From Candidatus Poribacteria bacterium (GTDB lineage Bacteria > Poribacteria > WGA-4E > WGA-3G), in assembly GCA_963663765.2 (NCBI GenBank), contig CAXXUA010000006.1, positions 64,001-128,000 of the forward strand: a DNA stretch of 64,000 nt. The letters run 5' to 3'. The position numbers were made by a program, and so were the translations under genes. This document shows positions 1 to 64,000 of the stretch, in pieces (position 1 is the stretch's first letter; every line of letters starts with the position of its first letter). The notes beneath the pieces were generated by a model. The model did not search any database. It was not told where the DNA came from and saw nothing but the letters and a program-made list of their open reading frames with translations.

Positions 1-641
1 ATATCTTCAATTTGTCTATTTACACCAGTTGGGTCTGCTTGTTGTGAGAGAAAATCTTGATATAGTTCAGTGTTAATTGTTCCAGGACATAGACTGTTGA
101 CCCGTATGTTGTCCTCTGCATAGCGGACCGCCATGCTGCGAGTGAGATGTACCACAGCTGCCTTTGATGATGTATAGGCAGGGTGCATTGGAAAACCGAC
201 AAAAGCGGATTCACTTCCCATGTTTATGATTGAACCGCCTTCTGCTTCCCGCATCAACGGTATTATTTCTCGTGATACGAGAAAAATGCTCTTCACATTG
301 ACAGCGTATTGTCTATCCCAATCTGTATCAGAAATCTGTTCTAATTCACCTACGACAGCGATACCAGCATTGTTCACTAATACATTTGGGATCCCGATTT
401 CAGAGGTAACCCGTTGTATTGCAGCTTGTATTTGCTTTGTATCTGTAACATCACACGAACAGAAGATCGCAGTACCCTCATTTTCCAGTATTTTCTGCGT
501 AGTTTTCTGACCGCGTTCATCATTTATGTCCCAAACAGCAACGGATGCTCCTTCAGCAGCAAAATATTCAGCACATTTTGCACCAATTCCTCTCGCTGCA
601 CCTGTTATAATTGCAATCTTACCATTTAAACGGTTTGCCAT
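1..641 (-). CDS. SDR family oxidoreductase (3' end runs off window)
   Basis: Manual translation from ATG at 641: MANRLNGKIAIITGAARGIG (TGxxxGxG Rossmann motif), later LVNNAGI and YxxSK. Not in ORF track because truncated. Confidence 0.9.
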   Translation of the reverse strand, partial: MANRLNGKIAIITGAARGIGAKCAEYFAAEGASVAVWDINDERGQKTTQKILENEGTAIFCSCDVTDTKQIQAAIQRVTSEIGIPNVLVNNAGIAVVGELEQISDTDWDRQYAVNVKSIFLVSREIIPLMREAEGGSIINMGSESAFVGFPMHPAYTSSKAAVVHLTRSMAVRYAEDNIRVNSLCPGTINTELYQDFLSQQADPTGVNRQIED

Positions 642-680
642 TTTTCAATCTTGATATCTTGAATAAAATCCAATGTAAGT

Positions 681-1490
681 TTAGAGTTCACCCAGAAGTT
701 TTACCCACCGTTGCCATGCTGATTTGACAGCAGCTATCTGAGCATCGTTTGCATTTTCATCCATTCCGCGACGTAAAAATGCGTGTCCAACCCCTTTATA
801 GATTACAGGTTCATAAGTGACTTTTGCATCCTCAGCTGCCTTTTTTGTGGTTTCAATAGTTGCGTTTATACGATTATCACTTTCACCATAAAAGCCGTAG
901 ACTGGTGCAGTGATTTTAGCGACATCCTCAGTTCGTGGTGCAGACCCGTAAAACACAAAAGCACCAGCGATTTTGTCAGAGTGTACTGCATAACTAAAAG
1001 TTTTTGCACCACCCCAACAGAAACCTGAAACTGCGACTTTTTCGTTTGTTGAAGGTAATTCTTGTACGTATTTTCGTACAGCATCAAGGTCAGTGTTAAC
1101 ACCTTCTTGTGTGAGATTTCGTATGGCGCGGCGTGCATCATCACCGGAGTCAAAACTCTCGGTACCCCCACCCTCTGGTCCCATTCCCGATAGCAGGTCA
1201 GGACAAATCGCAACATAACCATCAGCAGCAAGTTTATCCGCTACAAGTCTAATCCAGTCGGTCAAACCAAATATTTCGTGTATGACGATGATTGCAGTTG
1301 CAGGTTCTTTCACCTCTGGAAATACAATGAAGGCATTGACTTCGCGTTTATCGGATACTGTTATTTTTACCCACTCTCCATGCCGTGGTGATTTTTCTAA
1401 TTGTTCTATTATGCTGTCAGCATTTGCATAGTTTGCCAAGAACAGTCCTAACGAAAAGATAGATAACAAAAAAATTACATAGTTTTTCAT
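681..1490 (-). CDS. Dienelactone hydrolase family protein, signal peptide
   Basis: HEIFGL, GFCWGG nucleophile motif, GHAF; N-terminal signal peptide. Confidence 0.9.
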   Translation of the reverse strand: MKNYVIFLLSIFSLGLFLANYANADSIIEQLEKSPRHGEWVKITVSDKREVNAFIVFPEVKEPATAIIVIHEIFGLTDWIRLVADKLAADGYVAICPDLLSGMGPEGGGTESFDSGDDARRAIRNLTQEGVNTDLDAVRKYVQELPSTNEKVAVSGFCWGGAKTFSYAVHSDKIAGAFVFYGSAPRTEDVAKITAPVYGFYGESDNRINATIETTKKAAEDAKVTYEPVIYKGVGHAFLRRGMDENANDAQIAAVKSAWQRWVKLLGEL

Positions 1491-1565
1491 AAATTCTCCT
1501 TTATTCTAATGTCTGTATAGGCTATAAATAGGTGTGCGTACTTCAGTACTAAGCATAATGTATTA

Positions 1566-1653
1566 TACCCAATTAGCGTGATTCGTCTTGCTAAGTGTGC
1601 GGTTAGGAAACCGCACCTACCGTTGGAAAAAGATAAATTCCGTTTATTTGGTA
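1566..1653. repeat. 88-bp MITE-like element (TACC...GGTA ends, TTA duplication) with REP-like hairpin; second copy 45979-46066
   Basis: Flanked by TTA on both sides; internal GTGCGGTTAGGAAACCGCACCTAC hairpin; copies appear identical. Confidence 0.85.
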
Positions 1654-1745
1654 TTATACTGTATGACGGGTTGTTTTGGTTGTCTCCATGATGGATTCTA
1701 TAGACAAGTATACCAACCAAATGTTAATTAATAGTATTATATGGT

Positions 1746-2786
1746 CTACTTCTGATTTGCTACTTGAATAATGGATTCAACGACCTTCTGCATCTCAGGG
1801 GATGGTAGTGTACCAATTAACAGAAAGCGAATGTCAGAACTTGACCAACCGAATGCCGTGGTAGGTCCACGGTGAAATTTGTGAACGTCTGTATTGGCTA
1901 TTTTTATAACGGGAGCAGGTCTATCTCGGCGCGGTGTATCACCAGTAACTTCAATTATGTTGAACTCCAACATGCCATCTGTGTATTTGAACTGGATTGG
2001 ATGACTATCTCTATACTGATGTTTTTGTATATTCTGTAGTTGGAATCCTTGTGGGATAAATTTCGGTTGGATAGGTTTTTTCTTTAGGACTTTTTTTGCT
2101 TCAGCGAGTGTGATGGTTCTGTCTTTTCTGGGGTTTGAATTTATTTCTTCCTTGATAACATCCCATTTATTATTAACGACTTTTGGTTCAAAACTGATTC
2201 TTGTGTAAACAAACATTCTTCTAAAGATACCATCTGCATCAAAATCCTGTACTTTTAGGATGACTCCGTTTTTTCGTGCAAAATAGATGTGTTTAGAAGG
2301 TCTACCAGGGAATTTGGGTTTTATGATTAAGATATCTGTCTCATATCCTGCGATTTTTTCTCCCCAACGTGTATGTTTTAATTCATAATTCTGTGCAACG
2401 AGTTCAATTTCCTTTGTAGTGAATTGACTTCTTTGTCGTTCCCACCTAAATTCTCTTCCTCTTCTTCTACGATCATCTCTGTTTCTGTCGGTATCTTGGT
2501 TTTGGTTGTCTTGATCATTTTCTTTTTCAGCGGGTTTATGTTGTCCAAGTACTGATTCTACCTTATAGAATGAGTTCTTAGCAGTATTATGTACTACAAT
2601 TTCTTCCATCGTCCGTGAACCGTTGGAGGTAATATATGTTCTCAGACGGAGACCTATATATGCCACATCTTTTTCAGCGTCTGCGACCCGTTCTAACGTA
2701 GTTACATCAGCTGATATAGAGGTAGATGCAAAGAAAACAAGCGATAATGATATACATGTAGAAACATATACTGTTTTTATTTGCAT
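1746..2786 (-). CDS. MucB/RseB-like periplasmic sigma-E regulatory protein
   Basis: Signal peptide, NYEL..EKIAGYET..IKPK and PKFIPQGFQL motifs; downstream of ECF sigma and anti-sigma. Confidence 0.7.
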   Translation of the reverse strand: MQIKTVYVSTCISLSLVFFASTSISADVTTLERVADAEKDVAYIGLRLRTYITSNGSRTMEEIVVHNTAKNSFYKVESVLGQHKPAEKENDQDNQNQDTDRNRDDRRRRGREFRWERQRSQFTTKEIELVAQNYELKHTRWGEKIAGYETDILIIKPKFPGRPSKHIYFARKNGVILKVQDFDADGIFRRMFVYTRISFEPKVVNNKWDVIKEEINSNPRKDRTITLAEAKKVLKKKPIQPKFIPQGFQLQNIQKHQYRDSHPIQFKYTDGMLEFNIIEVTGDTPRRDRPAPVIKIANTDVHKFHRGPTTAFGWSSSDIRFLLIGTLPSPEMQKVVESIIQVANQK

Positions 2787-2843
2787 GAGTTCACCCCAGA
2801 AGTAGATTCATTTTGAAGGTTATTCACCTAAATATTTGAAGGT

Positions 2844-3356
2844 TTATTCACCTAAATACAAAATAAGAAATTCCTCAGTATTATCACCGTTTTCTTCAAT
2901 ATATGTAGTAGTATCACTTATTGGTATTGCTATATTTGATTTCAGCGGATTATTTGCAACCTCTTCTGTGTGAATTCCATAGTAGAAATCAAGGAGTTCA
3001 TCATATTGAGGAGCGGGTGAATACGTAAGAAAGTAGAACGCAACAATGATACAGATGGTTGAAAAGGCTGTAGTACCAACAGTAAATGGACGAAATACCC
3101 AGCGTTTGAAAACGTGAACAAACTTTTCCCACGAAGTAGTATTTGCATCCCGTATTCTTGCTAATACAACATGCTTTATTGATGGAGTAGGCTGTTGTAA
3201 CGCAGCAATCATCTGTCGGTTTTGTCGAAAAGATGACAACATCTCAGTACATTCTTGGCAAGAATGAAGATGGTTATCAATCTTACTACGTAATTCGGGT
3301 GTTAATTCATCATCTAAATATGCTGAAATATGCTTTTGTATTCGTTGATGTTTCAT
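2844..3356 (-). CDS. Zinc-finger (ZAS) anti-sigma factor with TM helix
   Basis: SAYLDDEL...HLHSCQEC (HxxxCxxC) plus one TM segment. Confidence 0.85.
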   Translation of the reverse strand: MKHQRIQKHISAYLDDELTPELRSKIDNHLHSCQECTEMLSSFRQNRQMIAALQQPTPSIKHVVLARIRDANTTSWEKFVHVFKRWVFRPFTVGTTAFSTICIIVAFYFLTYSPAPQYDELLDFYYGIHTEEVANNPLKSNIAIPISDTTTYIEENGDNTEEFLILYLGE

Positions 3357-3452
3357 ATTTCTAAACCACTTTATAGTTAACGACTACCAATGTAACGCAC
3401 ATTATAGTCTTTTGGGTTAATATTCTATCTACCTTTAATAAATCAGACAGTT

Positions 3453-4106
3453 CTACCAATCAATTCTCTCAAGCTCAGCTTTTAATGCTTTTCTCGCTTC
3501 ATGTAATCTGGATTTTACGCGTCCAAGTGTACAATTGAGTACTTCAGCGATTTCTTCATAAGAGAGTTCACGTAATTCACGTAGGATCAGGATTGTTCTA
3601 TAACTTTCTTTTAATTTACCTAAAGCAGTATGGAGTATTTCACTTTGTTCAGATCGGAGAACTTCCTGTTCTGGTGTAACGGTATCAAGTGGTACCCAAG
3701 GTTGGGAATCATCAATCTCCATAGGATCAGTTTTTCTACGTTTACGTTGATCAATTACATTCAGACATTTATTCCTGACGATTCGGTAAAGCCATGTAGA
3801 GAAACGTGATCTGAACTGAAATTTGTGTATGTTCTCCCACACTGATACGAAAGTGTCTTGTGCTGCGTCCTGTGCATCTTCATGGTGTCCAAGAATACCA
3901 TAAGCGATGTTGTAGACCCAATGTTGGTACTGCACAATTAAGGTACCCATTGCGTCCGTATCCCGTTCTTGACAGCGTAATATGAGTTCACGTTCCTGCT
4001 GAGTGTCAAAATCTTCCACTTGGATTATATCCGAAAATGTTTCCATATTTGTGGTAAGCGTCTTAACGGACATTAATTCCTCCAGAAGATAAATAGAGTT
4101 CCACAA
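3453..4106 (-). CDS. ECF RNA polymerase sigma factor (RpoE/SigW-like)
   Basis: DAQDAAQDTF, FSTWLYRI, LSYEEIAEVL..GRVKSRLHEAR; true start may be a downstream ATG. Confidence 0.92.
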   Translation of the reverse strand: MWNSIYLLEELMSVKTLTTNMETFSDIIQVEDFDTQQERELILRCQERDTDAMGTLIVQYQHWVYNIAYGILGHHEDAQDAAQDTFVSVWENIHKFQFRSRFSTWLYRIVRNKCLNVIDQRKRRKTDPMEIDDSQPWVPLDTVTPEQEVLRSEQSEILHTALGKLKESYRTILILRELRELSYEEIAEVLNCTLGRVKSRLHEARKALKAELERIDW

Positions 4107-4198
4107 AGATTTGTGACTACAAAGTTATTCTTTTAATCGTTTAGACAAAAGATAAATATAAAGGTTCATTTTTTCTGGAGTATTCCGTTAATTTGAAT

Positions 4199-6709
4199 TT
4201 ACTGTATCTTATTTTTTGCACCTGGTGTCATCTGAACGAGTTGGAAATTACCTGATGCATTAGGAAATCGTCCTATTGCACTATCATTTTCAGACTTTCC
4301 AAAAGTTATTGTATCAAGAATCAGATTTCCACGTGCATCACTATCCACGAGCATAACCGTTTCGCCGTTGCGAGACAATTTGAAGTTTGCATGTAATCCT
4401 TCAGTCGCTTTACCATCTTCATCCAACCAAATGATCAAGTATCCCATTGGGGGTATCGTTGTGTTTTCTGGGAACTTCCATTTCTTAAGATTGTCAGTTT
4501 TATCAGTAAGATACATGCCTGTGAGTATTACGGGTTTATTTGTCGTATTGTGAAGTTCCAACCAATCTTCGTATTCTCCCTGCGGATCAACAATACTTTT
4601 TGTATTTGCTGGCATGAGTTCGTTAATTATAACGTCTGAGTTCTTAGCATGTTGCACTGTAACATTGTAATGCATTGCTCCAAATTCTGCACGTGCAGGA
4701 GAAAAAGTTGTTGTCCCTTGTGTTTTCACTGTACTTGCTTCAACATAATAATAAACGCTTGTTCCCGCTGGAAACGCAGGAATGGTTCCTTTGTATTCAT
4801 ATCCATGCTTTTCCATCTCGATTTCATTAAACACGCCATAGCGATCAGTTGCATAGTACAGTAAAACCGAATCTGGTTCAACTGTTTTCTCTATTTCAGT
4901 TGAAATCTTGACAGGTTTATTGTGCAAAGGTTTGTCAGGTGTTGAAACCGATAGAATCTCTGGTACTGGTTTTGTCAATTCTGGGTGATTGAGTAGGAAC
5001 TCTCGTCTTTGTGTTACAAACTGCTTTAAACTTGATGAACGACCGGTACCTTGACCATCAGCACTTGTTGTGAAGTCTAGGTATCTATATAGTTTCTTGT
5101 CATCTTTTTGTACTTCATCATCTATAAGTGATTGATATTCCTCTACGGTTGGTTGAAGCACATCCCAATCAAGCCATTCATCAACAACTGTTCGAACGTG
5201 TGCAATATATCTTGCTTTCCATTCTGGGACACTGAGTAGTCTACTTATGACTGGTCTCATTTCGTTTTCACTATGTGTCGTGGGAGAGACCAATCCTGAA
5301 GTTAATTCTCCCCAAGACCATCCACCCGGTCCTCTACCACCAGGACCGCCACGTCCAGCCCGACCGAATCTGAAACTCTCATTGTTATCGTGCGAAATAA
5401 GATGAAATCTATCATTGACATCTTGATAGATTGAATAATCGCCGCCTTTGTGTATATACCCATCGTCATCCATAAAGACATTTGAGACTGCAAGCTGCCA
5501 AAGTGCTTGGTCAATGTTAAACTTTTCAGGTAAATTTGATACTAATTCTGCATCAGATGTCTTTGAATCAAGCAATTCTGTGAGTGCTATCAACTTTTCC
5601 CAGGGGTTTCCAACATTAGCAGTTTTTAGTTGATATGTACGTTCGTACTGTGCGATTTCCTGTCCAAGATATGTCAAGGCGCCACCACCTGGACCTATTT
5701 TCCAACGGATACCGTCTCGGGTTCCAAACCATTCAGCCAAAAAGTCTTTGTTGTATTGCTGTAGATTAATATAGATCCCCCAGTTTTCACCGTTGATTAC
5801 TAATTTTACAAAGTTCGTCTTCATTGCAGGCATGTAATCTCTTGCAATACGGTTGTAAAGCACTTCTCTCACAAAGGAAGTATCAACGTGTCCATTCAGC
5901 AAATTGAGTGTTTTATATCCATACAAACGTTGCTTATCATCCCCATAGTCAATCGCTAAATTGAAGGACTTTTTCTCAGATTCAACGGTGAAATAAGAGG
6001 ACGTACCTCGAACTCTGACGCCTATTTCTGAATAAACCTTACCATCCACGACCAGTTCAGCGGGTACTTCAACATCGGTGCGATAAAATGCATTTAGTTG
6101 TGCATACCAATCATCATCTGGGAATCGCAGATAAAGTGTTCGTAGTGTTCCAGAATCATAGAAATCAGGTGAGTTTTCTGGTTTTGCGTCCAGACTTGCT
6201 TTTACGTCATCTTGAATATTACCCGTGGGTGTTCCAGCACTTTGTTCAGGATTATATGCCCTACCTCGAGATGAAAGTGCTGCTTTCCGTTCATCTCCTG
6301 TTAGTTGTCCATCTTTATTCTTATCAAATAGTGTGACTATTTTCTCAGGAGCACGAGGTCCACCACGGCGACCTTGAGGTGGGCGACCACCCCTATCAGC
6401 ACCTTGTGGCGGACCACCTCTATCAAAGCTTGGTGGAGGTCCAGCTACTCCTCTGTTTGCCCCACTATTTGCAATTCTTTCAATTTCATCGCGTGTGAGT
6501 TTTTCATCAGTAAATGCTTCTAAACTTGTAACTTGAAACAAAAGTTGATCTTCATCAGGAGTGAGTATTCCGTTGTCATCAAGGTCAAAACGTTTTTGAT
6601 CATCTGTAAGTTTAGCAGACTCACTGTCTTGTGCATAGGTATAAGTTGTTAAACATAATAGTATTCCAATCAGTAGTATTAATTTCACTTGATTCATGAT
6701 TGTCTCCAT
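4199..6709 (-). CDS. CotH kinase family protein with EF-hand-like motifs and C-terminal lamin-tail domain
   Basis: GVRVRGTSS/KKSF, LVINGENWGIY, VIINELM..EDWLELHN; DLDDNGILTPDE and DKNKDGQLTGDE motifs. Confidence 0.85.
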   Translation of the reverse strand: METIMNQVKLILLIGILLCLTTYTYAQDSESAKLTDDQKRFDLDDNGILTPDEDQLLFQVTSLEAFTDEKLTRDEIERIANSGANRGVAGPPPSFDRGGPPQGADRGGRPPQGRRGGPRAPEKIVTLFDKNKDGQLTGDERKAALSSRGRAYNPEQSAGTPTGNIQDDVKASLDAKPENSPDFYDSGTLRTLYLRFPDDDWYAQLNAFYRTDVEVPAELVVDGKVYSEIGVRVRGTSSYFTVESEKKSFNLAIDYGDDKQRLYGYKTLNLLNGHVDTSFVREVLYNRIARDYMPAMKTNFVKLVINGENWGIYINLQQYNKDFLAEWFGTRDGIRWKIGPGGGALTYLGQEIAQYERTYQLKTANVGNPWEKLIALTELLDSKTSDAELVSNLPEKFNIDQALWQLAVSNVFMDDDGYIHKGGDYSIYQDVNDRFHLISHDNNESFRFGRAGRGGPGGRGPGGWSWGELTSGLVSPTTHSENEMRPVISRLLSVPEWKARYIAHVRTVVDEWLDWDVLQPTVEEYQSLIDDEVQKDDKKLYRYLDFTTSADGQGTGRSSSLKQFVTQRREFLLNHPELTKPVPEILSVSTPDKPLHNKPVKISTEIEKTVEPDSVLLYYATDRYGVFNEIEMEKHGYEYKGTIPAFPAGTSVYYYVEASTVKTQGTTTFSPARAEFGAMHYNVTVQHAKNSDVIINELMPANTKSIVDPQGEYEDWLELHNTTNKPVILTGMYLTDKTDNLKKWKFPENTTIPPMGYLIIWLDEDGKATEGLHANFKLSRNGETVMLVDSDARGNLILDTITFGKSENDSAIGRFPNASGNFQLVQMTPGAKNKIQ

Positions 6710-6757
6710 ATAAGTTTTTCAATATAAGACAGCAAGTAATGAGTATTGTTCGTGATT

Positions 6758-7408
6758 TTATTCTCTATCTAACTTTACTTCTGTAATATAATCATTCTTT
6801 GACAACTCATTAAAAAATGCAATCCAAGTTTCGGGCTTTGCCAATTTTATCCGAAAGTTCATTTCTATTAATTGTGATCTTTTTATACGTTTATCAGTTA
6901 GTCGTTCATGTATGACATACTTATCAAAGATTGGACGATATACTTGCTCAGATTGTTCATTCGGTGGTAGACAAAACTCAAGATGAAATTCGTTATCTTT
7001 AGCAAAATGTTGATGCCAATAATAGATGCAAAGAATAATGATACCTATTAGAAATGTTGCTAGAATTGCAACGGTAGGACTTCCCGCTCCTACAGCCATT
7101 CCTGCTGCTAATGCATAAAACACAAAACCAATGTCACGCGGGTCTTGAATTGCAGTACGAAAACGAATTATAGATAGTGCACCGACAAGACTAAATGCAC
7201 GTGCAATACTATCACCGATGATGACCATCACCACTGATATCAACATACACAATATTATAAGTGTATCAGTAAAAGATTTCTGAGGACCTTTTGCATGTGT
7301 CCATTGATAGATTAATACAATAAATACGCTCAGTGAAAAAGAAAGGAGGATTCTAAGTGCATTCTCACCAAGCGAGATAGCCGTCGGTAATGTAATAAAG
7401 TCTAACAA
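6758..7408 (-). CDS. DUF4956 family membrane protein
   Basis: AFSLVGALSIIRFRTAIQDPRD signature. Confidence 0.85.
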   Translation of the reverse strand: MLDFITLPTAISLGENALRILLSFSLSVFIVLIYQWTHAKGPQKSFTDTLIILCMLISVVMVIIGDSIARAFSLVGALSIIRFRTAIQDPRDIGFVFYALAAGMAVGAGSPTVAILATFLIGIIILCIYYWHQHFAKDNEFHLEFCLPPNEQSEQVYRPIFDKYVIHERLTDKRIKRSQLIEMNFRIKLAKPETWIAFFNELSKNDYITEVKLDRE

Positions 7409-7591
7409 AATATGTATTCCATTTTTTCTTCTTTTTTATACCAATAGATGTGTTACTTGACACTTTTTTTCGTGTTGTGTAACAGATCTGTGTGCGGATC
7501 ACCACATTTATATTTCTGTTAACAAAGCCAATTATTCAATGAATATTATATCAGATTTAGACAAAAATACGCAAGAATTGTTGTAATAAAT

Positions 7592-8107
7592 CAGGGTTTT
7601 TTAGTTTTAACAGTTTTCTGTTATACCATTTCATGTGATAATGTCTCATTTGCAGCGGAAATCTGGTAGGAGCGACCTCCCGGTCGCGACCGGGAGGTCG
7701 CTCCTACCGAAGAGAGTAACCCCCCTGCTAGTAAACAGTAGAATTCCTTAATGAGACAAGATTTATTTGAATGGATATTATTTAGATTTACTGAAAGTTA
7801 ATACACGGGTTCGGTTTCCTAACCGAATTTTACGCATCAATTTTAATTTATTGAAAACTGAATATCACTCTTTAGTCCCGTAGGGACGATATGTTTATAG
7901 ATAACGAATACCCTCCCCATGTCTTTAGTCCCGTAGGGACGATATGTTTATTCTTCTATGTCGTTCCTACGGAACTCAATTGGAGTGGAAAACATTTTCT
8001 ATAAACATATCGTCCCTACGGGGTTAAAGAACTGGACACGATGGTATCACATAAAATTAACGACATAGCAAAATATTATCAAAAATATTGAAAACTAAAT
8101 AACCCTG
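7592..8107. mobile_element. ISAs1-derived MITE with REP-like interior and a nested MITE
   Basis: TIRs CAGGGTT(T)TTTAGTTTT / AAAACTAAATAACCCTG match ISAs1 at 10982; 9-bp TSD GTAATAAAT. Confidence 0.9.
7624..7777. mobile_element. 154-bp TACC-ended MITE carrying a GTAG REP-like palindrome (nested)
   Basis: TTA duplication; GTAGGAGCGACCTCCCGGTCGCGACCGGGAGGTCGCTCCTAC; copies at 36959, 49688, 49845. Confidence 0.85.
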
Positions 8108-8119
8108 GTAATAAATGTG

Positions 8120-9595
8120 TCAATTATTATTTACGCGGGTAAGGGGACCTATGAAGATTGCAGAAAATAGTAGGATAAGTAGAGCATAAGGTGCTGCTTG
8201 TGCAAACATCGCTTCACTCGTGTAATCCCAGACATTCGCAGCTAAGGTTTCATATTCAGCAGGTCGTAGGAGAACTGTCAGCGGCAATTCTTTCATTGTA
8301 GCAAGAAAAACGAGAACCGACGCGGTCAACACACTTGGGGTTAGAAGTGGTACTATCGACCTAAAAAATGCTTTTACATGTGAACAACCAAGTGAACGCG
8401 CTGCTTCTTCCAAATGAGGTGAGGCTTGATAGAGAGAACTACGAACCGGTCCAATTGCTTCAGCAAGGAAATGTAAAATACACGCTACAATAAGAACAAG
8501 AATTGTATCGTAACTTCCTAAAAAAAAGATAATTGATAATGCAAACGCAAGCGGTGGAATTGCATAGACAATGTATGGAATCCTACCTAAAATATCAGGC
8601 AAACGTGAAGTATAGCGTACACTTACATAGGCAAAAGGAACTGCTAAGACCGCACAGCACACAGCAGATGGAACTGCAACACCAATAGAACCGATTAGTG
8701 ATTCAAACAGATCTTTTAGTGCTAATACTTCAAACCCTCTGAATACCCATAAAAAAACAGTTAATGCCGGTATTCCTACAGTTACAAAAATCAATATACA
8801 AAGATATATATAACTGGATATTTTCCATTTTCGTAGCGGTATTAGTGTTCTATGACGGGTCGCACCTTGTCCTGTTCTATATAGTAATACTTTACCCAAT
8901 AATTTCGTTTCCATATAGAGTAGACAGCCAGTAAAACCAAGCAGTATTAACCCGAGCCATGCAGCATAGTTATAATCAAATGCAGCGTTATATTCAAGGT
9001 ACAGTGCATAACTAAATGTCTCAAAACGCATCAACGAAACAACACCGAAATCTCCCAGTACATGCAAACTAATGAGTAGTCCTGCAGAAAAAAAAGCAGG
9101 ACGTATTTGGGGAAGTATAACATGAACGAAAACACGCCACTGACTGTGTCCGAGACTTCTTGCTGATTCCTCAAGATTCGGGTCAAGTCCCATGAAAGCA
9201 GTCCGTAAATTTAGAAACAGATATGGACATGTGTAAAAGGAGAGTGCGATTAGAGATCCCCAATAACCGCTAAGACGTGGGATGCTTTTACCGAAGAGTA
9301 TTGCAATTATTCCATTGTTTCCACCGAGTGCAAGGAGGGCATAAGCCATAACATAACCAGGAATTGCTAAAGGTAACGCGCAAAGTACACTGAAAGTTCG
9401 TTTACCTTGAAGGTGTGCATGTGTAGTCAACCATGCTGCAGGTGTTGCTAATAGGATATCCAGTATGATCACACCCACCATCAATAAAAGCGTGTTCAAA
9501 AATAGTTTCACATTTCGCATGCGAAACAAATTTTCAACGAGTGCTGTTCCTTCAACATCAAACGCTTTAGCAACAAGATATCCTAAGGGTATCAA
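8120..9595 (-). CDS. Fe3+ ABC transporter permease (FbpB/FutB-like)
   Basis: Two EAA loops (LEESARSLG, LEEAARSLG); start may be ~90 bp further upstream near 9677. Confidence 0.88.
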   Translation of the reverse strand: MIPLGYLVAKAFDVEGTALVENLFRMRNVKLFLNTLLLMVGVIILDILLATPAAWLTTHAHLQGKRTFSVLCALPLAIPGYVMAYALLALGGNNGIIAILFGKSIPRLSGYWGSLIALSFYTCPYLFLNLRTAFMGLDPNLEESARSLGHSQWRVFVHVILPQIRPAFFSAGLLISLHVLGDFGVVSLMRFETFSYALYLEYNAAFDYNYAAWLGLILLGFTGCLLYMETKLLGKVLLYRTGQGATRHRTLIPLRKWKISSYIYLCILIFVTVGIPALTVFLWVFRGFEVLALKDLFESLIGSIGVAVPSAVCCAVLAVPFAYVSVRYTSRLPDILGRIPYIVYAIPPLAFALSIIFFLGSYDTILVLIVACILHFLAEAIGPVRSSLYQASPHLEEAARSLGCSHVKAFFRSIVPLLTPSVLTASVLVFLATMKELPLTVLLRPAEYETLAANVWDYTSEAMFAQAAPYALLILLFSAIFIGPLTRVNNN

Positions 9596-9716
9596 TCCAC
9601 AGACTACAGCACAGATTGCTGGAATGAAGATGTACCATCTCTGTACAACGTTTAAAAAGTTTCGTTGTGTATTGATGATTCACCTCAATATTGCTGCAAT
9701 TACATTCAATACTTGT

Positions 9717-10727
9717 CTACATAATACCAACGCGACGTAGTAGATTGATGGTACCTTCAAGATCATCCATCTCATTTAGATTGAATTTGGGAACTAATTT
9801 TAACAAATCTTTTAAGGGGACTAACTTCGGATTAGGTATTACACCTTGTATCATAGGATATTCAAAAACTTCACCAACGAAGTATTGCTGTGCTTTTGAA
9901 GAGAGGAGGAAATCAATGAATTTGAGAGCTGTTTCTTTATCTTCACTACTTTTAAGCAACCCAATTCCTGCTATGTTTACGAGATTTCCTGGGTCATTTG
10001 CTTTGAAAAAGGTCTGTTCAACAGGATAATTTGAATTGCCTTTCTTAAAACGGAATAGATAGTAATGGTTTGGCAGCCCGAGGTCAATTTCTCCTGCTGC
10101 GAGTGCCTCAATAATCGCTGTATTCTTAGGATATGCTTTTGCCCCGTTTGCTTTCATATCACGTACCCATTTTTCTGTGCGTTCTTCGCCAACCTGTGCT
10201 CGCAACGCTGTTACAAAAGCTTGGAAGGATGCGTTCAGTGGTGCCCAACCAACCTTTCCTTTCCACTTCGGATCTGTCAATTCAAAAACACTTTCCGGTA
10301 GTTTGTCTTCTTTAACACGTTCAGGGGAATAGGCTAAGACCCGCGCTCTTCCGCTCGTAGCGATCCAATATCCATCGGATTGTCTGAATGTTTTTGGTGC
10401 TTTCTTGAGGATAGATTTTGGTAGTTTTGTGAACAAATTGTTTTTACTGACAGAACCAAGTGCACCTGCATCCTGTGCCCAAAAAAGAGAAGCATGACTT
10501 TTATCACCTTCTGTTTGGAGTTTTGCAGCTAATTGAGTTGTATTGGCATAACTCACCTTTACTTCAATTCCAGTTTCTTTTTCAAACTGTTGTATAATCG
10601 GTTCAACAAGACTCTTACTTCTACCAGAATAGAGTGTGATTGTTTCGGCATACACTGTTCCAATGAGTGTAAGCAGTAGTAGAATAGGTAGTATGCTACT
10701 ATATAAAACGGGTTGCTTTCTAAACAT
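9717..10727 (-). CDS. Fe3+ ABC transporter substrate-binding protein (FbpA/FutA-like)
   Basis: LYSGR, LPNHYY iron-binding tyrosine pair, FEYP; signal peptide. Confidence 0.9.
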   Translation of the reverse strand: MFRKQPVLYSSILPILLLLTLIGTVYAETITLYSGRSKSLVEPIIQQFEKETGIEVKVSYANTTQLAAKLQTEGDKSHASLFWAQDAGALGSVSKNNLFTKLPKSILKKAPKTFRQSDGYWIATSGRARVLAYSPERVKEDKLPESVFELTDPKWKGKVGWAPLNASFQAFVTALRAQVGEERTEKWVRDMKANGAKAYPKNTAIIEALAAGEIDLGLPNHYYLFRFKKGNSNYPVEQTFFKANDPGNLVNIAGIGLLKSSEDKETALKFIDFLLSSKAQQYFVGEVFEYPMIQGVIPNPKLVPLKDLLKLVPKFNLNEMDDLEGTINLLRRVGIM

Positions 10728-10867
10728 TTACATCTCCTTTTTGATCAATGATTATTCAATATATTGCGTGAGTTTTTCTTCTTCTAAAATCTTGTTTTCA
10801 TAGGTTGAAGTTTCAATAGATACAAAAACAGACTTACACTGAAGAATACTCTCAACCAATTTGTCAT

Positions 10868-10886
10868 GATATTGAGACTCATTTTC
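10868..10886. promoter_or_regulatory. Fur box
   Basis: GATATTGAGACTCATTTTC, 15/19 match to GATAATGATAATCATTATC, upstream of iron uptake genes. Confidence 0.75.
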
Positions 10887-10981
10887 ATATTATTTTACTA
10901 TGGTTACTTGACAATACAAACTAAATTTGACATATATTTTACACATAATATCAGTTTATGTCAAATATATTTTACATAATG

Positions 10982-12295
10982 CAGGGTTATTTAGTTTTAA
11001 AAACTCTCAGTTATCAAGTTAACTGCGAGTTTAGGTTTTGAAGCTAAGTATTTTATCTCATCTGCTATACGCGTTATCCCAGCAAATCGCAACACTGCTA
11101 ATGCTGTATTTCGCAAAGCAGCCATGATTTGTGGAATAGCACCGCATCGGACAGACGATGCGTCTTCTCCAAGTTGTGTATCACGCATCCAATGCGACTT
11201 GTTCTCTATTGACCAATGCCCACGGCGTAGCTCAAGTAAACGTTGGGCAGAAGTTTCTTCGGGTGTCAGACTTGTAATACCATAATGGATTTTGGTTTTT
11301 TCTTCTCCTGTTTCGTATTTTTGTAAGTATAACGATATTGGAACACTTGTGCTATACCTGGCCAATCCAGATATGCGTTGAGACTTGTGCTTGCTTTCAA
11401 ACACCTTGTCTCTATTCTACCATGTGATTTTTCAGAAGTCTCGTGAGTGTAAATAGGGGCTCCCAATTTAGGATGTGGTGTGTTATCAGAAAGCGTGTCT
11501 GGAACGTCTTGAAAGAGTTTTTGGATCTCATCGTAAAGGTCCGGTTGGTTCTTTTTGACAGGGAGCACATAGTCTCCATTACCCTCTATGATGGCGTGGC
11601 AGAATGGTCGCTGTGTCAAAAGTGCGTCTGTTGTGATGACTTTACCACTCACATCAAAGTTTTTGAGGATCTCTGTTGAGATCGGTATTTCGTTGGTTTT
11701 ATCACTGACACCTTTTTGTGTAAGTGTGACGCCTAACTCATGAGACACAACAGAGAGTAAATGGCTTATTGTCGCACCACTTTTCTTACTGGCACGCATC
11801 GTTTTACCGTCTATAGCGACTGCGTCAAGACAACCTTCTAAATCAGGTCGACTTTGACAAACGTCTTCTACCCAGTCTGTAAATGTCTTTTCAACAGCAT
11901 CAGCATCTAAATCTTTTAGAACATTATGTATTGTTGCGGGACAAGGTGTTTTCTTATGTGTAAAACCGAGTGTTCTTGCGAGGTCTGGTTGGGTTCGGGC
12001 CCAAGTTGCGATGGATGTATATCCTTTATGTCCAGTCATAAAACCAATAATGTTAAGTCCGATGATTGATTTCAATGGGTGTCGTTTTCCTTTATTGTTG
12101 CGCGGGTCTTGGATTTCTGCTAATCTATCTAACAAGTGTCGAGAGTTTTTCTCTGGCATTTTTCACCTCAAAGGTAAGATTTTTTAGGTGAAGTATAGCA
12201 GATATAGCGCGATAAATCACGCTATATCTGCATATCCAAAAATATTAACGATTGTGATAAAAAACAACCAAAACTCCTAAAACTAAATAACCCTG
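10982..12295 (-). mobile_element. ISAs1 family insertion sequence
   Basis: TIRs CAGGGTTATTTAGTTTTA / TAAAACTAAATAACCCTG; 9-bp TSD TACATAATG. Confidence 0.95.
10997..12159 (-). pseudogene. ISAs1 transposase, frameshifted near 11311
   Basis: DPR, AIDGK, NEIP, EKSHGRIE in one frame, RGHWSIEN in another; one A missing in ACG AAA (A)CA GGA. Confidence 0.88.
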
Positions 12296-12303
12296 TACAT
12301 AAT

Positions 12304-13762
12304 GGGTGTGTAAAGTTTTTGGCATGGACATCATGCTGCTTTTGTGTTTGGATACCAATATCTGTCCCAAGCCTTATTCTTTGACAAACATCTCCACTTT
12401 AGCACAGCATTGATGCCCGGTTGCTCCCATCTCATAGCTGCTTGTTTACACCTTTCTCCGACAACATGTTTACATGCACTTTCAATCACACCACTTCCAA
12501 TCATATACCCTTTTTCTCTAAACGCTTTATACTGCATGCGGTTTGCATGTTTTTCAAAATATCTTGCTTCTCTTTCTAAACTCTCTGACACCTCTGCGTG
12601 CTGTGTGGCTAAGGCACGAATGCTTGAGGCAACTTCTGCGATGTTCCCATCATGCAGAAAACATTCTGTTTCTTTTATCCACGCTTCAAACAGCTCCGTT
12701 TCTGTCTCTTCAAACACAAGTTTCGCAACATCATACAGATGAGACACGGCGTGTGGATAATCCACAATCTGAACAGCATTCGGAAAGTATTCTTTACAAA
12801 GGTTCCAAATCCACGCAGCACCATCTCCGATAAATACAATCTCTTGTGTATTTATATCTTTTTGATAGATGCCACTTTGTAGTGCTAACGCATACAACTT
12901 TTTACCAAATGCGGCGGCATTTTGACGACCCGCAACATACCGAATACTTTCTGTTCTCACACTCGGGGTCCCACCCGAAACAGGTTGTGGATAATCTCTG
13001 TAAATACACCCCACTTTCACCTCTTTCCACCCATCCGGAGAGTTCGTGTGGCACCCATCGCAACTCACATACCAACGCTGATTTTCCGCAAGTTCTTGAG
13101 CCTCTACTTGTTCACATACATCCAAATCTTCTGCCAACTTACACACACTTTGATGAAGTGTCGTGTGACTCACTTCTATCCCTTGATGAGACAACTCCTC
13201 TGATGCTTCCCTATAGTCAAGCCACGCAGACAAACGACACATCGCTTCAACAACACGATGCGTGTATTGATCCGATAACTTCTGTTTGACTTCCCACGGG
13301 GCATGCCTATGTCCGTGTTCACAACAATACACCCAACGGCTTGGACTTATTTTGCCACAAAGAGTTGTTAGATGTTTCGCACGCTTGCGTAATGGACGAC
13401 AAGGTGCTTGACACTCTGGACATTCAACAGGTTCACTCTCTTTCTTACCTGCCTTTTTAGACACACACACTTCTAAAAACTTTTGTTCAAGAGAACGAAA
13501 TTCTTCGGAAACACGAACTTCAACATCATCTAAAGATAAACTCTCGTCAGCATCAATGTCTCCATAGAGATCGGTTACTTCTTTGACAATCTTTCTAAAA
13601 TCATCTTCACAATCATTGCTTTCATGAACACTTAATGATATACTTGACATTGGTATCCTCTCCTAAAATTGAAATTTATTTATTAGGTTAGGATACCATG
13701 TGTATACATTCTGAGCAAGAACTCCTTTCAAGGCATTTTCATGCCAAAAACTTTACACACCC
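12304..13762 (-). mobile_element. ISKra4-like insertion sequence
   Basis: 23-bp TIR GGGTGTGTAAAGTTTTTGGCATG; TSD TTACATAAT (13763-13771, left copy at 10972-10980). Confidence 0.9.
12331..13650 (-). CDS. ISKra4/UPF0236-type DDE transposase
   Basis: GDGAAWIW, DYPHAVSHL, IGSGVIESACK motifs; N-terminal CPEC. Confidence 0.9.
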   Translation of the reverse strand: MSSISLSVHESNDCEDDFRKIVKEVTDLYGDIDADESLSLDDVEVRVSEEFRSLEQKFLEVCVSKKAGKKESEPVECPECQAPCRPLRKRAKHLTTLCGKISPSRWVYCCEHGHRHAPWEVKQKLSDQYTHRVVEAMCRLSAWLDYREASEELSHQGIEVSHTTLHQSVCKLAEDLDVCEQVEAQELAENQRWYVSCDGCHTNSPDGWKEVKVGCIYRDYPQPVSGGTPSVRTESIRYVAGRQNAAAFGKKLYALALQSGIYQKDINTQEIVFIGDGAAWIWNLCKEYFPNAVQIVDYPHAVSHLYDVAKLVFEETETELFEAWIKETECFLHDGNIAEVASSIRALATQHAEVSESLEREARYFEKHANRMQYKAFREKGYMIGSGVIESACKHVVGERCKQAAMRWEQPGINAVLKWRCLSKNKAWDRYWYPNTKAA

Positions 13763-13870
13763 TTACATAATGGATGTGTAAAGTTTTTGCACAAACATCC
13801 CACTCTCCATTGTAGGACAGTCTCTGTACCCCGCCGCAACTGATTAAATGAGAGATTGCGGACACAGAGT

Positions 13871-14014
13871 CCTAATGAGTTTTGACGTTCAAGTTGTGTA
13901 TTCGTAGGCGCGTGGTTTCCACACAAGATCTACGCAAACTCAAAAACCAAACGGGTTGGGGAACCCAACCCCTATGAATTCAACTACCGATTTTCATTGT
14001 CAAACTTCATTAGG
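13871..14014. repeat. 144-bp MITE-like element (CCTAATGA...TCATTAGG); inverted copy at 24845-24988
   Basis: Imperfect 16-bp TIR; two internal GTAG-type hairpins; same length in both copies. Confidence 0.8.
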
Positions 14015-14029
14015 TGTCAATATAAAGAA

Positions 14030-14441
14030 ATATTGCTAATATTAACCATATTCTTCAGTCCCGTAGGGACGATATGTTTATAGAAATACATATCCCCACG
14101 TCTTTTTAGTCCCGACAAATGCCATACGGGGAATGCCTTAATGGCATTCATACCCGGGGAATGCCAAAAGGCATTCATACCGTTGATTTCTTGATTTGGC
14201 GCATTTGGCGTTGATTTGGTAGGGACGATATGTTTATCCTTCTATGTCGTTCCTACGGAACTAAAGAGAGGGGATGTGATAACGTCTTTCTATAAACATA
14301 TCGTCCCTACGGGACTAAAGACCGATGTTCAGGTTTCAATAATCTAAAATTGATGTATAAGGTGCAGTTAGGAAACTGCATTTGGGTATTAACTTTCAGT
14401 AAATCAAAATAACAGAAAACTTTTAAAACTGAATAACCCTG
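14030..14441. mobile_element. Partial ISAs1-derived MITE, reverse orientation
   Basis: Same interior as 7592 copy; only one TIR (AAAACTGAATAACCCTG); left boundary approximate. Confidence 0.75.
14115..14219 (+). repeat. Hairpin micro-insertion (34 bp) with a second one (14129-14199) nested inside
   Basis: Interrupts GTCCCG^TAGGGAC; both end TTGATTTGG. Confidence 0.8.
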
Positions 14442-14459
14442 ACCAAAACGGAACTTTCT

Positions 14460-14560
14460 TTGCTCCAGCGGAGCAATATGTTTATAGTCACATTGTCAGC
14501 CCGCATCACCGCTCCAGCGGAGCGGTATGTTAGAGCCGCACATAACACTCCGCTGGAGCA
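14460..14560. repeat. REP-like cluster GCTCCAGCGGAGC
   Basis: Two direct and one inverted copy; followed by ATATGTT/GTATGTT like the GTCCCGTAGGGAC family. Confidence 0.7.
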
Positions 14561-15000
14561 CATCATTTTCTCCAGTTTCACAAATGGACGAAACTCGGAG
14601 AAAAATAGACGTTCTGTTGAATAATCAACTTCTACAAGATGAAAATTGTCCAAACTACCTTGTTTTTGTCCAATGAATGTGGAAAACCATACCAACTATG
14701 AGCACACACAAACCCATACCCACATTGAGAAAATAATACCTCAAAAGGTAGCACAGAACTTGAACGAACCTTTCAAAGAAAAAGGAAACAAAAACTACGA
14801 TTTTTATCGCTTTTTCCGATACCAAAGATGCCTTGAAAATGTTGGTACCCAGTCATAATGTGGGTTTCAAAGGTAGGGTATCGTGATTTGAGACCTTTCG
14901 ATCCCTTTTGAAATCAGATAGGGACTGGGATTGATAACCTCTCATTGATCAACTGGATCCCGACATGTTTGGACGAAAACAAGGAAACTATAGTAGACGT

Positions 15001-15242
15001 TATGATAATTAAAAATACTTCAACGAAAACCTGAAGTTATTTTTATTTATGTAATTCTAACAATATCACAGAGCAATGGTAAATCAACACTATAGACTCA
15101 TTCAACTGAAGCACTCAAAAATGGCGAAGGTATTGTTATTTATTAATCTTCATACGAGACTAAAGACATGGACAAGATGGCATCACATAAAATTAACGGC
15201 AAAGCAATAAATCATCAAAAATACCAAAAACTAAATAACCCG
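15001..15242. mobile_element. Right-hand remnant of ISAs1-derived MITE with ATGAAG-type insert
   Basis: Matches 21631-21809 architecture; ends AAAACTAAATAACCCG. Confidence 0.65.
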
Positions 15243-15291
15243 TGTGGATGGTGCGTTAAGTTCTTTGGATTAATCGTTGCAATTCAAAATC

Positions 15292-15942
15292 TCAGATTAG
15301 TTCCCGGATTTTATCACGAAAATAACAGAAACTTGGTGACTTGTTATTATTGATGTCCATATATGGTGTAATATTTCTTGCCCACTCTGATTTTTCCTTA
15401 CCGATTATAAACCAAGGCTCATTTTCAAGCACATTTGACCCTCCAGGATATATTGCATCAGCCAGATTTTCCCACGTATTGCAAATGGAGTCATTTTGAT
15501 AACTATTCAGGATGTTGGTTTTCGCTTTTGGATAAGCTTTCTTGATTGCGGTGAGATCACCAAGAAACCATGCTTCACCTTCTTCAATAGCAATGCAAAA
15601 TCGAGTTTTTGGTTTATGATTACATGCATTTAGGACAGAATTAAGTTCTTGTCGAAATGTTTTTAAGCACTTTCTATCTAAATCACAAACTACTATTAAA
15701 ACAGCTGGAAAGTTGTGAGGGTAATTGGAAAATGTTTTACCGTATCCATTGAGCAAGTTTGGAAGGCGGTCAAGTAAGATGCGTTTACTCGCGTCAGTGT
15801 GCCCTTGTAGATCTTTAGGAATGTGACCGATTCCTCGGTAACTATGGATTTTGTATGTATGTTGGTTGCCAATAATCTTTCGCATCAGAACTTTAAGTGT
15901 CTTTTCACCAGATTGATCTTCAACCAATATTTCAAAATGCAC
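15292..15942 (-). CDS. DUF4276 (TOPRIM-like) protein
   Basis: ILVED, VVCDLD, IEEGEAWFLGD, SPSF motifs; follows AAA ATPase. Confidence 0.75.
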   Translation of the reverse strand: MHFEILVEDQSGEKTLKVLMRKIIGNQHTYKIHSYRGIGHIPKDLQGHTDASKRILLDRLPNLLNGYGKTFSNYPHNFPAVLIVVCDLDRKCLKTFRQELNSVLNACNHKPKTRFCIAIEEGEAWFLGDLTAIKKAYPKAKTNILNSYQNDSICNTWENLADAIYPGGSNVLENEPWFIIGKEKSEWARNITPYMDINNNKSPSFCYFRDKIRELI

Positions 15943-15945
15943 TTA

Positions 15946-17316
15946 TCACCTCGGGTCAAGATAATCGCTGTACCAGAGTCCACCCAAGGGTAATCCTTCT
16001 TCCACAAGATTGTTTACAAGCGGATCTTCGCTTGCTCGGTGGATTTTGGAAAAACCGTCTTCACCCTTTTCCAAAATCCAAACCTCTTTTGGGTCCAATG
16101 CATCAATGAAGTATGGTTGATGCGTCGTAACAAAAACTTGCGAGCCACCTTTGCGTCCCGTTGCATGTGCTCGGAATTCAGTGGCGAGAATCTCCAAAAG
16201 TTTGTGATATAGGTAGTTTTCCGGTTCTTCAATGCAGAGAAAAGGTGGTGACGTTGGTGCTTCCAGCATTAGGAGATAGGCAAACAATTTTAGTGTTCCA
16301 TCGGACATCTGCTGTGCGTAAAATGGGTCTTGAAAACCTTTTTCGTTGAATCTAAGTAACAACTTATTGTCTTCTGTCTTTTTAGTGTCAATTTTTTCTA
16401 TACCTGGAATTTTTTCTGCGATTTTTTTTAGAATTACTTGGAAACGTCGAGGGTGTTCGCCCTCCATAAATTGAGCAAAGTTTCTTAGGTTATTACCTTG
16501 TTTATTGAGATATTCTTGCGGACCAGCAAATTGTAAGTTACGTGCTGCATCTGGAGAGAAGTAACTAAGAAACCATCCTTCAATGAAACGGCGGAAGGCA
16601 GAAATTCTCGGATGCTGTTTTAAGGCACCGAGCGTAGCAATACCAAGTTTTCGAGGATTATCCAATTCAATAGTCTCTGTTTCACTTGACTCCTCTGCTT
16701 TTATAGATTCAAGAGCAGCTTGTAGATCTAGGTTGAATTGAATGGCTAAATCTTCATTGTCTTTTTCAATCTGGAATCCTTCTTGAACATCAGTTTCTTT
16801 GGACACTTCTGATCCAATGGATTTAATTAGTTCTTTCAGGTCGTTAAATTGGTACCCGTCTTGATTACCTTTCCATACCACGCCACTTCCATTAATAAGA
16901 TCTAAAAAAGAGAAAGGTTGGCCGTATTTCTGATTCTTTCGTCTCTGTCTGAGTCTTTCATAGCGAACATAAGGACGTCCTACACTGTCAGGTGCAATAG
17001 CAATTTTGTATGTAATAGGTCTTGCATTTCCATGTTCTCTATAATATACATCAAATTCAATAGGACCTATTGCACCTTGTGACCGAATTCTCTCAAACCC
17101 CCCGCGCTCATCACATGCTGCCTCAACATCAAATTTTAGGGCATCTGCTAGGAAACCAAACGCATCAAATAGTGTAGTCTTACCAACTCCATTTTTTCCA
17201 ATTATTGTTGTTATGGGAGTGAGTGCTTCTGTTTTTTTTTGGCCCTGTAGCCGCCCTAGTGTTACATCATTGAGGACTCCATAGTTTCTTACTCTAAAAC
17301 CTTCTAATATTGCCAT
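15946..17316 (-). CDS. AAA_21 / ABC-type ATPase
   Basis: GKNGVGKT, MSDGT, CIEEPEN, TTHQP. Confidence 0.9.
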   Translation of the reverse strand: MAILEGFRVRNYGVLNDVTLGRLQGQKKTEALTPITTIIGKNGVGKTTLFDAFGFLADALKFDVEAACDERGGFERIRSQGAIGPIEFDVYYREHGNARPITYKIAIAPDSVGRPYVRYERLRQRRKNQKYGQPFSFLDLINGSGVVWKGNQDGYQFNDLKELIKSIGSEVSKETDVQEGFQIEKDNEDLAIQFNLDLQAALESIKAEESSETETIELDNPRKLGIATLGALKQHPRISAFRRFIEGWFLSYFSPDAARNLQFAGPQEYLNKQGNNLRNFAQFMEGEHPRRFQVILKKIAEKIPGIEKIDTKKTEDNKLLLRFNEKGFQDPFYAQQMSDGTLKLFAYLLMLEAPTSPPFLCIEEPENYLYHKLLEILATEFRAHATGRKGGSQVFVTTHQPYFIDALDPKEVWILEKGEDGFSKIHRASEDPLVNNLVEEGLPLGGLWYSDYLDPR

Positions 17317-17357
17317 TTGATAATCTTCCTTGAGTGAGTTCCTAATGTAAGTATGAA

Positions 17358-17690
17358 CTATCTCGGATTACACGGGGTGTGGTTAGCAGCAAGAAGATCT
17401 ACCTCCTTCTTTAAACGGGAACTAGCATCATCGTCTTGATGAACACATATACAATTTACTCCATTCCTTAGTGCACAAGGCCACTTCTCGTGATATGGGA
17501 TTCTTTCCTCCAGTGAATTTGTTTGACCGATATATATAAACGTGTGTGTTCCCCTTCCATCGGATCCAACTACACGCTTTGAGAATATGTAAACTGCTCC
17601 AACATCGATGAAAACTGTGTCCGTGGTATAAACCCCAAAATTGTAAGTACCTGTCTTACCTTGAAAGGTTGCATCAGCTATTTTTCCCAT
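17358..17690 (-). CDS. Small GIY-YIG-like protein
   Basis: GAVYIF...IYIGQT..L.ERI..H...E motif order. Confidence 0.6.
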   Translation of the reverse strand: MGKIADATFQGKTGTYNFGVYTTDTVFIDVGAVYIFSKRVVGSDGRGTHTFIYIGQTNSLEERIPYHEKWPCALRNGVNCICVHQDDDASSRLKKEVDLLAANHTPCNPR

Positions 17691-17908
17691 ATTGTTGTCC
17701 TATATCAAAACTTTTTAGAAAATTAAATATTCAGATTATCGGTGATATAAAGGATTCTTGTGAACATTGTGACAATATTGGACATTATACCACTTCAAGT
17801 CACTTTTGAAAACTAAAATTGTTCATTTTGTAGCACATGCAGGTGAACGAATTTCTAATACGAAAAATAAAGGTTTTAAGTGTTTAATTCTCAACAATCG
17901 GTATCGGT

Positions 17909-20900
17909 CTAATCATCTGCGGGGACGGCAGCACCTAATAGTTCTTCATCAGAAACGGGGCGGAAACGTGCTTCTGGGTCTTTGAGGAAAAATGCCCGAA
18001 GGTCAGTGATGATTGCATATAATGCAGGCATGACAAACAACGTCATCAACGTTGCAAATGCAAGTCCGAAGATAATGGTATATGCCATCGGCATCCAGAT
18101 CGGAGATTTTCCACCTAATCCAAGTGCCATTGGGATAAGTCCGATAATTGTCGTCATTGATGTCAATATAATTGGACGCAAGCGGATACTCCCCCCTTTC
18201 AGAATAGCATACCATCGGTTGTGTCCTCGTTCTCTGAATTTGTTGATAAAGTCTATCATTACAATAGAATCATTAACGACGATTCCTGCGAGTGCGACTA
18301 TACCAAACATTGCAATCATGCTGAGCGTTGCATTAGAAATCAGCAATCCAACCATCGCCCCTATCATACCGAAGGGTACCGCAAAGAGAATGATTATGGG
18401 TTGCGTAAATGACTTGAATTGTGCACCTAATATCATATAGATAACCAGGATTCCGACAATGAAGAGTTTCTGTAGGTCTGCGAATGATTCCCGGATTTCA
18501 TCAAAAACACCTCTAAAATCCAACCGATATCCTGGGTATAACGATTCTATATTTGCAAACGACGTCATCAATGCTTCGGTCACTGCAAATGGAGTGGTTT
18601 TATCTCTATCAACGGTGGCATAAACAGAAATTGCACGTTCACCTTCAAACCGTCGGATATCCGAATAACCTTTTTCTTCAACGATATGCGCAACATCCTT
18701 AAGAGGCACTGTTGTCCCCATAGGAGTTGTAATCAGCATATCCTTTATTTGTTCAATTGTCTGTAAGCGATTTTCATCATATTTGACGATGACATCAATT
18801 GCGTCATCCGCTTCACGATATGTTGTAGCTTTTGCGCCTTCAATTGCTGTCCGAACAGTCTGTGCAACTTGTAGCGTTGACATACCGAAATATGCAGCTT
18901 TTTCAGATTTCAAATAGATGCGTAATTCTGATTTACCTATACGAAAATCGTCCCGAATGTCTTCGACACCATCAATCTCACCAAGTGTTCCCTTAAGTCT
19001 TTCAGCAATTTCTACCAATTGTTCAAATTTATCACCTTTGACTTTCACTTCAACATCCTGTCCTTGGGGTGGTCCTCCTTGCAGTTTGACAAAGTTTAGT
19101 TTTTCGATTCCACTGATGTTAGTAGTTTTTTCCCTTAAAGAAGCAATGACTTCATCAGTATTTCGTTTACGTTCACTCTTGGGTACAAGTTCTACGATAA
19201 GTTCTGCATAATTTGAGCCGTAAGTGATTCCCTCAAGAAGTCCAGAAGTAGGTGTATGCAGTCCGATATTTGTGACTATTGCATCGACCTCATCTTCAGG
19301 CAGTTGACCTGCTGCTTCCTCAACTTTGGCAATTGCCTCCGTTGTTTGTTGTATCCCATAAGATGGTGGCATTTCGGCTTTGACGTAGAATTGCGGAAAA
19401 TCTTCTCCCGGAAAGAGTTCTTTGTCAAGAAGTATGAACCCACTAGCACACACAATCAAACCGATAAAAAGCACACTACTTACAAAGATATATCGTTTTC
19501 GTATCGTAATTTTGAGAATTCTGACATATCGGTTCCGGATAAAATCAAAGATTGTCAGAAACCATGCAAAAAACCCAATGACGCGGATACTCGCAGTAAA
19601 AGCACCACGTGACCGAGTTCGCAGGTTTTCAAGTCTACTACGTCCAGTCCGTGTTCTGGCTTTACCCCATTCAGATACGTGTGCTGGCAAAATAACAAAG
19701 ACTTCAAAGAGAGAAGCGACCAAGACAATGATAGCCATTATCGGTACAATCCGCATAAACTGACCAGAAACACCGGACATAAACATCAAGGGACCAAAAG
19801 CACCAATAGTTGTCAAACTTGCAGCAACAACGGGCCAACCGACCTCTTCGGCACCACGAATAGCAGCAACTTTTGGAGATGCGCCTGCCTCAATATGACG
19901 ATATGTGTTCTCTATAACAACAATTGCATCGTCAACAACAATTCCAACAACCAAGATGAGACCAAACAGTGCCACGCCGCTTAGCGAGTAACCAGCAATT
20001 GACATGAACCAAAAAGTCGCCATAAATGCGACAGGAATACCAAGTGCTGCAAAGAGCGCATTTCGCCAGCCAATAAATAGGAACAGCATCAGTATAACAA
20101 GAATAAGTCCGAAAATAGCATTTGTTTCAAGAATACCCAACCTTTCTTTTAATATAACAGAATAATCATTGACTGGTGTTAGTACTGCACCCTCGGGTAA
20201 ATCGTTTTGCTTTTCTTTAACTAAATCACGTAGTTTTGCGACTAATGTGATTGTGTTCCCCTCACTTTTTTTCTGGACGCTCAGACTAATGGAGGGTTGT
20301 CCACTGATTCGAGAAAGCGTGCGTGCTTCCTCATAGGTAGAGGAAACTTTTGCAACATCGCGCAGACGAATCGGTGTTCCAGAAGGTTGTACTGCAATAA
20401 TCGTGTCCCCAATAATTTCCGTGTTTGAAAATTCGCCCATTGTGCGCACCATAAATTCGGAGTTGCCAATTTCCATGGTGCCTGCAGGTATATTTAAATT
20501 GCCAACTTGTAATGCTGTTGAGACTCTTTCAATCGGTAGGTTATATGCCTTTAAACGGTCTGGATCTACTTCAATCCATATCTCACGTTCACGTAATCCA
20601 GCAATTTGCACGGATGCAATATTCTTGATTTCTAATATCTCATCCCTAAGATCCTCAGCGATTTCTCGCATCTGTAACTCTGTAATGCTTCCTCCAACAA
20701 CGATAGTTAACATTGGAAAACCGGACGCTATGTCCAATTCAAGTACTGCTGGATCGTCTAAAATCTCCTCTGGTAAGTCATTAACTTGTTCAACAGCAGT
20801 TCTTAGATTCTCCATCTCCTTATCGAATTCACGATCACTCATCTCATCAAAATCAATAGTAATAATTGATCTTTCTTCTGAGGATGTAGAAAGCATTAAG

Positions 20901-21175
20901 TTTATTTTATTAACATTTTCTTCAATAGAATCCTCAATAGTTGCAGTAACGAGTTTTTCTACCTCTTCGGGAGATGCTCCCGGATACAAGGTTGTTACGG
21001 TCGCTGATTGGAGTGCAATTTCTGGTGTGAGTTCACGTGGTAGGTTTATCCATGCATACAACCCAAAAATGATGATAAGAATCATCAACATATTGGCAAA
21101 TACCGGGTTGTTCACAGACATTCTTGGAATGGACATGTTGGGAAATATTCTCCTTGATGTTATACTAGTGTTCAA
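17909..21175 (-). CDS. RND (AcrB/AcrD/AcrF family) transporter
   Basis: GIVVDDAIVVIEN, GIVVNDSIV, RLRPIILT; true start probably MSIPR. Confidence 0.93.
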   Translation of the reverse strand: MNTSITSRRIFPNMSIPRMSVNNPVFANMLMILIIIFGLYAWINLPRELTPEIALQSATVTTLYPGASPEEVEKLVTATIEDSIEENVNKINLMLSTSSEERSIITIDFDEMSDREFDKEMENLRTAVEQVNDLPEEILDDPAVLELDIASGFPMLTIVVGGSITELQMREIAEDLRDEILEIKNIASVQIAGLREREIWIEVDPDRLKAYNLPIERVSTALQVGNLNIPAGTMEIGNSEFMVRTMGEFSNTEIIGDTIIAVQPSGTPIRLRDVAKVSSTYEEARTLSRISGQPSISLSVQKKSEGNTITLVAKLRDLVKEKQNDLPEGAVLTPVNDYSVILKERLGILETNAIFGLILVILMLFLFIGWRNALFAALGIPVAFMATFWFMSIAGYSLSGVALFGLILVVGIVVDDAIVVIENTYRHIEAGASPKVAAIRGAEEVGWPVVAASLTTIGAFGPLMFMSGVSGQFMRIVPIMAIIVLVASLFEVFVILPAHVSEWGKARTRTGRSRLENLRTRSRGAFTASIRVIGFFAWFLTIFDFIRNRYVRILKITIRKRYIFVSSVLFIGLIVCASGFILLDKELFPGEDFPQFYVKAEMPPSYGIQQTTEAIAKVEEAAGQLPEDEVDAIVTNIGLHTPTSGLLEGITYGSNYAELIVELVPKSERKRNTDEVIASLREKTTNISGIEKLNFVKLQGGPPQGQDVEVKVKGDKFEQLVEIAERLKGTLGEIDGVEDIRDDFRIGKSELRIYLKSEKAAYFGMSTLQVAQTVRTAIEGAKATTYREADDAIDVIVKYDENRLQTIEQIKDMLITTPMGTTVPLKDVAHIVEEKGYSDIRRFEGERAISVYATVDRDKTTPFAVTEALMTSFANIESLYPGYRLDFRGVFDEIRESFADLQKLFIVGILVIYMILGAQFKSFTQPIIILFAVPFGMIGAMVGLLISNATLSMIAMFGIVALAGIVVNDSIVMIDFINKFRERGHNRWYAILKGGSIRLRPIILTSMTTIIGLIPMALGLGGKSPIWMPMAYTIIFGLAFATLMTLFVMPALYAIITDLRAFFLKDPEARFRPVSDEELLGAAVPADD

Positions 21176-21217
21176 GCATGTGTTTTCAAAATCATTTCAG
21201 TAATTGATTATCAATAC

Positions 21218-21339
21218 CAGGACTTACGCACCTAACGGTAGACGCGCTTTGTAAGCGCGCTGGAAACCGAAAAAATGCTGAAAATTACACCATTTTCGTC
21301 ATAATTCTTCATCAAATCATGAAAACTGCGTAAGTCCTG
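21218..21339. mobile_element. 122-bp IS701-derived MITE
   Basis: TIR CAGGACTTACGCA / TGCGTAAGTCCTG as in IS701 at 51683; 5-bp TSD AATAC. Confidence 0.9.
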
Positions 21340-21413
21340 AATACGTAACTAAATATTGTATCATATTAAGTGAATAACTGACAAGAAACATTAATCATAA
21401 ATCATAGAGTGTG

Positions 21414-21809
21414 CAGGGTTATTTAGTTTTAAGAGTTTTCTGTTATTGAGATTTACTGAAAGTTAATATCCAGTTTCGGTTTCCTAACCGAACTTTATGC
21501 ATCAGTTTTAGATTATTGAAACATGAACATCGCTCTATAGTCCCGTAGGGACGATATGTTTATTCTTCTATGTCGTGCATTCGGAACTAAAGTGGGGTGG
21601 AAAACATTTTCTATAAACATATCGTCCCTAATGAAGATTAAAAAATACTTTGTGTAATTCTACTAATCCGCCTACAATCTGAAAAATATTTATTACCCGA
21701 TTAATAAATTAATCTTCATACGGGACTAAAGAACTAGACAAGATGGTATCCCATAAAATTAACGACATAGCAAAATAATACCAAAAATATTGAAAACTAA
21801 ATAACCCTG
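21414..21809. mobile_element. ISAs1-derived MITE with nested ~90-bp ATGAAGATTAA...TTAATCTTCAT element (21631-21720)
   Basis: ISAs1 TIRs; 9-bp TSD TAGAGTGTG. Confidence 0.9.
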
Positions 21810-21893
21810 TAGAGTGTGTTTTCTTGTTGATGTAACTATCGTAAGTATGGTACAATTGCCATATCTTAAACACTTGGAGAGAAACCGATCCCT

Positions 21894-22682
21894 ATGCTAC
21901 CCTTTAAGCTTGTTGAAGTAGATGAACCAATTTTGCATCTTCACATAGGAGATGTTGAGGTAGAGACTGAATTCTTTGTCAGTGAATTTGTTGGCACAAA
22001 CTCCCATCAAGAGGTTCTTGATTATCCTGGTTTGGATCGGATGGTTTTGCGCCGTGTACGGGAAGCAGCGTATAGAGCATTTACAGTATTTTTGAAAGAA
22101 TTTTCCGAACCCGCGCCATTTCTTCCCGTAGAACAGCTATCACAATATCCGAACTATCGTTTTTCTTTATTGGTGTCTGTCCCACGTTGGTACGAACTGC
22201 ATGAGATATTTCTAAATGCTCCCGACTCGCATAGGTTAGAACATGGTAATATGGTTTTTGAATATAACGGTTATGAAATTGAATTAAGAGCAAAGCACTT
22301 TATTACTGATACCTCAGCATTCTTAGTCTCATCAGAGAAATATACACTTTTTATCCGAAGTATTCAAGATACTGAAATCACCCGCTATAAGCGGAGTCAA
22401 TTCACCGATCTATCCGAATATACCCCTCCATCCTTTCATATAAATGCACAAGAGTTAAGTGAAACTATACTACATAACTTAGTAAACCGAGATAGTGCTT
22501 TATCCATAGAGCAACTGTTGATGTTTCCATCGTTAGACGACACAGAATCAGAATCGGATGAAAACCTTACTTGCTGCCCAGAATGTAAAGGTGAAGTTAG
22601 ACGTATAGACAAAAACTATTTTTGTTTGGAATGTGATTGGGATGATCTTCCAATATTAAAACGTTTTGCAAAAAGTAAATAA
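21894..22682 (+). CDS. Hypothetical protein with C-terminal zinc ribbon
   Basis: CPECKG...CLECDW; GGAG upstream. Confidence 0.7.
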   Translation: MLPFKLVEVDEPILHLHIGDVEVETEFFVSEFVGTNSHQEVLDYPGLDRMVLRRVREAAYRAFTVFLKEFSEPAPFLPVEQLSQYPNYRFSLLVSVPRWYELHEIFLNAPDSHRLEHGNMVFEYNGYEIELRAKHFITDTSAFLVSSEKYTLFIRSIQDTEITRYKRSQFTDLSEYTPPSFHINAQELSETILHNLVNRDSALSIEQLLMFPSLDDTESESDENLTCCPECKGEVRRIDKNYFCLECDWDDLPILKRFAKSK

Positions 22683-22711
22683 CTGCATTGGTTGCGTACC
22701 CAGTTTTATCA

Positions 22712-23323
22712 CTAATTTGCTGGTGGCAAAAAATGGTAATAGAGTAGTGTGTTTGCAAGTGCCACCAGTATTCCAAAGATTGCTTGAAGGACTGTATGTC
22801 GTTTGCGGTAAATCCGCGCCCAAGCAATTAGGGGTATCAACAAAAAAAGCAACAGTAAGTATTTGTTAACAATCAATGACAGGACAATTATACAACCCGT
22901 TGCAACGCTTGTGTGGAAACTAATCTTCCAGAACGGTGTTATGATAGTAAAAACAATAGCGTTTATGATGAATGCTTGACACACCCAAATTACTGTATCA
23001 TTTGCATCAATCCAATTTAGCATGATTATACCTACAAACATGCTTAAGAAAGTAAAGCATAGTGGTATTAGTCGTTCCTCTTTTGTATGTAAATGTATAT
23101 TGCTAACCCTTGAAAACCGATATAGCAGGACTATACCTAAGATGGGTAGGATGGATACGAAAATCGCAACGATTGTTAGCCAAAGGAATAATTCCTGACT
23201 CGTATTTGCAAGTTTGCCAATAACGAATATTGCAGTAATTATTGGAACAATTAACGGACTAAAAACAATAGAAGTAACCAGAGCTATCCGTGCGGGAAAT
23301 ACCGATAAAGAATTATGTTCCAT
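22712..23323 (-). CDS. PAP2-like membrane protein
   Basis: KISFH and WARIYRKRHT motifs, about six TM helices; ATG overlaps upstream TAA. Confidence 0.7.
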   Translation of the reverse strand: MEHNSLSVFPARIALVTSIVFSPLIVPIITAIFVIGKLANTSQELFLWLTIVAIFVSILPILGIVLLYRFSRVSNIHLHTKEERLIPLCFTFLSMFVGIIMLNWIDANDTVIWVCQAFIINAIVFTIITPFWKISFHTSVATGCIIVLSLIVNKYLLLLFLLIPLIAWARIYRKRHTVLQAIFGILVALANTLLYYHFLPPAN

Positions 23324-24342
23324 TAATTGCTTTTTGGTTTTTCAAGGTTCTTGACGATTTCTACTAAATCTGCCCCATGTGTACTGGGATTAACCTCTTT
23401 CACAATCTTCACGATCTTACCTTCTTTATCAATGACAATCGCCATTCGTTTTAGACGTTCATCATCCAGTTTCTTTACTGCACCGAATAGCAATGCAAGG
23501 TTCCTGTTGGTATCTAACAATAGTGGAAAGTTCAACTTATTTGCTTCTGTAAACTTCTGGTGAGATTCAGCATCATTATGTGTTATTCCAAAGACTTGCA
23601 CGTTATGCTTTTCAAAACTACTCGACTCATCACGGAGCGAGCAAACTTGTGCAGTTCAGCGATTACCAAAATCCCTTGGATAGAACGATAATACGACATT
23701 CTTCTTATCTTTGAATTTGCTGAGTTGGTGCTGTTTTTCTTCACTATCCATAACGATAAAATCTGGTGCAAATTGTCCAACTTTTATTTTAGGTAGGGCT
23801 TTCTTTAGAAGTTTAACGACATCTTCCCCGTGTGTCTTTACCTTAACTTTCTTGTCAATAGCGCGTATATATCCCGCCTTATCAATAACGAAGGTTGTAC
23901 GCTTTGAGGCATTGAACCTTTCCATGACACCGCTATACTGCTTGCTGACTTCAAATTCGGTATCTGCAAGGAGCGAAAAACCGAATTGTTGTTCCGTTTT
24001 GAACCTTTTGTGTGAATCAACTGAGTCAACACTGACGCCGAACAAGACAGTTTCGTTTTTTTCTATTTCGCTCAATTTATCCCGGAGCGATTTTAGTTCG
24101 GTCGTTCAACCACCCGTAAAGTCTTTGGGGTAAAATGCAAGGACGACGTTTTTCTTACCCAAAAATTCGTTAAGATTTCGTGCTGTGTCAGTTTCGTCTT
24201 TTAGTGTGAAATTCGGTGCAATCATGCCAACTTTGAGTTCTTTTGGTTTTTCCACTTCTTTCTCCGCTAATACTAATGGAATAATCAATGTTGCAATTAA
24301 CAGTACTATTCCAAAATGAATAATTGATGGTTTTTTTAGCAT
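23323..24342 (-). CDS. Secreted tandem BCP/PrxQ peroxiredoxin with two selenocysteines (U79, U229), 339 aa
   Basis: Three track ORFs are one frame joined by two TGA codons: FYPKDFTGG-U-TTELKSLRD and FYPRDFGNR-U-TAQVCSLRD. Confidence 0.9.
23621..23658 (-). promoter_or_regulatory. Putative bacterial SECIS for UGA codon 229
   Basis: UGA, 14 nt, then CUCGCUC-CGUGAU-GAG(U)CGAG stem-loop. Confidence 0.7.
24068..24108 (-). promoter_or_regulatory. Putative bacterial SECIS for UGA codon 79
   Basis: UGA, 15 nt, then UCGCUC-CGGGAUAAAUU-GAGCGA stem-loop. Confidence 0.7.
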
Positions 24343-24480
24343 CTATGAATACCTCACATTTAGGATGAATTACATAATGAAAAATTCTATTCGTTTTTTC
24401 ATGACCAAAACCAATAATAAGCGTTCATTATGTAAAGTATAATCTATTCTCATCTTGGTGTCAAGAAAACTCACTGGGAG

Positions 24481-24820
24481 CAGGATTATTCAGTTTTGAG
24501 AGTTTTCTGTTCTTGAGATTTACTGAAAGTTAATACACGGGTTCGGTTTCCTAACCGAACACTATCCATCAATTTTAGATTATTGAACCATGAACATCGC
24601 TCTTTAGTCCCGTAGGGACGATATGTTTATTCTTCTATGTCGTTCCTATGGAACTCAATTGGAGTGGAAAACATTTTCTATAAACATATCGTCCCTACCA
24701 AATCAACGCCGAATGCGCCTATGGCATTCGTCGGGACTAAAGAACTGGACAAGATGGTATCACATAAAATTAACGGCATAGCAATATATTATCAAATATA
24801 TTGAAAATTAAATAACCCTA
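24481..24820. mobile_element. ISAs1-derived MITE with 34-bp micro-insertion (24698-24731)
   Basis: Degenerate ISAs1 TIRs; 9-bp TSD CACTGGGAG. Confidence 0.85.
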
Positions 24821-24844
24821 CACTGGGAGTGTAAAGTTTTTTCA

Positions 24845-24988
24845 TCTAATGACGTTTGACAATCAAAATCGGTAGTTGAATTCGTAGGGGTTGGGTTCTC
24901 CAACCCGTTTGGTTTTTGAGTTTGCGTAGATCATGTGTGGAAACCACACCCCTACGAATACACAACTTGAACGTCAAAACTCATTAGG
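24845..24988. repeat. 144-bp CCTAATGA-type MITE-like element
   Basis: Reverse-complement copy of 13871-14014. Confidence 0.8.
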
Positions 24989-25010
24989 TTGCAAAATTAA
25001 GAATATAATG

Positions 25011-25553
25011 TTGTCATTTCTCTTGTGGGAGGGGTTTTCAACCCCGATTATGCACTATTCCAATTGTGAAATCGGGGTTGAAAACCCCTCCCACAATAGT
25101 ACATTTCGGACAATTAAATACCTTACCCGTTTTCATTTGGAAATAACGCCTTTTTCTTGAAGCCAAACCTTCAAAGGTACGTCCGCGTCTTTCGGTAAAA
25201 AATGACCGTTTGCATTCGTGCCACCGCCAAGGAGTTGTTGCCGAATGGGGTCGTTTTGTTGGAATAATTCTGTTGGTATTGTCATTTCTCTTGTGGGAGG
25301 GGTTTTCAACCCCGATTATACGGTATTCCAATTGTGAAATCGGGGTTGAAAACCCCTCCCACAATAGTACATTTCGGACAATTAAATACCTTACCCGTTT
25401 TCATTTGGAAATAACGCCTTTTTCTTGAAGCCAAACCTTCAAAGGTACGTCCGTGTCTTTCGGTGAAAAATGACCGTTTGCATTCGTGCCACCGCCAAGG
25501 AGTTGTTGCCGAATGGGGTCGTTTTGTTGGAATAATTCTGTTGGTATTGTCAT
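25011..25553. repeat. 268-bp tandem duplication (REP-like hairpin plus PhyH 3' end)
   Basis: TTGTCAT at 25011, 25279, 25547; the units differ at only a few bases. Confidence 0.92.
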
Positions 25554-26264
25554 GTCGTCTTTACTACGCAACCATCGATATCCATATCCATAAAACAGTC
25601 CTTTGCGTGTGATGTCAGAGTCATTTTGGCTGCGTGCATGCCATATCCGTCTGTCAAAAAAGACTGCATCTCCAGGTTTGCAGCAAACTGCCGTTGCTCC
25701 ATCAGGAAGCGACCCGTCTTCAGCTCGTTTTAGTGTATCCCATAGATGGCTTCCGGGAATTACATAGAAGTTCCCTCGTCCTTCCTGTGCACAGTCAGAA
25801 AGCCAGTAGACAACTTTGAGTGACAAACGCGGTCGCGGGGTACTTTCTATTTCTATGTTGACACGACCACTATCCTGATGCCAACCGAGTGATGAAGTTT
25901 TCCCACGCATTGATTCTGGACGTGGTGGTGTGATGATAAAATGACTATGATATGAGTATATATTCCATCCCAAAATACCCCATACCTTTGGAAAAGTCTT
26001 ATACCAATCCAAGACATTTATAAATAACTGGTCTTTACCCAGAAAATTTGGATAGAAAAAATTGTCGTGTCGTGTCATCCGTTGTTTTCTGTAGGGGTCA
26101 TATTCAGCATCCAGATGCATTTTATAGATAGCATCAATACGTTGCTCTAACTGAACAACAAGCTCTAATGGGAGTGCGTCTTCAACGAGTAAATAACCAT
26201 CTGTATTTAACGCAGATAGTTGTTCGTCAGTGATTTGATGTTGCAGATGACGTTCATCAAGCAT
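25401..26264 (-). CDS. Phytanoyl-CoA dioxygenase (PhyH) family protein
   Basis: WHQD, VIPGSH, GDAVFFDRRIWH, NxSxxxR. Confidence 0.9.
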   Translation of the reverse strand: MLDERHLQHQITDEQLSALNTDGYLLVEDALPLELVVQLEQRIDAIYKMHLDAEYDPYRKQRMTRHDNFFYPNFLGKDQLFINVLDWYKTFPKVWGILGWNIYSYHSHFIITPPRPESMRGKTSSLGWHQDSGRVNIEIESTPRPRLSLKVVYWLSDCAQEGRGNFYVIPGSHLWDTLKRAEDGSLPDGATAVCCKPGDAVFFDRRIWHARSQNDSDITRKGLFYGYGYRWLRSKDDMTIPTELFQQNDPIRQQLLGGGTNANGHFSPKDTDVPLKVWLQEKGVISK

Positions 26265-26287
26265 TTACAATTTCTCCCTACAATCAA

Positions 26288-27238
26288 CTAAGGTAGTTCA
26301 CCTTCTATTTTGTCGACAAGATGAATTGAATGGATGGCATCCCGAAGGTCAGAGTTAGGAATTTTATTGTTCTTTACGCAATCAATGAAATGCTGATGCA
26401 TTGTAAGGACACCCTCATAACTTGCAGTATCCCGTTGGTCTTCTCCATCAACTTCCCAACCTCCCATGACACTCCTATTGTTATCCTCGTAAATCTCAAT
26501 TTGTTCAGGAATCTTCATGTAACACCCGATTCCGACGCCGTGCAATTCAGAACGTAGCACACGTCCGCCTGATGCGCGATTTCCAAATACTACACCAGTG
26601 GCATTGTTGTCAAAACGGACAAATGCCGTATAAAAGTTGCGTACTTCTGAGCTAAAATTGTCACGATGAGCAGTAACTTCAGTCGGTTCACCACCCGCCA
26701 TATATCGAAGTAGGTCAACGACGTGACAGACATCATTCCAAAGCGTTGTCGTAAATTCTGATTTGCCGCCGAGTATCTGTTTGTTGAACGTTGTGACTGC
26801 TAATGAGACAGGACCTTTTTCAGTGACCCGTTGCATTGCTTCTCGTGTCACAGCTGCATATCTCCGCTGAAATCCGACCATACAGTAGACATCGTTGGCG
26901 ATTGCAGCATCCAGTAATTGTTGTGTTTCATCGCTATTTGCCCCGGGTGGTTTTTCAATGAAGAGGTGTTTTCCAGCGTTGAGACAGTCAAGTGCTGGTT
27001 GCAAAATCCACTTTTCATTCATGACACAATAGACAACATCTAAATCCACTGTATCCAACATTTTCCGGTGATCGGTGAAAGTATGTGGAAACTCATATTT
27101 CTGTGCAACCTGTGCAAGTCTACCTTCATCAAGTTCACATGCAGATAACATTTGGACATCATCTTCAAGACGGTTGACGTTTGGATAGTGTGCTCCCTGA
27201 CTGCGTCCGCCAGCACCGATAAATCCTGCTTTTAGCAT
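26288..27238 (-). CDS. Gfo/Idh/MocA oxidoreductase
   Basis: GFIGAGG, HLFIEKP, VGFQRRY. Confidence 0.9.
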   Translation of the reverse strand: MLKAGFIGAGGRSQGAHYPNVNRLEDDVQMLSACELDEGRLAQVAQKYEFPHTFTDHRKMLDTVDLDVVYCVMNEKWILQPALDCLNAGKHLFIEKPPGANSDETQQLLDAAIANDVYCMVGFQRRYAAVTREAMQRVTEKGPVSLAVTTFNKQILGGKSEFTTTLWNDVCHVVDLLRYMAGGEPTEVTAHRDNFSSEVRNFYTAFVRFDNNATGVVFGNRASGGRVLRSELHGVGIGCYMKIPEQIEIYEDNNRSVMGGWEVDGEDQRDTASYEGVLTMHQHFIDCVKNNKIPNSDLRDAIHSIHLVDKIEGELP

Positions 27239-27328
27239 TGTGGTGTTACTCCTGATATTTCAAAATACTATCGTGTATTTTATAATAGCATTCGATATAT
27301 TGCAAGTAGAATTGTCAAACATAACGAA

Positions 27329-27357
27329 TTGACATAAAAACCTATTTGTGATAGAAT
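27329..27357 (+). promoter_or_regulatory. Sigma70-type promoter of TPR genes
   Basis: TTGACA-17 bp-TAGAAT. Confidence 0.6.
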
Positions 27358-27427
27358 CCCATCATAGCAAGGGGAGTGGGGATGTTTTATCTAATGAATT
27401 ATGTAACCTACAAATGCTTTTGGAAAG

Positions 27428-28597
27428 GTGGTGAAAATGAAAGACACAAATAACAATAAGAACAAGCAAAATGAAGAAGCACTTACAAATGCGGAAAACA
27501 GTGTCGCTGATACGAAACCCGATGCGACTACCTCTATAGAAACATCTATTCAAAACCAGTTCAATGAACTAAAAAGCGAGTATTTAAACACACGATCTAA
27601 TTTCGTTAATCGGTTGTTAGTCTTTATATGCATCGTTCTGGTGTTTTTTACAATTGCAATTCCAGCAATAACTGCTATAGCAGCGTATTTTGTTTATTTT
27701 AAATTTGAGGAAGCACAAACCCAAATGCAAAACAATCTGAATGAAGCGAAAAACTTTGCTATAACAGCTGAAACGAGTGCCAATGAAGCTGCACAGTCTC
27801 TCAAAGTCATTAAGGAACATCAAGTAAAAATAAAAGAAATCGTATCAAAACTAACAAGTAAAGACTTTAGTAATCCCAATAAAGCCACAATTCTTAACAC
27901 AACCCTTCAAGAAATTATACAGAATCCTGAATTAACTCTTGAAGACAAGGCTACTCTTGAAGCGTATAGTCTGCAGCATCAGGGTAAAAATACAGAGGCA
28001 ATTGAGAAATGGAAATCAATAGCTGACACTGCAAAAGGCAAGAATAATGACTTGGTGGCACGCGCGTTTTTCTCTATAGGTTATCTTCATAATGAACAGA
28101 ATGAAAAGGATCAGGCACTCTCCGCTTATGACCAAGCTATTGAACTCATGCCAACTTTTGCTGATGCATATATGAGTCGGGGTATATTGAATAGCGCAAT
28201 TGAAAAAAATGAGGAAGCAATTGCTGATCATAGCGAAGCGATTCGACTAAAACCTGATTACGCTGAGGCATTCCTCTATCGTGGAATTGCAAAACTCGCT
28301 CTGAAAAAACATGAGGACGCGATTTTTGATTTTGACGAAGCGATCCGACTCAATCCGAATTCTGCACTTGTTTATGTACAAAGGGGTGTTTCTAAAAGCG
28401 CGCTGGGTCAGCATAAGGATGCAGTCGGTGACTATGACGAAGCGATCCGACTCAGTCCAAAGTTCGCTGAGGCATATATGAATCGTAGTGCAGCGAACCG
28501 TGCATTAAATCAGATGGATGCTGCACAGATGGATTTGGACAAAGCATTGGAACTTGCGAAGGAACAGGAGGACGAGACAAAGGTTGATGGTGAGTGA
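27428..28597 (+). CDS. Membrane-anchored TPR protein
   Basis: N-terminal TM, coiled coil, about five 34-aa TPR units (AY..RG...DY.EAIRL.P). Confidence 0.88.
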   Translation: MVKMKDTNNNKNKQNEEALTNAENSVADTKPDATTSIETSIQNQFNELKSEYLNTRSNFVNRLLVFICIVLVFFTIAIPAITAIAAYFVYFKFEEAQTQMQNNLNEAKNFAITAETSANEAAQSLKVIKEHQVKIKEIVSKLTSKDFSNPNKATILNTTLQEIIQNPELTLEDKATLEAYSLQHQGKNTEAIEKWKSIADTAKGKNNDLVARAFFSIGYLHNEQNEKDQALSAYDQAIELMPTFADAYMSRGILNSAIEKNEEAIADHSEAIRLKPDYAEAFLYRGIAKLALKKHEDAIFDFDEAIRLNPNSALVYVQRGVSKSALGQHKDAVGDYDEAIRLSPKFAEAYMNRSAANRALNQMDAAQMDLDKALELAKEQEDETKVDGE

Positions 28598-31257
28598 AAT
28601 CCTAATTAAGAAAATTATTTTGTGTAAGAAATTAGGTGGCGTATAAATGGATACTAAACAATTGAATGAAGGCGATCAACAAACGTCTGAGATCGTACAG
28701 AAGGTGGAATCTGAACAAACAGAAGATTCTCCTGATAATACGACAGATGAAGATGTTTCCATTGATAAACGAAAAATTCTTGAACGCATTTGGAAATTTT
28801 GTCTTCAACATCCTTTAGCTGCTGCTACATGCGTTGGTGTAGTTCTTGGCGGTATTGGTACACTTCTTCTTGGTATTGCTGCAATTCGTCCTGACAGCTC
28901 AAATTTGAGCTTAAAAGGTGAAGATATCGTCAAGTTTATTCAAGCTGTAAAATCTGATGAAACGTCACAAATTGAAAAATCACTGCAGAAGGTTGAGGAA
29001 AGTACTAAGGCTTCTATTATGGACAAGGCGGTGGTAGAAGCCTTCAGGTTGCAACAAGATGGGAGAATTGATGAGTCCATTGAAAAATGGCTTTCTATTG
29101 TAAATGTTGTAGAAGGAACCAAAAAAGATTTAACCGCAGCTTCTTGGTTCTTTCTTGGTAATCTCTATTCAGAAAAGGATGAAAGAGAACAGGCTCTATC
29201 AGCTTACGATAAGGCTGTTGCCTTAAAGCCAGAATTTGCTAAAGTTTATGTGTTTCGAGGTAGTGTATATGATTCACTTGGCAATTATGAAGAAGCAATT
29301 GCTAACTTTAATACTGCAATTGAACTGAAACCTGATTATTTTATTACTTACTTGACTCGAGGAAATACTCTGAGTAACCTTGGTAAACATCAAGAAGGTG
29401 TAGTTGATTGCAACAAAGCAATTGAAATAAAACCTGATTTTGCTTTTGCTTATGTGGTTCGTGGAAACGTTATGAATAATTATGGTAAGTATGAAGAAGC
29501 CATTGTTGATTGCAACAAAGCAATTAAAATAAAACCTGACTCTTCGTCTGCTTATCTGATTCGTGGTAATGCCTTGAACGCTCTTAGTAAACATAAGGAA
29601 GCAATTGCTGATTACAATAAAGCAATTGAATTGAAGAGTGATTCTGTTAATGCTTATCTGTTTCGTGGAATAGTCCTGAAGAATCTTGGCAAATATGAAG
29701 AAGTGATAGCAGGTTGCAACAAAATTATAGAAATAAGACCAGATTTCGCTCCTGCCTACTTTATCAGAGGTAATGTGTTTAGTACTCTTAATAGGCACCA
29801 AGAGGCGATTGCTGACTATGATAAAGTTATTAATCTTGAACCTGAATTTGTTGAAGTGTATTTAAATCGAGGAAATGTCCTGAAGAATCTTGGTAAACAT
29901 AAAGAAGCAATTACTGACTACGACAAATTGATAAGTCTAAAACCTAATTATGCTGTGGCATATACAAATCGAGGAACGGTAAAAGATGATTTGGGTAAAC
30001 ATGTAGAGGCAATTGAAGATCATAATATAGCATTAAATCTAAAACCCGATTAAGCTGTAGCCTACACAAACCGTGGAAATTCCTATGAGAAACTTGGTGT
30101 ATTTGTGAATGCACTTGCTGATCATCATAAAGCAATTAGTCTTAATCCTGAGATAGCTGCGTTTTATTATAATCGAGCTATTGTATTGGGAAAACTAAAA
30201 AAGTATAAGGAATCAATTGTTAACTATGATCAGGCCATAAGACTCAATCCCGATTTTGCTTTTGCTTACCTAAACCGAGGTAATATAAAGAGTTTTCTTG
30301 GAGAACATAAAAATGCGATCACTGATTATGATAAGGCAATTAATCTAAAGCCCGATTTTGCTGATGCATACCTAAACCGAGGTAGTATTAAGAGTTTTCT
30401 TGGAAAACATGAGGAAGCAATTATTGACTTTGATAAAGCTATAGATTTGGATCCTGAATCAGCTGAAGCGTATGCAAATAGAGGCACTGTGCAGAGTAAG
30501 TTAGAGAAATATAAAGTAGCTATTAAGGATTTGGACAAAGCGATTAATCTAAAACCGGATTATGCCTTAGCCTATGCTAATAGGGGGATAACGAAGAATG
30601 CACTTGGAAAATATAAAGAGGCGATTATAGATTATGACAATGCAATTAGTTTAAAACAGGATTTTGATCAAGTTATCTTGAATCAGGGGATAACCCTAGC
30701 CGACGTATACTACAATCGTGGTTTTGCAAAGGATGCAATTAAAGAATATGAAGAAGCAATCCGAGATTTTGACGAAGCTCTCACACTAGATCCTAATTTA
30801 ATTGTAGCATTGGTAAAAAGGGGTCATACGAAAAAGGTTCTTGGGAGATATGAAGAAGCAATCAAAGATTACGATAAAGCCATAAATTTGAAATCAGATT
30901 TTGAAGGGTTTTACAAAGATCAAAACGTAACGCTTGCATGGGTTTACTACAGTCGGGGAATTTCCAAAGATGCAATTAAGCAACATGAAGCAGCGATCAA
31001 AGATTATGATGATGCTATTAGACTTAAACCGGATGATTTTCAAATCCACTTTAAACGAGGCAATGCAAAAAGCAAACTTGGTCAATATAGAAGTGCAATT
31101 GATGACTATAATGAAACGATAAAGTTAAAACCAGATGCTGCGATTGCTTATTTTAATCGTGGAATTACAAAGGAAGATATAGGTCAGTATGATCAGGCAA
31201 TTACCGATTATAGTGAGGCAATTCGTCTTAAACCAGACGCAATCAAATATTATACTA

Positions 31258-32506
31258 GTAGATAGTCCATTCTAATTGTTCGGGTATAGATGTTTTAATC
31301 GTACGCGTGCATCGTCCGTTGTAAATTGCCAGTTTACCTGCTTTTGCTCTGCATTTCGCCGTTTTTGCCAGGCTTGTGTCTCTCTATGGAGTGTCTCTAT
31401 ATCTGGGATACGCCGACACAAACATTGACGCGTAAGGACACTCAGTTCTATTTCCGCTATATTCAACCAACTTCCATGTACTGGCGTATGCACGATTTCT
31501 AAACGCTTACGCAACCTATTTGCTTCCTCATCTCCAAACACTTTATTGAGCGTCGAAAGTTTGTGTATATTCAGGTTGTCACAAACTAAAATCACACTTT
31601 TTGCTGATGAGTAGTCCTGATCCAATAGTATTTTTACTTCTTCTGCCCAATCCTCTGCCTTTCTGCGCGTCCGAACAGACACACGCCTCCATCCCGATAA
31701 TGCTTCTGTGAATAGGAAGATATTTGCCGTGCCTTTGCGTTTATACTCATTATCTACACGCTTGACTTGCCCCGGTTTCACAGGATGCGGATCCCGAACA
31801 TCATCCCTAAGCGTGACAGATTGTTCGTCCATGTTCACAACAGGTATTTCTGTATCTAAAGGTTTCTGGTAAAGATCAAGCACTTCTTCCATCGACTTTA
31901 CAAACTCAGCATCTTTTTCAGGGGGAATCACCCACTGTTGCTGAAGGTGCGGCTTCAAAGCGTTTTTTTTAGTGTCTGTCTTACCGTTTCTGGAGAAATG
32001 CTTTCCACGATTTCAAGTCTTACCAATTCTGACGCAAGTAGGCGTAAAGTCCATTTAGCAGCACCTTCGGGAGGTTCGCTACAACTCAGTGCTATCAAGC
32101 GTGCTTCAGCTTCACCATCAAGTTTACGAGGTGTGGGAGGATGCTCTCGCTTAGCACGAAATAAGACACGAGAAAAACCACCTTCAGCAAAACGCTTACG
32201 CACTTTCGCGACTGTCCTATCAGTGCACTCATACGCTTCAGCTATTTTCCCATCAGTCCAACCGGGACCATTGACATCTGATTTCAGCAAAATATGAGCA
32301 TTCCTTATCTTATACGCCTCTTTTTTACCTGTGTTTATACAATCTAACAACTCCTGCCGCTCCGAATCAGTGAGTTTTACAACATATTTCTTAGTCAAGG
32401 TTGTGTTCCTCCTTAAGTTTTGCTATACTATAAGAGAAAAACTCTTGTTTGTCAAGATACTAAGAAACAAAAAAATAAATACAAACTTTTAGTATGGACT
32501 ATCTAC
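31258..32506 (-). mobile_element. IS630 family insertion sequence
   Basis: TIR GTAGATAGTCCAT / ATGGACTATCTAC; TA duplication in CTAG context. Confidence 0.93.
31272..32398 (-). CDS. IS630 transposase, two ORFs joined by probable programmed -1 frameshift
   Basis: HTH ORF plus DDE ORF (MDE, CDNL, SWLNIAE); slippery A8C near 31962-31970 gives KKNALKPH. Confidence 0.88.
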
Positions 32507-32941
32507 TAGAGGCGGTGCAAAGTTAAAACTAGCCAAATATGAATCAGCGATTGCAGATTACGAATTGGCAATTGGGTTAGATCCAAAATATACCATAGCA
32601 TATAATAATCGTGGCTATGCAAAGTTGTTTCTTGAGCAGTATGAATCTGCCCTAGAGGACTTTAATTTTGCAATTAAGTTAAAACCAAATAGCGCCCTTA
32701 TATATTATAATCGCGGAAAGGTGAACATTTACCTTCATAGGTTTCAACAAGCAAAATCGGATTATGAAGTTGCATTGAAACTAGCAGAAGATTCTGGTAA
32801 TTTAGATCTAAAAAGCATGATTGAGAAGAGAATGCTTATTGACGGTATATATAAACAGGACTCGAAAGAGTAAAAAACTTTCAAAATGGTGACAAATAAA
32901 CATTATCAATATTGCAAATTTCAATCGTAAAATCATTAAAC

Positions 32942-33346
32942 TCAAATTGGCTGTGCAAAACACAAAACATATCCATCATGATCCTTCACTTCAAAAGCAC
33001 GCAAACCGTCATCAGTATCAGCAAGCGGTTCATGAAATGCTAATCCTCGCGATTGATACTCAGCAAACAGCGCATCCGGATCAGAAACCAAAATAAAAGC
33101 ATCCCAACGCGCCCATACATGCCGAGTGTGGTTGGGAATTGGGTGAATATCCTCAGTAATCTGTTTGAGCAGTATCCGCACAATATCACGAGAAACTATT
33201 CCAAAAAACGGATCGTCATCAGGAACAAGTAAATCTGTCTGAAAACCGAGTTTCTGATTGTAAAACGCGATTGACTCAGCAAGGTTATCAACGATGAAAA
33301 AGGGATAGATTCTTTCAAGTGTCGAATTTGATGTCATCGTCCGCAC
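32942..33346 (-). CDS. VOC/bleomycin-resistance family protein
   Basis: SIAFYNQKLGF...LRAFEVKDHDGYVLCF. Confidence 0.85.
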   Translation of the reverse strand: MRTMTSNSTLERIYPFFIVDNLAESIAFYNQKLGFQTDLLVPDDDPFFGIVSRDIVRILLKQITEDIHPIPNHTRHVWARWDAFILVSDPDALFAEYQSRGLAFHEPLADTDDGLRAFEVKDHDGYVLCFAQPI

Positions 33347-33572
33347 TCCTATTATTTCACAATATCCTAATAGATTTTCGATTAACGTTCAACAGAAAAT
33401 GTGGATATTGCATCGACACTTCACCTGTATTCTTGAAGGAGCGTCTCTCTTTGAAAAAATACATTAGAGCCAAAAATTGTTTGATTTCCACTACCGGAGT
33501 ATGTTAAACTTTAAAACACATTCGTGGGAAAGGGCTTACATTAACTCTATATTCTCAGTAGGCGTCCTTACT

Positions 33573-34544
33573 ATGTTACAAAAGTCAGAGCAGTCGGCAT
33601 CTAATACCAAACAACAATATGATACTGTTTCAAAGCTGCTCATTCATCAAAACCCCGAAGATTGGCTCTGGTTTTGTCTTGACACCGCTGAGAGTGAAGT
33701 AATCAGTATACTTGATACCGAACAACCCACTGTCAAGTCCAATCGTGCGGATAGTTTCATACACGCGAATGTACAGGGTAAGGAAATTATCGTGCATTTA
33801 GAAATGCAGACACACGACAGTACACAAGTACCGATGCCGCGTCGTATCGCGGGTTATGTGGGGAGAGGTATTGAGTTCTTTGGACTTCCAGTCTATTCGC
33901 ATGTTATCTATCTTCATCCGGTGGCAGGTAAGATGGATCCGGGTGAATATGTTCAAGAAGTACAAGGATATGAAATCCGTATCCGATACAAGGTTATCCG
34001 ATTGAGTGATTTAGATGGTGAAGCGTTTTTAGAAACGCGACTGAAAGGTTTGATTCCCTTTACACCTCTGATGAAGCCACCAGAAGGTATGCCACTTGAT
34101 GACTGGTTGCGAGAATGTGTTCAGGTTGCGGATTCCGTGTTCGTGGATACACCTGCTAAGGCAGATTATCTGACAGATTTAGCGATTTTGAGCGGTTTAA
34201 AATTTGACTACGAGACTATACGTGATAAAATATTGGAGGCAACTATGCACGAATCATCAGTCATTCAACATTTCCTACAACAAGGAATTGAACAAGGAAT
34301 TGAACAAGGAATTGAACAAGGAGCGCGGGAAAGTCTTATAGAGGCAATTGTTGAAAATTTGGAAGTGCGTTTCCAGGTCCATAACTTACAAGCGATAAAA
34401 TCTATGCTTGAGAGTATCGATACGTTACAACATCTTAAACAGTTGCGCCGTGCGTCGATACAGACACCGAACCTTAATGCATTCCAGCAAACTTTGGAAA
34501 TAGACAGCGAAACTAACGAAACTAACGGAACTGATTCCATCTGA
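33573..34544 (+). CDS. Rpn family recombination-promoting nuclease (PD-(D/E)XK)
   Basis: RADS, HLEMQ, MPRRI..Y, (QGIE)x3 repeat; likely start MLQKS at 33573 (track start 33477). Confidence 0.85.
   Translation: MLQKSEQSASNTKQQYDTVSKLLIHQNPEDWLWFCLDTAESEVISILDTEQPTVKSNRADSFIHANVQGKEIIVHLEMQTHDSTQVPMPRRIAGYVGRGIEFFGLPVYSHVIYLHPVAGKMDPGEYVQEVQGYEIRIRYKVIRLSDLDGEAFLETRLKGLIPFTPLMKPPEGMPLDDWLRECVQVADSVFVDTPAKADYLTDLAILSGLKFDYETIRDKILEATMHESSVIQHFLQQGIEQGIEQGIEQGARESLIEAIVENLEVRFQVHNLQAIKSMLESIDTLQHLKQLRRASIQTPNLNAFQQTLEIDSETNETNGTDSI
34245..34544 (+). CDS. Putative intragenic RpnS-like small protein (99 aa)
   Basis: GGAGG (34235-34239), 5 nt, then in-frame ATG (MHESSVIQ). Confidence 0.6.
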   Translation: MHESSVIQHFLQQGIEQGIEQGIEQGARESLIEAIVENLEVRFQVHNLQAIKSMLESIDTLQHLKQLRRASIQTPNLNAFQQTLEIDSETNETNGTDSI

Positions 34545-34545
34545 A

Positions 34546-34667
34546 CAGGACTTACACAGTTTTCATGATTTGATGAAGAATTATGACGATAATTGTGTAA
34601 TTTTCAGCATTTTTTCGGTTTCCAGCGCGCTTACAAAGCATGCCTACAACTGGGTGCGTAAGTCCTG
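34546..34667. mobile_element. 122-bp IS701-derived MITE (reverse orientation)
   Basis: IS701 TIRs; TSD CTGAA. Confidence 0.9.
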
Positions 34668-34704
34668 CTGAAAACTCATAACACAGCAAAACGGGACACA
34701 TTTC

Positions 34705-35667
34705 ATGGCACTTCTCAGATGGGGTATAATTGGTTGCGGGAATGTTGCTGAACATAAAGGTGGACCACCGTTATACTCTGTAGACAATTCGGAACTCATT
34801 GCAGTGATGCGGCGTGACCGCGCTAAAGCAGAAGACTTTGCCAAGAGACACGGCGCAAAACGTATCTATACCGATGTGCAACAACTCCTTGCAGACGATG
34901 AAATCAATGCAGTCTATATTGCAACCCCTCCAAATCTGCATTGCGAACAGACTACCCTTGCAGCACACTCAGGCAAACACGTTCTCTGTGAAAAACCGAT
35001 GGCTATGACAGTGGATGAGTGTCAACGGATGGTGGATGCTTGCAGTCATGCGGGTGTTTCCTTGATGATAGCATACTACCGAAACCACTATCCGAATGTC
35101 GTCAAAATGAAAACACTGATAGATGAAGGCACAATCGGTGATGTTGTGCTTGCCCGTATCAACTGCACAGCATACTTTAACCCAAATCGTAATGACTTAA
35201 AGAACTGGCGACTTAGTCCTGAGATTAGTGGTGGCGGTGTGTTGATGGACATCGGCAGTCACCGCATCAGTCTGCTGCAATACTTGATGGGACACATCGC
35301 ATCTGCACAAGGCTACGCGGAGACGGTTCATATAGATGCTGCGGTAGATGATTCTGCTGTGTTTTCCCTCCGTTTTGAAAGTGGTGCACACGCTGTTGCA
35401 AATATCAACTGGAATGTCGGTGTTGGAAAAGACGATGTTGAAGTATATGGTACAGCAGGTTGCTTAAAGTGTTCACCGTTGAATTCAGGGAATTTAACAC
35501 TTGAGACAAAATCTGATGAAATTGTAGATTTGAAACAGCCACCTTTACCGCACACGCACACTGGACTTGTACAGAATTTTATCAATCATCTCAAAATAGG
35601 TGAACCGATCCGTTGTTCAGGCGAATCTGGATTGCAAACAAACGCGATAATCTCTCAGTTAATGTAA
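34705..35667 (+). CDS. Gfo/Idh/MocA oxidoreductase
   Basis: GIIGCG, HVLCEKP, GGGVLMDIGSH. Confidence 0.92.
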   Translation: MALLRWGIIGCGNVAEHKGGPPLYSVDNSELIAVMRRDRAKAEDFAKRHGAKRIYTDVQQLLADDEINAVYIATPPNLHCEQTTLAAHSGKHVLCEKPMAMTVDECQRMVDACSHAGVSLMIAYYRNHYPNVVKMKTLIDEGTIGDVVLARINCTAYFNPNRNDLKNWRLSPEISGGGVLMDIGSHRISLLQYLMGHIASAQGYAETVHIDAAVDDSAVFSLRFESGAHAVANINWNVGVGKDDVEVYGTAGCLKCSPLNSGNLTLETKSDEIVDLKQPPLPHTHTGLVQNFINHLKIGEPIRCSGESGLQTNAIISQLM

Positions 35668-35680
35668 GAATTAAATAACC

Positions 35681-36262
35681 TTAAAATCCTTCAGGATATT
35701 GTACTTCTATCTTTCGCGCTTTTGCTGCTGCTGTTAGTTTTGTAAGCAGACCTTCGTTGTTTAGTGATGGATATTGGAAGGTAAGACGGACATATTCAGT
35801 AACGATTTCATCATAAGCACTCAGAAACTCAAACAGGAACTCACCACCCGTTGTTTCCATATCCCACATAATTTTTCTGTGGTACTCCTGACGAAAATTT
35901 AGATACTTGTCCGAATCAGTAATAGTCAATTTTCCTTCATTATGAAGTTCTCCGCGTGCTATTTCATAAGCAGCAAGTATCTCATCATAGAAATATTCAG
36001 TATCAAATTCGACTTCTTCTTCTAATATTAGGTCAGAAATTTCAAACAATTTTGAGAACTCGCCGGTTTCCAGAACTTTTTGGTGTTCCTCAATTCTCCT
36101 CTGATTGACACGCTCCATTGCTTCCACTGCCTCATCCGTAAAAGGATCTTTTCTTACAATTGGAACTTGATTACCTGTATTTGTATCAGTATCTTCACCA
36201 CAACCGATTGCCAAAACAGCAATTAACAAGAACATATAAGTCAATAAACGCATTTGTATCAA
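35681..36262 (-). CDS. Acidic lipoprotein, paralogue 1
   Basis: Lipobox AIGC-GEDTD; C-terminal QYPEGF. Confidence 0.75.
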   Translation of the reverse strand: MIQMRLLTYMFLLIAVLAIGCGEDTDTNTGNQVPIVRKDPFTDEAVEAMERVNQRRIEEHQKVLETGEFSKLFEISDLILEEEVEFDTEYFYDEILAAYEIARGELHNEGKLTITDSDKYLNFRQEYHRKIMWDMETTGGEFLFEFLSAYDEIVTEYVRLTFQYPSLNNEGLLTKLTAAAKARKIEVQYPEGF

Positions 36263-36382
36263 TCTCCTATGTTGTATGGTTTGATATAATCCCTTAATTC
36301 ATGAAAACTGCGTACATCCTGCAATAAGTGGTAGGTCTCAAATTATAGAGTTTAATCTCAATCAATCCGCACTCATAACAAG

Positions 36383-36934
36383 TCAATGTCCTTCTGGGTA
36401 CTGAATACTTATATCTCCTGCTTTGATAGAGGTATCAAGCAATCCAATCACTTGCAACTCGGTGCTATTGGGATTCTCAAGGGAAAGTTTAACATATTCT
36501 TCGACGATTCCATCAAATGCACTCATAAATTCAAGAAAAGACTCTTCTATGAATGTACCGTCTGCATTCATGTATGCTGCTAAAAAACTGGTATATCTTT
36601 GTAGATCAGCATTATCAATTGTTCCATCTGCAACAAGAAGCGTTAATTTAGTTTCCCAAGCAGTTAGCATTTGTACCCAGACTGTTTCACCAAATCCAAG
36701 TTCTTCTTGGTAAATAGTTTCAATATCATCTAAAAAGGTAGAATAATCACCTGATTCTTCAGTTTCTTGTTGTAACGCATCTCTTCTCTCAATCACCTTC
36801 GCCATTGCAGCTTCGGCTTGTTCTGATGGTGTAAGTGTTTCAACCATCTCTTTATCCATATCTTCATCGGTGTCTTCTCCGCATCCAAACATAAAAATTG
36901 ATGCGAATAACATAAAGTAAACTAAAGGTCTCAT
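36383..36934 (-). CDS. Acidic lipoprotein, paralogue 2
   Basis: Lipobox MFGC-GEDTD; EF.SA.D.IV.EYV.L shared with paralogue 1; QYPEGH. Confidence 0.75.
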   Translation of the reverse strand: MRPLVYFMLFASIFMFGCGEDTDEDMDKEMVETLTPSEQAEAAMAKVIERRDALQQETEESGDYSTFLDDIETIYQEELGFGETVWVQMLTAWETKLTLLVADGTIDNADLQRYTSFLAAYMNADGTFIEESFLEFMSAFDGIVEEYVKLSLENPNSTELQVIGLLDTSIKAGDISIQYPEGH

Positions 36935-36958
36935 AAATATATCTCCTAATTATAGTTA

Positions 36959-37112
36959 TACCATTTTCATGTGATAATGTCTCATTAGCAGCGAAAATCT
37001 GGTAGGAGCGACCTTACGGTCGCGACCGTGAGGTCGCTCCTACCGAAGAGAGTAACCCCCTGCCAGTAAACAGTAGAATTCCTTAATGAGACAAGATTTA
37101 TTTGAATTGGTA
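36959..37112. mobile_element. 154-bp TACC-ended REP-carrying MITE
   Basis: TTA duplication; copy of 7624 element. Confidence 0.85.
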
Positions 37113-37248
37113 TTATAGTTGTTGTTTTATACAAAATTCAAAAAAGTTTAGAATTAAAGAACGTTTAGAATTCAAGAACGTTTAGTAAATAACGTCTAAG
37201 GACAAAGAAAAGTTTACAAATTCTGCTTAATGGTAGTTGGTTCCGTTG

Positions 37249-38139
37249 TTACTTCCGTCTGGATAGGTACGCTGACAAGGCATGGTCAAATGGCGTGGTT
37301 GTATCCATTTGAACGTAATCAATCTGGCTTGCACCACATCCACGTCTGTAATTCTGTATGAATGAATTAAGGTTTTCAAGGTATGCGGTTTTCAACGAAT
37401 CAGCCTGAGTTGAAAGTGTTTGTCCAGTCTCCATATCCCGAAATATAACAGAACCTTTATATGGGAAAGTGATTTCAGCGTTGTCCAGTAAGTGGAAAAC
37501 GATTACCTCATGTTTTTGATGACGAAGGTGTTTGAGTGCAGAGATTACATGGGAAGGTTCATCAAGTAAATCAGAGATAACAATAACCAAGCCACGACGT
37601 ACAATCCGTTTAGCAAGTTCGTGGAATAAACTACTCAGTTCAGTTTCTTCGCCAGGAGTAGCATTTTCTAAAGCAGTCATGATCGCACGTAGATGAGTCG
37701 CAGCACCTCTCGGTGGAATATATTGCCGAATATCAGTATCAAAAAGTGCTAATCCAACAGAGTCACGTTGTTTCAACATCAGATAGGTTAACGTTGCTGC
37801 GAGATAACACCCATATTTAAACTTCGTCAATGTATCATCATTGTGTTTGTAGTTCATTGATGCACTGGTGTCAAGCAGGATATATGCCCGTAGGTTTGTC
37901 TCCTCCTCAAACTTTTTCACATAGAATCTATCAGATTTACCGAAGACTTTCCAATCAATATATCGGATTTCATCACCAGGCATATATTGACGATGTTCAG
38001 CAAATTCCACGCTAAAACCTTGATACGGACTCTTGTGTAACCCCGTGACAAAGCCTTCTACAACGAGCCTTGCAACGAGCTCCATACCTCCGATACGTGT
38101 AAGTGCTACTGGGTCAAGATATTGGTGTGATGTTTGCAT
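37249..38139 (-). CDS. DUF58 (vWA-like, MoxR-associated) protein
   Basis: EFAEHRQYMPGDEIRYIDWK, LLDTSASM. Confidence 0.92.
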   Translation of the reverse strand: MQTSHQYLDPVALTRIGGMELVARLVVEGFVTGLHKSPYQGFSVEFAEHRQYMPGDEIRYIDWKVFGKSDRFYVKKFEEETNLRAYILLDTSASMNYKHNDDTLTKFKYGCYLAATLTYLMLKQRDSVGLALFDTDIRQYIPPRGAATHLRAIMTALENATPGEETELSSLFHELAKRIVRRGLVIVISDLLDEPSHVISALKHLRHQKHEVIVFHLLDNAEITFPYKGSVIFRDMETGQTLSTQADSLKTAYLENLNSFIQNYRRGCGASQIDYVQMDTTTPFDHALSAYLSRRK

Positions 38140-38160
38140 TGTGTTCCTTTCTTTGGTGCA

Positions 38161-39123
38161 TCATTTAAAAACAGCAACTGGTACGGAGCGTTTTTGAGCA
38201 ACATTTTCATGATCACGTTTTATCACTTCAATTTTCTGTAGTGTTTCCCGAGTAGCATAACTTTTTCTACAGTTCTTACAAATAATCACTGGTACATCCT
38301 CAATTATCAGAAGGGTTTCTCCTTTTCCAAAGCTTTTGGAAATAAGACCATTAAAGCAATCTGTAGTTCCGCAAATATCGCACTGAACTGTTTGTTCCCA
38401 TACATCATCGTCAATAATGACACCAAACGAAGTACAAACATTGGTCTTATCTTCAGGTAATAGAATTACATGGTTGATATAAGTATGCTCCAGAGTAAAC
38501 CCATACTGTGTTTTTAGTTCGTCTTTGCATGTATCACTAATTTGATTTATAAACTTTTTCCTGTCATGTGTGATGTTATATGAGTCAATCTCAGCAACAA
38601 CACTTCTCAGGATTCCTACCAATTTTGATTCTAAACACATTTGCAAGGTCTTAGGTGTAATCGGTTTTTCGTCAAAAAACTGCGACGCTTTGTGTATATC
38701 AACTTCATCAGGGATGATTCTAAGGAAGAATGTAACTTCAAGATCACACCGTCTGAAATTATTAGTTAGAATACTATCACCAAAAATATCAAGACGCATA
38801 GTATTTAGCGGAATCTCTCTAATCTTATGGAAAATTGTATTGACCCAAAGACCTCCAGCAAATGCAATGTTGTTTTTGGGTTTATTAGTATCTATGAGTG
38901 CAGTATTGGGTTTAGGTATTTGATACCGAACTGTTGCTGATATATAGACAATAAGGCTTACTAAAAGAACAAAGCCCACCGTAACAGTCCACAAGAGGAT
39001 TCCATTATTAGCGAGATACAAAATGTTAGAAAAATATTTGTATCCAAGAAAACCTATTAAAACTGTGGAAATAACTATGTATAAGATAACAAAAGCAAGT
39101 CGCATCATTTTTCCTAAGAACAA
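38161..39123 (-). CDS. SPFH/flotillin-like membrane protein fused to YgiT-type zinc finger
   Basis: Two TM, flotillin-like core, C-terminal CDICG...LLIIEDVPVIICKNC; start probably ATG near 39108. Confidence 0.65.
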   Translation of the reverse strand: MFLGKMMRLAFVILYIVISTVLIGFLGYKYFSNILYLANNGILLWTVTVGFVLLVSLIVYISATVRYQIPKPNTALIDTNKPKNNIAFAGGLWVNTIFHKIREIPLNTMRLDIFGDSILTNNFRRCDLEVTFFLRIIPDEVDIHKASQFFDEKPITPKTLQMCLESKLVGILRSVVAEIDSYNITHDRKKFINQISDTCKDELKTQYGFTLEHTYINHVILLPEDKTNVCTSFGVIIDDDVWEQTVQCDICGTTDCFNGLISKSFGKGETLLIIEDVPVIICKNCRKSYATRETLQKIEVIKRDHENVAQKRSVPVAVFK

Positions 39124-39211
39124 TGGGTGGTACAGATTTTTGCACAGTGTCTCTTGTTCAAAACGGTATAGTAATAACAGTTAAATCGGTAATCAATTCC
39201 TTATATGTTCA

Positions 39212-39382
39212 TCATTTACTTAAAGAGTTCTTAATTTCTGATAAACTTTCGGCAATATATTTGGACGTTTTTGTTAATTCGCTTAGTTCTTGATAAACTT
39301 TGCGGATTGCAAAAGTGATACTTGCAAGTACTAAAACAACTGCGAATAACGATAAATTAATCGCAAAATAAGAAAATTCCAT
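39212..39382 (-). CDS. Small single-pass membrane protein, 56 aa (below track cutoff)
   Basis: AAGGAGGT SD; MEFSYFAINLSLFAVVLVLASITFAIRKVYQELSELTK... Confidence 0.7.
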   Translation of the reverse strand: MEFSYFAINLSLFAVVLVLASITFAIRKVYQELSELTKTSKYIAESLSEIKNSLSK

Positions 39383-39657
39383 TTTATTACCTCCTTCGGT
39401 TATGTCAAGTAAATGATCACATACACAGTCATTTAGAATCTTGAATCACAAGTATAACAAAATTTGTCCTGAATTACAATCGAAATGTAAAAAATAAGGC
39501 ATTTGGTGCGCTTGCGTGAGTTAGAAAGAAAATGGTAAAATTACATTGCTGTTCTACGTCTTATATTAATTTGCCATAGTGTAACTTAACATGTTATAAT
39601 TAGGAATTAAATAAAACCGATGTTAAATTCAAAATTACGATTTTTAAATGAAGCTTT

Positions 39658-41520
39658 ATGTATCTTAACGAACTATATTTAGAAAACACCGGTCCCATCT
39701 CAAAATGCTACGTCAAGTTGTCCTTTGATGAAACTGGAAATCCCCACCCTATAGTGATTGTTGGTCCCAACGGATCTGGTAAGACTATTTTTCTTTCCTA
39801 TATCGTTGACGCTCTTGCTGAATTTGCTAAAAAAGCCTTCACTGATATTGTGCCTACAGATGGCTTAGGCACACCATATTTTAGAATCATCCATCCAAGG
39901 GCAATAAGAAGTAGAGCACACTTTAGCCTAAGCCTCCTTCATTTTAAAGCGAATGATGACAATTTATACTACTGTGAGAAATCGGGAATGCTTGAAGCAG
40001 CGTCTTATTCGCCGAACGTAAGATCTATATTTACTCCAGTCTGGAACTGGCCAACAGCAGAAAACCATAAAAATGTATCGGTTAACGAAAAGACTGTTGA
40101 AACTGAAATGACAAACGGTGTACACGCTTTTTTCCCCGCAAGTCGTAGTGAGGACCCTGATTGGCTAAACCCTAAGAGTTTAAAAGCACATCCGACCTCA
40201 TTCTCGCAACATTTTAGTAAGAACCTTGACAAACCTCTCTGGATAGAATCTTGTGCGGAGAAAAACCTTTCTTGGGTATTGGACGTGTTTCTTGACTCTT
40301 TAGTTGATTTTGATGAACAACATAAACTTAACAATTTTGTAAACAGTTTACAAGGACAAAATACAGCACAACAAAATACATTACCGCGGGAATTATTACC
40401 TGTAGTGAATAGACTCGTTTTTGCACAAACTCGCAAGAATATTGAACAGATATTGCAAACAATACTTCAAGATGAAACAGCAAAGTTAATTCTAAACTTT
40501 CGGAATATTGGATCATCAAGAATTAGTATAAAGATGAGCGATGGGCGAATTATCCCGACACTACAATCACTATCAGAGGGACAATCACAATTATTCAATC
40601 TTTTTGCGACAATTATTCGATACGGTGAACGCACTGATCTCAATAGGAGTGTGAATCTCCCGCAGATTACAGGACTTGTTGTTATAGATGAAATTGCTGC
40701 CCATTTGCATCCGACTCTCCAGCACGATGTCCTTCCTGAACTCATGAGTCTGTTCCCGAAGGTACAGTTTATCGTATCGTCTCATTCTCCGCTATTTCTA
40801 CTCGGCATGGAAAATAAATTCGGTGCGGACAGAATTAACATTCATGAATTACCGAGAGGAAATAGAATTAATAGCGAACGGTATTCTGAATTTGAAGAAG
40901 CTTTTAAAATTTATAAAAAAACAAAACGTTCTGAAGAAGATATAAAACAACTTATCGCTAATGCAACAAAACCTGTTGTGTTGACAGAAGGAAAGACAGA
41001 TGCGCGCTACATTAAAACAGCATTGGAGTTGTTTGGTGAAGAAGAACTCCTAAATTCTTTGGATATCAGACCTGTTGGTAGAGAAGGCAACGAGGGGTCT
41101 GATGGTGGTGGGCATACAGGATTAAACAATTTCCTCAAAGTTTACGCTGCACATCCCTTGTCTTTCAACCATGCGATACTCCTCCTATATGATTGGGATG
41201 GCAATAAACCAGCGGATCAGATTGAGAAACTTTGGGTTAGGTCAATCCCAAAGAAGGTTGAAGATGTCGAAGAGAAGAGAGGAATCGAGAATCTTTTTCC
41301 TTCAGACCTTTTTAAAGATTGTTTCTATGAAGAGAAACTTAAAAAAGGGATTCACGGTAAATCTAGCAAAATTCCTGAGTTTAAAAAGCAGAAATTTTGT
41401 GATTGGATTTGTAAAGAAAAAAATGTTGACCACTTCGTAAAGTTTGACAGCGTTGTGAAAATTCTCAAGGAGTTTTTTAAAGCGCATCAACCTCTTCAGG
41501 TTCAGCAACCACCCGAATAA
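39658..41520 (+). CDS. ABC/AAA ATPase fused to TOPRIM domain (OLD/PARIS-like)
   Basis: GPNGSGKT, LSEGQ, VIDEIAAHLHP, SSHSP; then VLTEGKTD, LYDWD, GIENLF. Confidence 0.8.
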   Translation: MYLNELYLENTGPISKCYVKLSFDETGNPHPIVIVGPNGSGKTIFLSYIVDALAEFAKKAFTDIVPTDGLGTPYFRIIHPRAIRSRAHFSLSLLHFKANDDNLYYCEKSGMLEAASYSPNVRSIFTPVWNWPTAENHKNVSVNEKTVETEMTNGVHAFFPASRSEDPDWLNPKSLKAHPTSFSQHFSKNLDKPLWIESCAEKNLSWVLDVFLDSLVDFDEQHKLNNFVNSLQGQNTAQQNTLPRELLPVVNRLVFAQTRKNIEQILQTILQDETAKLILNFRNIGSSRISIKMSDGRIIPTLQSLSEGQSQLFNLFATIIRYGERTDLNRSVNLPQITGLVVIDEIAAHLHPTLQHDVLPELMSLFPKVQFIVSSHSPLFLLGMENKFGADRINIHELPRGNRINSERYSEFEEAFKIYKKTKRSEEDIKQLIANATKPVVLTEGKTDARYIKTALELFGEEELLNSLDIRPVGREGNEGSDGGGHTGLNNFLKVYAAHPLSFNHAILLLYDWDGNKPADQIEKLWVRSIPKKVEDVEEKRGIENLFPSDLFKDCFYEEKLKKGIHGKSSKIPEFKKQKFCDWICKEKNVDHFVKFDSVVKILKEFFKAHQPLQVQQPPE

Positions 41521-41527
41521 CAGGCAT

Positions 41528-41705
41528 TTATGAAACAGATTCCAACCACTCAATTGCAGCCTGTTCGTTTTGCTCAATTACAATCTCAACTGCACGTTTG
41601 GCATTTTCCAAAAGGCACTTTGGCTTGATCACGTAAACGAAAGAATTCAAGCACTTTCTCTTGAATTTCTGTCTGTTTATCTTTGGGCAATATAGGTATG
41701 GCTGT
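41528..41705 (-). pseudogene. hsdS-like 3' remnant, copy 1
   Basis: IPILPKDKQTEIQEKV...(frameshift)LLENAKRAVEIVIEQNEQAAIEWLES*; family call from motif recollection. Confidence 0.55.
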
Positions 41706-41798
41706 TTTTATTATGGCAAAATCTATGACAAGATTTAAGCAATAGATCTTCGAGATTTATAATTTGAAGATGCCATGCAGATGTGTTATACTTAAAAT

Positions 41799-42152
41799 AT
41801 GCAAATCATTGACAGAGAGGTCAGGAACTATATCACACCAGAAGGACGTAACCCGTTCCGTCAATGGTTGACACAACTCCGAGATAAAAGAACACGTGCA
41901 AACATTCAGAGACGAATTGCACGTCTACAAGAGGGAAACTTCGGTGATTGTAAAAGGTTGGGGAGTGATTTATATGAACTGAGAATAGACTACGGACCAG
42001 GATACAGGATCTATTTTAGCACGCTTACTACTCATATTGTTATTTTGCTTTGTGGTTGGCAAAAAGGGACGCACCGACGGGATATTGCAAGAGCTCACAA
42101 TTATTGGAACGAAATAAGGAGCAGGGACAATGAACACGGAAACAATAGTTAA
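41799..42152 (+). CDS. RelE/ParE-superfamily addiction module toxin (HI1419-like)
   Basis: GNFGD.K, LYELRIDYGPGYRIYF. Confidence 0.88.
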   Translation: MQIIDREVRNYITPEGRNPFRQWLTQLRDKRTRANIQRRIARLQEGNFGDCKRLGSDLYELRIDYGPGYRIYFSTLTTHIVILLCGWQKGTHRRDIARAHNYWNEIRSRDNEHGNNS

Positions 42153-42492
42153 GCAAACTACCAGTTTTAAAGACGACCTTTAAAACGACCTCACAGATAC
42201 AGAGTTCGCGATGTACTATATTGAGGCATCCTTAGCGGACTATAAGAAAGATGGTAACACAGAGGCACTCTGGATGGCACTTCGTGATGTTGCAGAAGCA
42301 CAGAATGCGGTTTCTGAGCTTTCCAAAAGAACGAGCATTGATGCTGAAACGCTCTCGGATACCCTCTCTAACGAGGATGTCCCGCTTTTAGATATGCTCA
42401 ACACGATATTGAAATCATTTGAGTGTCAGTTGCCAGTTGAACCTAAAGCAGATGTGAATGAGACATATCCACAGATTCCAACCAATTCATAG
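42130..42492 (+). pseudogene. Addiction module antitoxin (HI1420-like HTH) with in-frame TAA at 42181
   Basis: MNTETIVKQTTSFKDDL*NDLTDTEFAMYYIE...ALRDVAEA. Confidence 0.75.
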
Positions 42493-42635
42493 CATCCTAT
42501 TCGTCCTGCTCAATTACAATCTCAACCGCACGTTTGGCATGTTTTAAAAGGTCTTGGCGTGCTTGTTTCCATTGTAGGATTCAATGACTTTCTGTTTATT
42601 TCAGTTCAAGTGTCTTTGGGAATGTATGCGAACAG
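42468..42635 (-). pseudogene. hsdS-like 3' remnant, copy 2
   Basis: PKDT*TEI...LLKHAKRAVEIVIEQDE*DAMNWLESV; direct repeat of copy 1. Confidence 0.55.
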
Positions 42636-43580
42636 CAGTATTGTTATGGTATTTTAGAGGTTAAATGTTTAAAAATCAGAGGGACAACGATAGTTAGTAT
42701 AACGTGAGTTCGGAAAAAGATTTAGGGTTCTAAAGAAAGCGTTGCTGTCGGGATCCGTTCGCATTCCGGCAAGTTCAACGAGGGTTTCTTCTCCAAATAG
42801 GTATAAGCAATTAAGGCAGCCACCATATTCACTTGGAAGTTGATAAAACTTCTATGCCGCGTATGTTGAAGTTGTGTCTGTGTTTTTATTTCTTTAATTA
42901 CCGATTCAATCAGCATCCGTTTTTTCAGCAGGAGCGCATCAAAGTCTGATAAAGGTTGCGGCTTCATGTTCTTGCGAACCTTATATACCAACTCAATACC
43001 TTGGGTTCGCAAGTATTCACGCAGGTCTTGTGAGATATAGCCTTTATCCGCATAGAGTTTGCCATATAAGTTGATTCCCAACTTCGGAACAACTTTCCGG
43101 TCATCTGTTGTAGCAGGTGTGAACTCAACACCTAAAAGTTCGCCAGAAGTGTTAACACACAGATGAAGTTTGAACCCGTAGAACCAACCGACAGAGTTCT
43201 TGCTAAGGGATGCCTGTTCAACAAAGACTTTATGTGTTGGGATTCGGCGATTGTGGCAAACTGGCACTGGCGTAGAATCTACGAAGGAAATACCATCACA
43301 GATACCAAAGCGTGTGTAAAGATATATAGACAAAGGTTCAAGGACTTCTTGTTGAAGTTCCACAAAGCGGTTATAACTCACTAAGTTCGGAAATGCCCAC
43401 CGCAAGTAGCACCGGACGTGTTTTTCATAATAAGCTTTTAAGGTTCGATCATCGCTTTGATGAAAAAGAATAAGGATCGTCATCACCTCACTGGGATGTA
43501 GAGTGCGTGGACGGCCTCGTGTTTCAAGGGGGCGATCCGCTGGCAGTTGTTGAGAGGTTTTATATTTTTTATAGACATTA

Positions 43581-45113
43581 CTATAGTTTGGACAGTTTTA
43601 AGATTTTTAAAGACAAAATGTAGAAAAGAGGTTATCCTTCAAAACAAATACATTCTTTGAAAGGATATAACAATGAAACCTCTTTCCCACTTAGAAACAA
43701 TGTTATCAGAATATCAGTCGGTTTTCAAGTATAATAGTAACTTCAACCATTTTCAAACATTCGTCCAAGGTTTGATCTCTACCCCTTATCGTGGAACGAT
43801 GACACAGATATATCAATCAACAAAACCAACATCCACCTATTGGACTTTACCGAAGTTTCTATCTCGTAGCCAATGGTGTATTGATGAACTCACATCCATT
43901 CTGACCCAACAAGTTCAAAAAGTTTACAGCAAGGGTGTTTATGTTTATGATGAAACCAAGTCTACTAACGAGGGTCGTCATCAATATGGCACACATTTTT
44001 TCAGAAACACTCGGTATAACAAACGCAACAAAAATCAATCCAAGTTCCATTACGGCCACCAGTTTGGTGCGATCGGATGGCTCTGTGAAACACCAGACGG
44101 CACGCGCCTGTTTCCATTGGCAGCCAGGGTGATGTGTCCGAGAAAAGAACAAGATAATAGCCTACAAGTGCTTGCGTCTATCTGTGCCAATGTGCCGCCA
44201 GGGTTGATCATATTTGATAGAGGTTTTAATAGGCGTAAAGTGTTTGCAGAGATCCTTTCACAAGGACATCATTTACTCTGTCGTGCAAAGTCTAATGCTG
44301 TGTTCTATTATATCCCCAAAGAAAAGAAACCAAAGGGACCCGGCAGAAAGCGTATTTATGGGGATCGTGTGCATAAACCCTATCTAAAATATAGAGATTT
44401 CGTCGTGGATAATGAAACATATTCTGTCACTGACAAAGTTGTGCGAACAAAGATGTGTCCACAACCCGTAAGGCTTGTTGTGATACGCAAAAAGCCAAAT
44501 CCATCTAAACCGTATAAGTATTTTTGTATGTTTACCTCTGATTTACAGCTCTCCGTTGCCGAAGTCATCACACACTATAGAAATAGATGGCAGATTGAAA
44601 CGGCGTTCCGGGATGTCAAACAGGAGTTTGGATTTGATACATATCAGGTCCGAAATCGTGTGAGTTTGAACCGACACGTGCAAATCAGTTTTGTGGCAGC
44701 AAGTCTCACACAACTCTGTTGGACAGATACACCGACTGATACAACATCAAACATATCATCGGATACTGAAGAAAATGATGTTCCTGATTTAGACGCTGTG
44801 CTACAAACGCTCGGTATCCATTGGTATAAACCGAAATATCTAACACGTGGATTAATGGTCGCTTATTTACGCTTCTGTTTCCAGCAAAAATATTTTTCTG
44901 CGAGTAACGATCAAAAACAAAACTCAAAGAAATGTCTAAAAATAGTGGAAGATACGACATGAACTTAGCAGATTTTTGTATTTTTGCGATTTTTTTCAAA
45001 AATATAGTCTAAAATGCTGTGATTTCAAACAGAAAATGAGTAAAAAAAGTGTTTACACAACAATTTTTTTCGCTGTTGAAAGTCCTGACAGGTTTAAACT
45101 GTCCAAACTATAG
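43581..45113 (+). mobile_element. IS4-superfamily element
   Basis: TIR CTATAGTTTGGACAGTTT; TSD TAGACATTA (or 5 bp GACAT if TIR includes TA). Confidence 0.9.
43673..44962 (+). CDS. IS4/IS701-like DDE transposase
   Basis: YDET, FDRGF, YRNRWQIETAFRDVK (YREK). Confidence 0.9.
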   Translation: MKPLSHLETMLSEYQSVFKYNSNFNHFQTFVQGLISTPYRGTMTQIYQSTKPTSTYWTLPKFLSRSQWCIDELTSILTQQVQKVYSKGVYVYDETKSTNEGRHQYGTHFFRNTRYNKRNKNQSKFHYGHQFGAIGWLCETPDGTRLFPLAARVMCPRKEQDNSLQVLASICANVPPGLIIFDRGFNRRKVFAEILSQGHHLLCRAKSNAVFYYIPKEKKPKGPGRKRIYGDRVHKPYLKYRDFVVDNETYSVTDKVVRTKMCPQPVRLVVIRKKPNPSKPYKYFCMFTSDLQLSVAEVITHYRNRWQIETAFRDVKQEFGFDTYQVRNRVSLNRHVQISFVAASLTQLCWTDTPTDTTSNISSDTEENDVPDLDAVLQTLGIHWYKPKYLTRGLMVAYLRFCFQQKYFSASNDQKQNSKKCLKIVEDTT

Positions 45114-45574
45114 TAGACATTAAAAAAGTCGTCAATATTACAGAAAAGTGATATGATAAACATCAGAGAACTCCTTTTGTATTGGATAATGATTTCATTA
45201 TATCAAAAGGGTTCTCTAAATACCACAAACTCGAACTTTATTTCCGAACTCACGTTAGTATAGACACAAATATCCCTACACCCGCAAAAATAATAGTCAT
45301 ACGCCATTGTAGACGCGATTCCTGACGACTAATTCTGTCATGTAGGTCTTTTTTTACTTCATTAATTCTATCATTTAACCTTGATTCAAGTTTGCTTAAA
45401 TCTTTATCAATTACATGTTCTTTAACACTAAAAAGTTCTAACACGCGTTGTGCATCTTCAGATATTCCGTGTTTAGACTCATTCATAGCAATCTCCTGCT
45501 AAGTTTCAATTTATCTGATATTCCAATTTTTTTTGATGTAGTTGTTAAACATTACACAGAGCAAGAAATACTTA

Positions 45575-45793
45575 TCAGGAGGACTTGTCTTTTTGAAGGT
45601 CCCGCCTAATTTTTAAGTATTCAAAAAGAGCTCTGGCATACGAGTTTCCCGCCCCTTCTGTTATTTCCTTTAAAAACTCGTCTGTGCAATTAACAAAATC
45701 AAAACCTGCTTCTTCAATTGCCTTTTCCATGCCGGATGCTGTTTGTGTGACAAATTCTCGATTCTTGTCAAAATAGAACATGTCTAAACTCAT
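45575..45793 (-). CDS. Small hypothetical protein
   Basis: AGGAG upstream of ATG (MSLDMFYF); no recognisable motif. Confidence 0.55.
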   Translation of the reverse strand: MSLDMFYFDKNREFVTQTASGMEKAIEEAGFDFVNCTDEFLKEITEGAGNSYARALFEYLKIRRDLQKDKSS

Positions 45794-45962
45794 TGGACTT
45801 CTCCTGATTTTATTTCTCCCTGTCAAGGTGACTTTACAGAGAATGTCTCTGATTTGGTGTAATACTACAGAATCTTTGGTTAATGGATAGTATATCAGAA
45901 ATGTGGTGAAATGAGAAAATCTTTTCTATGTTACATTTGCAAAGTTTTTCGCATGGTGTTGT

Positions 45963-46240
45963 TCAGAATCGCGAATTATACCCAATTAGCGTGATTCGTC
46001 TTGCTAAGTGTGCGGTTAGGAAACCGCACCTACCGTTGGAAAAAGATAAATTCCGTTTATTTGGTATTACACCAGATCAACGGTAAAAATGACTCTTGAC
46101 ATTCCCCGGATTACGCGGAGAGCACAGAGAAGATTGCTGTAATTGAGCGTATAGCTTAAAATACACTGATTATCTGAATAATTCTTCATGCGTGTATCTT
46201 ATCCGCGTAATCCGTATAATCCGCGTAATCCGCGATTCTG
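45963..46240. repeat. CAGAATCGCG...CGCGATTCTG inverted element with GGATTACGC repeats and two nested inserts
   Basis: Contains 88-bp MITE (45979-46066) and micro-insertion (46072-46106). Confidence 0.7.
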
Positions 46241-46263
46241 TACGCAAAGAACTTTTCGCACTC

Positions 46264-46293
46264 TGTAGGAGCGACCGGGAAGTCACTCCTACA
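46264..46293. repeat. Short GTAG REP-like hairpin
   Basis: TGTAGGAGCGACCGGGAAGTCACTCCTACA. Confidence 0.65.
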
Positions 46294-46529
46294 GAGCATG
46301 TGTATAATTATTTCAATAATTCACCATAATACCTCTGGTAAAAAGGATGTTGTGCATTGAAGCATTTTGAAAATAAATAATGCAACGATCAGCAAAATAT
46401 TGCGTATTATATTTCGTTGGAAAAACAGATAAAATCCCACATATTTTTTTCAACATACACTATTTCCTAAGCCTATTCAATAGGCATTTATTTTTCATAT
46501 TTCTCAATTCATAAAAGGAGTAAATTTCA

Positions 46530-46898
46530 ATGGGAAATCCTGTTGTATTTTTTGAAATAGCAGGTACAGATGTCAATAAATTGAATGAATTTTATAGTTC
46601 CGTTTTTGGTTGGAAAACTGAAGCTGACCCTCAGAGTGGTACTCGTATGGTAAATAATACATCGGACCAAGGGATACCTGGTCATTTATTTCCATTAACT
46701 GACGATATGGGTATAGATAATTATATAACTTTTTATATTCAAGTAGATGATCTTCAAGCATATCTTGATAAAGTAGAAAGCCTTGGAGGGAAAACTTGTA
46801 TTCCACCGCAGGAAATACCTGGAAATATGGGTTCGTTTGCAATGTTCATGGATCCAAGCAATAACTATATCGGTTTATACCGAATGCCAACCACGTAA
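46530..46898 (+). CDS. VOC family protein 1 of 7
   Basis: NPVVFFEIAG...FYSSVFGW...AMFMDPSNN. Confidence 0.9.
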   Translation: MGNPVVFFEIAGTDVNKLNEFYSSVFGWKTEADPQSGTRMVNNTSDQGIPGHLFPLTDDMGIDNYITFYIQVDDLQAYLDKVESLGGKTCIPPQEIPGNMGSFAMFMDPSNNYIGLYRMPTT

Positions 46899-46921
46899 TA
46901 AATACAAAGGAGTCAAAACTA

Positions 46922-47278
46922 ATGGTAAATCCTGTCACAATCTTTGAGATAGCAGGTAAGAAAGAAGATTCTCTATGTGATTTTTATAGTGAATTGTTTA
47001 ATTGGGACATTGTTCAGGACGAAGACTGTGGTAACACAATTGACACAGGATCAGAGTTAGGAATACAAGGACACATCGTGCAAACAACCGAACAGATGCC
47101 ATTTACGAACCATGTCACTTTTTACATTTCGGTTGATGATATTAATGCATCAGCGAAAAAGGTAGAAAGTCATGGTGGAAAAGTAATTATGGGGCCGATG
47201 CCTGTTCCAGAAGGAGAGGGAACGTTCGCTATGTTCACAGACCCAAGCGGTAACGTTCTCGGCTTGTTCCAGTCATAA
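46922..47278 (+). CDS. VOC family protein 2 of 7
   Basis: NPVTIFEIAG...AMFTDPSGN. Confidence 0.9.
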   Translation: MVNPVTIFEIAGKKEDSLCDFYSELFNWDIVQDEDCGNTIDTGSELGIQGHIVQTTEQMPFTNHVTFYISVDDINASAKKVESHGGKVIMGPMPVPEGEGTFAMFTDPSGNVLGLFQS

Positions 47279-47384
47279 TCAACTCTTAGTAGTCGTTTCA
47301 ATTTGCTTGTTGTTAATGCATTGAACGACTACTTACTTCTATTATGATGAAGTTTTACTTAACCCCTCTGTAGGAGATTATGCT

Positions 47385-47756
47385 ATGAACAGTCCAGTCT
47401 TGCATTTTGAAATAGGGGGTAAGGATGTCAATGAACTAATTGATTTCTACAGTAGCACATTTTGTTGGAATATCTTTCCATTAAATAACGTTTTTTACAT
47501 TGCTGATCCCACATCAGACCAAGGTATAGAGGGACATCTGTTTCAGACAACAGATCAGATGGACTATACAAATCTTGTCATCATCTATGTTCAAGTTGAT
47601 GATATACATTCATGTTTAGAAAAATCGGAATGGTTGGGTGGTAAAATCCTCGTACACCCAGTTGAAATACCTGGAAGTACAAGTCACTATGCAATATTCA
47701 GTGACCCGAATGGCAACCGTATTGGACTATTGCAAAGAAGAATATCGGATGTCTGA
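47385..47756 (+). CDS. VOC family protein 3 of 7
   Basis: SPVLHFEIGG...AIFSDPNGN. Confidence 0.9.
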   Translation: MNSPVLHFEIGGKDVNELIDFYSSTFCWNIFPLNNVFYIADPTSDQGIEGHLFQTTDQMDYTNLVIIYVQVDDIHSCLEKSEWLGGKILVHPVEIPGSTSHYAIFSDPNGNRIGLLQRRISDV

Positions 47757-47788
47757 CTTAAATCAATACAGGAATGGAGCAAGTATAA

Positions 47789-48169
47789 ATGGGAAACCCG
47801 GTGTTTAATTTTGAAATTGTAGGTCAGGAAAGCAAATCATTAAAAGACTTCTACAGTGCAGTATTTGAATGGGACATCAATGAATATGAAGAGGGTTACT
47901 ATTGGTTTGAGACCGGTTCTGACGACGATAATGGTATTGAGGGAACTATCTACCCACCCAATGATGATATGAATTTAGTCGAAAACGTGCCTTTCTCTAA
48001 CAATGTCACCATTTATGTTGCAGTCGCGGATATCATGGCTACCGTTGAGAAACTTGTTGGTCTCGGAGGAAAAGTATTGATGCATCCTACAGTTGTGTCA
48101 GATAAAGGTGAGAAAATAGCAATGTTCATCGACCCGAGCGGCAACCGAATCAGCTTGTATCAACAATAA
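47789..48169 (+). CDS. VOC family protein 4 of 7
   Basis: NPVFNFEIVG...AMFIDPSGN. Confidence 0.9.
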   Translation: MGNPVFNFEIVGQESKSLKDFYSAVFEWDINEYEEGYYWFETGSDDDNGIEGTIYPPNDDMNLVENVPFSNNVTIYVAVADIMATVEKLVGLGGKVLMHPTVVSDKGEKIAMFIDPSGNRISLYQQ

Positions 48170-48208
48170 CATGCAAATACTATACATTGGATAAGGAGAA
48201 TATAAATC

Positions 48209-48571
48209 GTGAGTCATCCAGTTACAAATTTTGAAATCGCGGGAAAGAATGGAGCGGAGTTAAGTACATTTTATAGTAATGTGTTTGATTGGAATATCCA
48301 AAATTACCCGGGTGGATTTTATTGCATTCCGGACAATGAAAATGGGATACAAGGCAACATTCAACCAACAAGAAACGGTTCCCCATCTTCAAACTATGTC
48401 GCTATTTTTGTACCAGTAGAGAGTCTTAAGGAATCTACGAAAATAGTTCAGAAATTAGGCGGTAAGGTTGTTGTACCCCCTACTTTAATATCTGAAGAAA
48501 TGGGTTCTTATATGATGTTCAGCGATCCAAGTGGAAATCTTTTGGGTTTATACGAAATTAATAACATCTAA
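48209..48571 (+). CDS. VOC family protein 5 of 7
   Basis: HPVTNFEIAG...MMFSDPSGN. Confidence 0.9.
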   Translation: MSHPVTNFEIAGKNGAELSTFYSNVFDWNIQNYPGGFYCIPDNENGIQGNIQPTRNGSPSSNYVAIFVPVESLKESTKIVQKLGGKVVVPPTLISEEMGSYMMFSDPSGNLLGLYEINNI

Positions 48572-48583
48572 AAATAATACTCT

Positions 48584-48820
48584 CAGGACTTACGCACCTA
48601 ACGGTAGGCGGGGAATGCCTAAATGGCATTCATACCCGGGGAATGCCTAAATGGCATTCATACCGTTGATTTCTTGATTTGGTGCTTTGTTGGCGGGGAA
48701 TGCCTAAATGGCATTCATACCGTTGATTTCTTGATTTGGCGCTGGAAATACAACTATGTTGAAAATTACATCATTTTCAACAGTTTTCATGATTAAATCA
48801 TGAAAACTGCGTAGGTCCTG
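48584..48820. mobile_element. IS701-derived MITE with two micro-insertions (48611-48682, 48696-48739)
   Basis: IS701 TIRs; TSD ACTCT; 237-72-44 = 121 bp. Confidence 0.9.
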
Positions 48821-48835
48821 ACTCTATTTGGAGAT

Positions 48836-49201
48836 ATGTTTATGGCAAATCCTGTAATCTTTTTTGAAATAGCTGGTAAAGGTATTGAAAAATTAAGTGA
48901 GTTTTACGCTTCAGTTTTCGGTTGGAAAATGAGTCCTGCCCCTGATGGTGTGTTAGGAGTAGACACTGATACAGAGGAAGGCATACAAGGAATCTTACAT
49001 CCAGTTGAAGATGATTCAGATTATTCAAATCACGTGATGATTTATGTTAGGGTGGATGACCTTGAGACATCCATCAATAACTTAGAGAGGCTTGGTGGAA
49101 AAGTGTTTATGAAGCCTCAGGGGTTACCAAACAATATGGGTTCGTTTGCTATTTTTACAGACCCAAGTGGTAACTTTATTGGATTGCATCAAAACCCATA
49201 A
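48836..49201 (+). CDS. VOC family protein 6 of 7
   Basis: NPVIFFEIAG...AIFTDPSGN. Confidence 0.9.
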   Translation: MFMANPVIFFEIAGKGIEKLSEFYASVFGWKMSPAPDGVLGVDTDTEEGIQGILHPVEDDSDYSNHVMIYVRVDDLETSINNLERLGGKVFMKPQGLPNNMGSFAIFTDPSGNFIGLHQNP

Positions 49202-49263
49202 ATTAAATTGTTAAAAGTTTTTTCTTCCGTGCTTGATTTTTATTCTATAAGGAGTATTTTTCT

Positions 49264-49656
49264 ATGGGAAATCCTGTCATGTTTTTTGAAATAGCAGGTA
49301 AAAATGGTGAGTCATTACGTGACTTTTATTCTGCTCTGTTTGATGAATGGGCTATACTACCTTTTGGGTGGTCTAAATCGCACTTTCCTAATGATATTTT
49401 TGCTATTGATCCAACACCACCACCAATGTCTGATGAAGGGATAAAAGGTCATATATTTCCAATTCCAGACGCTATGAATTTGTCCAATCGTGTCTCAATT
49501 TTCATACAAGTTGAGGATATTGAAGAAACACTCAATCAAATTGAGAACAAGGGTGGAAAAATGCTTGTGACAAAACAGGTGCTTCCTGATGGTATGGGAG
49601 CCATAGCAATGTTTGCTGATCCGAGCGGGAATATCATCGGTTTATATCAAGTTTAA
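49264..49656 (+). CDS. VOC family protein 7 of 7
   Basis: NPVMFFEIAG...AMFADPSGN. Confidence 0.9.
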   Translation: MGNPVMFFEIAGKNGESLRDFYSALFDEWAILPFGWSKSHFPNDIFAIDPTPPPMSDEGIKGHIFPIPDAMNLSNRVSIFIQVEDIEETLNQIENKGGKMLVTKQVLPDGMGAIAMFADPSGNIIGLYQV

Positions 49657-49687
49657 ACGATATTCTTCTATGCAAACCTTAAAGCAA

Positions 49688-49998
49688 TACCAATTCAAAG
49701 AAATCTTGTCTCATTAAGGAACTCTACTGTTTAATGGCAGGGGGTTACTCTCTTCGGTAGGAGCGACCTCCCGGTCGCGACCGGGAGGTCGCTCCTACCA
49801 GATTTTCGCTGCTAATGAGACATTAGCGCATGAAAATGGTATCATACCGATTCAAATAAATCTTGTCTCATTATGGAATGCTAATGTTTACTGGCAGGGG
49901 GTTACTCTCTTCGGTAGGAGCGACCTCCCGGTCGCGACCGTGAGTTCGCTCCTACCAGATTTTCGCTGCTAATGAGACATTATCACATGAAAATGGTA
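49688..49998. mobile_element. Two tandem 154-bp TACC-ended REP-carrying MITEs (49688-49841, 49845-49998)
   Basis: Reverse-orientation copies of 7624 element separated by 3 bp. Confidence 0.85.
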
Positions 49999-50131
49999 TT
50001 ATGCGGATTTCTTTGTTGCAATTTCCTATGATGTAAACAAGAAAATGAGTTTAACGTTCTAATCTAACACAGCAACGGATGAAGACGATATAAAAAATAC
50101 ATCATTACTAAAAACTTAAGGAGATTTTCTG

Positions 50132-50611
50132 ATGAAGAAATCATACACGGTAATATTTTGTTTATTTCTATTTTCAGCTGCAATTGTTTTGAACGGGTGT
50201 GAAGAAACCACATCAGGTGGAAGTGGAGTCACAGATTTAGGACGAGGCGAACCAAAAATTGTCGAATCAGTCACTGCTATTGCAGTCTTTGATGACCGTC
50301 CTGACGGTATAACAGATACCATTAGTGCAGAATTTAACGACCAAGTCTATTTATGGATATTATGGGGTAATATTGACGAAACTCACAAAATAAAAGTTTC
50401 ATGGTTCTCGCCAGAAGACGATTTGGATGATGAACCATTTTGGTCAGAAGAGAGAACTATTTCCTCAACGACAGGTGAAAAAATCACTTGGTTCTATATT
50501 GATACACCACGGGGTGGCTTGAGCGGCGACCAATTTCTACCCGGTGAATGGATTGTAGAGGTTTTCCTTGACGATCTATTTGAACGTAGTCATCTGTTTT
50601 TCGTTGAGTAG
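50132..50611 (+). CDS. Hypothetical lipoprotein (beta-rich)
   Basis: Lipobox LNGC; W.SP...PGEWIVEVFLD. Confidence 0.75.
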   Translation: MKKSYTVIFCLFLFSAAIVLNGCEETTSGGSGVTDLGRGEPKIVESVTAIAVFDDRPDGITDTISAEFNDQVYLWILWGNIDETHKIKVSWFSPEDDLDDEPFWSEERTISSTTGEKITWFYIDTPRGGLSGDQFLPGEWIVEVFLDDLFERSHLFFVE

Positions 50612-50745
50612 GACGCACTTGCCAATTTAGGGAAGTGTCATTCAAACAAATCTTTATTCCAATCAGTATGGGCAGTACACACGTAATACGAAATGGAATT
50701 AGATGTGAACCGCACCAACTGGTTGGATAATAGGGGTGCATACTA

Positions 50746-51648
50746 CTAATTGGATGCAAGCTCTTCACCGACAATGAGTCGGTAAGCTTCTCGGTATTTT
50801 TCGCTTGTTTTCGTGATGACATCTGTTGGTAACTGTGGTGCTGGGGGTTGTTTGTTCCAACCGATTTCAGATAGATAATCCCTAACAAACTGTTTATCAA
50901 AACTTTGCTGCGGTTTACCGGGTTCATATAGGGCTGCGGGCCAAAAACGTGAAGAGTCTGGTGTAAATACCTCGTCAATGAGTATTATTGATCCGTCCCG
51001 TTCTCCAAATTCAAACTTTGTGTCACATAGAATGATACTAGTTTTTTCTGCATGTTGACTTGCAGCACGGAATAGATCAAAACTGATGTTTATGAGTTCA
51101 TCAGTCAGTTCAGATCCGACCTGATTACGCATCTCGTCTATTGAAATCGGTTCATCATGTTCGCCATGTTCTGCTTTGGTAGTCGGTGTGAACAATAGCT
51201 CAGGTAAACGTTCCGATTCTCGTAGTCCTGCTGGTAGTTTTTGCCCACATATTTCACCCGTTTTCTGATACGAACTCCAGCCGGAACCTGCAAGATACCC
51301 ACGAACAACACATTCAATATCTACACGTTTTGCCTTCTTGACCAACATTGAACGGCCAATTAGGATGTCAGCATCTGTTTGAAGTGCTTTAGGGTATTCT
51401 TCAACATCTGTTGAGATAAGATGATTTTCAACTACATCCTTAGTATAATCAAACCAGAAAGTTGACAATCCAGTTAGGACTTTACCTTTATCTGGTATGC
51501 CATTAGGCAAAACCACATCAAATGCGGATATACGATCAGTTGACACAATCAAGAATTCATCACCGAGATCGTATAGATCGCGGACCTTCCCACGATGTGC
51601 AGCTTCTATGTTTGTTAACTTCGTTGATGTTATAACGTTATTTGACAT
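50746..51648 (-). CDS. purC: SAICAR synthetase
   Basis: GKVRDLY, TDRISAFD, ECVVRGY, DTKFEFG, TPDSSRFW. Confidence 0.97.
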   Translation of the reverse strand: MSNNVITSTKLTNIEAAHRGKVRDLYDLGDEFLIVSTDRISAFDVVLPNGIPDKGKVLTGLSTFWFDYTKDVVENHLISTDVEEYPKALQTDADILIGRSMLVKKAKRVDIECVVRGYLAGSGWSSYQKTGEICGQKLPAGLRESERLPELLFTPTTKAEHGEHDEPISIDEMRNQVGSELTDELINISFDLFRAASQHAEKTSIILCDTKFEFGERDGSIILIDEVFTPDSSRFWPAALYEPGKPQQSFDKQFVRDYLSEIGWNKQPPAPQLPTDVITKTSEKYREAYRLIVGEELASN

Positions 51649-51682
51649 ATTCGTCTCCTAAAAAGAAAGATAGTATTATCTT

Positions 51683-52773
51683 CAGGACTTACGCAGTCTC
51701 AAAGATTATCGATGGATTTGAGAGTTGATATCGCATATAATCATCCAATAAACTTTGTTTAAGTTCATAAATTGTTTTGCCAAGTTTACGCGCAACACGT
51801 TTCAAACAGACCCATATTTGAAAACAACAGGCAATATGATTTCTTTGGGCACGCAACTTGCGACATTGACATTTGCCAATACCCGTGACTTGTTTGATCT
51901 CACGATGGAGTTGTTCAATCTTCCAACGTATACGACATTCTTGGTGTGCCGCATCCGCATCCGATTGAGATAAATCGTTTGTCACAATATATTCCGTGCG
52001 CCCGGTAGAGGAGGCTATCCGGAACAACTTTACTTGATACCCTTTTGGAAACTTCTTGATGTGCACGCTTTTCCCTTGCTGGATTTCTGTCCGGGTCCAA
52101 GATAGGTCTTGGACTTGTTGGTGCGGTTGCTCGCCATCCGTATCGTTTACAAGACGATTTCGTTTCAGGGGCACGTAGTAAATCTTAGAAAGTTTTTCAA
52201 TCGCTTTCATAACTTGCATGGAGGCATACCAAGTATCCATTAGCACCGTCCGAAACGGTATCTGTTTTTTAGAGTACGCGTTGTGCAACATTTCCAGTAA
52301 ATGGTCTATTTTGGTTTTACCATCATGATCTATGTCATAAATACGGTAATCAATAATCCAATACTCTTCTGTCTTTGGATTGACATAGATACACGTCACA
52401 ATACCAATGCCTTTAACGACTTTTTTGTCGCTACCACTCCACTGAGAACGGAGGACCTCAATCTCTTTCGCATAGAGTTTAGGTAGCACAACATCGTCAA
52501 AAACAATGTAGCCATCATCATCAAACTCAATGTCGTTTTTGACCGAGTTCCAAAGTTCATTCGCGGGGATGTTTTCACCGCTCAGAAACCGATTGATTTG
52601 ATCGTGGCTCCACTTATCAGTATGGTCTGCCATATAGGTTTGTGTAAAGTTTGTAAAACTTGATAACAAAAATTGACAATAATCTGAATATAAACTTTGT
52701 TTCTTTTCGGAAAGTGTAAATGTAATCATAATGGAATAGTATAGCACAAATCTATTATAGTGCGTAAGTCCTG
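51683..52773 (-). mobile_element. IS701 family insertion sequence
   Basis: TIR CAGGACTTACGCA / TGCGTAAGTCCTG; 5-bp TSD ATCTT. Confidence 0.93.
51689..52747 (-). CDS. IS701 family transposase (apparently intact)
   Basis: SHDQINRFL, VFDD, LMDTWYA, RWKIEQLHREIKQ. Confidence 0.9.
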   Translation of the reverse strand: MLYYSIMITFTLSEKKQSLYSDYCQFLLSSFTNFTQTYMADHTDKWSHDQINRFLSGENIPANELWNSVKNDIEFDDDGYIVFDDVVLPKLYAKEIEVLRSQWSGSDKKVVKGIGIVTCIYVNPKTEEYWIIDYRIYDIDHDGKTKIDHLLEMLHNAYSKKQIPFRTVLMDTWYASMQVMKAIEKLSKIYYVPLKRNRLVNDTDGEQPHQQVQDLSWTRTEIQQGKSVHIKKFPKGYQVKLFRIASSTGRTEYIVTNDLSQSDADAAHQECRIRWKIEQLHREIKQVTGIGKCQCRKLRAQRNHIACCFQIWVCLKRVARKLGKTIYELKQSLLDDYMRYQLSNPSIIFETA

Positions 52774-52776
52774 ATC

Positions 52777-53406
52777 TTATTCATCTAATAAATCCTGTAG
52801 CACGATTGCAGTTCTATTTGCAGCATCAATCTGTAGTGCTTTTTCTATCTCTTGCATTGCTTTCTGGTTTTCACCGAGATAGAAGTAACACGATGCTTTG
52901 AGTGCGAATAATTCGGCATTCGTATAATAATCATGTCGGTATAGGTATTTTGTATCTGCGTTCAGACCGTTATCGATTGCTTTTATCGCATCCCCAAAGT
53001 CCGAAGTATCCTTGTATCTCAAATATAACGTATTAGCAAGGCCTATCCAAGCATCAGCATTCGTAGAATCATAACGCACGGCATTTTGGAATGCATCCAG
53101 TGCTAAAGAAACTGTCAATGAAAGACTCAGATGACTCCATCCAACCCCATTGTGTGCATCAGCATGTTCAGGATCCGAGTTTAATGCGCGCTCAAAATTT
53201 AGCAGTGCTTGTGTAAAATCACCCGAGTTATAAGCAATCCATCCTTGCTGTGTATGAGTGATTGCAGTAGCAGAAACAGTCTCAGAATCGCTTGAACAGC
53301 TAAGTATTAAAACAGATAAAATGAGAAACAATATGAATGGATGTCTAAGATTATGGTATTTCATGGCTTCATGTGTTGAATAGGTTGAATTTCTGAACAT
53401 TCTCAT
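52777..53406 (-). CDS. TPR lipoprotein
   Basis: Lipobox ILSC; TPR units. Confidence 0.8.
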   Translation of the reverse strand: MRMFRNSTYSTHEAMKYHNLRHPFILFLILSVLILSCSSDSETVSATAITHTQQGWIAYNSGDFTQALLNFERALNSDPEHADAHNGVGWSHLSLSLTVSLALDAFQNAVRYDSTNADAWIGLANTLYLRYKDTSDFGDAIKAIDNGLNADTKYLYRHDYYTNAELFALKASCYFYLGENQKAMQEIEKALQIDAANRTAIVLQDLLDE

Positions 53407-53415
53407 ATTGATTTC

Positions 53416-56400
53416 TTATTCCGATTTTAGCGTTGCCAGTAGTGGACTTCTAAGTGCTAAAGTGACTGCAAATGCATTTGCAATTATACCAAAAACGAAG
53501 ATGAATAACAAGGTAATCGAGAGCGAATACCAAGGTAATGAGTTAAGATTTCCTTTTAAGCTGAGAATACCTACTAACCCCGCAAAAACTCCAATGAACA
53601 TACCCGCAGCAAGAAGAAAGAAACTCTCCAAGAACAACATACGTAAGAGTAATTGTCTTCTGAAACCAAACGCACGGAGTGTCGCTAATTCCCCACGACG
53701 TTCAATGATATTTCTCAAAAGAACAAGTGCTAATCCGAATGTACCAAGTAGAACACCCAAGCCTCCAAGACTTTGGAAAGTAGAAATATATGTGTTTTCA
53801 ACCGCACGAAAACTTGCCAGACGGTCTACTGCTAATGTAACATCAAAACCGTAATCACTTAGTGTTTTCTCAAGTATGCTTGATGTGCTTTCTTGATATC
53901 CATCAGTAGTTTTGATCAGGAAATATTGATACCCACTTTGACTTGGAAAATACTTTTTAAAATTATCTTCTGATATAATCAGTTGGCTTTGAAATAGGCT
54001 ATTATTTACTGTATCAAGAAGTAGATGTAAAGGTTTACCTGATTCATCTTGAATCGCATAAGATTCTTCTGGATCATGATGTAAAATCCAACGAAGAGAA
54101 TTTTCATCACCAATTGCCCGGATTATATCTTCTTCCAATTCATTTTCATCTGCAATGTTTAACCACAACATTTCATCTGACATCGTATCTGGCGCTCCTA
54201 TGATCTGGGGTTTTTCTGGTTTATATAAATTGAGACAACTGACATCTTCCCCCGGTAGTACTCTAAATGGATATACAGTTGATTCAGACAATATTACTTC
54301 ATCGTTTTCATCAAAACCGAGTTCTGACCTGCCATCTGGTGAATTCATGTTTTGATGTATAGGTAATGACGATTCTGCGACAAATGTATATTCAGTTTGA
54401 GGAACGCCATCATGCCGATTTGCCCCAACTGCCACGATGATACAACAAGCTAAACTTATAGTCATTACACAAGTATTACTCCTTGACGGTTGTCGTGCAG
54501 CGTTTTTTAATGACAACTTTACTCTGGTCAACTTCTCGTTTGCTTTTTGGGTATTTATCCATTTTGAAAATATCAACAGACCCATAGCCAATATGACAGA
54601 AGTTAACATAAAGAATATAAATAAAGGATTTGTATACAATTCCGCTAACTTAACTGATAGAGTCTTACCTAAAGGGAAGTAAGAAATAGGTAATCCGACT
54701 ATAATGCCAATACATAGAAATATCATTGCTTTATTTACATTTAAAGTGAGTCTATATTCAGATAGTTTTTTAAAAAAATATAGTAATAAATAAATTGCAG
54801 AAATTCCAAATAACACAAAAACAATATTTACAATTTTGCTAATATAGTCTTCTTCAAATAACATATCGCTAAATATAAGACTACAAATTAATCCAGTAAG
54901 AAATAGGTATATGAAGAAAAACCTATTTACCTTGGTAGAAGTCTTATCATTCTTTATCAATAGATCTGTCTTCTCAAAGTCAGTTTTACCAGCCAATAAC
55001 GATACGGTGGACGTTTTACCTAATTTACGAACAGTCATTATAATGGAAAATATAACTACAAGCAGAGAAATAAGCGCACCAAAAACTAAACTCCAACCAC
55101 TTACATGAAGATTCATAAACGGTGTACCGATAGCAGGTAACCACCATGTCTTCAAACCATAGATCATCAATTGTCCGTAACCTATTGCCAGAATGCAACC
55201 GAATAGACTACCAATACCAGCAATGATGATACCTTCTATAAGAAATCGGTGGCGAATTTTTACAAGCGTATAGCCGATAGCCTGCAAAATACCAATTTCA
55301 CGCGACCTTTGTTCAACACCGATTCTGAACAACATACCAACTAACAATGCAACAGCAATAATGATAAACCCACTCAAACTACCGAATAACATACCGAAAT
55401 CAGTGGAACCTGTCGACGCGTTGAGTCCATCTGCTTTCGGCGATAGGAAACGAAATCCTATCTGTTCGGGTTTGATCTTCTTGAGAAACTCAGTTTCAAA
55501 AAGGTTGCGAGTGTTTTGAAGATTGTTATCCGTCGCAGCATCCATGCGGATTGTAGTGAGATCGCCAAATCTGTTCTGCCAAAGTTCTTTTCCAATTTCT
55601 AAGGAAATATACGCTTTCGGTGTTGCTTTGTATTGTTCCCAATAATCATCGTCTTTACTTCGGATTATGGAGTAATCAAACGGAAAAGGTGGCTCCCAAT
55701 CTGCAATAGTAGCAGTGTCGTGGATACCGGGAAAAGTTGGAATAATGTTCCTGTCTGCCCAGAAACCTTCTATTGGAACAATACCTCCGAGAACAAAGGT
55801 GGCATTTTCTGTTTCGTATTCTTCATCTGCACTGACACTGAAATATGATATATAGATTTTATCACCAATTTGTGCACCTAAGTCTTCGGCTGCCCAAGTA
55901 TTGAGAATGATTTTTGGCAGGTTACCCAACCGTTCTTCTTTATTGGTACTATTGTTGACATCTGAAAACACACTGTCCTCAATAGGTATCGCCAACATTG
56001 TGGAGTACGGTATGGTGTTGGTAGAATTTTCGTTATTGTCTTCCACTTGAGATGCTAATGAAATAGTATTGGCAAGATAGGTCAAGGTTGGGAGTGCTGG
56101 AATATCGTTCGCTTGGGCAACGGACAACGCAGACTCGGACAACACAGGTTCAACCAAGTATTGATCACTTTGTAGATCAAAATAGTTTTCATACGCATTG
56201 ATCTTCAATCCAAGTGTCTCAAGAGTGATTGTTAGTGAATCGGATGTAATTGGATTAATATCAGTTGAAAAAACAGCATTGACTTTATTCAACTGACCAA
56301 GTTCATTTTGTATTATAGGTAGTGATACGTAGGCATTTAAGGGGAGACTCTGGTGTGGTTGCAGACTAAATCTACCAGCATTTTCAGTCGGAATGATGTC

Positions 56401-56946
56401 GCTAACGATTAGTCTTATGCGTTGAATAACATCCGTCGCATCCCGATTACCAAGTAGAAACTCAGGATGGATATCAGCAGTTTCCTGAAAACTAACAAAG
56501 ATCGCATCTCCGACATTTACATTCAATTCCTTTTGTAGAGTCTGGTTGATAACAACATCAGCGAAAGGTTGATCTGATGATTGATTCCAATTAGGTATAT
56601 CTCCATTATCCCAAAGTTCAAAGAAGGAATTCTCTACACCGCAAATGTTGACTGTTGAAGCACGGTTTTCTGTTTGTGGTACAACAACTGAACCGTTGGT
56701 AAGAATTGCTGAAACTTTGTTCTCATGACTGATTATCTCTGGTGAAAAAAAACGATCAGATATGATCGCATGTTCAATGTTACCAAGACGTTCCAGTGTA
56801 ATATCTTGCAAACTGCCCCGCATTGAATCCCCTACAATCAATGCACCAGCAAGCACACCAGTTGCAACGGCAGTACAAAGCGCAACGGTAAGGTGAATTT
56901 GCCAGAAATGTTTTGCAGATGACCATAGTGTCCGCATAATTGTCAA
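53416..56946 (-). CDS. FtsX/MacB-like ABC transporter permease
   Basis: EQRSREIGILQAIG and ERRGELATLRAFG repeats. Confidence 0.88.
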   Translation of the reverse strand: MTIMRTLWSSAKHFWQIHLTVALCTAVATGVLAGALIVGDSMRGSLQDITLERLGNIEHAIISDRFFSPEIISHENKVSAILTNGSVVVPQTENRASTVNICGVENSFFELWDNGDIPNWNQSSDQPFADVVINQTLQKELNVNVGDAIFVSFQETADIHPEFLLGNRDATDVIQRIRLIVSDIIPTENAGRFSLQPHQSLPLNAYVSLPIIQNELGQLNKVNAVFSTDINPITSDSLTITLETLGLKINAYENYFDLQSDQYLVEPVLSESALSVAQANDIPALPTLTYLANTISLASQVEDNNENSTNTIPYSTMLAIPIEDSVFSDVNNSTNKEERLGNLPKIILNTWAAEDLGAQIGDKIYISYFSVSADEEYETENATFVLGGIVPIEGFWADRNIIPTFPGIHDTATIADWEPPFPFDYSIIRSKDDDYWEQYKATPKAYISLEIGKELWQNRFGDLTTIRMDAATDNNLQNTRNLFETEFLKKIKPEQIGFRFLSPKADGLNASTGSTDFGMLFGSLSGFIIIAVALLVGMLFRIGVEQRSREIGILQAIGYTLVKIRHRFLIEGIIIAGIGSLFGCILAIGYGQLMIYGLKTWWLPAIGTPFMNLHVSGWSLVFGALISLLVVIFSIIMTVRKLGKTSTVSLLAGKTDFEKTDLLIKNDKTSTKVNRFFFIYLFLTGLICSLIFSDMLFEEDYISKIVNIVFVLFGISAIYLLLYFFKKLSEYRLTLNVNKAMIFLCIGIIVGLPISYFPLGKTLSVKLAELYTNPLFIFFMLTSVILAMGLLIFSKWINTQKANEKLTRVKLSLKNAARQPSRSNTCVMTISLACCIIVAVGANRHDGVPQTEYTFVAESSLPIHQNMNSPDGRSELGFDENDEVILSESTVYPFRVLPGEDVSCLNLYKPEKPQIIGAPDTMSDEMLWLNIADENELEEDIIRAIGDENSLRWILHHDPEESYAIQDESGKPLHLLLDTVNNSLFQSQLIISEDNFKKYFPSQSGYQYFLIKTTDGYQESTSSILEKTLSDYGFDVTLAVDRLASFRAVENTYISTFQSLGGLGVLLGTFGLALVLLRNIIERRGELATLRAFGFRRQLLLRMLFLESFFLLAAGMFIGVFAGLVGILSLKGNLNSLPWYSLSITLLFIFVFGIIANAFAVTLALRSPLLATLKSE

Positions 56947-56968
56947 AATCCGATCTCAATCTCTTTCT

Positions 56969-57670
56969 TTAACTCTGGTTTTCGTTAGCATTGACAATAC
57001 TACAAACGCCATCAGAAAGTCTTAGATGGTTATCAAAACGGGAAGCTAAATCAAGATTGTGGGTCACAACTATTAAGATATTTTCTTCTGTATTGTGTAT
57101 CTCAAAGAGTAAATCTACAATATTACCAGCAGTCGTCGAATCTAAATTTCCAGTTGGTTCGTCACAGAGAAGAATACTGGGTTTGTTGATAAGCGCGCGA
57201 GCAATCGCAACTCGTTGACGTTCTCCACCTGAGAGTTCGGCAGGACGGTGTGATATTCTATCCTTCAAACCTACCCGATCAAGCAGTTCATGTGCTTGAT
57301 CTTTATGGTCCGGTTTCTGTTTGAATGCAAGAGTAGGAATGAGTACATTTTCAATTACAGAGTATTGTGGAAGAAGGTGGTGATCTTGAAAGACAAAACC
57401 GATTGCTGAGTTGCGGTACTGTGCAAGTTCTGGTTCGGTGAGTGTAAATGGATTTATTCCGTTAATATCCACATGTCCATCTGTAGGTTTCTCTAAAGTT
57501 CCAATGATGTGTAGAAGTGTACTTTTGCCAGAACCAGATGGACCCGTAACTGCAATTGCAGTACCATCCGAAAAACTAAAAGATATATCTCGTAAGACTT
57601 GAATAGTTCCGAAGTCCTTGGTAAGTTGTGATACTTTTAGTGAATGCGGATTATTTTCAAATTCATTCAT
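56969..57670 (-). CDS. ABC transporter ATP-binding protein (LolD/MacB-like)
   Basis: GPSGSGKS, LSGGE, DEPTGNLD. Confidence 0.93.
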   Translation of the reverse strand: MNEFENNPHSLKVSQLTKDFGTIQVLRDISFSFSDGTAIAVTGPSGSGKSTLLHIIGTLEKPTDGHVDINGINPFTLTEPELAQYRNSAIGFVFQDHHLLPQYSVIENVLIPTLAFKQKPDHKDQAHELLDRVGLKDRISHRPAELSGGERQRVAIARALINKPSILLCDEPTGNLDSTTAGNIVDLLFEIHNTEENILIVVTHNLDLASRFDNHLRLSDGVCSIVNANENQS

Positions 57671-58080
57671 TCTGTTACTATCTGAGATACGATAAAGTCA
57701 GGTATTGGAATTGAGCGTATTTTTTCACCTGGGTTTGTAATGCAGCAGACTGTTGTGAGCTGTCCGCGTGCAACATCAATTTCATTGTGCATGAATTGAA
57801 ATTGATAGGTTAGTGATTTTGTGCCCTTCTTAGAAATCCACAACAGAATATCTACTTCATCCTCAAAACGTAGTGGACTAAGATATTCACATGAAGCGGT
57901 AACACGGGGCCACCCAATCTTATTACCATCCCATTCAGTAACTACACTCGTTCCAAGGCTACGAAGGAATTCGTGTTCAACCGTTTCCATAAAGACAAAA
58001 AACCTTGTGAAATGGACAATCCCCGCCATATCCGTATCCACAAACTCAATTTTACGTTTAGTTCGGAACTCAGTTCGCAT
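57667..58080 (-). CDS. Acyl-CoA thioesterase (4HBT family)
   Basis: DTDMAGIVHF. Confidence 0.9.
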   Translation of the reverse strand: MRTEFRTKRKIEFVDTDMAGIVHFTRFFVFMETVEHEFLRSLGTSVVTEWDGNKIGWPRVTASCEYLSPLRFEDEVDILLWISKKGTKSLTYQFQFMHNEIDVARGQLTTVCCITNPGEKIRSIPIPDFIVSQIVTE

Positions 58081-58098
58081 AATTTCAGTGTTAATCAG

Positions 58099-59520
58099 TT
58101 AGTTTTTTGGATATTCTGGTACTTCCTCGTAACGACTCCAAGTTTCTGAATATATTCTCCAATATCCATCTGCAGGATCAATCATTAAGTTCAACTTCTT
58201 TGTTCCATAGTCTGAATACGCAGGACGACTTCCGGACGCGGGTGTGCCTTTGAATTTTTGCATGAAACTCACATCCGCGACTGCATTATCTCCATTAATA
58301 ACGAGATTAGAAATCACAACCTGAATATCAGCATAATGAACATTCAACTTTTTCATTTTCTGTTTCAGTTGATCTTTGCGCAAGAAGGTAGATGTTTCAG
58401 TTCCATTTCTCACAGTAACTCGTGTGATTAATGCTCTGTCTGCATAAATTGACATGTAAGTATCTATGTCCTTGTCTTCCCATGCTTTTTGCCATTTTCC
58501 CAAAATTTGACTGACTTTGAGTTGTGTATCAAGAGGTGCATTTCCATCAAAGATATTTGAAACCGACTCTTCAGGAATTATCTCCTCTGGCAACTGGTCT
58601 GATTGAGAAATAGGTTCATCAGAAATATAATCTCCTCCAACTACATCATTGATGAGTTTCCATTTTCTAACAAAAAAACCTTTCTTTTCAATAGTTAGTG
58701 TGCGTGTGTGGGTTTCAATGTAAGTACCAGCACTACTGATTGAAACACTGATATTATTCACCACATGTCGCGTTTTGGAATATGTTACCGGAGTATATGA
58801 AGCTTCACTTAGGTCAACAACTAAGTCTTGAGATAATTGTAGCAAAGCTAACTGGTAATTACTGTTATGTTTTTTTCTTGCAGATTTGTCCCAAAGCGAT
58901 TCATACTTTTTCTTATTTTGGGATTCAAGGATTTCTTTCCATTCCAATACAACATCTGCGACAGGACTATCTACAGTCGTATCGGGATCGGTCAACGAAT
59001 CTTCTGCAAATGTTGTTAGGTCTGAAGAAATATCTTCACTGACAACTTCATCTCTGATGAGTTTCCAACGCTGTTGTATCAGTCCAGTTTTTGCAATAAT
59101 AAGTGATCTTGACTGTACTAAAGGTTCTCCTGGCGCATTTATTAAGATGGGGATATTCTCAATTCGCAAATAATGTGGGTCCTGAGGATCCTTACGAGTT
59201 CTTTTTTCAGCCAGTCTTATATCAACATCAATTTGCATGTCTTGAATAAAAAGCTGCGCGGTATCTTGATAACCGGAATTAGTCTTATTACTTGCATTTT
59301 TACCCCAGAGTAAATCATATTTTTTTATATCGCCTGATTCAAGTGCACTTTTCCATTTCACTAAAAACGCTACAGGTGTTTCACTTGACCTTGAGAACCA
59401 TATAATACCAACAATAAGGATAACAATAACACTAACTATTGCACCCCATTTCAGATTGTCTGATAAAGAAAAGGAACTTTTTGAGTCATTAATTGCAGTG
59501 TTTTGAAAGTCATTCATCAA
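58099..59520 (-). CDS. Membrane-anchored protein with three NTF2-like repeats
   Basis: One TM; three W..A.E..D...Y...W/Y ... WK(L/I) units. Confidence 0.65.
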   Translation of the reverse strand: MMNDFQNTAINDSKSSFSLSDNLKWGAIVSVIVILIVGIIWFSRSSETPVAFLVKWKSALESGDIKKYDLLWGKNASNKTNSGYQDTAQLFIQDMQIDVDIRLAEKRTRKDPQDPHYLRIENIPILINAPGEPLVQSRSLIIAKTGLIQQRWKLIRDEVVSEDISSDLTTFAEDSLTDPDTTVDSPVADVVLEWKEILESQNKKKYESLWDKSARKKHNSNYQLALLQLSQDLVVDLSEASYTPVTYSKTRHVVNNISVSISSAGTYIETHTRTLTIEKKGFFVRKWKLINDVVGGDYISDEPISQSDQLPEEIIPEESVSNIFDGNAPLDTQLKVSQILGKWQKAWEDKDIDTYMSIYADRALITRVTVRNGTETSTFLRKDQLKQKMKKLNVHYADIQVVISNLVINGDNAVADVSFMQKFKGTPASGSRPAYSDYGTKKLNLMIDPADGYWRIYSETWSRYEEVPEYPKN

Positions 59521-59529
59521 CCCTTCTCC

Positions 59530-60879
59530 TTATAATTTCGGTATATTTTCGTATATTTGCCAAGTTTCACGGTATATTTTCCAAGTACCTTGAATTTGAT
59601 GCATCCAAACTTCGCGAATCCAGATATTATATAATGCAGTATCATCCTCTGTTTCTGCTGGAGGTGAAACCAACCGACTCAAACGATAGATACCGATGAC
59701 ACTCTCTTGCTCAACCTCAAAAGATTTGTCAGACGTTGACCATCCTTGAGCATTCATCTCACGTAGTTTGGTTTCAACTTTCGTTTTATCAAGTGAAGTT
59801 TTATGTTCTTTGCTCTCTTTTATTATAATCTGATTTAATTCTGACGTCGCTGTATAGAGTGCAAAGTGTCCTTTAAGATTCTTGCTATTCCATGCCTTGT
59901 GCCAATTCGTGAGTGCGGCTTTACCCGCATTTATTTGTTGGGTGGAAAGCGATGTGCGTCCTGTTCTTTTCGGTTTGTCATTTTCAAGTTGACGGACATA
60001 AGCACGGGCTTTCTCTTCCTGTTTGCGGATAAATTCTGCGTGGTCAGCTGCAACGTTACGTTTCTTGGCTTCTGCAAGCATGTCGGTATATATTTTTGCT
60101 TGTTCACGTAGCTGTTTTTTCAGAGATTCTGTTTCAGCAATAGCAGCGCGTTTTTGGCGACTTTCTGTTTTCGCCATCGCTTCTGCTGCATCAATTTTCT
60201 TTGAAAAATTCTTTATTTGCGTTCCAAAATTAATGACTTCAGTTTCAGATCGAGAGGCTTGTGCTTGAATAGATTTTAATGTTTCCTTAAGTTCCGCAAT
60301 CTTTTGTTCATGAACTTTCTTAGTATTACCTATTTCTTTTTTCTCAGTTTCAAGCGTCTGTATATTCTGTTTTAGTTGTTGTTCAGTCTCACTAAATTGC
60401 TGCAGTTTCGTATCTAAATCAGTTAGTTTCTTTTCACTTGATTTAAGTTGTTTTTGCAGTTCTGTGATGAGCGCATCCTTTCCAATAATATTTGCATTAT
60501 GTTCAGCATTCATCTTGTTTTGTTCCGCTTTTCTCCGAGCAATTTCTGCTTTTGTAATAGCGCGGTTGGCAAAATTGATAACGTCAAATCCGTTCTTGTT
60601 TTTTAATTCATCTTTCGCCTTTTCAAGATAAGTTTCTGCTTCTTCAAAATCCTCAAACGCAAGGGATGCTGCACCTGCATCTCGTGCTGACTGAATAGTC
60701 ATCTCAGCTTGCAAAATCAGACTATCAACATCTTTGGACTCAATATTACCGAGTTTAGTACCACATGCTGTCAGAAAAATCGGCAATATAAGTACTAAAA
60801 CAACGAATATATGATATAAGAGACAATTTAATTGAGTTTTCTTGTTACTTTTCCCATTGATGTGTATTCCCTTCATCAC
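59530..60879 (-). CDS. Lipoprotein: DUF4398-like helix, long coiled coil, NTF2-like C-terminus
   Basis: Lipobox LTAC; AE..I..AR.AGA...A; WHKAWNSKN...WKIYRE. Confidence 0.65.
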   Translation of the reverse strand: MMKGIHINGKSNKKTQLNCLLYHIFVVLVLILPIFLTACGTKLGNIESKDVDSLILQAEMTIQSARDAGAASLAFEDFEEAETYLEKAKDELKNKNGFDVINFANRAITKAEIARRKAEQNKMNAEHNANIIGKDALITELQKQLKSSEKKLTDLDTKLQQFSETEQQLKQNIQTLETEKKEIGNTKKVHEQKIAELKETLKSIQAQASRSETEVINFGTQIKNFSKKIDAAEAMAKTESRQKRAAIAETESLKKQLREQAKIYTDMLAEAKKRNVAADHAEFIRKQEEKARAYVRQLENDKPKRTGRTSLSTQQINAGKAALTNWHKAWNSKNLKGHFALYTATSELNQIIIKESKEHKTSLDKTKVETKLREMNAQGWSTSDKSFEVEQESVIGIYRLSRLVSPPAETEDDTALYNIWIREVWMHQIQGTWKIYRETWQIYENIPKL

Positions 60880-60933
60880 TTTGACTCCTTCAAAATAATT
60901 TTACTTTTTAATAGAATAAACGTGTTTAACGAT

Positions 60934-61143
60934 CATGACTTACGCAAAAACTGTAGGCGGTGAATGTCTAAATGGCATACATACCCGGTGAATGCCTAAA
61001 TGGCATTCATACCGTTGATTTCTTGATTTCTTGATTTCTTGATTTGGTGCTTTGTAAGCGCGCTGGAAACCCAAAAAAACGCTGATAATTGCATTATTTT
61101 CATCATAATTCTTGATTAAATCAATAAAACTGCATAAGTCCTG
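60934..61143. mobile_element. IS701-derived MITE with 88-bp micro-insertion (60960-61047)
   Basis: TSD ACGAT; 210-88 = 122 bp. Confidence 0.88.
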
Positions 61144-61169
61144 ACGATATAAGAAGTAATTTGGATATA

Positions 61170-62285
61170 TTAATCCCATTCAAAAATGGATAAAGAAAGA
61201 ACAGGTGGTTGGGACGCTCCTGTTTTCATCTGTAACAGTGCTTCTTTAATTGCTGAAGCACGAGTTTTTCCAACGCCATCAACATACTGTAATGTATCAA
61301 TAGATGCGGTGATGATAGATTCCAATTTCTTGAATCTCTGGACGATGTTTTCAACAATATTCATGGGAATACGGGGTATTTGACTCAACATCCGATATCC
61401 ACGTGGTTCCAACGGTTCAACATACCTATAAACATCCTGAGGGTAACCGAGTGCTACACTAATATTGCTTTCTGTAGCTAAGTTTACTGCATCTAATCCC
61501 AGGATGTTCTCATAAGCTTGAAATTCGTCCTTTTCTTCTTCCCTATAATAATCCTTTATAATGAGTTGTGCTCTTTCAATTTCTGTTGTTAATTCAGAGG
61601 GAATCAACTGCAATGATTGTGCTTCTGTTCCAAGCTCAATCCGGTATCTGTTTAATTCGTACTCAGTTCTTCGTACTCGCTCACAAACTTGGATGGCAGT
61701 TATGACGTTTGACAAAGTTACCGTTCCACTCAGTTCTGCCCAGTTTAATGCCGCTAATGCGTTTTGCATTGTTTTAACATATTGGTTAATCGCAAGCATC
61801 GCCTGATTTGCGCCAGAAATAAGAATAGGTCGATCACGGAACAAGTAGTGTTGATGTCTTCTATACAATGTGAGTGTATTGCGTCTTCGTGATACAGCTA
61901 ACACCACATTTCCAGTTTCTTTAGCGAATTTTTCTGCTGCGCGATGACGCAATCCCGTTTCTTTTGAGGCAATGGAAGGACTTATTCTTAGTGTAACATT
62001 GGCACGTACTATGCGTTTCATATCAGTAGAAAGAATGATTGCTCCATCCATTTTTGCCAATTCTGACAGACGCATCGGGGTATAAGGACAATTTATGCGA
62101 AAACCACCTTCAGTCAAATTTAAAAGTTCAGGAGAATCCCCGATTACTATCAACCCGCCTGTATTCGCTTGGATGATATAATCAATACCTTCCCTTAGAG
62201 AGGTACCTGGTGACAGTAATTTCAATGTTGAAACTAATTCACGTTCCCTTTGATTTTTAGCAAATATTTGTTGCACTACTCTCAC
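61170..62285 (-). CDS. disA: DNA integrity scanning diadenylate cyclase
   Basis: ELAKMDGAII, GLRHRAAE, PRGYR and C-terminal HhH (VDGVGKTRA). Confidence 0.92.
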   Translation of the reverse strand: MRVVQQIFAKNQRERELVSTLKLLSPGTSLREGIDYIIQANTGGLIVIGDSPELLNLTEGGFRINCPYTPMRLSELAKMDGAIILSTDMKRIVRANVTLRISPSIASKETGLRHRAAEKFAKETGNVVLAVSRRRNTLTLYRRHQHYLFRDRPILISGANQAMLAINQYVKTMQNALAALNWAELSGTVTLSNVITAIQVCERVRRTEYELNRYRIELGTEAQSLQLIPSELTTEIERAQLIIKDYYREEEKDEFQAYENILGLDAVNLATESNISVALGYPQDVYRYVEPLEPRGYRMLSQIPRIPMNIVENIVQRFKKLESIITASIDTLQYVDGVGKTRASAIKEALLQMKTGASQPPVLSLSIFEWD

Positions 62286-62600
62286 CTTTCATTATAAATT
62301 AAGTATAACATATCAAAGTTATCAAAATCAAGGTTATCAATCAAGACATCTGAAATTTAGTTATATTCTACCTGAAGAGATTTTAAATGATACAAATGTT
62401 AATAAATATTTCACTTGACTTCATTTGCAAATGCATGTATCATGATTTAGGAAATATTTAGTACCCCGATACAAAATTGTAATTTTTCCCTAAGGCTATT
62501 TAAAGCGGCTTATTAAAAGAGGCTTAATTAAAACATGGCTTTGCTTTATTGAAAAATTCTAATTCCACGAAAATAGTTCGAAACTAAAAAACGAGGTTAA

Positions 62601-63140
62601 ATGCAGTTTAGTTTACTCAGTGCCACCACATCCGCATTGTTTTCAAGTACTGACCATGATTTACCAATTGTAACGCTTAAAACCGATAAAGGAAACGTAT
62701 TAATTGAACTTTATCCTGACGTAGCACCAGAAACAGTAGCGAATTTTATTAATTTGATTGAAGCAGAATTTTACGATGGACTATCATTTCACAGGTATGT
62801 CAAAAAGTTCGTTATTCAAGGTGGAGACCCAGATGGAAATGGAACAGGTGGACCGGGATGGACAATCTATGGAGAATTTCAGGACACAAAACTACGAGAA
62901 AAGATGCCAAATCATCAAAAAGGTGTCGTTGCAATGGCAAGGAAACCATCACCCAATTCTGCTGGTAGTCAATTTTATATATGTCTAAGTGAAGATGAAA
63001 GCATATACACACATCTAAATGGTAATTACACAACATTTGGACGGGTAATTGAAGGTCTTGATGTTGTAGATGCACTGCGAGAAAGAGATGTCATTAGGGA
63101 AGTTTCACTTACACTATCTCCTGAAAACCGTACAGTCTGA
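62601..63140 (+). CDS. Cyclophilin-type peptidyl-prolyl isomerase
   Basis: FYDGLSFHR, FVIQGGDP, AGSQFYI. Confidence 0.93.
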   Translation: MQFSLLSATTSALFSSTDHDLPIVTLKTDKGNVLIELYPDVAPETVANFINLIEAEFYDGLSFHRYVKKFVIQGGDPDGNGTGGPGWTIYGEFQDTKLREKMPNHQKGVVAMARKPSPNSAGSQFYICLSEDESIYTHLNGNYTTFGRVIEGLDVVDALRERDVIREVSLTLSPENRTV

Positions 63141-63175
63141 CTTTCAAAAATTAACATAAAAAGGATCTCTCTTAT

Positions 63176-64000
63176 ATGGAAGAATGGAAACAATTAGTTA
63201 GGGATACTGTTAATACACCAGAGAAACTTGCTGCCGCATTAGACATTGATGTTGAAGAAATGCGGAGAATACACAAAGAATTCCCCATCCGAATCAATCC
63301 GTACTACCTAAGTCTTATAGAAAAACCGGGGGATCCCATTTGGAAGCAGGTCGTGCCAGATACCCATGAACTCATCAGTACGGGTGTGGAAGATCCACTC
63401 CATGAAGAAGACGACAGCGAAGTCCCCAACGTTACACATCGCTATCCAGATCGCGCACTTTTCTATGTAAACTATATGTGTCCAATCTACTGTCGTTTCT
63501 GCACACGCAAACGTAAAGTTGGAGATCCTCACTCTATCTCTGAAAACAATATAGAAATCGGGCTTGCATACATTCGTGAACACACAGAGATTCGAGATGT
63601 CATTATTTCTGGTGGTGATCCACTGATGTTGACTGATAAGAAAATTGACATGATCATCAAAGGACTTCGGGAAATTAATCACATAGAGATTATACGAATA
63701 GGAACACGTGTACCAGTAACATTACCGCAACGGATTACACCTGAATTATGTGCAATACTGAAACAGTACCATCCTTTCTATATTAATACACACTTTAACC
63801 ATCCTCGGGAAATTACTCCTGAAACTGAAAAAGCATGTGGTATGTTAGCAGATGCTGGAATTCCACTCGGTAATCAGGCAGTACTTCTCAAAGGTGTGAA
63901 TGACGACCCTGAAATTATGGCGGAGTTGATGAAAGGCTTACTCCGCATTCGGGTAAAACCTTACTATATTTATCAAGCTGATCTTGTCGTGGGAACAGAT
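63176..64000 (+). CDS. KamA family radical SAM enzyme (lysine 2,3-aminomutase-like), runs off window
   Basis: Manual translation: MEEWKQ...THRYPDRALF...CPIYCRFCTRKR...SGGDPL...THFNHP. Confidence 0.92.
   Translation, partial: MEEWKQLVRDTVNTPEKLAAALDIDVEEMRRIHKEFPIRINPYYLSLIEKPGDPIWKQVVPDTHELISTGVEDPLHEEDDSEVPNVTHRYPDRALFYVNYMCPIYCRFCTRKRKVGDPHSISENNIEIGLAYIREHTEIRDVIISGGDPLMLTDKKIDMIIKGLREINHIEIIRIGTRVPVTLPQRITPELCAILKQYHPFYINTHFNHPREITPETEKACGMLADAGIPLGNQAVLLKGVNDDPEIMAELMKGLLRIRVKPYYIYQADLVVGTD

Follow-up and report, generated by a model that had tools for sequence, protein, structure and literature searches.

The window, a 64,000-nucleotide stretch of a Candidatus Poribacteria assembly (sponge symbiont), contains seven hairpin-bearing inserts of a family that we call X, together with filled and empty copies of the repeats that host it (Table 1). 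All seven were found where the original prediction had placed them, the copy at 46072..46106 being decayed. X comprises hairpin micro-elements, 36–90 bp long as inserts, with hundreds of copies inside other repeats; a genome-wide count gives 518 X arrays. The A unit is a 27–28-nt hairpin, GGGGAATGCC-loop-GGCATTCATACC, with a 7-bp stem and a 4–5-nt loop. One to seven units form an array (one in 416 of 518, two in 88, three to seven in 14), followed on the 3' side by octamer repeats, GTTGATTT(CTTGATTT)n, as a tail that measures 8–34 nt or more. Multi-unit arrays run head-to-tail, not as inverted pairs.

Table 1. X inserts, their host repeats and empty comparison copies in the window
Feature	Position	Strand	Description
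B-type element, nested A array in loop	14115..14219	+	stem CAAATGC/GCATTTG, tail GCGTTGATTTGG
Nested A array	14128..14199 (start 14128/9)	+	two units, loops TTAAT and AAAAG
B-type element	24698..24731	-	stem CGAATGC/GCATTCG, end repeat of MITE2 copy
Decayed A copy	46072..46106	-	adjoins GTAATCC-type short repeats; hairpin no longer stable
A array, two units + 18-nt tail	48610..48682 (start 48610/1)	+	REP1 hairpin 5' arm inside MITE1
A array, one unit + 18-nt tail	48695..48739 (start 48695/6)	+	3' arm, same REP1 as 48610
A array, two units + 34-nt four-repeat tail	60959..61047 (start 60959/60)	+	REP1 5' arm, second MITE1
Host MITE1	48584..48820	+	ends CAGGACTTACGCA / TGCGTAGGTCCTG, internal REP1; 121 bp minus both inserts
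Host MITE1	60934..61143	+	122 bp minus insert
Empty MITE1	21218..21339	+	122 bp, comparison copy
Empty MITE1	34546..34667	+	122 bp, comparison copy
Host MITE2/REPIN-like	14108..14316	+	inverted end repeats AGTCCCGTAGGGACGATATG
Host MITE2/REPIN-like	24606..24738	+	carries B at 24698..24731

The B element at 14115 interrupts GTCCCG^TAGGGAC in an end repeat of its MITE2 host. Within the loop of its hairpin, the nested A array, which ends in the 18-nt tail GTTGATTTCTTGATTTGG, occupies the site CCATAC^G; across the genome, 59 such loop sites are filled and 114 are empty. The B element at 24698 lies in the other MITE2 end repeat; the two hosts share the same internal orientation, and the B orientation relative to the end repeat is also the same. 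In MITE1, the junctions read GGTAGGC^GTGCTTTGT for the array at 48610 and TTGGC^GCGCTGGAA for that at 48695, while the first unit of the array at 60959 has diverged (GGTGAATGTC..GGCATAC). Removal of the inserts had been expected to restore hosts of 121–122 bp, which holds for MITE1 but not for MITE2 (~99–104 bp). As the original prediction noted, no cognate enzyme lies in the window, nor is there one beside any X copy examined.

X begins with GGGGAATG... on its 5' side and ends with ...TTGATTT(GG) on the tail side, without terminal inverted repeats. The hairpin is single in 416 of the 518 arrays, in place of subterminal hairpins at both ends. Of palindromic forms, only rare double-tailed ones were seen, in relatives. 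A search for the A unit pattern gives 412 matches in the genome, and for its reversed form 0 across the 41 genomes searched; the repeat number is far beyond chance. On a crude ORF map, 448 of 518 arrays lie outside stop-to-stop ORFs of at least 110 aa.

Comparing filled and empty sites revealed that whole, discrete X blocks are gained or lost, without target duplication. A paralogue reading through the junction uninterrupted is present for 398 of the 518 arrays; the site CTGCAGGC-G-TGCTTTGT is empty 582 times and filled 26 times, and TGCCATAC-G-CGCATTTG is empty 57 times and filled 48 times. The two forms differ by the insert alone, with one G ambiguous at the junction, so the predicted lack of duplication is borne out. 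Its sites are the stems and loops of REPs, the palindromes at MITE ends and the hairpin loops of X relatives, the main target being GCG^YGC in the REP palindrome. Insert boundaries are exactly alike at six unrelated CpG sites. The right junction varies by 1–2 nt, and filled copies of three host families depart from every empty form by 1–2 bases beside the insert; such 1–2-nt target replacements occur in REP3 loops and AATCC repeats.

The junctions are non-random, as had been proposed. C occupies position -1 in 17 of 21 multi-copy contexts of this genome and in 87 of 107 contexts of other genomes, and position +1 is G in 14/21 and 80/107, respectively. The left flank prefers A/T at -4, C/T at -3 and C at -2 and -1, the preferences at -2 and -4 being weaker than that at -1. 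The stricter rule of insertion always at CG^Y is only partly upheld: a C lies directly 5' of X, mostly within a CpG, but the empty form of several host families has no CpG at that place. Moreover, the CpG of X itself (ATACC^GTTG) is used once at most, compared with 110 ATACCCGGGG junctions, and CpG alone is therefore not the signal.

Folding is more stable than in shuffled sequence for five of the seven window inserts (z between -4.0 and -2.8). For the B copy at 24698, z is -1.94, and 8 of 200 shuffled sequences fold equally well; the hairpin at 46072..46106 is no better than shuffles (z +0.96). The reported stem difference, CAAATGC/GCATTTG versus CGAATGC/GCATTCG, is real. Genome-wide, the stem GAATGCC/GGCATTC occurs 358 times and the compensated doubles GAATGCT/AGCATTC and GAATACC/GGTATTC occur 21 and 14 times, whereas single-change intermediates are fewer (3, 5, 5, 7). 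Relatives carry the variant GAATGAC/GTCATTC, and B-like stems change in step (CAAATGC, CGAATGC, CAGAAGC, AGCATGC). Compensatory changes thus maintain the X hairpin.

Within the genus, 36 of 37 genomes contain X, as do 24 of 57 in the sister genus; elsewhere in the phylum sample we observed one single match. Many species share the 43-nt X element at 100% identity, against 67–88% in the flanking genes, and lineage-specific subfamilies exist.

The orientation of X agrees with the regional majority of empty REP1 in 138 of 171 A copies in REP1, 37 of 49 in hairpin loops and 53 of 83 after CCC, as well as in 52 of 74 B copies in MITE2 ends, which offer both orientations. Regional coherence is 64–81%. 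On contig C6, the orientation switches near the cumulative GC-skew minimum; relative to local GC skew the copies divide 305 to 213, with two of the six large contigs opposite. There is no orientation switch at dnaA and no bias with respect to the direction of neighbouring genes (85/80 and 71/61). In the closed genome G017, the first 100 of the 164 places show blocks of like orientation instead of two replichores. The regional concordance speaks for a single-strand mechanism, and the small bias relative to GC skew, the lack of a switch at dnaA and the blocks in G017 speak against it.

The closest analogues of X are the Nostoc SDR elements and REPs. Elhai et al. (Genome Res 18:1484) reportedly described the small dispersed repeats (SDRs) of Nostoc punctiforme and relatives in 2008 as hairpin repeats of 21–27 nt with compensatory changes, confined to one clade and nested within one another as well as within MITEs and short tandem repeats. 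An RNA copy followed by reverse transcription is said to have been proposed for them, and no enzyme is known to move them. By this description, X shares the hairpin unit of 20–30 nt, the nesting in itself and other repeats, the absence of duplication and the clade restriction. It differs in belonging to another phylum and in having a defined octamer-repeat tail and multi-unit arrays. The earlier statement that X is not a described family needs qualifying: our literature search found nothing on Poribacteria repeats, but the SDRs, which that statement did not mention, are a published analogue. According to PMC4390886, SDR5 enters the palindrome HIP1 at a precise point, between bases 3 and 4 (GCG^ATCGC), and X likewise enters a palindrome, the GCG^YGC of REP. 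HIP1 itself has only 58 occurrences in this genome.

The REP/REPIN and RAYT literature (PMC2817692, PMC3116915, PMC3733652) describes short, extragenic, imperfect palindromes that are clade-specific, reach hundreds of copies and leave no duplication, with presumed ssDNA/HUH mobilisation; Di Nocera et al. report that REPs can lie within small palindromic targets. Similarly, X is an extragenic, imperfect palindrome of 20–40 nt with a high copy number, and its regional orientation is that of the true REPs of this genome. Its opposite strand, GGTAT-GAATGCC, carries three of the four bases of the REP GTAG tag, and (C)GGG lies 5' of the stem. Unlike REPs, X carries no GTAG or CGTC tag of its own (GTAG occurs only where a REP1 host contributes it), does not flank any RAYT gene and forms direct arrays with a tail in place of inverted pairs. 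Since X is inserted into four different true REP types of this genome, it behaves as a parasite of REPs. Classical DDE-derived MITEs are also small, non-coding, non-autonomous and high in copy number, but three to ten times larger than X; this assignment was rejected, as filled/empty comparison reveals neither terminal inverted repeats nor a target duplication.

X is probably an independently mobile micro-element, in support of the proposal of a very small, non-autonomous hairpin element that spreads by itself without duplication. In the favoured reading it would be moved in trans as single-stranded DNA. We speculate that folded, single-stranded X would be cut and joined by a strand-specific nuclease/ligase, of which a Y1 HUH enzyme of the RAYT/IS200 kind seems the most likely class. 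Recognition would rest on the hairpin, and cleavage or joining on the left would take place at the 5' C^G; the repeats of the tail (...TTGATTT^) could offer alternative right sites, a proposed explanation for the variable tails. Head-to-tail arrays may arise by re-insertion at the C^G re-created at the 5' edge of each copy, plus slippage.

IS200/IS605 elements have no inverted ends, leave no duplication, are recognised through hairpins and insert 3' of a short fixed sequence with a strand bias. X is like them in lacking inverted ends and duplication and in its hairpin, and insertion 3' of a short sequence may be a further likeness, although only the C at -1 is nearly invariant; the end-hairpin core of the resident IS605-type copies, TGCC-TAAA-GGCA, is similar to that of X, TGCC-TAAAT-GGCA. 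However, X has one hairpin instead of the two-ended architecture, which counts against HUH, and 36 nt instead of hundreds; its target is reduced to about one C (CpG) and its strand bias is weak. A right junction variable by 1–2 nt, with bases changed beside the insert, is not what a precise HUH reaction predicts. The end hairpins of the three IS605-type copies (L020–L022) differ from the X hairpin. Against X as an IS200/IS605-derived miniature stand its predominantly single hairpin and the finding of no cognate TnpA with matching end hairpins in the genome. Nor does IS605 presence track X, the class being present in G003 (0 X copies) and missing in X-rich genomes such as G017 (164).

The genome has six Y1 loci, including a RAYT scoring 122 bits (cut-off 80). 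One RAYT (L024) is flanked by REP2; a second (L025), frameshifted or partial, has REP1 on its flanks, and one single filled REP1 lies ~620 bp upstream of this partial gene. None of the six loci has an X hairpin at its ends. In relatives, 1 of 29 Y1 loci has an X copy within 1.5 kb, and the tail-like motif beside that gene is not repeated at the other 28. At E <= 0.001, four of 40 genus genomes give no Y1 match: G024 (one contig, closed), G001 (four contigs), G010 and G042. The first three still hold dozens of near-perfect X copies (54, 104 and 60, respectively, within 3 mismatches of the 35-nt consensus), each with its own subfamilies. We found no Y1 class common to all X-rich genomes. With no X hairpin at the ends of the six Y1 loci and four genomes without a Y1 match, the predicted HUH/RAYT/IS200 enzyme was not confirmed, and an HUH/ssDNA mechanism stays somewhat short of an even chance. 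Our overall reading, held tentatively, is of a minimal non-autonomous hairpin family that proliferates within one Poribacteria family and would be moved in trans as ssDNA, with a Y1 HUH enzyme as the most likely class.

It is rather unlikely that X is mobile by an unrecognised route, through either a dedicated enzyme of a family outside those searched or host replication and repair. Such a route would fit a genome in which no Y1 class tracks X and neither an IS110 transposase nor a reverse transcriptase occurs, and it would suit the variable right junction and target replacements described above. The host-process version invokes template switching at stalled hairpins, primed where 1–4 nt of the target W-Y-C-C^ resemble the 3' end of the unit itself, ATACC(C)^. 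Every target is indeed hairpin-prone, and left flanks resemble that 3' end (e.g. CATAC, AATCCC, CGACCC, CTACCC). Sloppy repair, however, would not reuse one 36-nt block hundreds of times at the same 5' edge, hold it 100% identical between species or produce the equal boundaries at six unrelated CpG sites.

X might instead be a module of mosaic repeats, not self-mobile, that entered a few hosts by rare illegitimate events and later spread only with them by tandem duplication, gene conversion or ectopic recombination. BIMEs, as described in PMC2817692, are such mosaics of REPs and other short motifs, and the X tail holds ATCAA-type words. Several observations favour this view: some subtypes are enriched by context (TTAAT in 40 of 65 B-loop copies, AATA in 14 of 18 REP2-type copies), the hot spots consist of tandem copies repeating every 36 or 78–82 nt, and ~125 of the ~150 B-type copies sit at one host site. 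Filling of MITE1 site 2 is clustered on the tree (22 changes versus 32.7 shuffled). Chimeric flanks, left from one host family and right from another, indicate that recombination also moves X copies about. An inserted X does ride along when its host multiplies or is tandemly duplicated.

As the sole means of spread, however, host-borne multiplication is unlikely. In ten or more unrelated host sequences, X occupies one exact position for which empty forms are also known, and X flanks form 91 clusters, 21 with two or more members. The loop subtypes TAAAT and AAAA(G) are present in most host families, and each host has several subtypes. MITE1 site 1 is filled in 54 of 209 copies, scattered on the tree like shuffled labels (48 changes versus 47.6, range 41–52), and six filled copies match an empty one at 100% identity. 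The conversion flank in solitary REP1 is only ~10–20 nt. Five relatives have only 2–15 copies of REP1, the main host, yet 54–104 X copies, or none in G003, and new host sequences appear in every species examined. Together, the flank clusters, shared subtypes, scattered site 1 and REP1-poor relatives argue that X does not descend from one composite repeat. Unlike BIMEs as portrayed in PMC2817692, X has cleanly separable filled and empty forms in hosts that are unrelated, and across species it persists where its hosts do not.

Spread through an RNA copy and reverse transcription is highly improbable: a hairpin with a tail of tandem octamers, variable in length and loose at its junction, would resemble a SINE/LINE 3' end, but the genome, 97.8% complete, has no RVT_1 match (the control matched in 3 of 14 genomes), X is not co-oriented with neighbouring genes, the precise edge is the 5' one and not that of the tail, and the window has no Rfam match. 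IS110/IS1111 recombinases target REPs without leaving a duplication and read ~11–14 nt of target. X as their non-autonomous partner, though consistent with duplication-free insertion into REP hairpins, is the least credible alternative and the predicted IS110-type enzyme is not supported, since none of five scored DEDD_Tnp_IS110 candidates passed in this genome (the control matched in 6 of 14 genomes) and the X contexts share only ~1–4 target bases. PMC12288879 reports ISPpu9, of the IS110 family, inside REPs.

Beyond the tentative Y1 HUH reading, it is conceivable, though somewhat unlikely, that X represents a new minimal transposon class, consisting of a 36-nt hairpin with its tail and living as a hyperparasite on REP/RAYT systems and MITEs, served by a dedicated, unrecognised enzyme that one Poribacteria family conserves. 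If so, the sequence demands of that enzyme would keep X 100% identical while the flanking genes differ by 12–33%.

The hairpin insert is probably a real micro-element, which proliferates independently and whose shape is kept by something that reads its hairpin. It occurs in two forms. Form A is built of 27-28-nt units, GGGGAATGCC-loop(4-5)-GGCATTCATACC, with a single C between units and the tail GTTGATTT(CTTGATTT)n, often followed by GG. Form B has one hairpin, (G)ACAAATGCC-ATACGC-GCATTTGGC or a CGAATGC/GCATTCG variant, and the tail GTTGATTTGG. All seven inserts predicted in the window were recovered at their positions. As single strands, the units form 7-bp hairpins (z -2.8 to -4.0 versus shuffles); the form B copy at 24698 folds less strongly (z -1.9), and that at 46072 is decayed (z +1.0). 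No Rfam family was matched anywhere within the window.

The source assembly comprises 6.35 Mb in 15 contigs (97.8% complete, about 41% GC), and one protein of the window is 50-84% identical to proteins of Candidatus Poribacteria MAGs, on which ground a cyanobacterial source, considered at first, was rejected. Allowing at most two substitutions per arm, we counted 518 arrays genome-wide. Most consist of a single unit (416); 88 have two, 10 have three and 4 have between four and seven. A pattern for the unit gave 412 matches, and a backwards control pattern gave none in 41 genomes. The most frequent tails are GTTGATTTGG (212), GTTGATTTCTTGATTTGG (75), GTTGATTTCTTGATTT (49) and GTTGATTT (40). The same tail is also found on other hairpins, including an A/B hybrid (42), a second hairpin within the unit (41) and CAGAAGC/GCTTCTG (14). 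Thirty-two arrays are tailless; these either adjoin a B unit that supplies the tail or are interrupted or truncated. The original prediction had proposed looking for a long 'autonomous' copy around an ORF, and none of the 32 encloses one.

A paralogue that crosses the junction without the insert exists in this genome for 398 of the 518 arrays. At six unrelated sites (Table), the filled form has exactly GGGG...GATTTG added at a C^G step, apart from an ambiguity of one G, and no target duplication is seen, as had been claimed. With every context counted a single time, C occupies position -1 in 17 of 21 multi-copy contexts, the remaining four being copies that follow another copy, and in 87 of 107 distinct contexts from other genomes and metagenomes. 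After ...GATTT, G occupies position +1 in 14/21 of our own contexts and 80/107 elsewhere; at the loci elsewhere, -4 is A/T in 91/107 and -2 is C in 59/107. The proposed rule of CG^Y at all junctions needs correction: the insert follows a C, in most cases within a CpG, and several host families lack a CpG there in the empty form. One host family has a C^C site, where the insert lacks its last G. A CpG by itself is insufficient: at most one insertion uses the element's own CpG, ATACC^GTTG, compared with 59 filled cases among 173 of the CCATAC^GCG loop. At 34 GATTTG-GGGG junctions, full elements stand head to tail. Such copies would arise by re-insertion at the C^G that each copy re-creates at its 5' edge.

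In three further host families (Table), the filled form departs from every empty form beside the insert. The 3' edge therefore shifts by 1-2 nt; the insertions either hit rare variants of these hosts that have a CpG, or replaced 1-2 target bases. We also notice chimeric copies that join a left flank of one host family to a right flank of another, which means that recombination between copies occurs too. The REP2-type case is possibly one of these chimeras.

The stem GAATGCC/GGCATTC occurs 358 times. In the whole-stem variant list, the only one used because register errors contaminate the per-position counts, the double variants GAATGCT/AGCATTC (21) and GAATACC/GGTATTC (14) exceed the one-sided intermediates (3, 5, 5 and 7), in line with the compensatory changes first noticed in the window. 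Relatives carry GAATGAC/GTCATTC and many GAATACC/GGTATTC, and both arms of B-like hairpins vary in step. The double variants are a few events, each amplified, rather than hundreds of independent changes.

As for the mechanism, the best-supported reading, which we hold tentatively, is that a folded single strand is mobilised in trans by an HUH-type enzyme. Y1_Tnp gave six matches in the source genome (Table). The end hairpins of the IS605-type elements, CCCACTGCC-TAAA-GGCAGGGG and CCCACAAGC-TAAA-GCATGGGG, resemble the A unit of the element in loop and core. One RAYT, L024, has long arrays of a GTAG-tagged REP (GTAGGAGGGAACTCCGATTCCCGA type) on either side, the upstream array being a 118-bp tandem repeat. 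RAYTs may vanish from drafts because they are located among repeats, as with the second one at a contig end. The element is at the ends of none of the six Y1 loci in this genome. Neither an IS110-type transposase, the other enzyme class suggested by the original prediction, nor a reverse transcriptase was found there; a Y2_Tnp search gave no match, and its control was likewise silent everywhere. A tail motif was seen beside a Y1 gene in one relative, and we rejected it as an association, for it is missing at the 28 other Y1 loci.

MITE2, a repeat with inverted ends, carries form B in both end repeats in identical relative orientation. The end repeat, (A)GTCCCGTAGGGAC..., includes GTAG and flanks an IS200/RAYT-like Y1 gene in three relatives, and judged by these sequence features MITE2 looks like a REPIN. 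No member of this Y1 class turned up in the source genome. Across the genus, a Y1 match is present in 36 of 40 genomes. The other four include a one-contig and a four-contig assembly, and three of them hold 54-104 near-perfect copies, among which are subfamilies specific to each. The single genome that lacks the element has the IS605 class, and some of the richest genomes lack this class. A closed genome without a Y1 match speaks against a simple Y1 dependence of the element. An unrecognised enzyme, or a hairpin-linked route of replication or repair, comes close behind the HUH reading and is possible though rather unlikely, with the genomes without a Y1 match on its side.

The flanks of the element fall into 91 clusters (sizes 234, 65, 27, 18, 17, 16, 15 and smaller; 70 singletons). 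Large host families each contain several loop subtypes, and nearly all of these families share TAAAT and AAAA(G). MITE1, which contains the main host repeat REP1, has about 280 copies in the genome, 566 being the two-strand count. For a tree, these 566 strand-matches were reduced to 209 oriented copies of 119-125 nt once inserts were removed, leaving out copies of other length or lacking the internal GTAG at bases 10-30. On this weakly resolved tree of about 122 columns, site 1 is filled in 54 of the 209 copies with 48 changes, versus a shuffled mean of 47.6 (range 41-52). At site 2, 35 copies are filled and 22 changes are needed, versus 32.7 shuffled, and its spread is therefore partly hitch-hiking. 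Six of the filled copies each match an empty one at 100% identity. Five relatives have just 2-15 copies of REP1, and in four of these the element itself reaches 54-104 near-perfect copies. The empty paralogues, the mix of hosts and subtypes, the MITE1 tree and the REP1-poor relatives together reject descent of all copies from one composite repeat, the counter-explanation that the original prediction had named. About 125 of 150 form B copies are at one host site, so much of the number of B may be owed to its host. Such hitch-hiking and host dependence favour a purely passive spread; with the scatter of site 1 over the tree and the subtypes shared across hosts on the other side, we regard it as improbable.

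Locations and sequences of insertion sites, host repeats, arrays and enzyme loci (positions without contig are in the window; G000 is the source genome, other G-numbers are relatives)
Feature	Location	Sequence or remark
C^G site, REP1 5' arm		GGC^GTGCTT
C^G site, REP1/MITE1 3' arm		GGC^GCGCTG
C^G site, B loop		CATAC^GCGCAT
C^G site, loop related to B loop		CACAC^GCGTAT
C^G site		CTACCC^GACCTA
C^G site for form B		GTCCC^GTAGGGAC
Deviating host family		empty AATCC-T-GAAAATCC; filled AATCC-C[X]GAAAATCC
Deviating host family		empty GCGACC-TCCC-GGTCGC; filled GCGACC-C[X]GCC-GGTCGC
Deviating host family		empty GTAGG-AG-CGATCTCC; filled GTAGG-C[X]CGATCTCC
MITE1	21218-21339, 34546-34667, 48584-48820, 60934-61143	122 bp, 13-bp inverted ends, complete REP1 inside
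MITE2	7874-8025, 14057-14316, 21539, 24606-24738	also in L051 of a relative
Head-to-tail arrays of the complete 36-nt element	G000 C5:about 1377900-1378500	spacer-free, up to ~16 copies
Head-to-tail array of the complete 36-nt element	G000 C6:362458-362760	spacer-free, up to ~8 copies
REP1-plus-insert tandem arrays	G000 C6:322372-323426, 327184-327570	period 78-82 nt
Palindromic forms	G017 C1:745466-745510, 2156241-2156285; G013 C30:26778-26806	one hairpin with ATACC flank and tail on both sides
TTGAT-loop copies	G024 C1:4.35-4.47 Mb	~13 among matches listed, all within ~110 kb; closed chromosome without Y1 match
Another highly repeated element	49700-49970	summed contig depth very high, many variant letters, in each of four public runs
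IS605-type element, three copies (L020-L022)	G000 C5:687134-690487, C3:286218-289571, C5:549367-552720	~1.75 kb, own end hairpins
IS200-type tnpA	G000	one, Y1_Tnp match
RAYT L024	G000 C4:620161-623487	NCBIfam REP_Tyr_transpos, 122 bits
Second RAYT, L025	G000 C10:23646-25277	frameshift-split, cut by contig end; preceded by array of REP1 (CTGCAGGCGTGCTTTGTAAGCGCGC)

Where the element is dense in the genome, it forms tandem arrays with a period of 36 or 78-82 nt instead of clustered separate insertions, and local hopping near an enzyme gene was rejected on this ground. Contigs of four public runs end at repeats (e.g. 48612, 61009 and 61049), and where their joints span inserts, the sides are just 20-36 nt and may have a paralogous source. 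In the nearest species, the flanking genes are 87-88% identical and the corresponding intergenic space holds different repeats. The one insert that lies within a seemingly unique hairpin, at C5:500154, has no conserved counterpart in relatives that could serve as an orthologous empty site. A metagenome contig, compared across C5:708900-710331, is 99.3% identical over 742 nt to C5:709590-710331, and the repeats upstream are wholly different. This break reflects either fast turnover of intergenic repeats or a rearrangement break at repeats.

Relative to neighbouring genes on a crude ORF map, the orientation of the element shows no bias (tandem ++ 85/80, tandem -- 71/61). Relative to local GC skew, the count is 305 to 213, and 100-kb bins with absolute skew > 0.03 give 65/21 and 16/21. 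Orientation is regionally coherent, with agreement in 212 of 350 neighbouring pairs. Agreement with the regional majority of empty REP1 is found for 138/171 form A copies in REP1, 37/49 in hairpin loops and 53/83 after CCC, and for 52/74 form B copies in the two-way MITE2 ends. On contig C6 the orientation switches near the cumulative-skew minimum; two of six large contigs have the opposite trend, and there is no switch at dnaA (C5:1.282 Mb). Orientation in a closed relative, judged by the first 100 of 164 places, changes in blocks and does not divide the genome into two halves. We read this as a strand-asymmetric process common to the element and true REPs, blurred by rearrangements. Selection on the orientation of the element is a possible alternative.

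Loop subtype frequencies are species-specific, and the TTGAT-loop copies of one relative (Table) point to regional amplification. Among 151 sampled genomes of the phylum, a 20-nt junction word is carried by 36 of 37 in the genus and by 24 of 57 in a sister genus (0-57 copies). A third genus has a single occurrence, in one genome, and 19 further genera have none. The element is present in 89 metagenome stretches and had no match in viral contigs.

As far as the accessible part of the source describes them, the small dispersed repeats (SDRs) of Nostoc are the closest analogue. To our knowledge they are the sole published parallel, and their mechanism has been open since 2008. REPs also resemble the element, which fails their tag, RAYT-flank and inverted-pair features. 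In the paper library searched, we found no literature on such repeats in Poribacteria.

If its precise and repeated insertion is true, a 36-nt hairpin is close to the smallest size possible for a mobile element, and the enzyme can therefore need little: one hairpin, one target C and a short tail. The problem is tractable here, with about 100 related genomes holding 0 to >400 copies, several closed assemblies, clean filled and empty alleles and candidate Y1 enzymes at hand. In practice, the element breaks short-read assemblies. Since it interrupts the stems of REPs and the ends of MITEs, it may hold back the spread of these repeats.

Follow-up and report, generated by a model that had tools for sequence, protein, structure and literature searches.

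A conserved, mis-annotated double selenoprotein of Candidatus Poribacteria: a tandem PrxQ/BCP peroxiredoxin with family-wide loss of a catalytic threonine

Single peroxiredoxins (Prx) with selenocysteine (Sec) and other double selenoproteins have been catalogued. The enzyme type described here is known, and the present case is one of known chemistry in a new arrangement. A 2026 inventory (PMC13188914, Table 1) comprises 119 families, among them a Prx with one Sec and several other families with two or three, and the available part of PMC9312934 lists the same one-Sec Prx family. A tandem double-Sec Prx is absent from Table 1 of PMC13188914, and the available parts of PMC1976440 and PMC13582414 contain nothing on such a protein. 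The open literature searched holds no description of a double-Sec tandem Prx or of a Thr-less second domain as reported below; supplements and subscription journals lay outside this search, and a listing in RefSeq or in a supplement is possible. For PprX of Caulobacter, an exported PrxQ, the accessible part of PMC3322552 describes reduction by ScsB via TlpA and also that DsbD-gamma can reduce PprX directly.

The 64,000-nucleotide stretch of Candidatus Poribacteria DNA analysed here (the window) carries on its minus strand a gene (23323..24342) that starts with an ATG at 24342, ends with a TAA at 23325-23323 and consists of 339 codons. Frame, Pfam and NCBIfam matches and homologues identify its product as a tandem PrxQ/BCP peroxiredoxin of 339 aa with Sec79 and Sec229. 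Using genetic code 11, the gene falls into three ORFs at 24106-24342 (78 aa), 23656-24075 (139 aa) and 23323-23601 (92 aa). The original prediction had placed these ORFs in one frame, and re-reading of the frame confirmed that its sole internal stops are the TGA codons 79 (24108-24106) and 229 (23658-23656) and that the motifs given for them, FYPKDFTGG-U and FYPRDFGNR-U, are both exact. The strand, which had not been given, is minus, and a plus-strand reading of 23323-24342 is closed by many stops. The Asn-Arg directly before Sec229 is private to the source strain, as 40 of the 41 other family members have Arg-Gly and one has Thr-Gly at these positions. Contigs of run X3 match 23623-24090 and 24064-24500 with 0 differences, both TGAs included, and since X3 is possibly related to the source of the window this agreement excludes an assembly slip only. 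RNA libraries X10 and X11 gave identical tables with short contig pieces only, mostly from relatives.

For the study of conservation, 61 full-length copies were compared, 42 from the source family (f1) and 19 from three other families (f2-f4); L075, which contains an in-frame TAA, L081, which is interrupted at a join of low quality, the paralog L099 and single-domain loci were left out. At both sites a TGA is present in 61/61 copies, at identities down to about 50%. With the X3 contigs and these homologues, the tandem TGA frame is neither due to chance nor to an assembly error.

Upstream of the gene, a Shine-Dalgarno-like pentamer (24351..24355, minus strand) can be read from the sequence 8 nt before the ATG. 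A promoter-like site (24436..24464, minus strand) that ends 94 nt upstream of the start matches the consensus at 11 of 12 bases with a 17-nt spacer, and 7 promoter-like sites were found when 8.0 were expected by chance. Palindromic intergenic repeats, some of them in repeated copies and with terminator-like stems, extend over 24600-24745 and 24880-25430 of the window. At 31272-32398 (minus strand) two overlapping ORFs that resemble a split IS630-type transposase lie within a long TPR-repeat gene (27428-32873). At 15292-17316 (minus strand) a 456-aa ABC-type ATPase precedes a TOPRIM-like ORF of 216 aa, an arrangement reminiscent of an ATPase-nuclease defence pair.

All four components of the Sec machinery that the original prediction had proposed to look for are present in the source genome. 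Scores of 620.8 bits for selA, 361.6 bits for selB and 367.6 bits for selD are above the respective cut-offs, the gene for tRNA-Sec is located about 50 nt downstream of selB, and selD itself contains a TGA. In the phylum, selA was detected in 163 of 176 genomes. In G098, G104 and G106 the tandem Prx gene lies about 2.5-3.8 kb from selA and points away from it, and in the source genome (G000) the two are on separate contigs. In a sequence alignment, the first TGA coincides with the peroxidatic Cys of AhpE from Mycobacterium tuberculosis. A single mRNA would be read through at both UGAs by SelB and Sec-tRNA, each UGA having its own in-frame SECIS hairpin, and at the sequence level this double read-through with two SECIS hairpins is strongly supported.

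Both SECIS-like hairpins are on the minus strand. In the bSECIS model, as given in the available part of PMC13188914, the loop lies 16-37 nt after the UGA, a G is found at loop position 1 or 2, the loop has 3-9 nt and the MFE is at most -7.5. Hairpin 2 (23617..23649), with a 6-nt loop at a distance of 21 nt from the UGA, a G in the second loop position and -14.0 kcal/mol, agrees with this part of the model in every respect. Hairpin 1 (24068..24090), whose loop begins 21 nt past the UGA and likewise has G as its second base, agrees in distance and G, whereas its 11-nt loop and -7.4 kcal/mol are narrowly outside the limits given there; it shares conserved core codons with hairpin 2. Single-sequence folding did not separate the hairpins from shuffles (z from -0.10 to -1.44; -1.44 for hairpin 1 and -1.21 for hairpin 2). 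In the homologues, Ser at +6 after the TGA is encoded by TCG in 54/61 copies at site 1 and 46/61 at site 2 (genome background 7%), Leu at +7 by CTC in 60/61 at both sites (background 15%), and Arg at +8 after both TGAs by CGG or CGT only (background 39%). A test for a folded hairpin with the loop 16-37 nt after the UGA and a G in its first two positions was passed by 55/61 copies at site 1 and 61/61 at site 2, compared to 101/457 true TGA stops and 172/500 Cys codons; as the homologues are kin (42/61 from one family) and the background for hairpins and codons is one genome, no P value is attached to this comparison. The support for the putative SECIS elements is a cross-species constraint on synonymous codons rather than single-sequence folding. 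When the whole genome was searched for the exact core motif following a TGA, 6 matches were obtained, two of which are this gene; a looser pattern with 1604 matches was of no use.

A crude coding-score scan for other TGA read-throughs kept 51 of 26630 candidates; it missed both sites of this gene and selD and included many true stops, and for this reason we claim no size for the selenoproteome. Read-through candidates in G000 include a thioredoxin-like UxxC protein (C13:345416), two HMA-like UxxC proteins (C15:299944 and C14:7140), further ones with redox or metal motifs (C4:460219, C4:881083 and C2:254304) and C13:519449, presumably formate dehydrogenase-like. L103 (G023:C1:655559-656557) and L104 (G025) represent a second kind of double-Sec tandem, a 528-aa protein in which a signal peptide is followed by two Prx-like domains with UxxC and by a further domain at the C-terminus.

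Domain 1 (23794..24243, minus strand), assigned to the PrxQ fold by homologue alignment and fold search, has Pro72, Thr76, Sec79 and Arg148 and no resolving Cys. Domain 2 (23338..23793, minus strand), assigned to the same fold by homologue alignment, has Pro222, Gly226, Sec229, the resolving Cys234 and Arg299. As predicted, domain 1 retains Thr without a resolving Cys, and domain 2 has a UxxxxC motif, with Cys234 as the only Cys of the protein, and Gly in place of Thr. The two domains are 40% identical over 149 residues. Pfam AhpC-TSA (PF00578) matches the protein twice, best at residues 38-161 (E 5.7e-67), and NCBIfam BCP PRK09437 scores 187 bits against a cut-off of 140, a score summed over two domains. 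As predicted, both TGAs fall at the peroxidatic position of a BCP/PrxQ domain. PrxU (NF040737) remained below its cut-off with 103.7 bits against 270, and a Prx-like UxxC/UxxU or SelL-related class is excluded by the motifs TxxU and UxxxxC and by 42.2 bits for NF040769 against a cut-off of 120.

Thr76 and Arg148 of domain 1 are conserved in 61/61 copies and Pro72 in 59/61, and a Cys five residues after Sec is found in this domain in 4/61. In domain 2, Arg299 is present in 61/61 and the resolving Cys in 60/61 copies. A search for PxxxT/SxxC(U) plus Arg recovers domain 1 (Pro72, Thr76, Sec79, Arg148) and fails on domain 2 at Gly226, although it recovers domain 2 in 19/19 copies from the other three families; on sequence grounds, domain 2 is a Prx by descent and not by motif. 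At its Thr position, Gly occurs in 42/42 f1 copies and Thr in 19/19 f2-f4 copies. The asymmetric active sites of the original prediction are therefore of two kinds: the half concerning the resolving Cys is order-wide (60/61 in domain 2, 4/61 in domain 1), whereas the change from Thr to Gly is no general trait and is confined to one family (42/42 inside, 0/19 outside). In a quick tree of 80 domains with SH-aLRT support only, domains 1 and 2 formed separate clades (support 99 each), the sister relation of which is not settled by this tree. The 12 Gly-bearing domains included formed one clade (support 100) nested among Thr-bearing domains, which indicates that the order started from a tandem in which both sites were complete and that the Gly site is derived.

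An AlphaFold2 model of residues 31-339, made with Cys for Sec and 47 sequences, had a pLDDT of 91.6 and a pTM of 0.90, values that would suggest domains packed in a fixed way. The two active-site loops were its least confident internal blocks (pLDDT 72 and 73). In a fold search, the best solved matches were AhpE and BCP.

What the loss of Thr may mean can be judged from other peroxiredoxins. According to the available part of PMC5024103, a Thr-to-Ala form of yeast Tsa1 is about 1000-fold slower and still active, and Thr-to-Val costs more. For a Leishmania Prx, only a hydroxyl residue is tolerated at this position, as cited in the part of PMC7231847 at hand, where Sec is also computed to lower the barrier. 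In view of the Tsa1 and Leishmania results, as far as these sources give them, the chemistry of domain 2 has probably changed in f1, by analogy, while selection holds its Sec, SECIS, Arg and Cys; given the hydroxyl requirement of the Leishmania enzyme in the same part of PMC7231847, domain 2 may even lack peroxidase function altogether.

When 176 genomes of the phylum were searched, a tandem match better than 1e-90 was obtained in 149 of the 159 genomes of the source order. Five of the remaining order genomes have single-domain forms and five have no match at 1e-20, and in the 17 phylum genomes from outside this order no score is better than 1e-27. Among the 150 matches listed, besides which there are 21 further ones, 138 contain exactly two TGAs and 147 at least two. 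Close relatives among 20 titled loci are Candidatus Poribacteria in 13/13 cases. G101 (one contig, 94% complete) gave no match at 1e-15 and has no Prx remnant beside the neighbouring gene, so that the tandem gene is not essential everywhere.

Reduced forms of the tandem were also found. Genes with domain 1 only occur in G031 and as a paralog in G051 (L082, L100), and four genomes of genus g13 carry single genes that have the domain 2 motif and lack a signal peptide (L083-L086, L101). In some paralogs one of the sites is dead, that of domain 1 in L099 and that of domain 2 in P0016 and P0019, and L059 has no Cys in either domain. Those single-domain forms that were included in the quick tree fall within the clades of domain 1 and domain 2. 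The single Sec-Prx of g13 (153 aa) has a domain-1-like start and groups with domain 2 over the rest, and it possibly arose from a tandem that collapsed by recombination at the near-identical active-site stretch. P0069 was the only non-Poribacteria-like chain with two complete Cys PrxQ sites among the 213 proteins of two protein searches, and since its halves group together (support 100) it represents a separate duplication.

Residues 1-26 (24265..24342, minus strand) form a probable Sec-pathway (SPase I) signal peptide with a putative cleavage site, no twin-Arg and no lipobox Cys. The signal peptide had been predicted, and inspection by eye (basic residues, a long hydrophobic stretch, a small-residue cleavage pattern) and a hydrophobicity rule (best 11-aa hydropathy mean, cut-off 2.0) are in agreement with it; the source protein reaches 3.12, and 56 of the 61 homologues pass this rule but 5 fail. 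To judge from signal peptide and model, the chain would be exported via the general secretion pathway and would fold as two tightly packed PrxQ domains. The genome encodes a DsbD-family protein (625 aa; PF02683, 184 bits) and several exported Prx-like proteins with UxxC. Both sites may be recycled from the cytoplasm via DsbD, directly or through the genome's exported Sec thioredoxin-like proteins, a route that we infer by analogy to PprX in Caulobacter. Five more Prx-like matches with one TGA were observed in G000 at C5:472277-473422 (L014, L015), C15:303691-304080 (L017), C5:150454-150816 (L018) and C8:52501-52938 (L016); UxxC is present in the three inspected (L015, L017 and L018), of which two have a lipoprotein-like N-terminus and the third lies at the end of a long repeat stalk. 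These additional single-TGA proteins are candidate electron donors. In summary, the Sec machinery, the invariant TGAs, two SECIS-like hairpins and DsbD in the genome make it well supported that what look like three gene fragments form a single gene, whose product is probably exported and contains two Sec and PrxQ/BCP domains.

With regard to function, we favour, as the somewhat more probable account, an exported selenol peroxidase whose two sites would work largely independently of each other, with recycling by DsbD and a re-tuned domain 2. Domain 1, with its full Thr-Sec-Arg triad, would reduce hydroperoxides, and an external thiol or selenol would resolve its selenenic acid. Domain 2 would resolve internally as a Sec229-Cys234 selenylsulfide. 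In the ancestor of the order both domains would have been complete peroxidases, and in f1 domain 2 would have lost the Thr hydroxyl but not its Sec, SECIS, Arg or resolving Cys. What was kept suggests that domain 2 is still catalytic but re-tuned, and it may be slower with H2O2 or may have shifted to another oxidant or to dichalcogenide exchange. The single-domain, dead-domain and Cys-free relatives were counted in favour of domain independence.

Electrons might instead be relayed between the domains, as the original prediction had proposed, with domain 1 as the peroxidase and the Thr-less domain 2 as its fused, built-in reductant. Within the chain or a dimer, Sec229 would attack the oxidised Sec79 to give a transient diselenide, Cys234 would resolve it and DsbD would reduce the Sec229-Cys234 bond. 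We regard this as rather doubtful, although several observations speak for it. The resolving Cys is restricted to domain 2 in 56/61 homologues; a conserved Cys-less domain 1 (57/61), a Cys-bearing domain 2 (60/61) and a rigid packing are what a relay needs; the loss of Thr is fixed in 42/42 family members that retain Sec, SECIS, Arg and Cys; and other lineages fuse PrxQ, often without a resolving Cys, to a CxxC domain (P0026, P0027, P0032, P0068, P0070, P0094, P0191). The low confidence of the active-site loops in the model would be compatible with local unfolding. However, outside f1 domain 2 is a complete peroxidase site with Thr in 19/19 copies, and Arg299, which peroxide activation requires, does not vary. 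That a site can persist without its partner is indicated by the single-domain and dead-domain relatives and by L059, which lacks any resolving Cys, and four copies have a resolving Cys of their own in domain 1. Also, the linker is of a few residues and the model is predicted to be rigid (pTM 0.90). It is unlikely that domain 2 of f1 was converted from a peroxidase to a selenol reductase fused to domain 1, by which a self-contained Sec-to-Sec relay would have arisen in the periplasm; if true, exchanging two residues could replay this conversion, since forms in the ancestral state, with both sites complete, persist in the order.

Directly downstream, 22712..23323 (minus strand) encodes a membrane protein of 203 aa that matches PAP2 weakly (PF01569, E 3e-5, below the cut-off). 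It is assigned by this match and synteny, and its ATG overlaps the stop codon of the Prx gene by 1 nt. This PAP2-like gene follows the tandem Prx gene in 43/43 f1 loci of the examined genomes, in the 13 titled loci as well, and in 0/28 other loci, the same split as that of Thr and Gly. Such a distribution would fit a domain 2 that in f1 is no longer a net peroxide remover and serves as a redox sensor or chaperone-like scaffold, possibly together with a coupled PAP2-like membrane protein, and dead-domain paralogs do retain the two-domain frame. We consider this very unlikely, because the adjacency and the change from Thr to Gly mark one clade and point to a single event. In f2 and f3 the PAP2-like gene is unlinked (15/15 genomes tested), in f4 it was not found with the source query (0/6), and in G101 it persists with no Prx remnant beside it. 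The adjacency is one evolutionary event, with no evidence of a functional link.

The reading of the TGAs as real stops of a broken gene, as sequencing errors or as Trp under genetic code 4, for which the Trp at both sites in the full-length database copies P0002-P0005, P0009, P0013-P0015 and P0017 might be cited, deserves hardly any credence, since both TGAs fall on the catalytic Cys position in 61/61 homologues, TGA is a normal stop elsewhere in the genome (it ends 421 of 2252 long ORFs), the sole UCA-anticodon tRNA found was called tRNA-Sec, and the Trp in the database entries is a choice of the gene caller. Invariant TGAs, TGA stop use and tRNA-Sec rule out code 4, pseudogene and sequencing error alike; the Trp codon TGG occurs 17465 times in the genome.

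The tandem Prx gene is near-universal in an order of sponge-associated and marine bacteria. Since gene callers split it in three or insert Trp, the antioxidant capacity of the envelope is invisible in annotations. The natural series of intact-Thr, Gly, single-domain, dead-domain and Cys-free forms bears on what Sec adds to a peroxiredoxin and on whether the catalytic Thr is dispensable with a selenol nucleophile. Two SECIS elements in one short bacterial mRNA, one strong and one marginal, provide material for studying double read-through.

How the protein relates to known systems can be stated as follows. It had been called unusual, which holds in so far as the doubled Sec form was not found in the literature searched, but is tempered by the existence of bacterial proteins with two or three Sec, of exported PrxQ such as PprX and of P0069, a tandem PrxQ that has Cys only and whose N-terminus is hydrophobic. 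With the Sec-containing Prx family (PF00578, COG1225 Bcp, TxxU; PMC13188914, Table 1, and PMC9312934, as far as available) it shares Sec at the peroxidatic position, PxxxTxxU in domain 1 and a SECIS within the coding sequence; that family is listed there with one Sec, whereas the source protein has two each of domains, Sec and SECIS, besides a probable signal peptide and PxxxGxxU in domain 2. PprX of Caulobacter crescentus, likened here by its description in the available part of PMC3322552, is similarly a BCP/PrxQ protein; it has a signal sequence, as the source protein probably does, and is recycled by a DsbD-family carrier, as the source protein may be, but has a single domain, Cys chemistry and an intact Thr. 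The best solved matches, AhpE of M. tuberculosis (PDB 1xvw, 4x1u) and Sulfolobus Bcp1 (3drn) and Bcp4 (3hjp), with E of about 1e-21 and a target TM of 0.83-0.91, are all single-domain chains, unlike the source tandem; AhpE is titled 1-Cys and in this resembles domain 1. As the query TM is at most 0.46 among the matches listed, no solved chain listed has the tandem. MduS, MbdU, TsoB, HUGP/GUXX-star and Prx-like UxxU (PMC13188914, Table 1) share two UGA-Sec codons in one frame, but none of the double selenoproteins listed there is a duplicated true peroxiredoxin. P0069 and the PrxQ-CxxC fusions named above, which are metagenome proteins, also have two thioredoxin-fold domains per chain, most with a hydrophobic N-terminus, and carry Cys where the source protein has Sec. 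Compared with these systems, the source protein is a real, conserved and mis-annotated double selenoprotein, whose sharp feature is the family-wide loss of the catalytic Thr of domain 2.
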